Source of the DNA: Octopus sinensis
Lineage: Eukaryota
Assembly (NCBI RefSeq): GCF_006345805.1
Contig: NC_043001.1
Coordinates: 39,928,001 to 39,992,000 of the forward strand
DNA length: 64,000 bases
Reading direction: 5' to 3'
Both the position numbers and the translations under genes were made by a program. This document shows positions 1-64,000 of the stretch, piece after piece. The notes under the pieces were generated by a model. It saw only the letters and a program-made list of their open reading frames with translations, made no database searches and had not been told where the DNA came from. Each line of letters begins with the position of its first letter. The first letter of the stretch is position 1.

Positions 1-210
1 TGGTTATATGTCACAATCTGCAGCCTGTATATTCTTTACACACACACACACATGTACACACACATACACCCACATACACACACACACACAACATACACAC
101 ATGCATATATATATATACACAAATTCTAACATATATTTAACCAAGAGAGTTTAAAGAATATGTATCTCAATGTAGTTAACAAATCTTAATAACGTGTAAA
201 ACATACCAAC

Positions 211-315
211 CTCTTATTTTGTGGAATTTATAAGCAACAAGCCCCAAAGTTATTAATAATAATACACTTCCTACAGTACAACCAATAATTGTTCCCAAAA
301 AGACTTCTGTAATTT
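211..315 (-). CDS. Exon J: transmembrane helix and stop-transfer ([35 protein letters not shown])
   Basis: atatcttttcag acceptor in phase 1; about 24 uncharged hydrophobic residues followed by KFHKIR. The donor is either G|GTTGGT (210) or TG|GTATGT (206). Too short to appear in the ORF track. Confidence 0.82.
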
Positions 316-1321
316 CTGAAAAGATATATTAAAAAGACCCTGCATTAATATATTAAAAAGATAAAGGGCTATGAAGAATTTTTCACTAATTATCTATCCT
401 ATATTGTATGGTCAGTAGATATTGGGGTACACAGTTGCTGAAAAATTCAAAAACAATAAAAATGCACACACAGTTGTACACCCTTTTTATATCAACACAG
501 ATATTGTACAGACAATTTGTTTACAATCATTGTAACACAAAGTGTTAGCTAAAAACACTATGAATATGTTCTATAGTACACTAAAGTAATGTATTATAAG
601 CCTCAGAGTTTTTAGGTCATACCTGAAGGTTTATAGTTTTTCCACAGTGTGTCCTTATTATACCATCATTTCATTCCACTTCCATTTCTCTCTATCACAC
701 ATTTAATCCAACAAAAATGCCTTTTCATTATACATCCACTAAAAAAATCAATTTCTCAGCTTCCACTCAGTCAGTGATACATGTTAGTATTGCACATCCA
801 ACAAATGGTGTTAATTCCATTCCTAACCAATATTCATATTGTTCTTTTATGCATCATTTCAACTTCTCACAAATGCACCATGCCATCTACCTTTCATATG
901 AAGCTGCAAATTCTTTTCATTTTTAATAAGGGAAGAAAATTTTAGAACTTCTGTATTCTGTTCCAATCCAAGTTACAATTCAATCACTAGTACTACTTCT
1001 TGCACTAATCATTTTAACTACTTGGCTACTACATCTAACAAGCCAAATGAAACCCTAAGGATACTGAATTCATAATTTTCTATGTTTCTACTGTCTGAAT
1101 GCAGTTTGTGCACATAAGACCCTGGTTTCTTTACATACAATAACCAAATTGCATTACTGTGCACAAAGTGAGGGCATACATTTCACAGTATAGAATCCAC
1201 ATCTTGCCTGTATGATGTTGGCATGATGTTATACAACTTTTGAGGTCTATACTATCAAACACAGCCAATTCCTGCTCTTTAATTCTCCCCATATTAATAG
1301 AAATATCATCTCTGGTATAAG

Positions 1322-1358
<37 letters not shown>

Positions 1359-1726
1359 CATCATTATCATTATTTATCATCATCATCATCATCATCGTTT
1401 AGCGTCCGCTTTCCATGCTGGCATGGGTTGGACGGTGCAACTGGGGTCTGGGAGGCCAGAAGGCTGCACCAGGCCCAGTCTGATCTGGCAGTGTTTCTAC
1501 GTTCCACTGGCACAGGTGCCAGATGAGGCTGGCAAATGGCCACGGTCGGATGGTGCTTTTTATGTGCCACCAGCACGGAGGTCAGGCGAGGCTGGCAAAC
1601 GGCCACGATCGGATGGTGCTTTTTACATGCCACCGGCACGGAAGCCAGTCAGAGCAGCACTGGCAACGGCCATGTTCGGATGGTTCTCTTATGTGCCACC
1701 AGCACTGGTATCACAGCTACGATTTC

Positions 1727-1807
<81 letters not shown>

Positions 1808-4800
1808 TGATGATGATAATAATAAAATTATTGACTATAGTGCTCAGGTGCACTACAACTCATCAAAGGTGCATGTACAGTACATAGAATTATGTACAAA
1901 AGTCAGGAAAGTAAACAGTGTACGAATCATGTTATATGTTATACATGTGTGCATGTGTATGGAGGCAGAGATATCAGGTGTAATGTTAGCAAATTTCAGG
2001 AAGCATACAGGTTTTAAAGGATGCAATGTCTTGGCAATTAACAACTGTTGCAGGTAGTTTGTTTCATACCTAACAACTCTGAGTGTAAAAGATGTTTCCA
2101 AAAGTCATGGGAGCTGTGCTGTTTTCTGACTTTGTAGGCATGCCCACGTGGGTTAGACATATAGAGCTCAAAGAAGGCTCAAGGTGGCTGTTGGCACAAT
2201 GCTTAATAATTTTGTAGGTGTTTTCCAAGTCAGTTGCCAGACGTCGAAGCTTCAATGTATCTATGCCCAGGGAAGCAAAGCATTCAGAGTATGTTAGATG
2301 CCTGATGGAGGGTATTCACTTGGTTGCACATCTCTGAACAGTTTCCAGGAAGTCAATGTCCTGAGCAAGATAGCAGTTCCAGACTGGTGATGCTAATTCC
2401 AAGTGTGGCTGCACCATAGCCTTGAAAAGATGGCTGGACAGCAGCTGGCAAAGGTCTTGCTAAGTGATGCCAAGACACCCTTGGCCTTCTTGACAATTAT
2501 AGAGATGTAATTTGTCCAGTGCAAATCGCTGCTGACAGTAATGCCCAGGTCATGTTCACAAAGAAGACTTCTTGATATTAGTGTTGTGGACAGAGTGTGG
2601 ATGCTGGGGGTTTCCTCCCAAAATGCATGGTGGTATACTTGTCTACAGCCAGCTTGAGTTTCCAGTCCATGATCCATTGTTGCATTCTGTCCAGGTCCGA
2701 TTGCAGGAAAGATCTATAGTGTTCAGGATCTGTCCTTTTATCTCAAGGTACAGTGTGATATCATCTGCGTATTTCAGTACTGTGGCATTCTTTAAATTGG
2801 CATCTATGTCATTAATGTATGCAACTAACAAAAGGGGAACCAAGAACAGATTCCTGTGGTACACCAGATGACATAATTGTATGAATTGTATGCTTCCAAT
2901 AGATTTTATATTGATTTTCATTTTATTGTGAGATACATCAATGTTTTCTTGAATTTTTCAAGTGTATTTCTCAAAACATTTTATGCAACAATTAATTTAA
3001 TTCTATTTTATTATAATTAATTTAGCAATATAAGAAATCATGCTTTTGAAATATCTATTGAATGTTACTGAATGAATACTGTCACCATGAATTTTATTTC
3101 TTGCAATTATGATATTGTTAAAGATCTCAAAAATTAAAATTATTTTATGGATTAAAAATTAACCCAAATCATAAACACTTGCCTTGTCCATAGAACTCTA
3201 ATAGTAACCATTATTCTAACAACCTCCTAACCCTTACTCTTTCTCCTTTGAGTATTAAAAAATTAAAACCCAAATTTTAAATTTAAGCTTAAACTCTATC
3301 CCACCTGCAAAACTTAATCTAATTAAAGCAAAAGATTATTTTATTAATTTTTTAATAAAATAAAATATATAAAAATGAAATTATTGGAGGCACATGTGAT
3401 CTTCTTGAGTAGTTATAAAAAATTAAACAATAATTTATTCTATTATATATTAATTCCCTTCTTAGTAGGCTACACACCAACTCCTTATCACTTCATTTGC
3501 TGTACTATTCCATCAACACAATTCAACTAATTGACTGGGTTTCTTATGACATTTCAACAAATCCCAGAAATTTTTACACATGGAACATGAGTGAAGTACC
3601 TTTCTGTTTCTTGTGAACTGAAAGAGGATCCCTTCAACATCTCCACAGAGCTGCTTCAAAGACTTAGCTGATGGCTACTATTGGCTTGAAATTACTAGTG
3701 TAGCAAAGAAGAGAACAATAAATTCTATTACTGAAACTACACAGAAGGGTACAAGATGGCTTTGGATAGAGATGGTAAACTGGTGATTTGCTGCTACTGG
3801 GATATAATCTGAGAGGTGATCAACCATGACTGGGTTAACTGGGTGAAGGAATCTAATATTAAAAGACCTGAAACCCTCTAAGACCCAAGAAAAATATTTG
3901 ATGATGAATCCCAAAGCATCTGTGAGATGTAATTTGGAACATATAGTGTAAATTATCTATTAAAATGTCCAACAATTTATTACACTGTGAAAATTCTCAG
4001 GTTTTTCTTTTTTGATAAGCAATATTTAAAACAGTGGCCCCTCATCCATAGTTGAAGGTATAATTCTGAAAGTGTTAATAAGTTATTTTATACTTTTGAA
4101 CTATTTACTAAAATATGAAATGTTCATGAACATTTTATACAATAAACTATAAGTATAAAAGCACAGTAAACAAAAACCAAGAAATATTTACTCAAGAAAA
4201 AGGTTAAATGTCAAGTGATCCCTATTGGAAAATATTACAAAAGGAGTCATAGAAAATTATTGACTTTAGTTAAGGAACTACAGTTTGGAAACTATGCAAA
4301 GTACATTTTAACTGTCATATTTTATTCTCTTCCTAATAGTTGCAGCAAAACAAGTCTTGCATTAAGTTTAAACTTATTAACTAGAAATTTGTTTTGAATT
4401 TAAGACCATTTATTTTAACCTACAAACAAGAATATAACTAGTCAGGTTTATAGTTTCACTTAACTCATAGGTAATCAAGTTTTCTGAACTTAGTGTTACA
4501 CACAAAATCCTTGAGTTCTATACATATATGGAGCTACTTCCCCAGGTACATCAGCATTTCCATTCTGGTATTTCCCTACATTTATAATAAAATCCTCTGC
4601 CTTGTCACTGACAAACATATCTGTATTTATTCTCAGTAACATGGTGCACCAGCATGGTCATAGCCACGAGAACAAAAACAAACTGAAGAAGCAACCAATC
4701 TTCACATCAGTTAATGAAGCTTGTAGAAGTTAAGTGGTATCACAGTTAGTGCCTTATTGTCAACAAAAACCTTATCATTCTCTCCATGTTAGTAGCACTA

Positions 4801-7800
4801 ATAACATCTTTACAAAGCCCATTGCTTTGAAAAAAAGCACTTATAATGTTGCTGCCCAATGATGAGCAAGTTTGATACATACATCTCAACTTTATTTGTT
4901 TACAGTATGTAACTATTTACCCATGCTTAAGCATTTCTACCCCAATCACAGTTCCCTCTAGAAATAATTTTGTATTAAAAATACTTATCTAGAGTTGGGA
5001 TATTTAAAAAATAAATAATATTTAAGTCCTCTGAACTACATTAAGCCAGTCAAAAAATATCAAGGAATATTGAAACCAAAGCCAACTTACATCCTTGCAA
5101 TTAGAGAAATATCTGTGCTGATTTTATAAATTTGTTGAGAAATGTTTCAGACTTTATTATGCATCATGATGTTTAGCTGATTCTTTTCAAATCACTCTCT
5201 TCTGTGATTGCACAGACTTAACTGCAATTATATAATGCAGCATTGAATAGTTCAGAATTATAAGCTGTGACTGTACATAAAAACTAATAGGATTGTCGGA
5301 TTACAATACTGATTTCAAACCCTCATAATGTTGTGATGATTTTTACTAGAGAAAGTGGGGTTACATGTTGAAATTTTGCATACATATAGTTGTTTGCTAG
5401 GGCCCTATTATCAGCACCTTCTAATCATTACAGTTATTGAATTTTAATACATGATTTCAGAACTATCTTTGAGAAAATTGGCTAAGGTCTTACAGCAGAG
5501 TTTGTTAAATAATTGTGACAAATATTTCACATCTAAAAGAAATATCTGTAGACTAAAGGCCTAAAAGTCAACATGATAGTTTCAATTTATTCAAGCCAGA
5601 CAACAGTTTAAATTTCTTCCATTCCACATAATATTATTTCCCTGTAAAAATCAGAGAATATTTTATAATTATAGGCTGGATTGGGGCTGGGGAACCCCTC
5701 CTCAGTGTTCAGATTTGAAATTACTCAATGACAGAGCCTACAAAAATCCATATGAAAAGCAAAATTAAATAGTAATTTAATATATATATATATATATATA
5801 TATAGTATACTTATATAGCATACAGATGTGCTCCGCAGATTCTTTACATCTCAACTCATACCCCATTCCATATTGAAAAGTTCCCTCAATTCTGCTCTAG
5901 ACTTTTGTTCTTTAACTAATGAAAACCACGGATGAATCATCATCTTCAAGCAATCTTCTCTAAAATACTTGTCTAGCTTGCAGTGGTATCTTGTATCAAG
6001 GTAGTTCTGATACAATTTTTGCAATTTTTCTTCCTCATGTTTGCTTTGTCATCATTTAACATCAATTCAAATATTCAGTTGTAAAATGTGTGTACAATTA
6101 ACAGATTTACTAAATATTCTTGAAGGAGCTATTTGGAATCTCATAAGCAAAATAACTAAATAGATTTAACTAATTTGGACCAGTAAAAGACCAAAAAGAA
6201 GTATTATTTCAGTATTTATATGTAACAGTTCACTCTTTCCATATTTCAGTAGAAAGTTTTATCACATTCATGTCATTTCCATTCTTATTTAGATATCTTT
6301 TGCTTAATAAGCAATTAAAAATAGTAGGTAACTTGAAAAACTGATTACTAAAGTTAAAGGAATGGTTTTTCAATAAAAGTTTGCCTCTAGCAATTTCCTA
6401 GTATATTTATTAAGGGACTATTACTTTTACATCTAAATGTAAATACTAAACAAAAAACAAAACTAATACTCTATAAAACATGAAACAATATTTTAAGTGA
6501 TTAAAGAATAATTACAAACAGGTAACAACTTACCTTCAGGTCTCAAGGTAAAAACAGTCACTTCTTTCCCTATGGGGTTTTCTACAGTTAAGATATATGT
6601 ACCAAAATCGTTATCTTTGATGTCTTCTATTGTTAAACTAGTACAGTTTCCTTTGAAAGGAAACTCACTTGATAAATAATCAGTTGTTGAATATTTGTCT
6701 GAGTCAATTGATTCCTCGTTTTTTTGCCATTTTACATCAGATTTTGGATGTGAATAAAAACACTGTTTGAAAATTACATTTTCTCCATTTGAAACATTTC
6801 TCTTAGGATCATTGAATACTGAACTGAAAATAGGTTTCACTGGTGAAAAAAAAAAAAAAGAAATTAAATATTTTCTGATAACAATAAACATTATAAATTT
6901 GAAATAGATTATTCTTAAGTTTGTTTGTTTTTTTTAAAAAGATAGACTAATAAAATGTAAACAATATAATTTTATAAGAGAAATTTACTTACACGCTTTC
7001 AGTCTGATCTGATTAGTAACTACAAACATCTGTACAATTTCAGCTCCAAATTAGAATCCCTATTTCCTAAACAAATTTCAGCTCATCATCTCATTCAAAT
7101 ACAACCTTTACAAAACAACCACAGTGCATTATCCCACAGGATCCTCTAACATTGTTTCACCACATTCCATACGCTCAAATCACACAACTCCCTGTATTTC
7201 TCTAGATTCTATTTCTATAGTAATAATTATGTAAAAGATCTGAATAACCTGTCAAATGCCAAACACAATTTTGATTCATATGTAACATCCTCTCAATTTC
7301 ACACACCACTAAATCATATAAATTAACAACCACTGAGTGCTTTACAAGAATTTGTTCTACTACCATACAAACAATAATATAACACTTGAAGAAAATTCCA
7401 TCACACATATGAGACTTCAATATCAAGATTGATAAAAGAGTAAAATATACATTTATACAATATAAGTTTTTATCTCTCTTAATTGTGATTACACAGATTC
7501 TTGCTAATTAGACAACCAGCAACTCAACTTGTCAGAGTCTTTTCCACCACTCTTTTACCAACCCAATAATATGGACATATGTATATTTGCTACCAATATT
7601 GAATCCAATTTAACTTTCTACACATAACAAACATTCAATCACTTCTTTTTTTTCAACTCTACTCATTACTGAAGAAGTCACCTCTATAGCTGTTAAGTGC
7701 AAAAAACCTTTGATCACTTAAAACCAGCAAGTCAACTTTACAGTTTCAAGTGATGTCTAAAAGCAGATAACAAAGCTTACTGATTATTTTTATAGATGTA

Positions 7801-10800
7801 GTCAAATATAAGCAGTTACTGTGTAACATAAAAAGTAAAGTTTTTCAAAGTATCTGATTTTATATAACCTGTACTAGATATCACTTCAGAGATTCTGAAA
7901 CTTATGTAATTTAGAATGTAATTACCACTATCTGATATTGTCCCAAGATATTGCCTTGAAATTATTATTTCAAATTGACTAATTCCTTACAAATTTTGAA
8001 ATTTCTCCTTCTCAGAGATCATTTAATGAAGGAATATGCAATTATGTGCATCATCTCCAATAAAGACTCCAATGCTACCAAGAAACAGCCTATTGGTTTC
8101 ACAGTCAATATTTCTAAGATTATACAAATAATGTTCATTCATTTCTTACATTACCTTAAATTTCAAGACCTTTGAAGTAGTTACCAATGAAAGATCTATA
8201 AAAGTAAATCCTCTGGAAACCAGCCTTTTATGTTACAAAGTGACCTTCATGAAAGTCTAAGCAGGATATAGACATTGCTTTGCCTTCAAAAACTGATAAA
8301 AATAACGTGATATAAATTTAGAACACCCATATTACTACACTTAGAAAATAAGTCTTCTATTTGCCCAAAAGTAAACTATCCCTAAATCTATATCTTTATA
8401 ATTTGGAATAAAAATAAATATTTTATATTTAGAATACATTCTTCATACAGATATACAATAGACAGCTGAAATAATAAGAAATAATAAATTACATAATTAA
8501 ACTCAAACTGGCAACTATTTCATGACATAAAATAAATGCTTGAAAAACAGTTTCAGTTTTTTTTGTTGTTGTTATTTTTTTTATTTGATGATATTGGATT
8601 TATTAAAACTATAATTTTTAAGTATTTACATATGAAACCATTCCAGAAAATTATAGTTAAAAATTATCAATATTTTTGATATACATAAAAAAGTAACAAA
8701 GTCCAACAATGTCATTAAATAGACCAAATAACTGAAAAATTCTACCATTTTAAAAATAATAATTAAAATTGTAAACATATTTTAACATTTTAATTGTGGC
8801 TTAGTAAAATACTTGCCTGGAATTTTGTAGCTTGATGATTTATTCACATGAAAATCTTTATTGCTTACATGACACTCCCATGTGCCAGAATTATTGAAAG
8901 AAGGGCTGTTTATAGATAATACATTTTTGTTATAAGTATTCTTTATGGCATTTCCCCATTTTTGCTTCAGTTTGTATTCATAAGTCGCTGGAATTCCATC
9001 AAATGCAGTGCAATTAATTATTGTAGCATTGTACATCCCCTCTGAAATATTAATGTTTACCTGAGGAGGATCTTAAAAAAAAAATTTTAATCAGAAAAGT
9101 TTCAATTTAAAATATACAATAAAAATTAATACAAAATTTCAGTTCCATACACATTTTAAAAATAAATTTATAAATAACATGGTTATAGTAATACATGAAT
9201 GTGTCTTGTAACACTTCAGATTCTTGTGACTGACATTGAATATTTTTTCTCATGTAGTATATCATAGAAAGACACTGTGAAGGAATATATTCATTCCAAA
9301 TTCATAATCATGAACAATTTGAGCTTGTTTTACAGTGATCTTATCTTGTTTTTGTACAACAACCCAGTTCTTCCAAAAAAACATCTAGAAATAATTTTTT
9401 CATTTTTTGTCTCAATCCTTCATTCTCATTTGAACCTTTAACTGACACAACAATATTTTTACTCAGAACACTTACGGGCAGAGCCCACAATTTGAATAGT
9501 TTCATCCCCTCTGTGCTGAATAAACTGAGTGAGCTTTTTAATACTTATATCTTTGCCTCTTTTGTTTAACCTCATAATGTTACGCTACATACGAAATCAC
9601 TGAAAAAATATAATCTTTTTCCCAAGTGCCACCTTTTTTGATTTCATTAATTTCAGCTTACCAACATATTTCCAAGATTTTTGGTTTATAATGGTAATGT
9701 TACTACCAGTGTCCAACTGCATTTTAACACTTGTATTTCTGATTTTCACCTTCACGAATTCCTCATCATTATATTACCAATTTCTTCCAATGACCTACTA
9801 TTTATTCTTTTTCCTTTGTTCTGATGTTTTATCATCTTCATTCTACTGTGTGTGTTTATATGTCATATATCTCCACAATAAAAGCACTCCACTGTTTTAA
9901 ATGGAAAATTTTTCCTCAAGTGTATACCCCCACATGCAAAACATGGGTTTATTTCATGATTTTTGTTGTTTTTAGAAAACACTTTATCTTTATTCTGACT
10001 ATTTCACACTTGCTTTACTTGGAAACAATCTTATGTTCAATTTCCTCTGTGCTGTGCCTTAATTTGACTATCCTTTCACATTCTTCTGACACTTGCTGTA
10101 GGGTTTCATCATGGTATTGTTCCAGCTTTGTGAGAACTCTAGTTCTAACTTCTGTGTCCTTTTCAATAGTAAATCCATGTGTAAAAAATCAAGCATCTTA
10201 ACATATCTAACATTAATTCGTCCAGCTTAAACTTCTCACATTTCCTGTTTATTCTACCAGCATATGTGATGTAGTCCTCATCATTGTTCTCCATGTTCAG
10301 ACACTTCCAACGTGTCATTGAATAATGCTCATTGAAAAAGCTCATTGAACAATGTGCTTTTTTCACTGAAAGTTTTAAACACTTATCTATTGTGTATATT
10401 TCCTATTTAGTATTGGGGAAGTTTCATTTATAAGGATGTACTCTCGAATTTGTCTGAGTGTTGGGTTTTTTGGGTGCTTGGTTAAGATGCAGATGTCAAG
10501 TTGACCCAAGTTGCATCCATGGTGGTCTTTGGCATGTTGGTAGAGTATGGAGGACTATTTTTTGTCTCATTTAGATGTTCATTTAGTCATTCCACAATGC
10601 TCCTAGATGTCTCCCCTATGTACGTCATGGTCATGTCTTTACAAGCATTTTCTATGCATCTTATGCTGTAAACTACATTTCGAGTTCTACAGTTAATGTC
10701 AGGGCTAATCCTACATGCCATGCAGTTATCAGGGTGAACACGTGGTATAAAACCGACAAATATAAAGGAGTGATGTTTGTAGAGGCCACAGCCCTTGGAG

Positions 10801-13800
10801 AACTAGCCTGTAGATTTAGAAAAGCTCTGAAGGAGACCAAACTCAACATTAAGATTGTCGAAAAGCCAGGGAACTCTGTCAAATCACAACTATGTAGGAC
10901 GTACCCCTTTGAGAATACCATATGCACCAATGGGGAGACATCTATGAGCATTGTGGAAAGACTAAATGAACATCTGAGACAATATGACGACAGAAAACAG
11001 TCCTCCATATTCTACCAACATGCCAAAGACCACTAATGGAGGCAACTTGGGTCAACTTGACATCCGCATCTTATCCAAGTACCCAAAAGACCCAACACTC
11101 AGACAAATACGGGAGTACGTCCTTATAAATGAAACTTCCCCAATACTAAATAGGAAATATCCATAGTAGATACTATATCTATTGTCTCATTAAAGTTTAT
11201 GTCTGAAGGTTTTCTTGGGAGTACATAATTACTGTATCATTCATGTTCTGTTGCCTCCACATTTCTCAAGATTAAGTGCATTTTCATCTCGTCGTCCCAA
11301 TCTTTACATTTTTTCTCAAAGATTTTCTCATATCTTCTGCAGTATGCTTCAAAGGTAACTCTTTCATCAGGTTCGTATTTGAACTCTGTTATGGAGTTTG
11401 TGACACAGTCTGTTGAGGACACTTTTTCTGACTTTCTTGATGACTTCAGTAATTGCAGCATTTGTTTCTGTAATATTATTTGTTGTTGTTGTTTCTTTTG
11501 TTGTTCTTGCAGTTACATCTGCTGCTGTTGTCGTTCTTTCAGTTGTTGTTGGTAGTGTTGCTCTTTCAGTTGCTGTTCTCGCAACTCACGCAAACTGGCC
11601 AACAAATTTTCCATAATTTTCCAATTTTTTTCTGTAAAATTCACACAACAAAACTTTGAGAGTGTATTAACTCTTCTTTGAGATTCTATTTACTTCACAT
11701 GAATTGTTTTATCCTTGTCAAGCTTATTAGTTACTTATGAATTATTTAAATTCTCATTGCCACTGTTATAGTCCTTATAATGTTGGATTATTATAATGTC
11801 ACTCCAGTATACGATATACTTAGTAAAACCAGTAAAGACATGACTATCTCTTATCACTTACTATGTACTCTGGTACTTCATGTACTTCTCTTTACTTAGA
11901 GTGACTAGGCTATTCCATTTGTCACATGGGTGGGGTGTACCATTATTACTAATTCCCGACAACAAATAATGAAATATTATAGAAATTAAATTTGCTGAGA
12001 TAAAATCTAATCAAAAGATACGTCAATGTGAAGAAATAGGGCAGTTCAAGTTTACAGAATATACCAATAGAAACAAGGAGGTTATAAAGAGAAAAATAAA
12101 CTTTAGAGACAGAAAAACTATAACTACTCAAATAGTCTAAACTGGATAAATTGATTTGATGGTTGCTTATAATAAATCAATTACTAAAATCAAGGATCAA
12201 CAAACTCAAATCATTTTTAAAATTCTTTTGTTCATTTTTTTACACAGAAGGTAAATTCATGCTCCTAACCTGAGGAAGTTCTGAAGCTATACAGCAACAA
12301 ATTGCATAGAATAGGTGTCCTTAATATTTTCAATGTAAAGACTGTGGATATAGCAGAAATGATGTGTTAGATTAATATGTTATATTTTTTCATATATCAG
12401 TCAATAAAAAGTATCAGCAAATATTATTGTAGTGAAACTGCTACAGTTTATATTCAGCTAACATAAATTTCTGCAAGAAGACCACAAGTGTGCTTGGGAC
12501 AGAATTCCACAATGTTCACTCCTGAGGCAGTTTGATTGTACATAATGGTCAACACAGGGCCTGGGCAATGAGACACAGTAATAATGAGAAGAGTGGTTGA
12601 GACAAATTCATTAAATGATTGTGTCAGTCTCAGAGCAGTGTTTATATAAATAGTGATAGAATGGGCAGGGAGAAGAAACATCACATGTGTAGGATGGAGG
12701 CTGTAATGTGTGGGTGAGTTATTACCAATGAGTGAGACTTTTATAGAGCACAAGATGTTTGTATACATTGTGGGTTACATCAAGGCTAAAATAATTTCTG
12801 GCTTTCAAGGGGAAAAGCTAGCCATTGGAATGCAGTTTCAGCTAGGTTAAGTATGCAGGTTTTCAGGATATATCACTAGAAATTGTGAAACCTACCTTTT
12901 ATAGTGACTACAACCTTAATATTATTCAGTTTTATTTTCCTCAGTTCCACACAGGCTGACTTTACATTTCCTTATTCTTTATTGATAATGCATATAGTGA
13001 TACTTGACTACATCCCTTCCTTACATAATTACCCACTTTCCAAAAGAATTGGACACCATTGCAAAATGATTGGCAATAAGAAGGATATTCAGATGTAAAA
13101 ACCATGACATCCCCACCAATACCAGAAAAGAAGTCTTATATACCAGAGAAAGATTGGTGATTTTTATCTGATGTTGAAAGGAGTATCAGATGATGATGGA
13201 CTATGACAAATGACAAGATGCTGAGCAGGAAACAAATCTCAGTATGGAAAATAAAACAAGCATAAAACAAGAGTGATACTAATGATGTTGATGCTAAAAG
13301 ATGTGCAATACCTGGTAGCATGTACCATTCTTTCACAAATTGTTTTAGGCATTTATGCAGTCATGAGCAGACATAGACACCTTATCAGCCCACCCACCTT
13401 TAATCCAGTAGATCATGAAAGATGTGACAGTTGAAGAGAGAGAGAGGGGGGATCTTCACCGGGCGTCAGCTGGTACTCATTTCAGCTGAGTAGACTAAAG
13501 CAATGTGATATGATGGCTTGTTCAAGGACACAATTTTCCACTTAGTCTGAGAATTTATGCAAAAGAAATAAAAGACAGAATCTGGAAGATTCTTAAGTTT
13601 TATAATACTTGAACTAAAATCAGTGAACAAGGTGTCAGCTTACTGGTCAATGTTAATGATGCATATTTCATTAATAATGTTCTGTGTCAGTTAGTCCACC
13701 AAGCTGTAAATAAGTACCATGAACCCAAGCAACAGGGAAATAATGTAACTAACATATATTTTCTAATGCTTCAACAATCTAATTGGTTACAAGACTTCAC

Positions 13801-15742
13801 TTTTGGATGCTTGACAATAAGATTCACAGAGTGATAAGCAATGGTAATGGAATTAGGATATAAATAGGAATTGATGATGATGATAGTGCTGATGCTGGTA
13901 GTGGTGATGGTAGTGTGGCAAGGACATTAATGATGGAAGAGAAGGAGGAGGAGGAGGAGGAGGAGGGAAGGGGAGTACTAGTAATAATAGTAGTATATTC
14001 TTATCATACATTTCAACAGGATATTAATTTTTTTCCAAGATGTCAGATTTCCATGCTTTGTGCTCTTTGCATTGGCAACACAGAGAACATCACTGATATT
14101 TCTACGATTAAAAGTGAATGGGGAGTTTGAAGGAAAACTTTGATTTCTACATTCCAACCTCACTTCTGGGATAGGGTTTCCTTTTGCAGAACAGTTTACA
14201 ATGGATGCTTGATTCTCAATTAATGTCACATTCTCTGATGCAGTAATATCAGGTATATCTATAAATAAAAATAAATATATAAAATTTTTAAAACACAGAA
14301 AATGTTTGAGAAACTATGAAACATTTTGCTATCATTTATTATGAAATTTGTTTAATTCTTTAAATCCTAACACTGAGCAAGGTAGGCAGTTCCCAACACT
14401 GGCTGCCAGCATGAAAATCACTGAAAATTTTCTTAAAATTGACTTGCAGCTAAACAACAGCAATTATTAAACATTAAGTTATGATTACTATAAGCTATAA
14501 ATATTTTCTGTATATAGCTGCATCATCTGGTGAATGAGGCAATTAAAACTCACAAACACAAAGGTTTCTGAAAATGAAACATATTTTAAGTCATTTATAT
14601 ATCAAGACAGCATTACCTCTCACAACAGACATGTGCCACCACAGCTAGAATTTTTATTATATAATGCAAACAATACATGCAGTCCAACATATAATGAACA
14701 TGCTAGGTACTTTTGCTCTAGATATCACATATCCAGTTATAGACAGCCCCTAAGCATTCTATTAATAGTCTAAATGCAAAAGACCTACTGAAGTAAATTC
14801 AACTGGAGCTATTCAATAATAATGACAAGTACACTTATTAATGTATTCTTACATACACTATGTATGAAAAAATAGGATGGTCATAGAAGGAATACTTTCA
14901 GTCACAAATCTGCTTACTGGTGGTGGTGGTTATGGAAATGAAGTGAAGTGAAACATGGTGTGGGCTATTATATTACTTTCAGATTGTTTCCCATGGATTG
15001 GTATTAGTTATGGAATGGTCAATGCAACACAGAAGTGATAGTCTACAAAGCATTGTAGCGTCAACCAATGTCAATGGAGTAACACATGTACAGAAATATG
15101 TTGAGGCAACAAACAGCTTTTTGAAGGCCAGATCCTCTTTTAGAACCCAGGAAATTTTGAACCAGATATATAGTGATTAAAAGATGAAGCAATGCTATAA
15201 CATTCTAGGCCATACCATATCTGAATGGAAATAGAAAATGCAAGCCCTGCTTGATGGATAGGAGAATGAGACTAAAAAGTTCACACTATCTTAGCACATT
15301 CCTAAACTCAAACAAGCAGAATATTTGGATGCTGCCCTTAAGAACACAAATTCATTTTAGTCTGTAGAGTTGGCAGTGTTGCCTGGGTGTGGCAGTTGAC
15401 ATGAGGCTGATAGTAGCATTCTGACTAGATGTATTCTGTGACCAGTAATGTATTGCTCAACAATATAGAAATATATATTATATATTATATATATGTATAT
15501 ATGTATATACATATGGTATGAAATTCAACAAGTCACAGAGCACCTGGTCAATAAGCTATCCAGGGTTTCCTGACTGGAAAAATCAAATTTATTTTGTCAT
15601 TTCTCAAACCTGGTAATGTCAATATGGTAGGTTAACAATTACATATGAGCTAGTTTAAATGAGCACATGAGGTCATTTAATCACTTGAGAAATGGTGAAA
15701 TAAATTAACTATTCACATGGTTTTTGTGTGGTTTTATTAATA

Positions 15743-15786
<44 letters not shown>

Positions 15787-18700
15787 GTGTGCATATGTGT
15801 GTGCATGTATGTGTGTGTGTAGCCAGTCACCTGATAACTTATTAATCTGGTGGCCAAACTAACCAGATTGACAGGGTCCCCCACCACAATATCTGGCAGG
15901 TAATGCAGAAGCTAGGGATCAATGAGTGGTTGGTGAGGGTCATATATGTCATGTACAAGGATGCTGTCAGTAAGGTGGAAGTTGGCAATGAGTATAGCAG
16001 CAAATTCAGTATACATGTAGGAGTACACCAGGAATCGGTTCTCAGCTCCGTTTTGTCTATCATAGTCCTCCAGACCATAAGAGAGGAATTTAAGACAGGC
16101 TACCCTTGGGAGCTCATCTATGCTGATGATCCTGTTCTTATAGCTGAATCACTACCAGAACTAGAGAAAAAATTTCAGGTGTGGAAGCAAGGTCTGGGAT
16201 CAAAGGGCCTTAGAGTTAAATTAGCAAAGACCAAAGTCTTAGTTAGTAGGAAAACAGACAAGTCACAAATCCTTTCAGCAAGATGGCCCTGCTCAATATA
16301 TAGAAAAGTGTACATAGAAATTTCAGGCATACCCAGTGCAAGTTATGGACACATAAGAGTGTCTATGTAGATAGGTTGTAGATAGTTTCTATCACTTAGG
16401 TGACTAAATTAGAAATGGTGGAGGATGCACTGAAAGTATTGTTTCTAGAATAAGAATTGGATGGAGGAAGTTCAGAAAGCTATTACCTCCATTGGCAACA
16501 AAAAGACTCTCCCTCAGAGTGAAAGATAGACTGTATGATGCTTGTGTGTGAATGGCTATACTCCATGGTAGTGAGACATAGGTTTTGAATGCAGATGACA
16601 TGCGTAGCCTGGAGAGAAATGTTGGATGTGCAAAATCAGTGTGCATGTACAACAAAGTGCAAATGTATTGAGAGAAAAGTTAGGCATAAGAAGAATCAAA
16701 TGTAGCATACAAGAGAGAAAAATATGCTGGTTTGAACATGTGATGCATATGAATGAGGACAGCTGCATAAAGAAGTGCTGATCACTGAAAGTGGATGGTA
16801 CCAGTAGGAGAGGGAGACCCAGGAAGACATGGGATGAAGTGGTAAGGACTGATTTCAGGATGTTGGGCCTCATGTAGGAAATGACAATGGACCAAGATGT
16901 CTGGTGATATGAGATTCTTGAAAAGACCTGCCCACATCAACGAAACTGAGACCTAGAAGTGCTGTGTGTCCCACCCACACTTATCAAGAAAACTTCTCAC
17001 ACACTCTGCCACAACAAACCAAACTACATTTCTTTATTTCCTCATATTTCTACTTCATGCACTGTGCTTACCTCCCACTTCCCAATCCTGTCCCATTGTA
17101 TCATTGCTCTCCACTAGCCCCCGTTCTGTGTGTTTCACCCACACAACAAGAAAACTTTTCATACACCCTATCCCAACAAACCAATCTACATCTCTACATC
17201 TCTTGTCTTCCTCACATTTCCTCCTTCATACACCGTGCCTACCTCTCACTTCCCAATTCTGTTCTCACAGCCCTGTTCCTCTGTATCATTGCTATCTGGT
17301 AGCCTCCTGACTCTTTATATACCCAGGTTTTCACCACTACCACTCTCTGCATTCTCTAATCATGCTTCCTAACAATATTCTGCCACTTATATTATGATGT
17401 TTGAACCTCAACAGTATGCCTTGGCACTTGCCACCATCTATATCTCTCTCTTCCTTTACTCAACCATCGCATTTATATTCTGATCCCTGTCCCTTTTGAG
17501 TATACCCAGCATTTCACCACCATCTCTATCCTGCTGTCCTCCATTCTCTCCCTCCCATGCACTTCCCTCAGGTTGGGTAACCATATATTTCCTTTGCCTG
17601 TTGATTACCTAACACCCATCCTCCCATTTTTCTTCTAGCTATGGTACACTCAGTTACTATAATCATATGAGAGCAGAATCTGCATATATTTCATCATCTT
17701 TTGCTACCAGTTACTTGCCCTTTCCCTGGAACAACTTCTGTTTAAAATTCATCCCTCATGTTCAATATCATCCTTTTCACCTTCATTTTCCACTAATCAC
17801 CCCATTCTATATCTCTAGATACCTCTCCTTCTCCCCTGAGATACATCTTATGACTACTATACTACATCTTTAACACCCTTTCAAATCTGCTATCATTCTT
17901 ATCACACTCTTATATCTGCTATGGTCAATCTCCCACCCCAACTGTATCTGCCACTCAAAGAGGTAATCCTACATACCTCTGATCTCCACCTCTTTCACTA
18001 TGAATCTTCCTCTCTCTTCTCTCCCTCTCCTACCTCACATATTATCTCCTTATTTCTGATTTCTTTAAATGTTTACTACACAACTGCTCTCCATCCTTCC
18101 TGTACTGCTATTTATCACCTCCTCTTCTTTAGGCACTTCAATTTTTTTCACACACCCCACCTCCACCAAACTAATACTTACAATCGACCATATCTCCATC
18201 TTTGTTCATCATTCACTACATTCCTCTCTGTTCCAATCTTCTCTCACACACTTATGAACTTACCTGTCCAGCTTTACCAATTCTCTGTTTGTATTCTCTC
18301 TTATTCTCCCCTTCTTGAACTTTGGGAGAATGCTCTAACACCTCATCACCACAATCTTTACTTCTTTTCAGGCAACTTACACCCTCTGTTATATGATGAA
18401 GAGTAGCCAGGTATCTCTTCTGTAGCAAGACATCCATACCTGTCTAACTATCATATTTTAGCTTCTCAACACCTGGCATAAATCTCCTCTCTCTACTACA
18501 ACCCTATTTTTTCTTTGTCTTATGAGTTACTTGGCAACCCCATTAGTGCTGGTGCCTCAAAGAAAGCATTCAGAATATACTGCAAGAAGTTGGCACTAAG
18601 AAAGGCATCTTGTTAGAAACCTCTGGCTTGTTGGATTCTGTCAAACCATCTAACTCATACAGCATGGAAGTTGGACATTAAATGATGATGATAATGATTT

Positions 18701-21700
18701 AGTTAGTTAGAGAAGGGCAGTAGAAGGATTGGTAGAGCTCAAACAAAATATCATGCAACTTTTTGTTACAATTTTCATTTAATTACCAGTTAAATATTGA
18801 GGTCAATTTAAAAACTACATACTGTCCCAAAATACCAGGCCTTCTACCAATATTAGAGATCTTTATTTAATCAGAGAAGGAGAAACAGTATCTATGATAC
18901 TTGCAGAACATCTCAGATCAGTTAAGTTGATGATGTTGATGTTTAGTTTGATTTCCTGCAAATTTATGATTATAGAGAAAATATCAAGAAGGAAGTTTTG
19001 CAGAGCTTTATTTCCAAAATAAAAAGAATGAATAAAGTAGTTAGTACAGGGCTTGGGAATAAAACCTAAGATAATGATAAAAGGACAGCTATATGCATCA
19101 GATAAGTCTGGTTGGAAGTGGTATGGTAGAAGGCGGCGAGCTGACAGAAACGTTAGCACGCCGGGCGAAATGCTTAGCGGTATTTCGTCTGCATTACGTT
19201 GTGAGTTCAAATTCCACCGAGGTCGACTTTGCCTTTCATCCTTTCGGGGTCGATAAATTAAGTACCAGTTACGCACTGGGGTCGATGTAATCGACTTAAT
19301 ACCTATGTCTGTCCTTGTTTGTCCCCTCTGTGTTTAGCCCCTAGTGGGTAATAAAGAAATAGGTATGGTAGAAGAGATGAAGAGAGGAAGGAGAAAAAAT
19401 TGAAGGTTCCAAGTTGTTATATGTTATAAAGTGAATCCTTTTAAGGGATGTTGTCTACAATGTGTGTATGTACATGTAGCAGCAGAACTATCCCAGATAT
19501 CAGAGTAGTATTCCAATGTGGGCTTTTTTCTAAGAGGATAATAAACTGATCAGAGCTGAAATATTTTCCAACTCGGGAGAATAAGTTTAGTCTTTGGAAT
19601 GTTGTATTGACAAAATTATATATGTATTTACAATAAAGTATCATTAGAGACTTAATAGTTTTCAGGGTTTTAGTTGTATGTTGTTCATGCACAGAAAAGG
19701 TACAGAGTTGCAAGACTATTCTTTAATATGTGTTGTGATTACATTTTAAAATGCTTATAAAGAATGCTATTTTGTCATGACCCCAATGGAGGATGATTTA
19801 AAAGCCTCTGCTAATGGACAAATCATAATTTTTTCATTATGTAACAAGGTTGTGTGGAAGGTTGAGTTGGAGTAAAAGGTAGTATAATCTGAATAGCAAT
19901 GTGTTGTTAGAAGAGACAGTGAATATAATGTTTATGTAAATAATGTACAGTATCAGTAAACAAAATGTGGCTCAGAGAAACATGTTGTGAGGAAGTAGAC
20001 TTATCAAAAACTTCCATTTCAAGTTATTTTGGAAAAACAAAGAAAATTAATCATGAAGAAATTTCATAATAAAAAGTAATCTTAAGAAAAATATAAAAAG
20101 ATCACAGTACTTTTCTGTATTGAATGCAAATAATAAATTATTTCATAGATGTATAATAAAATTTTAAGATTTCAACTTACATTCAACATTGATCCAATGC
20201 TTTTTATGTAATCTACATTTCTTATAGCATCTAGATGAAACATAACATGTGTAAACCTTGTTATTTAGTTTTCGATGAATTTGAGGAAGTGTGATGTTTT
20301 TTGAGGTACTGTTATTTGGATTCCACCTGTAATTATATTTTTCTGGATATCCATTTATTGTCTCACAATGCAAATTGCCTTCTTGGCCTTCAAGAAAGGG
20401 TTCATCACTCTGATTTTTATCTTTTCAGGTGAAGCTGAAAAAAGAAAATCAAATTACCTATATAAATAAAGGCACAGGTGTGGCTGTGTGGTAAGAAGCT
20501 TGCTTCCCAACCACATTGTTCAGGGTTCAGTCCCACTGCATAGCGCCTTGGGCAAGTGTCTTCTACTATAGCCCCAGACCGACCAAAGCCTTCTGAGTGG
20601 ATTTGGTAGACAGAAACTGAAAGAAGCCTGTTGTAAATATATATATGCATATGTTTGTGTGTCTGTGTTTGTCCCCCCACCATCACTTGACAACCAATGT
20701 TAGTGTGTTTACATCCCTATAACTTAGCGGTTCAGCAAAAGAGACCAATAGAAAAGTACTAGGCTTACAAGGTATAAGTCCTGGGGCTAATTTGTTTGAC
20801 TGAAACAAGTAAAATAAATAAAAGAAAAAATACTTTCATAAAGATATTTGTTTTTTCTAGTTATTGAATCAACAATTGAAATTTCCAGTTGCATTAAAGA
20901 TAAGGCGATGTATTCAAAATGGGAAAATTTTAAACAAGTTTTATGTTCTTTAAGAGTTGCAAAATGTTTAAACTGTTACAAAATAGGCAACACAAAATTT
21001 CAAATTATATCTAAAAATACATATTGATATAAGAAATCCTTGTATTTAAGATCTTCATCAGAGTACCATTCAGATTTTCAAAATATTGACAAAATCTGAT
21101 TTCAAAGTTGCAAGTTTCAGAAAAAAGAAGTTAGAATAGAAAGAAACATATTGAATATAGGTTTACATTAATTTCACATCTAATGTTACTAAAATGAAAC
21201 TAAATATCAAAAAATGTAATGAAATATTAGGTTTTTATGAATTGTGATTGTTGAATTTAATGCCAAGCTAAAAATAAAGGTGATTAATAAAAAAAAAATT
21301 AAATAAAATCTATCAATGCTAACTTTTCATAAAATTTTACCTACATTTCTCCAATTTCATAAGTTCATATACACTACACAGTCTGAACTTGGAGTTTTTT
21401 ACACACAAAATCCCAAAATAATATTCATTTATTACCATCATATCATGATTTTAAAATGCTGGATCCATAGAAAAAAATTGTTTTTTCAATAAAACAACTT
21501 ATGAGGAAAAGGCAAGCATACAAAGATTCATAGAAACTGGTTTTTCTTCAAAACCAAAATGTTGTCTTAAACTTCTATTAACAAACTAATAGAAATCTAA
21601 AAAAATCAACAGACAAATTACAACATTGTTTATGCCTAAATTCCTATGAATTTGCACTTGGATGATTTTCTTGAGTGCTAAAACTCAGGAAGATCATGAG

Positions 21701-22995
21701 CTGAGTTCCAACAATATTCCATCATCATATGCAAGTCCCATCTGCCTTGATGCCTTTGTTCCATTGATTTTATGTTCTGATAGAAATATTCTCTCTTTTT
21801 ATTACTTATGTCTTCAAAATTTTCAAGGAATTTATCAAAGTGAAAGTGTAGATAGTGCAGGTTTATCCTCATATTTGCTCCCAATTTTTGAAAGCATATT
21901 ATCAATTATTTTGGCATAGTTGGCATTCATATTGCCCAGAAAGGTATTTACAACTATTACAAATGAATTCTGTATTGTTGCTTCACTGCTTTTAATGCTT
22001 AATTGAATTTACAGTGTTCCTATTTTTCATCAGTTTTCTGATTCGAGGCCATTCAAATATTCCAGTTTTATCATTACACTTTCCAGACTGGAGAATGTGA
22101 TGCAAGTATAATGAAAGCATAATCAATCTTTATCCAAAGTTTTAACAAACTGCTTCATAATGCCAAATTTGATACAGAGAAGAGGTAGCATGATTTTTCC
22201 TGTTTGAACTAAAGGTTCTTTAACCACATTAAAAGACCCTGGAACTAATGTTTGCAACAGCCATTCTTTGGTCACCCACTGTTTTTTCCCTGATTCTGCT
22301 GTTCCACATACATAAAAAGCATAGACATTTGGTGTATCCACTTTATTGCTCCAGAAGAAAATTGATCATCTTAAAGTCCATGTATATCACCTACGGCGGG
22401 TGGTGTGAATATCTTGAAATTTAGATATGATGGTAAAAAAATGGATTGCATTTTTTGATTCAGCATATCAAAAACAACCTTCAAATCAGGTAATAATGTC
22501 CTAACAGAAAATAACTGTTGGGTTGTGTTATTAATTTCTTTTTACTTTCCTCAAAACAAACACGAAGCATGAATTATGTCATCAATAGACAATTTTCTCA
22601 AATAAAATTTAAAAGGCTCGTGAATATTCAGTTATGCAATAGTACTTATCTATTTATATCAAAATTTGACCATAAATTCATTACCTCTGAATTTCAATTT
22701 ATATAATAAAGTTACACATGAATTCCAACATTACAATTAGAAACACTAGCAGAAAGACTGCCCTCCGGATGGTTTTCTGTTAGCCACTCAGTAATATTTC
22801 CATATTTGATTCCCAATTCTAATAATTTTTATGATATTTTATGTCTAATTATTTTTTTGTATAATAGTGCTCACTTGCTTAGTAAGTATTGCTTTCGTTA
22901 TTTTATCACAGTCATAATCTCTCTTTTTTAGAGTCAATCTGTTATATATATTTATCATTAATAATTGAAAGAACTTACATAGGTGTGCATAGATG

Positions 22996-23050
<55 letters not shown>

Positions 23051-26000
23051 GGATGGATGGATGGATGGATTAATACACACACTCACACACACACATACAC
23101 ACACACACATACAAAAGTCTGGTGCTGTGAGAACACATGGGAATGACATTTCCTTACTTTTACAAATATACTCAAATTTAAAATGATCTAATATAATGAT
23201 ATCATTCATTCGACATGTGCTGAAATATGCCAAAACAATTTAATTTTACACAAATATATGTTACTTTACATATAATTTCTGTGTTAATTCTATTTACTGA
23301 AACTTGCTAAAAAGCATATTTTGCTTTAAAATAGTATCTCCTTGTAGACACAATTGTCAGTAATCATACTGTTTCCACTTCTCTCAGCCAATATTTTTAC
23401 ATTAGCCTTCTTTCAAACTCTAGATAATGCAACATAGAGCTGACCATGTGAGAAGAATTGTGTCAGAAGATATATTCCAATTTGGTCAAAAGTCTGTCCC
23501 TATGCTTTGTTGCATGTCAAGGCAAAAGCTGGCTTGACAGGAAATTGTTTGCATGTAAATGTGAATAGTAATTCCATTTCTGGAGATACATGTGGTATTC
23601 TTGGGATTAGCAAAGTTGACCCTGCATAAGGACCAGAAGCAACCTCAGCCTCAATAACATGATCATGTAAACTGACAATGATGTAGTGTGTTCCATTGCA
23701 ATGTCCATTAGTAGCATCTAAATTTCTCAGAAGCATTATGCATCATTTTTTCTTCAGTTTGAGAATGTGAGGTGGAACTCCTGACGGTGTAAGTTTGTTG
23801 ATGAACTCGATTGGGTACAGAGTTTCATTATCAACTGTATCTGAGTTTCTGTATGTTTTTAGCTCACCAGGGATCCTGGTCAATAGAAAATCATTCACAA
23901 ATTGTGCTGCTTCATTTGTTGGAGTAACAATGGTTCGATTTGCAAGCCACATAGGGTTTGTGAAGTTATGTTTTTAGGTCAGCATATACAAAATCACAAA
24001 CGTCATTGGGTAGGTTGATTTTGAATTCACCTAGGCTTTGTTCAACAGAAATGTTACCGTTTCTTACATCAACAAGGTAATTAGCAAACTCTCTTTCATC
24101 AGAATAACTTTCTGTAAGCAGTCTTAGATTAGTTGTCTACTCTACTACTTCCATATGATTGCAAAGAAAAGATCTCTATAGTGTTGCTTCAACAATTTGT
24201 GACCTGACACCATTATTTTGAAGTAGAATATTCTACTCTTGAGATACCCTAACCAGTTGGTCATATGTAATGGAAACAGAATCATGTCTATGTCTCCATG
24301 CATATTCAGGCATCTGTTTCAGTCGCTTTGCCCTGGTTTCATCTAATTCAGTTGCCCATCTTTCTCCCTGCCATTGTGCCTTTGCTGCTAAATTTTCTTT
24401 TTCAGATGCATATCATTTATAAATGAAAGCTCATTAAAAACTATCTTGTTCAGCATGCTAGAAATAGCAGCGATCACATAGTTATTATTGTAAGGCTTAT
24501 AGTGTTCCAAGTAGCCATACCAACAAAATCACTTCTTCATTTAAAAAAAAAAATTATACCGATATATTAAAGAATTTTCATTTTCTCAAAAATATTCATT
24601 TAACAAACTTGGGAAACTGATAATATTCTTGAAATTGTGCTTCAAAGTTATACAGATATTTTGTGTAAACATGAAATGAAAAAGTCATATAAGTGAAAGC
24701 TCGTTAAAAACTGTCCTGTTTAGCATGAAGAAATAGCAGCAATCACATAGTTATTATTGTAAGGCTTATAGCATTCCAAGTAGCCATACCAACAAAATCA
24801 CTTCTTCATTTAAAAAAAGAAAAATTATACCAATATATTAAAGAATTTTCATTTTCTCAAAAATATTTGTTTAACAAACTCCAGAAACTGATAATTTTCT
24901 TGAAATCATATCAAACTTGTACAGCTATTTTGTGTAATAGCATGCATCCATTCAGCACAAAATCCCTTAATAATTATACTGGTATATTAAAAAATTTTCA
25001 TTTTATCAAAAATATTCATTTAACAAACTCTGGAAACAGATAATGTTCTTGAAATTGTGTTTCGTATCAAAATTATATAACTATTATTAAATTATCATTA
25101 ATGAAAATAGAGGCAAGTGAGAATGAGAGACTGTTGCAAATACAAATGTAAAAATGTTGCCTGCAACGAATTAATAGTGTTTATTATTAAAATCTACTCT
25201 GCATTGAATGCATTGAATGCAATAAATATTTAAATTCATGAAGAATTTGACACAGTGAATGCAATGATTATTTAAATTTGAAAAATTTGGAGTTAAAAAA
25301 ATTCAATAAACTTCAGAAATCGAAATTATAGGTAATCTCTAAGAATATGAATTTATAAAAATATTTCCAGACGGTTAAGCTTTTAATATTGCTTTCTTTT
25401 AGTACTTTTAGTAATTGTTACATACCTAATTAATAAGCAGTTTTCTCCATTATAGTATAGATTGTTTCAGAAAAATAAAACAACTTTAACCCTGACCAGC
25501 CCATTTTGCTATCACAGAATATTGCTTATTGTTCACTTCACTCAGCAAAACCAACATCCAATCCAACATATACAAAAGACTATAATCTTACATTTTCATA
25601 ATTTTCTTGAGAGAAAAAAACAAAAACTGAAGATAAAAAGTTTTCACTTATACTCACAGCAAACAGTTATATTCTTTTCATGAGATACATTTGCAGCAAT
25701 ATGAGAACCCAGACACTTGACTATTTGATGAGATTTAGAGGGAATTACTCTAAGTTCAACATCTTCTTTACTAGTATTTGATATATTTTTATACATCAGG
25801 GTCACACTTGCTGGTGGATTGCCACCTTTCCAACTACAGTGAAATTTCATTGGTGTACCAGCACATACTTTTGCCCCAGGAACATTTAAAATGATCTTTT
25901 TCACTGGGGTATCTATGAATTTTAGAAAATAAATAGTTAAAAGAAAAAGTTATTCCAAGCAGAATAAAAAAAAAAAAAGAAAAAGAAAAGGCAGAATTAT

Positions 26001-27281
26001 ATTTTGCATAAAACCACAACAGTTTTTTTTTCAAAATTTTGTTAACATAATTCTAATAATAAAGATTTGAATATTAGCAAGAGAGCATAAATGTTTGGAG
26101 AAAAACATTTTGTAATAAATCAGAATAACAATAATAATCATTTCTAATTTAGGTCAAAGCCAGCAATTCTGAGTGAAGGGACAAAGTCAATACTGTTGAT
26201 TCAAGACTAGCACTTTATTGTATTGATTTATGAATGATGGCAAGCAAAGTTCACTACAGTGGGATATGAAATCAGAACTGCCCTAACTAGATAATGCAAG
26301 GTATTTTGTACCATGTTCTACTGATTCTGCCAACTCACTACCTGATAATAATAACTGTTTCTGATTTAGGCGTAAGACCATCAGTCTCGACGGGAAGTAG
26401 ATGGGTTAGTTGATGCCATCAACTTTAGTATCAGGTTAATTCTATATTTTATTGAACCTAGAAGAATGAAAGGCAAACATGATCTCATTAAGAAATGAAC
26501 TAAGAACATAAACAGCTGCATTAAATACTTCAAGGTATTTTGTCTAATCCTCTAATAATTTTGTCAGCTCATTGTCTGAATAATAATAATATACCTTACT
26601 ACTATCAGCACAAGGCTTAAACTTTTGGGGTAAGGGGCTAGTCAATTACATCAACCCCATCACTTAACAAGCGGCGAGCTGGCAGAAACGTTAGCACGCC
26701 GGGCGGAATGCTTAGCGGTATTTCGTCTGCGTTACCTTGTGAGTTCAAATTCCGCCAAGGTCGACTTTGCCTTTCATCCTTTCGGGGTCGATAAATTAAG
26801 TACCAGTTACGCACTGGGGTCGATGTAATCGACTTAATACCTATGTCTGTCCTTGTTTGTCCCCTTTGTGTTTAGCCCCTTGTGAGTAATAAAGAAATAG
26901 GTACTTATTTCATTGACCCAGTAAGGATGAAAGACAAATTTGACCTCAGTGGAATTTGAACTCAGAGCGTAAAGATGAATGAAATGTTACTCAGCATTTT
27001 GTCCAGCATGGTAATGATTCTGTTTGCTTACCTTCTAAATAATAATAATCATTTCTACTAAAGGCACAAGGCCTGAAATTTGAGGAAGAGAACTAGTCGA
27101 TTACATTTACCCCTAGTGTTTCACTGGTACTTAATTTATCAACCTTGAAAGGATGAAAGGTCGAATTTGCTTTTATCCTTCCGGGATCAGTAGAATAAGT
27201 ACTAGTTGAACACTGGAATCACCTGAAACAGCTGGCCTTGTGCCAAAATTTCAAATCATCATCATCATCATCATCATCACC

Positions 27282-27315
<34 letters not shown>

Positions 27316-30300
27316 TCATTATTATAATTCTTTCAACTATAGGCACAGGGCTTGGAATTTGCGGGGAGAGAGCTAGTCAATCACATTGACCCAAGTGCTA
27401 AACTGGTGCTTATTTTATTGACCCTGAAAGAATGAAAGGCAAAGTTGACCTTGGTGGAACTTGAACCCAGAACATAAAAACAGGCAAAATGTTGCTAAGC
27501 ATTTTGCATCAGGTAAAATGCTTCACAACATTTCTCCCAATGTGCTAGTGATTCTATCAGTGGTAAGCTGGCAAAATAATGAGTGGCTATGTGGTAAGAA
27601 GCTTGCTTCTCAACCACATGGTTCCAGGTACAGTCCCACTGCATGGTACTTTGGCTACCATAGCCTCAGGCCCACCAAGGCCATGTGAGTGGAAATGGTA
27701 GATGGAGATTGAAAGAAGCCTGTCGTATATATGTATATATATATATGTGTATATGTATGTATTTGTGTGTCTGTGTTTGTCCCCCCGCTATTGCCTGACA
27801 ACCAATGTTGGTGTGTTTACATCCCTGTATCATAACGGTTCAGCAAAAGAGACCGAGAGAATAAGAACTAGGCTTACAAAGAATAGGTCCTGGGGTTGAT
27901 TAGTTCAACTAAAGGTAGTGCTCTAGTATGGCCATAGTCAAATGATTGAAACTAGTAAAAGAATAAAAGAATAATAACCATCATCATCATCGTCATTTAA
28001 TGTCCGCTTTCCATGCTAGCATGGGTTGGATGATTTGACTAAGGACTGGCGAACCAGATGGCTGTGCCAGGCTCCAATCTGATCTGCCCTTCCTAACGCC
28101 AACCACTCTGAGAGTGTAGTGGGTGCCTTTACATGCTACCGGCATAAGGGCCAGTCAGGTGGTTCTGGCAATGGCCATGCTCAAATGGTGTTTTTTACAT
28201 GCCACCTGCACAGGAGCCAGTCCAGTGGCACTGGCAATGACCTCACTCGAATGTTTTTTCACGTGCCACCAGCACAAGTGCCAGTAAGGTGACACTGGAA
28301 ACAATCACACTCGAATGGTGCTTTTTACGTGCCACCAGCATGGAAGCCAGTTTGCTGTTCTGGCAATGACCATACTCAGATGGTGCTCTTAGCTCTCCAC
28401 TAACACAGATGCCAGTCATCGAATTTGATTTCAATTTCGATTTCACTTGCCTCAACAGGTCTTCACAAGCAGAGTTTAGTGTCCAATGAAGGAGAGGTAG
28501 ACATAAGTGGACTGGTTGCACCCCTGGCATAGGCCACGAGGTTATGGTCTCACTTGGCTTGCCGGGTCTTCTCAAGCACAGTATATTTCCAAAGGTCTCT
28601 GTCACTAGTCATTGCCTCAAACATTAGGCCTCATCGAGGCAATGACTAATGACCAACTTTTCTCTCAAGGTACTTACACTCGGTGAAGTATGCACACTGA
28701 CATTACACATCCATCAGAGCATACTGGCTTCATTCCTTGTGAGCTTACGCATGTCCTCAGCAGTAATGGCCCATGTTTCACTGTCTTGTAGCATGGCTGT
28801 TTGTACACATGTGTCATACAGTCTACCTTTTACTCTGAGCAAGTGGCCTTTTCTCACCAACAGAGGTAAGAGCTCTCTGAACTTTGCCTAGGCTATTCTT
28901 ATTCTAGCAGCTATACTTAATCATGAATGAATGCCTAGGCTTGCCCAAAACCATTACAAGTTGTGGAAACATGATAAGGTAATAAAAGCACTACATTGGA
29001 AACTGTGCAAAAAGTGAGGTCTAGAGAGAGGTAAGATGTGGTATAAGCAAAAAGCACAGAGAGTGATGGAGTCAGATACCTGCAAAATCCTGTGGGATTT
29101 CCCAATCCAAACAGATCAGGTTATTATTGTTATTATTATTATATTTCGCATGGCGGGTGAAATGCTTAGTGGTGTTTCATCTGTCTTCATGTCCAACACA
29201 TGCCATTTCCTTTAATCATGATTCCCTGTAACCATGTTGAATTTTTGGACACAAAAGTTAAGTTTTCTGGAGGCAGAATAGTGACAGAGTTATTTTGCAA
29301 GCCCACATCATCCCACATTTATCTCTACCGCTACTCTGATCATCCACATCATACAATTTGGTCAAATCCGAAATCCCAATTTTTGAGGATAAAGCAGATT
29401 TGTACTGACATAGGGGATTACTGGAAATATGTCAAACATGGTTACACTGAATAATGATTAAAGGAAATAGCAAATGACATAGTTAATATTAGCAAAGTAA
29501 GTCAAACCTCATGCATAATTTTAGCAAACACAGTACAATATGTGACTGAATTCCTTTAGTGATTAACTGGCATCAAAATTTCGCTAGCATTTCATAAGTG
29601 TTGCATGAAAGTTACCAGCATATTGCAGAAAAATATCCTCATTTCAAACAAATATTTCCTCAGCCACCTATTGTAGCCTTTAGACAGAATAAAAATACAA
29701 GAGAACTATTAACCTCTACTTCTGACTCCAAGAAGATCTGGCAAGCCAAGTGAGGCATAATGCTAACCACTACACTATCGTAGTGGTTGGCATTAGGAAG
29801 GGCACCCAGCTGTAGAAACTCCACCAGATCAGATTGGAGCTTGGTGCAGCTTTCTGGCTTGCCAGCCCGCAATCAAATTGTCCAACCCATGCCAGCATGG
29901 AAAACGGACGTTAAATGATGGCAATGATATAGTCAGAGACTTAGAGCTTAAGGATCTTTCGATTAGTCAAAGATTTAGAGACATCTTAAATGAAGCATAA
30001 GATGAGAAAAAGGAGTTGCAGACTTGTAGCATAGTGGATAAGTGGGAGTTCCTACAGGACAATTTGCTGAATAATGCAGACCAAATCTGTGAGTGGTGCA
30101 AAATTCCAGCCAGTCCTAGGCTGACGTAGTGGTGGAACAGAGTAGTTGACAGGGCCATTAGAGTAAAGAAACAGGCTTGGAAGGACTGGAAGGGTAGTGG
30201 TAACAAGAAGTTATATCAGGCAGCGAGAAGAGAGGCTAGGAAGCAGATGTACTTAACCAGCAGTAAAGCAGAAAGGAAGAAGTTTGCAATGTCTTACAGT

Positions 30301-33300
30301 TAGAGGACCAAAAGCTTGAAGTGTTTCACCTTGCAAGACAGTGTGCCAGGGAAAATTGTGATATTGTGGAAAAGAAGTATGTTTGGATGGATGATTGTTC
30401 ACTGACAGGTAGTGAATCTGCAAAGAAAGAGGTTTGGAAGTGTTACTATGAAAGGCTACTAAATGTAGAGAATGCATGGGAGAAGGAGAGTCTGCCTAAA
30501 GTAGATCCGACAGAGGGACCAGCAATCTGAATAGACAGTAGCATGGTAGATAAAGTCATGAAGGATATGAAGACTAGTAAAGCCCCCAGCCCATCAGGAA
30601 TCACTGCTGAGATGCTTAATAAAATCTGGCAGTATGGGGTACGGTCTAGTTACCGGTATAGTAAATCAGGTTGTACACAAGAGAGTCATGCCCAATGATG
30701 TGGCAGCATCATAGTCAACTGCTACAAAGGTAAAGGTGATGCCTTAGAAATAATTACAGAGGTATCAAACTATTAGATCAGGCAATGAAATTTATGGAGA
30801 GGGTCATAGCCCAACTAATTAAGATGAAAATTAGTCTAGATGAGATGTAGTTTGGTTTTGCACCAGGAAGAAGCACCACTAGTGCTATATTTCTGGTAAA
30901 GCAGATGCAGAAGTATCTAACCAAAGATAAACCTTTGTACTTGGCTTTCGTTGACATGGAGAAAGCCTTTGATAGGGTCCCCTGATCCCTTATCTGGTGG
31001 TCAATAGGGATAGATAAGTGATTGGTGAGAGTGGTACAAGCCACATATAGGGATGCAGTCAGTAAGGAGAAAGTTGGCAATGAGTATAGTAGACATAGGG
31101 GGTTACTGGAAATATGTCAAACGCGGTTACACTGAATCATGATTAAAGGAAATAGCAAATGACATTGTTAAGATTAACAAAGAAAGTCAAACCTCATGCA
31201 TAATTTTAGCAAACACAGTACAATATATGATAAAATTCCTTTAGTGATTAACTGGCATCAAAATTTCGCTAGCATTTCAAAAATGTTGCATGAAAGTTAC
31301 CAGCATATTGCAGAAAAATATCCTCATTTCAAACAAATATTTTCTCAGCCACCTATTGCAGCCTTTATACAGAATAAAAATACAAGAGAATGTGTACCAT
31401 TCCAGTCAGTAGGAGTTCATTATAGTCCTCTAGGCAATAACAGAAGAATTAAGATGGGCTTCCACTCACAGTTCCTCAATGCTGATGACCTTGTTTTTCA
31501 TAAACAAATCACTTCCAGAACTAGATAAGAAATTTTAGGTGTGGAAGCAAGGTCTAGAATCGAAGGGCCTTAGAATTAATCTAACAAAAACTTAGTAAGT
31601 AGCAAAGCCAACAAATCACAAATCCCCTCAGGATTGATCTGTAGAAAAAGGTGTAGGTAGAAACTTCATACGATGTACGCAGTGTAAGCTATGGACACAT
31701 AAGAGTTGCAGCAATATCAGAGAAAGTTTAACAGGGATTATAGTTTTTGAGTAGAAGATACACAGGTACAATAAACACCACGAGCATACAGAAAATAGAC
31801 TCCATCAAATTCCAGTGGGGTAAAACTAGAGGTAGTTGATACCTCCTGTTATCTAGGTGACCAAGCCAGTAGTGGAAGTGGATGCTCAGAGAGAGTAGAT
31901 GCGAGAATAAGAATAGGATGGGCAAAGTTCTGAGAGCTCCTACTATATGATGCCTGTGTGCAAACAGCTATGCTACATGGCAGTGAAACATGAGCAGTGA
32001 CTGCCAAAGACAAGCATAGGCTTGAAAGAAATTATGCCAGTATGTTTTGCTGGATGTGCAGTGTCAGTGCACATGTACAACAGAGTGTAAGCATCTTGAA
32101 TAAAAAAACTGGGCATAAGAGGTATCAGATGTGCTGTGCAAGAGAGACAACTGTGTTGGTATAGTCCTGCGATGCATATGGACGAGGACAGCTGCGTAAA
32201 GAAGTGCTGATCTCTAACTGTGGAGGGAGCCTGTAGAAGAGGTAGACCCAGGAAGATATGGGATGAAGTGGTAAAGCATGATTGTCAAATGTTGGGCCTC
32301 ACGGAGGTGATGACAAGTGACTGAGAACTCTGGTGGTATGCTGTGCACGAAAAAACTGGTCAGGCCAAGTGACATTTAGTTGTGACTGTGCCAGTGTCAT
32401 GTAAATGATACCCATGAATTGTAGTGGTGGTCACTGCCAGTGCCATGTAAATGACATCTGTGCATCATAGTCATGGTCATTGCCAGTGCAATGTAAATGA
32501 CACCCACCCATGAATCATAGTCATGGTTGTTGCCAGTATCATGTAAATGGTACCTGTACCGGTAGTATGTAAAAGCACCCATTACACTCCCGGAGTTGAT
32601 GGTGTTAGGAAGGGAATCCAGCTGTAGAAACCATGCCAAATAAGACTGGAACTTGGTGTAGCTCTCTGGCTCATCAGCTCCACTCAAAACATCTAACCCA
32701 TGCCAGCATGGAGGGTGGATGTTAAATGATGATGGTGGTAAGAAGCTTGCTTCTCAACGACATGGTTCCAAGTTCAGTCCCAGTGCATGGCACTTTGGGC
32801 AAGTGTCTTCTACTATAGCCTCAGGCCGACTAAAACTTTGTGGTAAATGGTAACTGAAAGAAGCCCATCATATATATATATACAAAAAATTATAATCTAA
32901 ATAATCAGAAAATGGAGAAAACTTTTGATCAACAAACAAATTGGACTTCATCAGTAGATTATTTTTTAATACGAAACATGACCATGACATAACATTTCTT
33001 ATGGCCATTTCTGCTTCCAATGCCAGTCAGTGCTTATGAAAGAATTTTAAAAATAACATTCATCATCTGCATAGGCCATTCGATCTAGTACATGGAGCTT
33101 CATCAAAGTGACTACAAATAAAATAAATGAAGGAAAGAGAGAATAGGAAAGAACATGGCCTTGAGAAGAGGCCAGGAGGATCAATATATCAAAATCATAC
33201 CATCTCCCAGAGTGGACCGTATATATGTGTGTGTGTGTGTGTGTGTGTATTTATATATATATATATGTAAATACACTTGTTTTCTGTGTCCCTTTCTGTA

Positions 33301-34065
33301 TAAGAGCATAGGCTCGAAACATGAAAGACTTTTTCTATTCCTGAGCGTTATACTAATACATCTGTTTGTTTTGTACACCACCTGTCTTCATCTTTTGTTG
33401 TTTTTTTCGTAAACTCTCCCTATATATATATATATACACACACACACACATATATATGTGTTCCTGGGAAGGAGCATTTAGTGAAAAATAAAGTTGTAAG
33501 GGATGATACTAAGAATGCAGGACATGCACAAAAGGAAGTAGTTCCAAGGAGAGAGGTAACTGGTAGCACAAAAGGGTAATGAAACGTATGCAGTTTTACT
33601 GTCACTTAATTACAGCAGCTAAGTGAATAGTACCATAGACAGAAGAGTGATGGAAGATAGGTTTTAGAAAAATGAGTTGTAGGGAAAGTTTGACGAGTAC
33701 AGGTTGGGTGAGATAGCATAAATGTAAATGATATGCTTTAGGATTACAGTTTTGCTTAAATGAACAGAATTTTAAGCACATCAAATCATCAATAATTTCT
33801 GTCCTTTCTCATCTCCTCTATGAGACTCAGTTTTCTGAGGTAAGTTTTTACTACTTTGTGCCATGTCTTTCTGAGTCTCCTCCTTCGATACAGGTGTACC
33901 CATCCATATGAATTACCTGACCATACCAGCACAGTCTTCTCATTTGTATGTTATATGTGATACTTTTTATGCCTAATTTTCTTTCAACATTTTTGCACTT
34001 TGTTATACATGGACACTGACTTTGTACATCCAGTGGTGCATGCTTACTTCATATCTTTCTAGTCT

Positions 34066-34113
<48 letters not shown>

Positions 34114-37100
34114 CCAAAAAAGCAAAACTTTAACCATCTTTAATCATGACTGAGGATACTGAAGCACCTATACTGCCAAAAATAAGAGTTAAAAACTCTT
34201 ACCACTATATGAATTGCACAATATATATACACTGACAAGGGAGATAACTGCCCCATGACTGATAGGGGAAACTAGTCTGGTCCAGTGATCTGTAGAGTCA
34301 GTCATGGGGCAGTTATCTGCCATAGAGGAAGAATAATGTGCTAATGTTTATTGGTATATGCTTGAAAGCATTTGGTGGATGGTTAGAATGGGTGTAGATG
34401 TGCAATGTGACACTATTTCTTTTATTTAGCCAATTTAAGCTAATTACAGAAATGACCACATATTTTGAGACTAATTCATAATTGGTCAGTTGTATAGTAT
34501 TACAACAAGGAACCCAATAAAAATAGCTCTCTTCAAAATTGTTAAAGTTGTATAATCTTCTCATTGTTGTGGTAAATATAAATCTAGAAATGTACATATC
34601 TTTCACATAAATACTTTGAACAAATCTACATTTTGTGTTTTATAGAGATAAAAAAAAGAGCTTACATTTTATGGGCATATCGAGTTTCATTGAACAGTAA
34701 ACAAATTCACTTTTACCCGGAAAATATGCAACACACTGTAATTCCTTAAAATTCTTATTAAGAGTTAATGTCAGTTTTGATGATAAAGTGATCAGCTCTC
34801 CTGATTTGCTTGGCTTGTTTGAAATATACTTTGTAACATTTATTTGTGTCCCATTTTTCCATGTTATCAGCCAAAAGACTGAAAATTCAGGGTTGGTGTC
34901 TTTAATAAGGCATTCATAACTTTTATTCTGATTTTCCACTGGAACTGTGTCAGAAATAGCCTTGACTGTGACTGATTTTGGTAAAACTGAAATAGAAGAA
35001 TTGCTCAAAATTATATCAATAAATGAATGAATGAATATGTTTGTTTTAATATTTGTGTGTGAGTGTGTGAAAGAGAGAGAGAGAGAGAGTATGCATGTAT
35101 TTATATTACGTCTGTTACATGTTTCCTTACTTAACTGTGCGTTGACTAAGAATATATTTATATTTTTGGTAGCTATGGAGACTGAGGTTACATGAATATT
35201 GTTCATAATTTCAGTATTATCTTTATTGATGTCAATCAGTAGGCATTGCTTAATTTTCGTTGACTGATCTAACTTAGCTCAGCATCAGCTATATAGACCA
35301 AATAGAATGCCATGAATCAGGTCATCCCATAAGTTCCATCCAAATTTTGAATAAAGAAAACAAGTGATCAAATATTATATTTAATTGAAATTTAATCATC
35401 AATGTATACTTTTCCTGATTATCTATGACTTCCTTCCATCTATTTACAAGCTTTTTAATCCCATCAATGTAAAACTCTTTTGGTTTCAAAGTGAAGAACT
35501 CTGAAATGTCCTGGCTTGCGAAAGGTATGTGCCCCAAATGATTCTGTAAACTACGAAATAAATGGTAGTCTGAAGGAGCAAGGTCAGGAGAATAAAGTGA
35601 ATGAGAAATTTTTTCCCAACCAAGCTTTTCGATCTTCTGTGATGTGATCTTTGCTGAATGGGGTCGTGCATTGTCCTGATGAAACATTACTCCTTTTCGA
35701 TTCACTAAAGTGGGTCTTTTTTTCTTCAAAGCTTGGTTCAAATGCTCTAATTGTTATCTGTAGACTTGAGCATTGATTGTTGCATTAGGTGCAAAGTGAA
35801 TTACTCCTTTACAATCCCATCAGATAGAGAGAAGAACCTTTTTTCCATGAAGTTCCCTTCTAGTTTGTAGTTGAGCTTTTTCCCTTTTACCAAGCCACTG
35901 TTTACGATGTTTAACATTTTAATAGAAAATCCATTTTTCATCCCCAGTCACAAGTCTATCCAAAAAGGGTGAAATGAGTTCATGAGAATGGAGAGAGGAG
36001 CAGATGTCAACTTGGGATTTGCATTTGCTTTTAAACAATTCATGAGGCACCCATTTTCCAAGTTTAGGAACCTTTTCAAGTTGTTGAAGATGACGCTGAA
36101 CAGTTGTATGGTTTGAACTAAGCTTTGTGGTCAATTCTTCAACTGATAATGCTACAAGGAGCTTATCATCAAACTCAACTAGACGTCCTGTTTGATCTTC
36201 ATCTTCAAGCCTGAGATCTTCACTTCTGAATTTTGCAAACCATCTTCTGCAAGTTCTTTCATTCAAGCATTCTTACGCATAAACTGAGTGCATGTTTGGA
36301 GTCACTTCGGCTGCAGAGTTTCATTTTTTGTACTCATAAAGCATTATGTGCCTTAAATGCTCTTTGGATACTTCCATGTTAGAAAGGGTTTTAATCAAAG
36401 AAATTTTAATTCTATTATTCTGTAAAATAATATTTAATTAGTTTAAATGTACACAAATGCATAAAAATAATTTTAAATTCCATTAGCCAGTCTGCCACCT
36501 TATAACTTATCAGTCAGGAGACTCCGCTAGCCAAATAGACTTCATCCTCACCAGACAACGGGATGCAGGGTTGCTCTTGAATACAAAGACCCTCCCGGGT
36601 GAAGAATGTATCCCTCAGCATAGACTATCATCAGTGACTTTAAGCTTGAGGCCAGAAGGACTCCAAGAAACAAACCAATCCAGAAAAGAAGGATTTGGAG
36701 GCTAAAGAACCCTTCGCATGGTCAGAAATTTAGGGACATACTCATCAAGAAATTTGATGAGAGGGAGGAGGAGCTTCAGACGTCAGACATAGAAGGTAGC
36801 TGGGAATTCCTACGGGACAGCTTGTTGAGTGCCACAGACCAAGTCTGTGGATGGTGCAAAGTCCCTTCCAGACCTAGAATTACGTGGTGGTGAAATAGTG
36901 CAGTAGATAAAGCCATCTCTGAAAAGAGACGGGCCTGGAAAGCCTGGAAGGATGGGGCAGCAGGGAACTGTACCAGATAGCCAAAAGGGAGGCTGGGCGG
37001 CAGGTATACATTGCCAAAGATGTAGCAGAAAAGAAGAAGTTTGCCAATGTCCAGCGTCGCGAGGATCAAAGAGCTGAAGTATTTCGGATTGCCAGACAGT

Positions 37101-40100
37101 GTGTCAGAGAAAATAGCGATGTTATAGGAGAGAAATGTGTCCGCATGGATGATGGGGCACTTGCTTTTACTACTAGTGAAAAGAAAGAGGCTTGGAGAAG
37201 CCATTATGAAAGACTGCTGAATGAGGAGAATGAATGGGAGGAGGAGAGCCTGCCAAATGTTGACCCAGTAGAGGGACCAGCTACCTGAATAGAGAGCTCC
37301 CTTGTAGATAAGGCAATTAAGGATATGAAACCAGGCAAAGCCCCTGGCCTATCAGGAATCACTGCTGAGATGCTTAAAACAGCTGGCTATGTGGGCTATG
37401 CCATAGTCACCCGCATTGTAAACCAGGTAGTTCACAATGGAGTCATACCCAATGACTGGTGCAGCAGCACCATAGTCAACTGCTACAAGGGTAAGGGTGA
37501 TGCTCTAGATAGAAATAACTACAGAGGTATCAAACTGTTGGACCAGGTGATGAAGGTCTCAGAGAAGGTCATAACCAATCTCATTAGGGAGAGAATTTGT
37601 TTAGATGAAATGCAGTTCGGTTTTGTACCAGGTAGAAGCACCACTGATGCTATATTCCTGGTCCGACAACTGCAGGAGAAGTACCTAGCTAAAGATAAAC
37701 CCCTCTACATAGCTTTTGTAGACTTGGAGAAAGCCTTTGACAGGGTTCCCCGTTCCCTTATCTGGTGGTCGATGCGGAAACTGGAGATTGAAGAATGGCT
37801 AATAAGGGCTGTACAGGCTCTATACAGAGAGGCTGTCAGCAAGGTTAGGATTGGCAACGAATATAGTGAAGAATTCCGGGTAGAAGTAGGTGTGCACCAG
37901 GGCTCAGCCCTCAGTCCCCTTTTATTCATCATAGTCCTTCAGGCAATAACAGAGGAATTCAAAACGGGATGCCCCTGGGAGCTCCTCTATGCCGATGACC
38001 TAGCTCTCATAGCAGAATCACTACCGGAACTAGAAGAGAAATTTCGGGTGTGGAAGCAAGGGTTGGAATCAAAGGGCCTTAGAATAAATGTAGCAAAGAC
38101 CAAAGTATTAGTAAGCAGCAAGAGGTACTCAGCACACATCCCCTCGGGTAGGTGGCCCTGCTCAACCTGTAGGAAAGGTACAGGTAGAAACTCCATAAGA
38201 TGCACCCAATGTAAGTTATGGACACATAAGAGGTGCAGCAACATTAAAGGGAAATTAACAGATAAGATAGCTTTCATGTGCGGCAGATGCACAGGGACAA
38301 TAGACACAACAGACACTCAGAAAACAGATTCCATCACACTCCAGGGAGAGAAACTAGAAGTAGTTGATAGTTTCCGCTACCTGGGTGACCAAGTTAGTAG
38401 CGGAGGTGGATGCACAGAGAGTATCACCACTAGAATACGAATAGCCTGGGCAAAGTTCAGAAAGCTCCTACCCCTACTGGCAACAAAAGGTCTCTCCCTC
38501 AGAGCAAAAGGTAGATTGTATGATGCATGTGTGCGAACTGCCATGCTTCACGGTAATGAAACATGGGCTGTGACTGCAGAAGACATGCATAGACTTGAAA
38601 GAAATGAAGCTAGCATGATCCGCTGGATGTGTAGTGTCAGTGTGCACGCAAAATAGAGTGTAAGTATCCTGAGAGAAATGCTGGATATAAGAAGCATCAG
38701 ATGTGGTGTGCAAGAGCGACGCTTGCGATGGTATGGTCATGTGCTGCGGATGGATGAAGAGAGATGTGTGAAGAAGTGCCACTCCCAAACAGTTGAAGGT
38801 ATCAGGGGGAGAGGTAGACCCAGGAAGACATGGGATGAGGTGGTCAAGCATGACCTCAGAGCATTGGGCCTCACTGAGGCAATGGCGAAGGACCGAGATC
38901 TCTGGAGATATGCTGTGACTACAAAGACCCGGGCTGCTTTCTGCAGCAATTCCACATACCCCCTACCCATTCTAAGTACCCCGGATCCCCAAAGTACCCT
39001 GGATCCCCAAAGTACCCCGATCCCCAAAGTACCCCGGACCTCGTTGCCCCCGTGCCGCTGACACGTTAAAATGCTCGAACCGATCGTGACGATGCCGGAC
39101 CCTCCGGCCCCTGTGCAGGTGGCACGTAAAAAGCACCCAATCCACTCACGGAGTGGTTGGCGTTAGGAAGGGCATCCAGCCGTAGAAACTCTGCCAGATT
39201 CAGACTGGAGCCTGGAGCGGCCCCTGGCTTCCCAGACCCGGTCGAACCGTCCAACCCGTGCTAGCGCGGAAAGCGGACGTTAAACGATGATGATGATGAT
39301 GATGATGATGATTAGACACTCTAAAATACATTCAATTTTAAAAAAGGTAAAATCAGACAGAACTTATGGGATGACCTGATACTTAACATCTGTTATTCAT
39401 ATATGACATGAAAGCAACCATCATATTGCCCAACATGGACATTGAAGTTACCAGCCACAATAATGAAATTGCAGTCAATTGTTGTTAAGGTAGTCTGCAG
39501 AAAGGGCTCATAGAAATAGTCCTTTTCTATTAATCCTGCCAGTGGTGCATATGTAGAGATAAATGTCACTACAGGTTGTCAATAACTAATCTCATGTTAA
39601 TTATTTTATTAAAAAATTATGATTACTTCAATGATATATTTACCCATTTCTCAGCTAACAGTATGCCTATTGCACCTTTCAACCACTATTATTACCCAGA
39701 AGAATTTGTATTGTTGTCACTTGCTTGTAAGGAGTTTGATGGGTGGGGGGAATCTTTCTGTCTTACTTTTTACATACAATATGTATCCACTTGTCTCCAC
39801 TCCAGCATCTCCACAATCTCATCAGACCTATCTTTCTTCATGCCTACATTTATGATTGGAGTCCTAAATTTTTGGAACCTACAGGAAGAGTGGGGTTTCT
39901 TCAGAGGTAAAACTATTTGGTTGTTGGTAGAGTTACACACATGATTATGTTTGTCTTTTCATTTAATTTGCAATCATTCATTCTCAAACACTTGTTGCTT
40001 AATGCTACTTTAAGTGCTGTTTACAACTATTATCAACAGATAACTATATATTCCTAATGTCATCAATAATATTGTTGTTATGAGTGTCTACTATGACTTT

Positions 40101-43100
40101 TATTACTGTCGCTGGCAGAATCTGGGTATGGGGGAAGAGAGAAAGGTGTAGTCATATCTAGCACATGAAGCACATGGGCTAGGGTACTACATAAACAGTC
40201 ACAGAGGATAGGAAGAGTAAGCATTTTTATATATTAGGGAAGAGAAATAAGGAAGATGGTAGTGTAGTATGCATAAGTGTTAATAATGGTACAGGTAGTA
40301 GGAACAAGAAGAGGTGAAGGCACATCGCAAACAAGCAAAACCCAAATTTCATGATAGAGATAGAAAAAAAGCATTGAAAAGAGCAATTTAGCATGAACTA
40401 GAAATGGCAAATTTAGCACATAATAACATAAAGTAGTACTGGATGATTGAATGCAGTAAATTTAAAAGAGAGGGAAGAAACAGAAATCAGTGATTATCTT
40501 AGCATGTTTCCCATTAATTATATTGGCGGTTTGATAGGAATGGAAGTGGCTGAAATAAGAGCCTGAAGCATTTATAGAAACAATGAGAAAAGGAAAACAA
40601 AAATCAAGAGAGAGATTGAAATAAGTAATGAAGAAGAGGGGATCAGTGTTTTTACATACATAGATGATGTTGAGGGAGAGAGAAAAGCATTAAAGAAAGC
40701 AATTTAACATGAGCTAGAGAAAAAAAAAAGAAACTTTGTAAAAAGAGCAAAATACACATACACACACACATGTATGTTTGTATACCATCCAAGAATCTAT
40801 AAATCAAAAGAAAGTAAGCACTCATGTATTTGTCAATAGAGTAGGTGCATTAATAAAGGTATACTATATTATAGATCCATGACAGCCAATCTTACCAGTT
40901 GCTTTCACACAGGTTATTATGGAATCAGACTACCTTCATCTGAGGCAACCAATATGGAAAATATGGAGGCTGTTCTTTGTTACTGAACATGAGAAAGTGT
41001 TACATCTGATTCATGGGGGCTGTGAAGAATACAAAACAATGTTGTGTAGGTAATCAAGACTGATAACAATTGTCTAAAAAACAAGAGCTGTATGAGTTTC
41101 AGCAAGTGACATAACTCTTGATGGATCCCCTTCTCAAGTGCCTCCAGTGACTTTGTTATACCTTTTTCACAGATTATTATAAATCTTCCATTGAGTGGGG
41201 AGCTGGTTTCCAACAAAGATACAAGGCTCCATCTTTGGGATGTAGTTAACACAGACAATTTCAGATTTGGGACTTGAGAAAAGTCTTGCATATTTTCACT
41301 GTTCCACTCACAGATTGGACTTATATTGTACGAATTAGTCAGTCAATTTCTCTTCCTGAAAATCCCTGAAAATTTGAGAGGAGTTTTGATGGGAATATTC
41401 CACCAGTATTCCTTGAGTTGGTATTTATGAATGCATTCCATAACAGGGATTTTCTAAGTTTATCTCAGGATAGTCTTTTTGGCGGATGACATTGTAAATT
41501 GTTTTAGCAACAACATCGTGCTGCATAGGGAGGTAGTACCATGACGCCATGTTAGGACAGCTGCTAATCACATGCATAATCTCTTCCACAGAAATATGAC
41601 ATAGCCTACACATGTGGTTGCACCTTGGGATTACAAAAGCATCACTGTCTCTCTTGTTCACCAAGTACTTTGTGGCAATCTCCTGTTCCTGTATTACAAA
41701 TGCATAACCTTCGAAGTGTAGTGGTTTTGTGTCCAAGAGAGGCAGCACTTTGTACCAATTCTACTATCTTCTTCGAGCTTCTGGGCAACATACTCATGCA
41801 TGGTCTTTTTTTTTTTTTTGTATGCTGAGTGCTTTCCATCCAGCCTGTCAACATCACTGTTTCTGTGGAAGTTCCCAATTGTTGTCAGGATTTTGTGGGC
41901 TTTGATATCTATAGAGTGGATTTCCTCTACAGACCAATCAAGTATCTCAAATGTTGGGATCTGCACTGGTACTGCAAATACATTGTGGAATATTGTTTTG
42001 TTGTAAGAGGAAAGTTCCAACTGCCATACTTTCCTAAGTCTGGTGTAATATTTTTGGGTCACTCTATCTTTATTCACTGTGCCTTCATATGATACATTTT
42101 CGTCTATGCCTAGGTACATGTAACATACTTTGTGTGGAACAGGAGAGATAGAGAGACCATTGATACACAGATTTTAGCATAAATCTTGAGGTCGTCTGCA
42201 AAGAAATTATGAGTTACATTGCTATTTCTAGGAGTTGAAGGCCCCAGCATGTAACTATTTGTTTTCTGCAGTAGGAACAGTAATGGATTCAGTGCCAAAA
42301 TGAAAAGAAGTACAGAAAGACTATCTCCCTGGAATATTCCCTTTGAAATGCCTATACTATTATAAACAATTATTCTGTTCTCAGTTGTAAGGGTTGTCCA
42401 TGTCTTTGCGAGTCTCTCTATAGCAACAGTTAAAGTATAGGTATTTTTGCCAGACGTAGGCACTTCAACAGCCATGAATGAGGGATGGAGTTGAATGTCT
42501 TCTTATAGTCAAGCCATACTGTCACAAGGTTTCTTGTTTATTAAAAGTTGTTTGGCACATCCCTACACCCGCTTCTTTCCACCAGCCTGCTCATCAGTTA
42601 CAATGTTGTTCAAATCACAATGGTCCTGGAGGAATTGGTTGAGGCAACTTGTGTACAATTTGTACATAATGTTTAGGCAAGCAATGGGCCTGTAGCTTCC
42701 TGCCATCTTGGTGATTTCATTTTTGGCAACAAGATTTGTCCCTGTTGTAGCAAGCCAGTTTGGTATATCAGTCTGACCTTCCATAGTCCTTTTAAACACA
42801 CTAGAGAAAAGTCTTGCATATTTTTACTATTCCACTTGCAGATTGTATTTGTAATGTGTGAGTTGGTTGATTTCTTTTTCTGAAAACTCTTGTTTATCCA
42901 GATTGTCACTTAATCATTTATTCACAAAACCAAATGCCTCAATTATTATTGGTATAAATGTGAATTTATAATCTGCCTATAAAAGCTGAAGGTTTTGAAT
43001 CAATTAGTTGTCCATAGTAATCCGCTTTATCTTTAATTTTCAAAAATATTTTCAGGTCAGCAAGACAGCTGTCCTCAATAACAGTACATACTTTTTCTTG

Positions 43101-46100
43101 TCTGTCCCAAACAATACTAGAAAAGCACTCAGAGAGTGCAGACCTCCGCCAAGCAGCTCATTTCCACCCATATACATGCATGCTGAAAATCAGCCAATTT
43201 CCCAAACCAACACTGGCAAAAACATAACCTCCATGGTGGGGGTAAAAAAACAATAACACAACCATATGATTTTTTTAAAAAACCTTTAGAAAGAGGAATC
43301 ATCCCAATAGTCAAGGCTTGTCATGTCATCCCCTGCAGACCTCCACCAAGCAGCTCATTTTAAGATAGATACATGAGTAAAATTACTAATAGATAAACGA
43401 AAATAAACTTAAGAAACAGCAACGTCACCATAGGTTATGTGGAAGTGATGAATGTGTTTTCAAGGGAGATAATCAAAGAGCGTAACATCAGTTCTCTCTG
43501 GTTCATCATAATCCTACAGGCCATCACAGAGAAGACTGACTGACCATGGAAACTCCTATATAATGATGATCTTGTTCGCATAACTGAATCTAAAAGGGAA
43601 TTAGAGAAACATTCCAAACCTAGAATCTAGAGATCTTAAGTGTAAGAGATACTTAGCAAAGATGAATGTTATTGTAAGTAGATAAGAAGATAGGTCACTA
43701 ATATCTTCAGGGAAACAACTTTGCTTGAAATGCAAAAAAAGAATAGGTTTAAGCTCCATATGCTATTCCTAATGTAAGCTTTGAACAAACAAAAGGTGTA
43801 CTGAAATCTCAGGCACACTAACAGAGAGTGCAAACTTCATACATGATAGATGCACTGGAGCTGTTCATTCTATGAGAATTCAAGAAATATATTTCTCATC
43901 AATGTTTACATGGCTCATAAAAAGTTGTTGATAGCTTTTGTTACCTAGATGTAATTAGCAGAAGTAGTGGCTCTGAAATTTTAGTAGCCAGAGTGAGAAC
44001 AGGCTGGAGAAATTTCAAGGTGCTAGTACTATTACAGCTGCTCGTAACGAAGGTCTTCTCCCTCAAAGTGAAGGGCAAATTGCATGATGCTCATGTTAGA
44101 ACAGCTTTACTGGATGGTAGTATGACATAGCCTTATAATGCTAAGAACTTGAATAGACTCGAAATGAAGGAAACTCATATGCTCCCTTGGATAAGCAATT
44201 TAAATGTGCCTGAAGGACGTAGTACAAATGTGCTGACAGGAAAATTGAGCATAAGAGGAATCAGATGTAGTGTGAAAGAAAGAAGACTGTGCTGTCATGG
44301 ACATGTGAGGCATATGGATGAAGACAGTAGTATAACAATTACTTAATGTTGATGAGGTTTATGGAAGAAAGATATCCAGGAGGATGGGGTGAAATGGTGA
44401 AGGCTAATCTCAGGGCCTTAATTTTCATGGAGATGACAAAGAATCACGACGACTGGTGATACGTGGTTCTTGAGAAACCTGCCCAACTTGGCAAACCTAA
44501 GTTCTGGAAGCTCTTCATCCAATTTTATCTTCAACTGAGCCGTTCATTCAATTTCATTCTCAAGACACCCCTACCACCCATCACCTCATTAACTGCAGCT
44601 TTCATTGATACCACTATTCTTTTTCACTATCCAATACTATTTCACTTGGTATCCATCCTTCATCCTTAATAATGTCTTCTACATCTTACATTGATCACTC
44701 CCTGAGCCACCAAATTATCTCTCCTTCCGTTTGCTATCGATGCAGGCAGACAGGGCACATTGCCCGTGATTGCGACCAGGGAAATGACCGCAGGGAAGTT
44801 GCTGCCTCTCGAACTTTCCCCGCAAACGAGTAGAGGCGCTATTGGAGACGCTGCCATTGATTGACGTGGAGGCCGAGGGGGAGACGTTCAAAGCCCTTGT
44901 GGATACGGGCTGTACGACCACCCTGGTGACTTTGAGGGTAACGAAGGAATGGAACAGGGTGAGTAGTGCCCAGGCGGTTGACAGCAGCGAAATCCGTTGC
45001 AGAGGCAGCAGCAACGTAGAGATAGTGGTGCGCGGTGCGACGCTAAGGCTGCAGGCAATTGTGGCCGAACGCGTGATAGATGGAGTTGATGTGGTGATGG
45101 GGATGGACACCATCAACTGCCTTAGTGGCATCAGTGTTGTAGGAAATGAGGTCACGTTCGGAAGCGTGGGGGCGTCGTGCACTGTGAGTCAGGATCGCCA
45201 GAGAGAGCAGAGCCCCGCGAGGGACTGCGCCGCTTACACCATCGAGGACAAAGACTTTCAGGCGGCGTTCGATGGTCAGCGGTGGACAATAGATGGAAGG
45301 ACGAGTCCCCGACGCTGGAAAACAGGATGAGCTGTTACCAGCATACCCTGAAAGGCCACGCCAGGGTCGAGTTTGAAGACGAGGTGGAGAGGTGGATCGA
45401 GGAATGGGTCCTTGTCCCTTGGAAGGAGGAGGTAGCGGGCGAAGTGCTACCCCTGATGGCGGTGGTGCAGCCTACGAAGGGAAAAGTCAGACCGGTGCTG
45501 GACTTCAGGGAGCTAAACCAGCACATATCGTGTCACACGGGAGGTGAGGCGACAGACGTTTGTGGCGAGGCATTACGTAAGTGGAGACAGTTGACTGAGG
45601 CGGTGACGATTGTCGACTTGAGATCGGCATACTTGCAGCTCCATGTGAGTGACAAACTGTGGCGATATCAGCTGGTGCGGTACAAGGGCCGGACGTACTG
45701 TCTAACCAGGCTGGGTTTCAGGCTGAATTCCGCTCCGAAGATCATGGCGGCAGTGCTTAGGTCCATCCTAGGGAAAGACAGCAAGATTAGAAAAGCCACC
45801 AGCTCCTACATTGACGACATTTTGGTGGACGAAACTGTAGTGCCAGCCGATGAGGTAGTTAGACATCTGGAGAAGTTCGGACTGATTGCTAAGCCACCGG
45901 AGTCGATTGAAGGGGGAGCCGCGCTGGGGCTGAAGCTGCGAAGAGATGGATCAGGTGAATTGGTGTTCCGGAGAGGAAATGAAATCCCAGAGCTGAGTTC
46001 CAGCGTCAGCAGGAGAGAGCTGTTCTTGGTGTGTGGGAAGTTGGTCGGTCACTACCCAATCACTGGATGGCTGTGCACGGCGTGTAGTTACACCAAGAGA

Positions 46101-49100
46101 CGAGCAGAAGGATAGAGGTGGGGCGACAAGGTGGGAGAAGGGACGGTGGTGATGATGCAGGAAATCCTAGAGAGGACAAGAGCGGAAGACCCGGTCAGGG
46201 GGAACTGGTACGTGCCCAAGACGGAATGCAGGACCGTCTGGTGTGATGCTAGCAGTATAGCGATAGGGGTGGTGTTGGCAATCGAAGGCGCTGCGGTGGA
46301 GGACGTGGCCTGGCTTCGGAAAGCAGATGATTTCAACCACATCAATGTCGCCGAATTAGACGCGCTGCTGAAAGGGGTGAACTTGGCCTTAAAATGGGGG
46401 CTGCGCACGATTGAAATCCGGACGGATTCGGCCACTGTGCTTGGCTGGGTAGGATCGGTGATCACCGGTGACAGGAGAGTGCGGACGAAAGGTGCTGCGG
46501 AGATGTTAGTGAAGTGCCGTCTAGGAGTTCTAGGAGAATTGATCGCCGAGTTCGCACTGAAGCTGAATGTGGTTTTCGTGCCTTCGGAGAAAAACAGGGC
46601 AGACATACTGACCAGAGTGAAAAGAGCGTGGTTGGAAGAACCGGAGGAGGCCCGGAAAGGGATAGCTGCGGCGTGTCGGTTGGATGACTCTGAACTAAAG
46701 AAACTGCATGCTATGCATCACCTGGGTGTGGACAGGACCCTGTATCTGGCAAAGAAAATTGATGCTGACGTCACTAGGAGAAGCGTCCGGAAGGTGTTTG
46801 GGAGCTGCGACAGGTGTCAGTCCATCGACCCTGCTCCATGTGGGCATGAACAGGGAAGCCTTTCCATGGAGCAGAACTGGAAAAGGCTAGCTGTGGATGT
46901 GACACACAACCGTCAGCGAATGTATCTCTCCATGGTCGACTGCGGGCCGGGCCGGCTGGCCATTTGGAGGGAGTTGAGATCGGGCATTGCTGACGAGATT
47001 GTGCAGATCCTGAATGGGATATTTTTAGAGAGAGGTCCCGTGGAAGAACTACTGATGGACAATGGGGTGGCGCTTCATTCGGAAGTATTGAGGGTTATGC
47101 TTGATCGGTGGAATGTGCGATGCTTGTTCAGAGCAGCGTATAGGCCGAGCGGTAACGAGATCGTAGAGAGGCACCATCGGACAGTCAAGGCCATAGCGGA
47201 AAGAGGGCACATTTCGCCGCTTGAAGCAGTTTTTTGGTACAACTTGTCTCCCCGATCCACACAGGCTGAGGAATCTGTGCCGCAGAGAGCTGTGTTCAAA
47301 TATGAATGGAGGCACCCGAAAAAAGTGCCGGAGGGTCACGAGGAAGAGAAGGGACCCGTTCGCGTGAAAATAGGGGAGGAAGTCTGGGTCAAGCCACCAA
47401 AGGCGTGCTGTACGTCTCAATGGAGCAGAGGAACGGTGATGGCAATCAATTCCAGAAACAACGTATCCGTAGATGGAACACCACGACACATCTTGGACCG
47501 TCGCAGGATTGTCGCTTCGACGGACGATGATTCTGGAGAGGGGGAGAAGGAGGAGCCCAGCTTGAGAAGGTCTCGACGAGCAAGGCGCTCTCCCGGTTGG
47601 ATGGTGGACTACGACATGGAGCGGAGATTGTGATCTTTAAGATCAGGGTGGTGTGTGGGATGACGTCAGCAGCTGGACGTCAGCAGCTGGACGTCAGCAG
47701 CTGGGTGCGTTGACCGGAAGCTGGGGCAACCGGAAGGGGTCAGCCATCAGGCGTGCGCAGAGAGCAGTCAATTGGGCTTTTCCAATGTGGGTCGTGCAGG
47801 TGAGAAGACGTGTGAGGACGTCGCTAAGGGTTTGGACTAGCAGCTGCTATCGTTAGTGTTCGGGTCGGGGCTGTGTGGAAGGACTAGTTACCACTGGAGG
47901 GTCTCCGTCACTAAGAAGAGAAGGTAGATGCCTTTATATTCAAATCGCGCACACACTACACACCACCATACGTTACTCCCTCTCTTCATGTACTATGCAT
48001 GCCTCTTTCTTCCCCTCCCACACACCACTCATTCATCATCTCTCTCTTTCATTCTCTTCCCTCTTGTCTCTCTCCCTCTCCCTCTCTCTCTCTCTCTCAT
48101 CCCTTTCTCTGTCTACTGTATCATCATTACTAACTAGTCTACTACTCTTCACCTCATGCATAATTGTTCCACCTTCCACTCATTATTCATTATTCCCTAC
48201 ACCCACTCCTCAATGCTTGTTCCTCCTTCATTATATTCACACACGCCCCACCTCCACCCATTCCTCATCTATAGCTGTCCCAAACACTCTTGCAATTTGT
48301 ACCTCCTGGTTCTTCCGTCCCCACTCACTTCTATTCATCTTGTAGCTTGAGTGTGAGAGCATCCATCTGTAAAACATTGCTTCAGTAATATGCATTCATT
48401 TCACCAATGCTACATTGGAAAACTGTGAATAAAATGAATATATACACACACACATATACACATGGGCTGTCTGGAGTAAACGTTATCTGAGAGAAATTTT
48501 CTTTAAGTTGTAGAAATGCTAAGAAAATTTTTTTTGGCTGCTATTTCTACTAAGTTCAGTATGTGGCAAAGTAATTTATTTTACTAAGCCCTAATTATAT
48601 AATGTAAAATTTTGAATTCGCCTTAAATGGTCCTTTTACATACTGAACACTTGGTGAAATTGATTAATTAATTAATTTTACCCTCAATTGTTGATATTAT
48701 AATTCATTTCTCTCGGTCATACTGCCTCGGTTCTCGCGGTTAAAATATAATGTTTGCTAGATAGACCACGTGGGTGGAAGCGGATTGAAGAAATTTACGC
48801 CTGCGCATTTTGAATTTGTTGACACTGTTAGTCGGAGTGGTTCATCTGAAGCGATAAGTTCGCTGATAGGTAAAGTTCCTTCTTTTTAGTGTTTCCAAAT
48901 CCAAATTAAGAAATTTTGAGCTGACGATAGAAATGCTGATTTTATTTGGCTAATCTTGAAACGTTGACGTACTCAAACGATCTATGTACTTGTGATATTT
49001 TTCTGTATTTACCTCCAAACCTTCGTGGGCTGTCTGGAGTAAACGTTATCTGAGAGAAATTTTCTTTAAGTTGTAGAAATGCTAAGAAAATTTTTTTTGG

Positions 49101-49158
49101 CTGCTATTTCTACTAAGTTCAGTATGTGGCAAAGTAATTTATTTTACTAAGCCCTAAT

Positions 49159-49197
<39 letters not shown>

Positions 49198-49432
49198 TCT
49201 TTATTAGCCACAAGGGGCTAAACATAGAGGGGATAAATAAGGACAGACAAACGAATTAAGTCGATTACATCGACCCCAGTGTGTAACTGGTACTTAATTT
49301 ATCGACCCCGAAAGGAGGAAAGGCAAAGTCGACCTCGGCGGAATTTGAACTCAGAACGTAACGACAGATGAAATACGGCTACGCATTTCGCCCGGCATGC
49401 TAACGTTTCTGCCAATCTCACCGTTGTTCATC

Positions 49433-49482
<50 letters not shown>

Positions 49483-52400
49483 TATGTAGTGGTTAAGTGT
49501 GTATGTAAACAAATACATAAACTGTTTCATGATTGAAAGGAATTTATTTACAGGGTTATAGGTACACTACATACAAATGTAGGCAACTGCTACTAGTTGC
49601 TTGAATAGAGCACATATTAGAAATGAATATGTTTGTGTGTGTGTGTGCGTGTGTGCGTGTAGTCGATCGGCACTTCAAGCATTTCTCTCTGTCTCTGTCG
49701 TCTGCCAAAACTTGGGTCGTAGATAGATCTATCTCATGTGTCTGCTCCCGTCTCTGCTCCAATTGTCTGCTTGCCTTTCTGTTTCACCCTTGTATCTATA
49801 ATATTTGCAACAGCTAGAAAAACAGACATACTGCAGCAGAGTTACTACCTATTTAGGTCAGCACTTGTCCAGTTGAACTTCACCTGACATGGCTGAGGTC
49901 GCAGGTCAAAGGGAGATGATCAATCACTTTTTGACAGAACAAAGCAAGCCTTCTTTTCACGCCTTTGGTTGTCCTGGTTTGGGCAACCGAGGATTCTTGG
50001 ATTCGATTTTGAATCTAGGCTTAGAGAAGGAAGTGCTAATTCTTACATATATACATACAATATTAGATATGTACATATATATATATATATATATATGGAA
50101 GGGCATCCAGCTGTAGAAACATTGCCAGATTAGACTGGAGCCTGGTGCAGCCTTCTGGCTTCCCAGAACCCCGGTCGAACCGTCCAACCCATGCTAGCAT
50201 GGAGAACGGACGTTAAACGACGATGATGATGATGATATATATATATATATATATATTTATAAGAGTACTACATGAGTACCTATATCACTAAAAATAGAAG
50301 TCAAAAAATACTTGTACCACTGAATAGTCACGAATCTATTACAGACATGACAGGAAAAAATATCAGGGAACAATAATAATGTCTTATCTCTACTGGGTCA
50401 GAACAAGTAAATCCTGGTCAACTTGGTACCGGTTTTGAAATTTAGCGCCAAATAGGTACCTCATTTCTCCACAACCAAAGTCTGCCAGCTAAATTACTAC
50501 TAAAATTCTCCCCTATCATGCTTCCAAAAGTTCGTTTGAAGTGACCAAGCACTATAGGAACAAACGAAATGTGAAAAATTATTTATAAATAAATATAGGG
50601 ATGGTATTATTAAAATACCATCACAAGTGGCAAGCGAATTATCAGCCATACAGGCAAATTAATCAACTATATACATGCAACATTAGATATGTACATATAT
50701 ACACAAGGGTATATATGTACATGAGTACCTATATCGCTAAAAATAGAAGTCAAAAAACACTTCTGTACCACTGAATAGTCACAAATCTGTTATGACCAGA
50801 ATTTACTTGTTCTGACCCAGTAGTGGTAAGACATAACTATTGTTCATTGATATTTTTTCCTATCATGTCTGTAATAGATTTGTGACTTAACTATACAGAT
50901 GACTAGACTATTTTCTGTACATTCCTAGTGTTTATTGTACCTGCACATCTGCCATACTTTCTCTGTTAACCTTCTTCTGATACTGCTGCATCTTTTATGT
51001 GTCCATAGCTTGTACTGGGAACATGCTATGGAGTTTCTACCAACACCTTTTCTACATACCAAGCTGGGCCATTTTGCTGAAGGGATTTGTGATTTGTTTG
51101 TTTTCCTACTTACTAGAACTTTGGTCTTTGCTAAATTAAGGCTCTTTAATTCCAGGCTCTTTGATTACAGACCTTGCTTCCACATCTGAAATTTCTTCTC
51201 TAGTTCTGGTAATGGTTCAGCTATAAGAACAAGGTCATCAGCATAGAGGAGCTTCTAAGGGTAGCTCATCTTAAATTTCTCTATTATGGTCTGAATGACT
51301 ATGATGAACAACTGAGGCTGAGAACCGATCCTTGGTGAACTCCTACGTGTACACTGTTATACTCAATGCTGACTTTCACCTTACTGACAGCACTGTACAT
51401 AGCTTGCCCAGTTTCCATCAACCATAGCCTCAGCATTAACCAAATAAGAGAGTAGGGGATCCTGTCAAAGGCTTTCTCTGTGTCAACAAAAGCAAACTAC
51501 AGAGAGTTTTGTGGCTAAATACTTCTGCAGTTGCTCCATCAAGAAGATAGCATCAGTTGTGCTTCTCCCTGGCACAAAACCAAACTGCATCTCATCTAAG
51601 CTAACTCTTCGTAATTACTTGAGCTATAACCCTTTCCATAACTTTCATGGCCTAGTCCAGCTACTTATCTTTGTAAGGCAGCTGTAAGATATCTGTCTAA
51701 GGCATCACCTTTCCCTTTGTAGCAGTTGACTATAATGCTGCTGCTACACCAATCATTAACAACCCTCATGGACAACCTGTATTCTAAGCATCTCAGTAGT
51801 GATTCTTAATGAGCCAGGGATTTTCCCTGTCTTCATATCCTTAATTGCTTTATCCACTAAGCTACCACCAATTCAGATTGCTGGTCCCTCTGTTAAGCAG
51901 ACTCTCTTTTTGCCATGTGTTCTCTACATTTAGCAGTCTTTCATAATGACACTTCCTATACTCTTTCTTTTCAGAATCACTAACTGTAAATGAACCATCA
52001 TCCATGTGAACACACTTTTCTCCTGCAACATCACAATTTTCCCGGACACACTGTCTTGCAAACTGAAACACTTCAAGTTGCTCATAATGCAAAACATTGG
52101 CAAACTTCTTCCTTTCTGCTTCTCCATTGGCTAAATATACCTGTCTCCTAGCTTCCCATTAGCAACTGGGTATAGTTCTTTGCTACTGCTATCTTTCCAG
52201 TCCTGTTTCTTTACTCTAATGGCCCTGTCAATTACACTGTTCTACCACCATGTCACCCTAGGTTTGGTTAGGACTTTACACCAGCCTAAAATTTGGTCTG
52301 TGGCTTTCAGTAAGTTGTCTCATAGGAACTTCCAATTGTCCTCTGTTATACATCAGTAACTCCTTCTCCTCATTAAATGTTTCAGTTAGAACATCTCTAA

Positions 52401-53668
52401 ATCTCTGACTATTCAAAGGATCCTTAAGTTTCCTGAATCTACTTTTCCATATTGGCTTGCTTCTTGGAATCCTTCTAACCTGTAGTCTGAAGTTGCTAAT
52501 GACTAACCTATGCTGAGGTGTACATTCTTCACCCAGGAAGGTCTTTGCATTTATGAGCAAACACATGTCTCATGCTTCGGTAAGGATGTAGTCAATCTGG
52601 CTAGCTTGGCTTCCAGATTTATAGGTTATCAGGTGAATGGCTGGCTTCCTGAAGTTTGTGGTGCAGATCATTAGGTTATATGCATCATGGAACTTCAGAA
52701 GCCTTGTTTCCTCATCATCATGGGTACCAACTCCATTGCCACAATATGCACCACAGAAGACACCCAATTGCTGTCAACATGTCCATTGAGGTCACCAGTC
52801 ATAAAGAGATGGTCACTGTCATTTGTCTTCAACAAAAGAAGATTTTATGCTTGTTTTTTGCCTGTAAGGAACCTGCATGAAACACCACCAGAACTATCTC
52901 ACACACACATACCTTACCTCTTGAATGCAGCACACATCCATTCAAACATCTCAACAATCTCACCAGATCTACCTTTCAATATGACTACACTGACAGTGCC
53001 AACTCTAAGGATGTGACTGGAGAGGAGGGAGGAAACAGGGAGAAGCGGGGCTGTATTCAACATTTGAAAAGAAGTTTTTAACAAGCATTTGCCAACAGAC
53101 ATGTTTTAACAGTTTCCTCACATTTCATCTATCATCATTCATTCGTATAAAAAATAATTGAGTGCTTTACAACATTGTTAATACAAAGGTAAATGAATAA
53201 ATAAAAGATAGTTAATTAATGAATTAATTGAAAGGTACTCTTCAATCAGATTTTGGTGCAAAGAGTACAAACTGTGCTGTGTATATTGCAGTAATGTGAA
53301 TGAGAGACTGAGAAAGGAGGGGGGAAGAAGAATTCTCATAAGAGGTTTTGGTACAAGAGAGATGTTTCCTGTATAGGTGGTAGGAGGAAGAATAAGTGGA
53401 TGCATCATGCGTAATGAAATGTCTAAACTACTACAGGACATGCTCATTTCCAGAGCAGAGGCGGTAATGAAGAAGATAAGATATTTTCATAGAGACAGTA
53501 ATGATGAAATGAAGAAACAGTGTATTAGATGCAAAAAAGCAGATTAATGATGTACAATTAAAGGCAAAGAAGGAAAACAACTTAGCTGGTCATTTTCATC
53601 TCACATGGGGAAATGTAACAACTAGAGAAAAACCAAATGAACTTTTGGGGCCAACCCTATATATATAA

Positions 53669-53726
<58 letters not shown>

Positions 53727-56700
53727 TCATCATCATCATCATCATTTAACGTCCGCTTTCCATGCTAGCATGGGTTGGACGGTTCAACTGGGGTCTGGGG
53801 AGCCCGAAGGCTGCACCAGGCCAGTCAGATCTGGCAGTGTTTCTACAGCTGGATGCCCTTCCTAACGCCAACCACTCCGAGAGTGTAGTGGGTGATTTTA
53901 TGTGCCACCGACACAGGTGCCAGACGAGGCTGGCGAGCGGCCATGCTCAGATGGTGTTTTTATGTGCCACCGACACAGGTGCCAGACGAGGCTGGCGAAC
54001 GGCCACGCTCGGATGGTGTTTTTATGTGCCACCAACACAGGTGCCAGACAAGGCTAGCAGACGACCACGCTCGGATGGTGTTTTTTTATGTGCCACCGAC
54101 ACAGGTGCCAGACGAGGCTGGCGAACAGCCACGCTCGGATGGTGTTTTTATGTGCCACCGACACAGGTGCCAGACAAGGCTAGCAGACGACCACACTCGG
54201 ATGGTGTTTTTTATGTGCCACCGACACAGGAGCCAGATTAGGCTGGTGATCGGCCACGATTGGATGGTGATTGTTACGTGCCCACAGCATGGAGGCCAGA
54301 CGGTGCGGTACTGGCTACGGCCACGTTCGGCTGGTTTTCTTGTGTGCCACCGGCACTGGTACCACAAAGATACAAATTCCATTGATGTTCATCTATGTAT
54401 TTTGATTTTGTTTGATTTTCACTTGCCTCAACAGGTCTTCACAAGTGTCACAAGAAGGAAGGTATGCACAGGTGGACTGACTACGTCCCAGGTAGGGGCC
54501 ACGGGTTATGGCCTGACTAGTCTTGCCGGGTCTTCTCACGCACAGCATACTTCCATAGGTCTCGGTCTCTAGTCATTTCCTTGGTGAGACCTAAAGTTCG
54601 AAGGTCGTGCTTCACCACTTCGTCCCAGGTTTTCCTGGGTCTACCTCTTCCACAGGTTCCCTCAACTGCTAGGGTGTAGCACTTTTGCACACAACTATCT
54701 TCAGCCATTCTCGTCATATGACCATACCAGCGCAGCCGTCTCTCTTGCACACCACAACTGACGCTTCTTAGGTTCAACTTTTCTCTCAAGGTACTTACAC
54801 TCTGACGATTATGAACACTGACATTACACATCCATCGGAGCATACTGGCTTCATTTCTTGCGAGCTTACGCATATCCTCAGCAGTCACGGCCCATGTTTC
54901 ACTACCATGTAGCATGGCTGTACGTACACATGCATCATAAAGTCTGCCTTTTACTCTGAGCGAGAGGCCTTTTGTCACCATATATATATATGACATACAC
55001 ATATATACATACACATATATACATACACATATATAATGCAAAGAAATGGAGAGTGCATCCATAGAATAATCAATATATTTATTATAATAGTCAAATCATG
55101 TTGCTTACATGTGCTTCTGAGAATCATATTAACACAATTAAATTGCATTATGAATTTGACAAAGCAAAACCCTTTGTCAGAGCTAAAATTGACTGTTAAG
55201 AAGGTAAAATCATTGCTGCTATTTCTTCATACATCTTCATAGATGGAGGATTCAATTTAAATTGAATTTTAGCAAGTGGTCTTGGATGTTGATCTAAATA
55301 TAACAAGAGGTTGATTTTTTCAACCGCTGGAAAGGAGATAGTCATAGTTCAGAGGAACTAGGTCATAATACTATAACCCTTTTAGAGGTGCGAATTCTTT
55401 ACTATTAAGTATGTTTTGTAAGCATATTCCTCATTAACTATATAGGTTTGTAGTTTGCTTTTACCATTTGTACTATTTATCATGCTCACATCATCATCAT
55501 CATAATATATATTTATTGGTAATAAAAATAAATCAAGGTATGTACTCAACTGCTATCTTTATCTATTTGTTTTTCCTTATTGTAGGAAGTTATATTATTT
55601 ATTGTAAATGAAACTAACCCCCCTTAATAATTATTATTATAATTATATAAATGAAACCGACCCCCTTAATAATTATTCTAAAATTAACATAATATAGTTC
55701 ATAATACCTTTTGCAAAACAAATTAAAACTAATATAGTGGAACTATTTTACAAAGCAGTCTCCATAAATAAGGAAAATAAATATCATAAAATCATAAATT
55801 CACACAAATTAAGAACTGGTTTTTGTACTTCATGAAATGTGGCACAAATTATAGCAACACAAAATACTAAAAGATTAAATGCTTTCTATAATAATAAAGA
55901 TAAGGAGAATATAAGCAAATTATTAAATGACCAGAATAACAAAAAACTTAGTGATAATACTAGATATACAACAAACGAAGGAAAGGAAGAAACCCTGAGT
56001 GACTCCCCACTTACAAGTTAGCAGGCAAACTAAAAAGGAAAGAAGTAGTAATCATAATACTAGTAACAAAAACTATAATAGGAACATGAATACTAACAAT
56101 ACAAATATAAATGTTGGTATTTATAATAGTAGCAGCGACCATACAAGAGAAAACGATATAAACACAAAAATTGATAAGGAAAGAAAAGTAAAAACAAATA
56201 GGTTAATAGTTAAGATCCCTAACATAGTAAATAAATATAATGAGAGTAATTCAGAGGGTATAATATACAAGTACAAAAGATGTGGTAAGGAAGTAAGGAA
56301 TTTTCCTAAAAATAAAACCTGTGATTGTGCCAAGGAAGAAATTTTTGTAGGGGAAAAGGTGTCATATATAGGTGTAAGGTAACATCAAAGGGACAGGATT
56401 ACTACTGTATAGGTTCTATAGAAAAATATATAAAAAGAAGGATAGCAAACCATGAAAACGCATTTAGGAATAGAAGAAAGCAAGCACTAGTCATAGTATG
56501 TATATTTGGTACATTAAGGTTAAAAATAGAGAATCTACACTTTGGTGGGAAATAGCTAGCCAATAGCTAGTCTTAAAGCATTGAGAAAAAAAAATGTGAA
56601 CTCTTTCTAGAGGAAATTTATCAAATTCTTACACCTAAACACAAATTGTTGAATAACAGTAGAGAAAGGGGCTCTAATTGTGTGCATAGAGTTAAATATA

Positions 56701-57267
56701 CATTTAATAAATTTAAATAAATTGAAATGAATATAATTAAATAGAAACTGTAAAGTAATAATACAATTGTACATTATACATAGGAATAATTCTTAAAGTT
56801 AAATATACCTCCATTGAATTTAAATACTTAGTTAAAAATTAAGCACACTGAATATATCTAAGTATAATACTTTATATCTAAGACTAGTACTTATGCACTA
56901 TTATTTAAATAGATGAATAATGCAAGAACACAAAATATCAACCAATATATCTACATAAATTATACTAATAATAAGAGGGGGAGGGGTATTTTGTCAAGTA
57001 CATCAACATCAAAATCAAAATCAAATCAAATCACAATCAAATGAAAATTGTAGTTGTGGTCCCTGTGTTAGTGGCACATAAAATGCACCCACTACACTCT
57101 CGGAGTGGTTGGCGTTAGGAAGGGCATCCAGCCATAGAAACACTACCAGATCAGATTGGAGCCTGGCGCAGCCTCCTGGCTTCCCAGATCCCAGTCAAAC
57201 CGTCCAACCCATGCCAGCATGGAAAACGGACATTAAACGATGATGATGATGATGGTATATACATACA

Positions 57268-57333
<66 letters not shown>

Positions 57334-58768
57334 TATATATACATATATATATACATATATATGTGTGTGTGTGTGTGTGTGTCCATATACATATTTATAC
57401 TTATGGAGGGGGTACATCTTTGTGCTTGTTTCTCACCACTTTACAACCAGTGTAGTTTTGCTTACCTCCCAATGTCTTGGGACTTTGGCAAAAAGATACC
57501 AATACACAAAATATCAAACTTTAATAATAAGTTCTGAGGTCCATCTAACTGACTAAGCACTTTAAGGTCCAGTCCAATGGCTGAAATAATTAAAGCAATA
57601 ATAGCATAAAATCACACACTTAACTTTGCAAAAATAATTACTTACCAAATACTCTAATATTGAACAAGCTTGTGTGGAAATTAGTCTTGCAAACAATGCT
57701 CATGTTGTCATCATCTAATCTAATGCTGGTTATACTCAATGTACAGATTTTGCTTTGGCAATGAGTTTCTTGACGGCTACCAAAATATCTAGAATAATTT
57801 TGGTTGAATAATCCAATGTATTTCGCAATAACTAATCCATTTCCAGTAAACCAGATTACTCCAGTATCATCAGTTTTACATCTCAATGTAAATTTTTTAT
57901 CCTTTATGGCATTTGGTGTTTCAGAACTTGGATAAATATTCCCTTTCTCATCTAAAACACAAATTATATCAAAGTAAATAAATCATTAGTCACCAAATGA
58001 CAGAACATCTATATATATAAAACTGAGAATGTGTGTGTGTCTGTCTGTCTGTCTGTGTGAATCCCTAAAACTTAAGAACTACACAACCAATTTCATTCAA
58101 ATTTTACACATGCCTTACTTAGGGTCCAGGGAGTGTCATGGGGAAAAAAATTTCTAACTTCTTGCCTAGGGCGAGCCCAGAGCAATATCATATCTTCTCC
58201 ACTATGAATCCCTTAAACTTGAGAACTACACAACCAATTTCATTCAAATTTTACACATGCCTTACTTAGGGTCCATGTAGTGTCATGGGCAAAAAAATTT
58301 CTAACTTCTTGCCTATCATATCTTCTCCACTATTTCAGTATTACGTGTTAAAAGTGAAACAAAACATCTCTCTATTGTAATGTCAGATACTTTCACTTTA
58401 ATACTGAAACTATTAAAGTCAAACTATTATATAAGAAGGATGAACCATTAACAGTGGACATCCATTTTTCTAGAAGATCCACTATGGTCTTATATGCTAC
58501 ACCACTGGTTTTCAATTCATATTAATCAAATTAATATTCAATTTCTCACCCTTATTATCTTAAATTTAAATTTAAACCCAGGATCACGTGTTTTGAAACA
58601 AAGTTTGTTACCACACAGCCACACTTGCACCTATGTATGTGTGTGTGTGTGTATGTGTATAGCTGTATATGTATACATGTATATGTGTAGATGTACATAT
58701 ATATAGATGTACATGTCATATATACACATATATATATTCACATATATACATGCATACATATATACACC

Positions 58769-58802
<34 letters not shown>

Positions 58803-61800
58803 TACATAGGTGTGGCTGTGTGGTAACAAACTTTGTTCCAAAACACATAGTCCTGGGTTCAGTCCCACTGTGTGGTGACTTGACATGTGTCTTCTGCTAT
58901 AGCCTCAGACCAACCAAAGCCTTGTCAGTGGATTTTGTAGACAGAAACTCAAAGAAATCAATCGTATATATATGTATATATATGTAAGTCTGTGAGTGTG
59001 TCTTTGTGTTTCTCCCTCATCACTGCCTCACAACTGGTGTTCGTTTATTTACATCCCCATAACTTACTGGTTTCACAAGAAGAAACTGATAGAATAAGTA
59101 CCAGGCTTATCAAAATTAAAAAAAACACTAGGCAGTATCTCATATTTTTGTTTTCCCCCACCATTTTCTCTTTGTGTGTGTGTATACATACATACATACA
59201 TATATATATATATATATCTCCCTCTTCTGTTGGTCATCAGCTTCTGGCTATGTCCTCCTTCAGCTATGCCACTTGTTGCCTGTGATGGTCGAAGGTAGGG
59301 TGTTATCTCCCACTCTCATCAGCAATCAATTTCTAGCTGTGGTGTAAATATTATCACTAATACCGCTATTATCATTATTATGTGGTTCCCAAAATGCTAA
59401 TAGGAATTTCCTGAAATGCAAGCATGGCCAAAAATCTCTGTTCTGGAGTTCTGTATCCAACCCATGCAAGCATGAAAAATGGATGTTAAACGATGATGAT
59501 TATTATAATGATATATATGTGTGTGTGTGTGTGTGTTTGTGTGTATCACATGCATGCATACGCATGTAAACGTGCGCACACACATGCACAACTGCACATA
59601 TTCAAGAATGATATTTCTGATGACAGTCAGAAATCCAATCAATACACACTCTAAAGATGAGGTTAATTAATTAAGTATGTAAGAGTTTTTCAAAATTTCC
59701 ATATGTTCAGCTACGCATAGCTCACAGTGTTTCATTCCATTTATGTACGATTTTCCATATCGAGTGTGGAATTCCGTCTTCCTTCAGTTACCAGATATGG
59801 CTGGCTAGTAATGGTGCATATCTCCTTTCCAGGACCCTAAAGGAGGATTTATGGTTGCAGAGACGTTTCTTGAAGGAAGTTCCCTTGCATCTGATGTATT
59901 TCCTTGGATGTGTGGAGTCGGTGTCATGCCTATTTTTGCTGATGTTGCTGCTACCACTACTGCTGCTGCTGTCAGAGTTGCTGTTGTTGCTGCTGTTGCA
60001 GTTGTAGTCAACGATGTTGTTGCTGCTGTCAGTGTCGCTGTTCTCACTGCTGCTGGTGCCAGCAATGGTGTTGATTTTAGTGGTGCAGGCACTGGGGCTG
60101 TTAGTGGTGGTTGCATCAGTAGTGTTACTGCTTCTGCGTGTATTGGCAGTGGTACATGTACTGGTGTTATTAAGCCTGCCACTGCCAGTGCTGCTACCAT
60201 CGTTGTTACTGCTGTTGCTGTTATTGCTGATGCTGTGGGTGATGTTGCTGCTGCTGTTGTTGTTGTGGTTGCTGGTGCTGTCAATGATAATATTGCTGGG
60301 GTCAGTAATGTTGGTGCTGCTGTTGTTGTTACTGGTGTTTTTCTCGATGATGATGATGTTGGGGCCATTGGTGTTAGTGTTGGTGGAGGTGGGGTGGTTT
60401 CATTGGTAGTGTTATTACCAGATGTGGAGGGAGCACTGTCAACCTTTCTACTGTAGCTGAAGGTGTTACAATATTTGATATTATCGTTATTATTGCTACT
60501 TTCCCCGATGGTGGAGGTGGGAGTACCATTCTCGTTGACAGGGCTACCATTATTCACATCTATGTCAATGCATCTATTAGGGGTACTGCTGCTACTGTTG
60601 GTGTTGGGGCTGATATAGTTTGGTCTCCACTGCTGGAATGAGAGTTGTCAGTGGGCATGTTGTCCTATCTGCTATTTAGATATTGCTTCAACTGTGCCCC
60701 ATAGCAAAAAATCACACAGATTCAAATCTGGTGAGCTAGAGAGCCAGATATCTTTAGAGACAAAGATGGGCAATTCCTTCTCCAAAAATTCTTGCACTCT
60801 TTTCGAAGAATGAGCAAGCACAGAGACCTGTACAAACATGATTCGACTTGCATTATAATGCCTCCAAATCCAAAGTTAACAAAATTTCTTCTAAGATTTT
60901 GAGATATTCTGCTGTGTTGATTTTAAGACCCACTTCAATGAAATGAGGTGGAATCAATTTCCCATCCCTTGCAACAGTTCCAAAGACCATAATGGAAGCT
61001 GAATTCTTGCTATGCATAACTGAAAGAACTTGAGGAGGGTTGTACACTATCCCTCATGAGTTTTGATGGTTTACAACTTTGTTTACCATGAACTTCTTTT
61101 CATCCATAATGATGTGGATGTTTCCACCATGATGTTTCAGATGACTATGTATTCAGCTTGAATGGCTTTGGAGTTGGTAGTTAGGATATTACAATATCTC
61201 CCCATGTTGTAGGATGTCACAATATCTCCCCAAGAAATGGTAATTTTACTGATTCCTTGATGTTGAGCGAACTTCGCTATCGATTTTGATGGGTTTGGCT
61301 CAATCTTTTAACTCCTGTGGGTTAAAAGATGTGCTTTAACTCCTGTGGGTTAAAAGGATTGTGAGGCTTTCTCTGAACATTCTGACTTTTCTTCAGATTG
61401 AGAGGCTTTCTCCGAACATTCTGACTTTTGAAAAGACCTATTAAGTCAGGTAAAATCAAAAATCAAAAATCAAAAGCAAAAGCAAACCAAGATCGAAATC
61501 AAAATGGGAATTATAGTTGTGGCCAATGCCAGTGCCACCTGACTAGCACCTGTGCTGATGGAACATAATAAGCATCCTTCAAACGTGACTCGATGCCAGT
61601 ACTGCCTCACTGGTTGTACTGGTTGCACATAAAAAGCACCCACTACATGCTTGGAGTGGTTGATGTTAGGAAGGGCATCCAGCTGTAGAAACCTTGCCAG
61701 ATCAGAATAGAGCCTGGTGCAGCCTACTGGCATGCCAGCCCCCAGTCAAACCATCCAACCCATGCAAACATGAAAAATGGATGTTAAACGATGATGATGA

Positions 61801-61808
61801 TTATAATG

Positions 61809-61872
<64 letters not shown>

Positions 61873-62650
61873 CACATGCCTGCACATGTATGTAAACATG
61901 CACACACACACGTACGTGACCACGCATATTCAAGAATGATATTTCTGATGACAGTCAGAAATCCAATCAATACACACTCTAAAGATGGGGTTAATTATTA
62001 ACAAAAATGTTTGTTTTAATAATAATAACTTCTGATATTTTTATAACTTAATAATTTTGTTAATGTTATCAATAACATGCTAACAGCTACATCTCTCTCC
62101 TGCAAATCAAACATATGATCTTAGCCATAATAAAGCTATCTCAATAATACTGAAACAATATATGGAAGAAACTTATAAACATTAAAATGTCATTGCTAGT
62201 ATTTGTTTGTTACAACTAATAGCTTTTGAGAATTAACTGGAGCTTAAAGCTAGATTTTACAGAAATATATTTTGTTCATGATTATGATATCTCAATATTA
62301 ACAGGAAAATATATACAAATGATTTTTATTTGGTACTTACTCGATAATGGTATTATTAGAAATTTATGACTCTTTTCAGTGCTCTGACAATCAATTCTTA
62401 TATCATGGCTTGAAGTAACAGTGAAGTTTAAGATGTTGGTTTTGTCAGAATTCACACTTGCTTGTATGTCCGAATTTTTAAGAAACACCCATTTAGGGGC
62501 GCTAATTTTGTCAACTCCCACTTGCCACACTTCAATTTCTTGCTTTTCAGTGAAACATTCTAAAGTTGATTGGTGATTTTTCTTCATAAATTTAATAGTA
62601 GCATCATCTAATTGAAGACAAACTGAAGGAAAGAAAAATATAAAACATAT

Positions 62651-62737
<87 letters not shown>

Positions 62738-63785
62738 TAGACAGATAGATAGACAGAGAAAGAGAGAGAGAGAGAGAGAGTTATGGCAGGTTCATAGGGT
62801 TACCTGGGGCTTTGCGTCTATAAAGCACTTATCTTTTCATACATCTCATCAGACCCTAATGGCCAATGGCTTATAATCTCTCTTCAAAGTGGAGCAAGAA
62901 GAGGCCTCATGGTTAGTTTTTGAATACACAAAGAAGAAAGGTAAGTGCAAGGAATTGTCTCCATTATACCACTATCCAGAATCCACCCAGTTAGTTTGCA
63001 GGTCTCAGGATTTCAGTAAAATTCATCTGAAGTGTGAACAGGGTTCATTTACATCTGTCCTGAATTTAAAATGTTCCACAATTCAAGGGAGTTCTTTAAT
63101 ATCCTCAGCCATTCTGCTATGCACAGCTTGCAACATTTGCTCCCATTCATGTAGGGCCTGGTTTTTCTAGGATCTTCCATATGATTACAAGTGGAGTCCT
63201 TTTGTTCTTTAGGTGACACACGTGGCAGGCCAAGGACATAGCATAATGTCTTTCCAGGATCCTAAACAAGTATTTGTGGTTGGAGAGGAACTGCTTGAAG
63301 GTGTTTCTGGAACATCCAATATATTTTTGAATGCTACTATTGGCGTTGTTGCTTCTGTTGATGTTGACACTGCTACTTCCATTATTGTTGGTGCTGGTGT
63401 TGGCACTGTTGTTGTTGTTATTGTTGTTGGTGTCTCCGTTGGTGCTGCTATAATCATCATCGTTGTTGGAACCGTTGTTGTCATTGTTATTATTGTTATC
63501 ATTATTAGCATTATCATTAGTGATGGTGCTGCTGCTATTTTTGCAATAGTTGCTGCTGTTGCTATAATTTAATAATAGCAAAGGTGTTGCTGCTATTCCT
63601 GCAACTTCCATATCTGTTGGAAAAGCTGCTGCTATTAGGATCAGATATAATTAAGTTCTACAATCTATCAATAGATATAAATTTGTGATAGCTAAGAGTT
63701 CGAAGAAAAAATGTTTATATTATTACTTACCACATAGGCATTGTACAGTTAAAAAGTGTTTCCAATATAACAGCTTGAATTCCAT
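211..63785 (-). CDS. Spliced gene for a type I membrane Ig-superfamily protein (signal peptide + 8 Ig + TM; nephrin/SYG-2/CEACAM-like architecture), 3' end outside window
   Basis: Ten exons with AG acceptors and GT/GC donors, all phase 1. Internal exon lengths are multiples of 3 (282, 306, 321, 255, 240, 249, 255, 306; the 240 uses a weak acceptor). Each internal exon encodes one Ig-like domain with spaced Cys/Trp. A hydrophobic N-terminal exon and a TM exon bracket them. Confidence 0.85.
1380..1720 (-). mobile_element. GAT-tailed RTE 3' module with internal ~60-bp repeats
   Basis: (CAT)n-cgtttagcgtccgctttccatgctggcatgggttggacgg is the reverse complement of the 3' end of the RTE at 39100-39310. 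Confidence 0.8.
1990..2870 (-). mobile_element. Decayed CR1/L2-group LINE RT C-terminal fragment
   Basis: YINDI...KYADDITLY; [14 protein letters not shown]; [15 protein letters not shown]. Confidence 0.8.
3600..3920 (+). mobile_element. Decayed 3' end of a HERO-like (RLE) non-LTR retrotransposon
   Basis: Translation [15 protein letters not shown] followed by gatcaaccatgactgggttaactgggtga...aaagacctgaaac, which resembles the HERO C-terminus and 3'UTR as I recall them. Confidence 0.5.
6534..6839 (-). CDS. Exon I: Ig domain 8 (I-set-like, lacks the F-strand Cys)
   Basis: ttttcaccag acceptor, AAG|GTAAGT donor, 306 nt; VKPIF...[16 protein letters not shown]...[24 protein letters not shown]. Confidence 0.9.
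8817..9071 (-). CDS. Exon H: Ig domain 7 (GC donor)
   Basis: ttttttttaag acceptor, CCAG|GCAAGT donor, 255 nt; YPPQVNI...[15 protein letters not shown]...LSI...[12 protein letters not shown]. Confidence 0.87.
10130..11964 (-). mobile_element. Gypsy (K02A2.6/Mag-like) remnant: LTR 11764-11964, PBS-like site, gag split by a Penelope insertion
   Basis: TG..CA-bounded ~200 bp followed by gtggcaatgag; gag motifs [19 protein letters not shown] and RWKCLNM...[14 protein letters not shown]. Confidence 0.65.
10385..11230 (+). mobile_element. Penelope-like element 3' fragment with an inverted partial copy
   Basis: [33 protein letters not shown]...P.LN; 10385-10620 is the reverse complement of about 10932-11170. 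Confidence 0.75.
14010..14258 (-). CDS. Exon G: Ig domain 6
   Basis: tttatttatag acceptor, T|GTATGA donor, 249 nt; [16 protein letters not shown]...[13 protein letters not shown]...VLCVAN. Confidence 0.9.
15800..18690 (+). mobile_element. Decayed RTE LINE (RT C-half, long pyrimidine-rich 3'UTR, GAT tail)
   Basis: [10 protein letters not shown]...ELIYADD...[12 protein letters not shown]; the end matches the RTE 3' module. Confidence 0.8.
19132..19361 (+). mobile_element. Young tRNA-derived SINE (family 1) with a 12-bp TSD
   Basis: ggcggcgagctgacagaa A-box-like head, gagttcaaattcc B-box-like site, aataaagaaata tail; TSD ggtatggtagaa at 19120-19131 and 19362-19373. Confidence 0.88.
20181..20420 (-). 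CDS. Exon F: Ig domain 5 (in frame only from a weak AAG acceptor at 20421; the strong acceptor at 20435 is 1 nt out of frame)
   Basis: T|GTAAGT donor at 20180; [28 protein letters not shown]...[19 protein letters not shown]. Confidence 0.8.
20471..20800 (+). mobile_element. tRNA-derived SINE (family 2)
   Basis: ggtgtggctgtgtggtaagaagcttgcttcccaacc...ggttcagtccc head; copies at 27585, 32740 and 58806. Confidence 0.8.
21375..22530 (-). mobile_element. Internally deleted Chapaev3-like (CMC) DNA transposon
   Basis: [27 protein letters not shown] and [14 protein letters not shown]...[22 protein letters not shown]; CAC-like ends. Confidence 0.6.
22990..23075. repeat. (GATA)n/(GGAT)n microsatellite; another (GATA)n at 62650-62750. 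Many (TA)n, (CA)n and (ATT)n tracts occur throughout the window.
   Basis: Directly visible. Confidence 0.95.
23316..24410 (-). mobile_element. Helitron Rep-helicase C-terminal fragment
   Basis: PIF1-type motifs [64 protein letters not shown]. Confidence 0.9.
24418..25080. repeat. Tandem ~270-bp direct repeat (2 copies plus a partial third)
   Basis: gaaagctc.ttaaaaact...gtagccataccaacaaaatcacttcttcatttaaaaaaa recurs near 24424 and 24694, with a partial copy near 24980. Confidence 0.8.
25658..25912 (-). CDS. Exon E: Ig domain 4
   Basis: aattcatag acceptor, T|GTGAGT donor, 255 nt; YTPVKKIIL...[16 protein letters not shown]...VKC...NITVC. Confidence 0.88.
26130..27540. mobile_element. Cluster of old and young SINE family-1-related copies in mixed orientation, including a young + copy at 26671-26900
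   Basis: Repeated aataataatcatttcta...aaggcacaaggcctgaaat heads and gaaaggatgaaaggcaaagt.gacct blocks. Confidence 0.75.
27585..27960 (+). mobile_element. SINE family 2 copy
   Basis: Colinear with 20471-20800. Confidence 0.8.
27985..28915 (-). mobile_element. RTE 3' module and RT C-terminal fragment
   Basis: (CAT)n tail; reverse strand reads [27 protein letters not shown]. Confidence 0.75.
29200..29750 (+). mobile_element. Penelope-like RT C-terminal fragment
   Basis: VEFLDTKV...[20 protein letters not shown]...[12 protein letters not shown]. Confidence 0.75.
29960..32735 (+). mobile_element. Decayed RTE LINE interrupted by a Penelope fragment (31088-31390)
   Basis: Colinear with 36700-39300; many stops and frameshifts. 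Confidence 0.8.
33270..33420 (+). mobile_element. Penelope-type terminal repeat fragment with a degenerate hammerhead-like motif
   Basis: ctttctgtataagagcataggctcgaaacatgaaag: GAGC/GCTC stem followed by GAAAC. Confidence 0.45.
34666..34986 (-). CDS. Exon D: Ig domain 3 (C2-like)
   Basis: ttctatttcag acceptor, T|GTAAGC donor, 321 nt; VLPKSVTV...YEC...NPEFSVFW...LSSKLTLTL...LQCVAY. Confidence 0.9.
36487..39310 (+). mobile_element. Young, 5'-truncated RTE LINE (endonuclease C-terminus, RT with internal PHD finger, 3'UTR, GAT tail)
   Basis: ORF 37325-38656 with [27 protein letters not shown] and YADD. About 2 frameshifts and 3 stops; possible ATTAG TSD. Confidence 0.95.
38974..39040 (+). repeat. 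18-bp tandem repeat (aaagtaccccggatcccc, about 3.5 copies) at the RTE ORF end / 3'UTR
   Basis: Directly visible. Confidence 0.85.
40890..42910 (-). mobile_element. R4/Dong-clade RLE non-LTR retrotransposon remnants (two partial copies)
   Basis: [54 protein letters not shown]...HDVVAK. Confidence 0.85.
43117..43248 (-). mobile_element. Non-autonomous Helitron/Helentron-type element
   Basis: The reverse strand ends ggcggaggtctgcactctctgagtgcttttCTAG|T: a short hairpin followed by CTAG. Confidence 0.6.
43430..44480 (+). mobile_element. Old RTE LINE RT C-terminal fragment
   Basis: [31 protein letters not shown]. Confidence 0.7.
44690..47960 (+). mobile_element. Ty3/Gypsy LTR retrotransposon, 5'-truncated (gag CCHC, PR, RT, RNase H, IN, 3' LTR)
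   Basis: [14 protein letters not shown]; LVDTG; [11 protein letters not shown] and YIDD; CDAS..AELDA..TDS; HHCC zinc finger with D-D-E. PR-RT-RH-IN order. About one frameshift and two stops. Confidence 0.95.
47652..47960 (+). repeat. 3' LTR of the Gypsy element
   Basis: Follows the ORF end and a purine-rich agggtggtg tract; TG...CA ends; GC content drops after 47960. Confidence 0.7.
48463..49166. repeat. Unclassified 704-bp element bounded by identical 141-bp direct repeats (48463-48603 and 49026-49166)
   Basis: Base-by-base comparison shows identical arms; the interior is CpG-rich; flanked by CA/TA microsatellites. Confidence 0.8.
49195..49424 (-). mobile_element. SINE family 1 copy
   Basis: Reverse complement of 19132-19361. 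Confidence 0.85.
50930..53030 (-). mobile_element. Decayed RTE LINE (endonuclease through RT/PHD)
   Basis: [40 protein letters not shown]; colinear with 36490-38300. Confidence 0.85.
53725..54980 (-). mobile_element. RTE 3' end with a ~62-bp minisatellite expansion (53897-54360)
   Basis: ORF 54517-55062 contains [22 protein letters not shown]...EKTRQD; six close and two diverged tandem units. Confidence 0.85.
56230..56720 (+). mobile_element. Penelope-like GIY-YIG endonuclease remnant
   Basis: CDC...[10 protein letters not shown]...YCIGS...[13 protein letters not shown]. Confidence 0.7.
57646..57951 (-). CDS. Exon C: Ig domain 2 (V-like)
   Basis: gtgttttag acceptor, G|GTAAGT donor, 306 nt; FTLRC..DTGVIWF...[19 protein letters not shown]...FNIRVF. 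Confidence 0.87.
58008..58330 (+). mobile_element. Non-autonomous Helitron 5' end with an internal ~150-bp duplication
   Basis: A|TCTATATATATAAAA...(GTCT)n start; gaatccc..aaactt.agaactacacaaccaatttc repeated near 58056 and 58206. Confidence 0.6.
58806..59110 (+). mobile_element. SINE family 2 copy (right arm of a fold-back)
   Basis: Colinear with 20471-20800. Confidence 0.75.
60640..61300 (-). mobile_element. Tc1/mariner (maT/DD37D-like) transposase remnant
   Basis: [33 protein letters not shown]; [14 protein letters not shown]. Confidence 0.7.
62341..62622 (-). CDS. Exon B: Ig domain 1
   Basis: tttccttcag acceptor, A|GTAAGT donor, 282 nt; [12 protein letters not shown]...STLEC...EVWQV...RIDCQS...IIPLS. 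Confidence 0.78.
62800..63330 (-). mobile_element. Penelope-like GIY-YIG C-terminal remnant
   Basis: [22 protein letters not shown]...SLACHV..LK....IIWKIL; CKLCIAE. Confidence 0.7.
63731..63785 (-). CDS. Exon A: start codon and putative signal peptide ([18 protein letters not shown])
   Basis: ATG in ataATGG context with an in-frame TAG just upstream. Donor G|GTAAGT at 63730 is phase 1 and joins the next exon as V-CLQ. An acceptor-like ctttattcatag 3 nt before the ATG implies a further upstream exon. Confidence 0.6.
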
Positions 63786-64000
63786 TATCTATGAATAAAG
63801 GATAAATGCTAACAAGGAATAATCTCTGCAAATAAGGAGCATGAAGTTGGTGATGCAAAATTCTACAATGTAGAAAATAATTTAACATTAATAATAGGAA
63901 CTTAACTTTGCAAAAACAGGTCCCACTGAACAACAAGTGTTATTAAAGTGAGATTAAGATGAAGAGTGAGTATGTAAGACAGGACCATATAGAGAAAGAC

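Follow-up and report, generated by a model that had tools for sequence, protein, structure and literature searches.

Sequences resembling immunoglobulin (Ig) domains are spread over a 64,000-nt stretch of the Octopus sinensis genome (CM016863.1:39,928,001-39,992,000, hereafter the window), which raises the question of whether they belong to one receptor gene. The initial annotation had proposed a receptor built from a signal-peptide (SP) exon, eight one-domain Ig exons and a transmembrane (TM) exon. We located all ten coding exons on the minus strand, in that order, at or next to the proposed positions, the TM exon lying exactly where it had been placed (Table 1). Splice consensus was found at every exon with phase 1-1 throughout, and each Ig exon as well as the TM exon is a multiple of 3 nt, except that Ig5 departs from this if its homologous acceptor is taken. 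Comparing octopus homologues with the window by tblastn gave matches at exactly ten places, in order, and nowhere else in the window; E values for the nine longer exons lay between 1e-9 and 1e-62, and those for the signal exon, which has 18 residues, were about 1e-6 to 1e-7. Ten collinear matches of this kind are far beyond chance. Our preferred reading is that the window holds the first ten coding exons of one O. sinensis gene; taken together with the mechanism proposed below, we give it a probability of about 0.7 as the best explanation, while the gene structure and the family assignment taken by themselves are close to secure.

Table 1. Features located in the window, with positions counted from its first nucleotide.
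Feature	Position	Strand	Length	Content
Exon 1	63731..63785	-	55 nt	ATG and putative signal peptide (18 residues + 1 nt); donor GTAAGT
Exon 2	62341..62622	-	282 nt	putative signal peptide end (VCLQL) and Ig1; phase 1-1
Exon 3	57646..57951	-	306 nt	Ig2; phase 1-1
Exon 4	34666..34986	-	321 nt	Ig3; phase 1-1
Exon 5	25658..25912	-	255 nt	Ig4; phase 1-1
Exon 6	20181..20434	-	254 nt	Ig5; length from acceptor at 20434; alternative start 20420
Single-base deletion	20410..20412	-		ATC-AGAGT (window) vs ATCAAGAGT (O. vulgaris); from DNA alignment
Premature TAA	20355..20357	-		reached on splicing at the homologous Ig5 acceptor
Exon 7	14010..14258	-	249 nt	Ig6; phase 1-1
Transposon-derived first coding exon	9648..9722	-		LOC115212119 isoform X1; outside the ancestral gene
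Exon 8	8817..9071	-	255 nt	Ig7; phase 1-1; GC-AG intron next (donor GCAAGT)
Exon 9	6534..6839	-	306 nt	Ig8, I-set type; phase 1-1
Exon 10	211..315	-	105 nt	juxtamembrane segment, 24-residue TM helix, basic stop-transfer KFHKIR; phase 1-1

All nine junctions are used in at least one annotated octopus protein: SP/Ig1/Ig2/Ig3 in the O. sinensis model P0002, Ig3/4, Ig4/5 and Ig5/6 in O. vulgaris P0164, Ig6/7 in O. bimaculoides P0001, and Ig7/Ig8/TM/tail in O. sinensis P0024 (XP_036359229.1), which matches exon 9 at 100% and also matches the TM exon. Residues 1-18 of exon 1 are identical in P0002 and P0164, and the annotated proteins enter the Ig1 exon at an acceptor placed 15 nt further upstream than the most conspicuous candidate, adding VCLQL. 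Whole-gene orthologue models are available from O. bimaculoides (A0A0L8HS72, 87% identical across the whole model) and O. vulgaris (CAI9722591.1), and all ten exons recur in the same order at the O. vulgaris locus, where their nucleotide identity is 98.6-100%, with no difference in the Ig2 and Ig6 exons. Judging from these orthologue models, all ten exons are probably co-spliced in O. sinensis. In RefSeq, the gene is split: SP and Ig1-3 are assigned to a chimeric LOC115212116 of about 780 kb and Ig7 to the tail to LOC115212119, and among the models found Ig4-6 are without annotation, the Ig4 exon being used by O. vulgaris P0164. The description of the gene as hidden is half right: in O. sinensis both ends are annotated, though in separate models, and the orthologues are annotated as single genes. 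Our model corrects this fragmented, chimeric reference annotation and flags a single-base problem in one exon.

The product, about 1,020 aa in an orthologue-guided reconstruction, belongs to the immunoglobulin superfamily (IgSF). Against Pfam, the whole model scored 67 bits with Ig_3 and 59.9 bits with I-set. Ig8 alone stood above the Pfam threshold (I-set, 42.9 bits, E 5e-11), Ig3 was at threshold (C2-set_2, 21.7 bits, cut-off 21) and Ig4-7 gave sub-threshold Ig matches (Ig_2 for Ig4, I-set for Ig6). Ig1 and Ig2 had no Pfam match at all, in keeping with the earlier view that the domains are very divergent; the motifs quoted for domains 7 and 8 are present. Ig1 shows the Cys/Trp pattern C41-W51-C97 and was predicted by AF2 as a beta-sandwich (pLDDT about 65-80), and Ig2 as all-beta. 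The suggested AlphaFold check returned Ig folds for Ig1-2, as two 8-stranded domains for which Foldseek found tandem Ig structures only, and a C-terminal helix in the orthologue, but pLDDT was low (43.5 at full length, 60 for Ig1-2). The N-terminus is hydrophobic in all paralogues, with a helix predicted at residues 2-19 (AF2), the hydrophobic TM helix is followed by a 222-aa tail in XP_036359229.1, and the product carries 26 N-glycosylation sequons. We read the product as a type I membrane glycoprotein, open to heavy N-glycosylation, in which a putative signal peptide precedes eight Ig domains and one TM segment. The initial annotation had seen no fibronectin type III (FN3) exon before the TM, and neither our model nor any octopod relative in the family showed an FN3 domain, nor did tblastn reveal an extra exon between Ig8 and TM; the orthologue proteins pass directly from one to the other. 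In Ig8, YIL stands where YxC is usual.

Homology searches identified at least six paralogous loci per octopus species rather than a 1:1 conserved orthologue with FN3. Collinear homology over SP, Ig1-8, TM and a tail with tyrosine motifs unites the O. bimaculoides and O. vulgaris orthologues and O. sinensis LOC115212119, LOC115212116, LOC115212114, LOC115212249 and LOC115212246, octopus proteins that bear the name "uncharacterized protein", with Argonauta hians GAB1598814.1. Identities were 95-99% for O. vulgaris over aligned blocks, 57-70% for paralogues and 43% for Argonauta; paralogues differ strongly in Ig1 (25-43% identity), and the window copy departs from the family by the 1-nt deletion in Ig5. 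Two further proteins, CAE1168733.1 from the cuttlefish Acanthosepion pharaonis and the 1214-aa P0031 (transcript-derived, from public-run assemblies, its cluster including a cuttlefish fragment), are collinear over Ig4-8 (32% identity) or Ig5-8 (30%) and share the YPP domain starts and the landmarks GNP.P, FYS.P...W and Y.L.V.N. CAE1168733.1 likewise has a tail with tyrosine motifs, whereas P0031, of decapod type, has extra Ig4/5-like repeats, FN3 before the TM and no tail tyrosines. Close relatives were found only in Octopus, Argonauta and Sepia, so that, by sequence comparison, the family appears to be cephalopod-specific and multi-copy, as the proposal of a lineage-restricted family had anticipated. 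At present it counts as a common kind of IgSF expansion within one lineage.

The main complication for the preferred reading is Ig5. Its exon is one A shorter than that of O. vulgaris, whose locus is 99% identical (254 vs 255 nt), a deletion also apparent from the protein comparison with P0001 and P0164; the "complete ectodomain" initially claimed overlooks this missing base. From the homologous acceptor (ttttttcag|CTTCAC) the frame runs into the premature TAA, and it is kept only from a weaker AAAAG| acceptor 14 nt downstream, at the cost of the conserved domain start. It is probably because of this deletion that RefSeq divides the gene between the chimeric LOC115212116 and the 3' fragment LOC115212119. 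One might suppose that the O. sinensis copy was recently disabled, premature-stop transcripts being degraded and only an Ig7-Ig8-TM-tail product (LOC115212119) being made from the transposon-derived start, an exon not present in the orthologue proteins. The short exon and its TAA fit this, as do the absence of any RefSeq model through Ig4-6 and two isoforms that begin at or before Ig7. The remaining exons, however, are intact and nearly identical to those of O. vulgaris, no other disabling change being present, and splicing at the downstream in-frame acceptor could restore the frame in part. Assembly error and real allele are equally likely, since a single A is missing from a long-read-based assembly in which aligned introns show about 1.6 indels/kb vs O. 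vulgaris; we regard a disabled copy as unlikely, if deserving of serious attention. That the exons belong to different transcripts, SP and Ig1-3 being joined to the paralogous Ig4-8 of LOC115212116 hundreds of kb downstream with the window Ig4-6 left as unused relics, is suggested by P0002, which equals the window over SP and Ig1-3, continues into a different Ig4-8, TM and tail (61-88% identity per exon) and has a gene range of about 780 kb. Yet a model of that size, which leaves out seven well-formed exons close at hand, has the look of a chimera built under protein guidance, the local exons are joined in the O. bimaculoides and O. vulgaris orthologues, and O. sinensis and O. vulgaris agree at 100% in Ig4 and Ig6 as well as in the flanks of these exons, all of which makes such splicing very improbable.

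The relation to known receptors raises a further alternative, namely that the gene is the octopus orthologue of nephrin/SYG-2/Sns having lost FN3. Proteins of this group carry FN3 between the Ig array and the TM, and their D1 binds heterophilically to Neph/SYG-1/Kirre. Eight Ig domains, a TM and a Tyr-rich tail speak for the identity, as do the automatic names of distant relatives (syg-2-, nephrin- or hemicentin-like), "syg-2-like" or "nephrin-like" being given to an O. vulgaris fragment and to the scallop proteins Ylistrum XP_060083674.1 and Argopecten XP_069109542.1. The scallop proteins are collinear over about 500 aa, notably in the Ig6-7-8 module, where the Ig6-8 landmarks recur, likewise possess a TM segment with a short Tyr-rich tail, and bear out the expectation that such genes are auto-annotated as nephrin-like; the name "hemicentin-like" fell to weaker matches. 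However, the scallop proteins are only about 24% identical to the octopus protein and differ in their N-terminal domains, a longer last Ig and an FN3 between that Ig and the TM, and the "syg-2-like" one is closer to DSCAM, neurofascin and Robo than to SYG-2. SYG-2 was absent from PDB matches at E<=1e-3 when the protein and the family profile were both searched, FN3 was not found, and with at least six loci per species orthology is not 1:1. We therefore hold orthology to nephrin/SYG-2 to be the least credible of the alternatives. Hemicentin, a secreted giant with vWA, more than 40 Ig, EGF and fibulin-type modules, was rejected as an identity: the window gene has only eight Ig domains and a TM, and hemicentin-like proteins were low-ranking, multi-stretch matches in the searches.

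What the receptor does can be approached by analogy with nephrin/SYG-2/Sns-Hibris, in which a multi-Ig ectodomain and a single TM are coupled to tail tyrosines that recruit SH2 adaptors. The likeness would be one of working logic only, the window gene having YxN and YxxM rather than nephrin's YDxV, no FN3 and a multi-copy family. Within the family, variability is greatest in Ig1, with a mean paralogue identity of 45% vs 72-78% for Ig2-8, and Ig4 the most conserved among paralogues by invariant columns. Because Ig1 is so much more variable than Ig2-8, the membrane-distal Ig1, or Ig1-2, would set ligand or partner specificity. Engagement would lead to phosphorylation of the acidic, Tyr-rich tail, which would then dock Grb2/Drk-type and PI3K-p85-type SH2 adaptors, as general motif specificity would suggest. 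The receptor is most likely a recognition or adhesion molecule acting as a phosphotyrosine docking scaffold, and the adhesion, neural or immune role suggested initially is a candidate function; the signalling mechanism itself we put forward tentatively, at slightly less than even odds. The loci were not mentioned in the literature searched, and the genes would define an uncharacterised cephalopod-restricted IgSF family with a variable distal domain and an exon-modular phosphotyrosine tail. A bolder proposal, that the octopod-expanded family is a cephalopod-specific immune or neuronal recognition system in which each paralogue's fast-diverging, membrane-distal Ig1 sets the partner and the number of duplicable one-motif tail exons tunes signalling strength, seems to us rather doubtful; if true, octopus would have in it a counterpart to its independent protocadherin expansion. 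Expression restricted to haemocytes, brain or suckers would make the family a reasonable candidate for lineage-specific recognition.

The tail is encoded outside the window, the gene extending about 47 kb past position 1; its 12 mini-exons, each 42-81 nt long, lie 8-47 kb beyond that point. The first eleven (42-63 nt) hold one tyrosine motif each, and the last (81 nt) is without tyrosine and carries the stop codon. The tail is acidic with 12 Tyr, including four YxN, four YxxM and several YxEV motifs. Canonical ITIM, ITSM or ITAM motifs, that is (S/I/V/L)xYxx(I/V/L), TxYxx(V/I) or paired YxxL/I, were absent from the tail of the window gene. Tail length ranges from 122 to 423 aa across the family, and the number of motif mini-exons varies. 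Single ITIM- or ITSM-like motifs occur in some paralogues and in the Argonauta protein.

Ten ordered tblastn matches, obtained with octopus homologues as queries, correspond to the ten exons of one receptor gene and were found nowhere else in the window. The initial annotation had read an eight-Ig type I receptor lacking FN3 from the sequence alone. This reconstruction was essentially right and the finding is real: its coordinates, exon count, motifs and lack of FN3 are borne out by the minus-strand reading and the ten matches. One domain per exon with phase 1-1 boundaries is the classic Ig superfamily layout. For Ig1, acceptor 62607 was dropped in favour of 62622, the acceptor of annotated proteins. 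The GC donor following Ig7 (CCAG/GCAAGT, 8811-8816, minus strand) is the same in O. vulgaris and is used in the RefSeq model. The window is AT-rich (29-52% GC) with many retroelement ORFs, which marks it as animal genomic DNA, and exact matches to retrieved loci put it at CM016863.1:39,928,001-39,992,000 of O. sinensis (GCA_006345805.1); a C..W..C regular-expression scan overlooked most of the Ig exons, and an Rfam search of the window found no RNA families.

Exons of the receptor gene, in window coordinates
Exon	Position	Strand	Description
SP	63785-63731	-	55 nt, phase 1 at end, splice consensus
Ig1	62622-62341	-	splice consensus, phase 1-1
Ig2	57951-57646	-	splice consensus, phase 1-1
Ig3	34986-34666	-	splice consensus, phase 1-1
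Ig4	25912-25658	-	splice consensus, phase 1-1
Ig5	20434/20420-20181	-	two candidate acceptors; phase 1-1 from 20420
Ig6	14258-14010	-	splice consensus, phase 1-1
Ig7	9071-8817	-	phase 1-1; GC-AG intron after
Ig8	6839-6534	-	splice consensus, phase 1-1
TM	315-211	-	splice consensus, phase 1-1

Each junction occurs in at least one annotated protein. The O. sinensis protein of LOC115212116 (P0002) shows identity to the window across SP, Ig1, Ig2 and Ig3, and XP_036359229.1 (LOC115212119) does so across Ig7, Ig8 and TM before continuing into a 222-aa tail. The O. vulgaris orthologue CAI9722591.1 unites SP, Ig1-5, part of Ig6, Ig8, TM and the same tail in a single model, while the O. bimaculoides orthologue A0A0L8HS72 is complete (SP, eight Ig domains, TM and tail; 87% identity). 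At the O. vulgaris locus all ten exons were recovered with order kept and 98.6-100% nucleotide identity. The O. sinensis RefSeq annotation of the gene is fragmented. The LOC115212116 model spans about 780 kb and beyond Ig3 switches to the Ig4-8, TM and tail of a distant paralogue; it is a fusion of the 5' exons of the window gene with the 3' exons of that paralogue. Isoform X1 of LOC115212119 starts with a transposon-derived exon (9722-9648), and Ig4-6 of the window were not found in any O. sinensis model retrieved. Fragments from public-run assemblies were single genomic exons or a different three-Ig protein, with no receptor-gene transcripts among them. A corrected single-gene O. sinensis model is a useful addition, as are the 1-nt defect in Ig5, the variable Ig1 and the family placement described below. 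Family annotation was observed to be poor in all three Octopus genomes, the family models P0005, P0009 and P0010 likewise containing junk or chimeric segments.

Damage is confined to Ig5, the other exons being intact. In all family members this domain starts with x-P-P/E-x-x-I-x-I-K-x-DEPFLEG behind a strong cag acceptor, whose homologue in the window is 20434. The exon from this acceptor is 254 nt long and its frame ends at a TAA (20357-20355); the O. vulgaris exon is 255 nt. DNA alignment showed that one A is absent from the window (...AAAATC-AGAGTGATG) compared to O. vulgaris (...AAAATCAAGAGTGATG), and a paralogue locus has the same pattern. The in-frame Ig5 of the initial annotation requires a weak acceptor (AAAAG) at 20420, with loss of the conserved start of the domain. 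Introns aligned to O. vulgaris differ by about 1.6 indels per kb. The missing A may be an assembly error or a young allele, and it plausibly accounts for the broken O. sinensis RefSeq models.

In Pfam searches the whole model matched Ig_3 (67 bits) and I-set (60 bits). Ig8 gave a clear I-set match, Ig3 matched C2-set_2 at threshold, Ig4-7 had Ig matches below threshold and Ig1-2 had no match. An AF2 model of Ig1-2 (10-sequence alignment, pLDDT 60) showed two beta domains of eight strands each. Used as a Foldseek query against the PDB, it retrieved tandem Ig structures only (e.g. antibody fragments, NCAM2, titin and PTP-delta Ig1-2), generic matches among which no specific relative was found. 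The full-length AF2 model (9-sequence alignment) was all-beta with a helix at each terminus; at pLDDT 43.5 it was excluded from the fold search. Most domains contain the expected Cys pair, the ectodomain carries 26 N-glycosylation sequons, and the TM exon encodes a hydrophobic segment of 24 residues followed by KFHKIR.

A feature absent from the initial annotation is the variability of Ig1. Mean identity between paralogues is 45% for Ig1 vs 72-78% across Ig2-8; in the O. sinensis/O. bimaculoides orthologue pair, the values are 78% and 85-94%. Rapid divergence of the domain farthest from the membrane usually marks diversifying recognition of partners.

The cytoplasmic tail is encoded by 12 mini-exons at positions 28138-66701 of the O. 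sinensis locus covering it (L002, where window position x corresponds to 19723 - x), 8.4-46.9 kb past window position 1. Mini-exons 1-11 are 42-63 nt long and flanked by AG/GT splice consensus; the terminal one (81 nt) includes the stop codon and lacks tyrosine. Two types recur: D.D.AY.N[IVL].KKP[DE], and VVEDEHAEDSEPKYVCMKQP, present as three identical 60-nt copies, whose sequence identity points to recent exon duplication. The 222 residues comprise 23% Asp+Glu and 12 Tyr (4 YxN, 4 YxxM and several YxEV), with no canonical ITIM, ITSM or ITAM in the tail of the window gene; tails of the paralogues have 5 to 29 tyrosines. Phosphorylated YxN and YxxM are established SH2 ligands of Grb2 and PI3K p85, respectively. 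From these specificities, the tail is predicted to act as a phosphotyrosine docking platform. This exon-modular tyrosine tail is a useful addition.

Word-indexed searches returned Octopus proteins only, plus one weak copepod match. The family profile, run exhaustively with HMMER against 1.84 billion representatives, gave only 511 proteins at E<=1e-3, and the relatives named here are among its top matches. They include paralogues from Octopus, a full-length member in Argonauta hians (43% identity), a cuttlefish form with Ig4-8, TM and Tyr tail without FN3, and a 1214-aa transcript-derived protein with FN3, clustering with one cuttlefish fragment. Also among them are scallop proteins auto-named 'syg-2-like' or 'nephrin-like', IgSF proteins of unionids and Pecten, and giant hemicentin-like proteins. 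A mafft alignment showed that landmarks of the Ig6-8 module are common to octopus through scallop. FN3 is present in the scallop relatives and the decapod-type transcript, but absent from all octopod members; the family is placed as an offshoot, without FN3, of a broader group of molluscan IgSF proteins. The likeness to nephrin/SYG-2 considered initially found no support as a family membership: SYG-2 entries in the PDB were not matched at E<=1e-3 by the protein or by the family profile, and DSCAM, neurofascin and Robo match the scallop 'syg-2-like' protein at least as well as SYG-2 does, so the label is a weak automatic one. No mention of the family or of its LOC identifiers turned up in the literature searched. 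The window gene encodes an IgSF type I receptor that is restricted to cephalopods and uncharacterised; it is not a system of a new kind, and its orthologues are already public as 'uncharacterized protein'. Since one paralogue locus is found on this chromosome at a distance of 75 Mb, the family is not a single tandem array; most paralogue gene ranges exceed 100 kb. Ig proteins of ~395 aa, encoded on the same chromosome, form a shorter sub-family (O. bimaculoides LOC106876419, O. sinensis LOC118763527) and match the family profile over its Ig1-Ig3 part.

The Ig2-Ig3 intron measures 22.7 kb vs ~11.6 kb in O. vulgaris because of two elements. An LTR-type retroelement (42,400-49,700, 52% GC) has ORFs at 44842-47633 (+) for aspartyl protease, RT-like/RNase H-like and integrase-like domains; without a counterpart at the orthologous O. 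vulgaris place, it looks like a recent O. sinensis insertion. The aligned O. vulgaris intron likewise lacks a non-LTR element (36,500-39,100), whose ORF at 37325-38656 (+) encodes a PHD-like finger together with RVT_1 (E 2.5e-30). Mariner/Mos1-like transposase remnants (35322-36266, minus strand; weak HTH_48 match) lie directly upstream of the Ig3 exon. In the Ig4-Ig5 intron, a Pif1-type helicase 2B-domain fragment (23503-23973, minus strand, E 9e-8) is probably a Helitron remnant. Introns 1 and 2 hold two related Asn/Thr/Ser-rich ORFs (63150-63650 and 59791-60647, minus strand) with no Pfam match and not found in the orthologue proteins; sharing the terminal motif KYI.C...F...NHK..FR.LER.YA, the two probably represent copies of one unclassified repeat.
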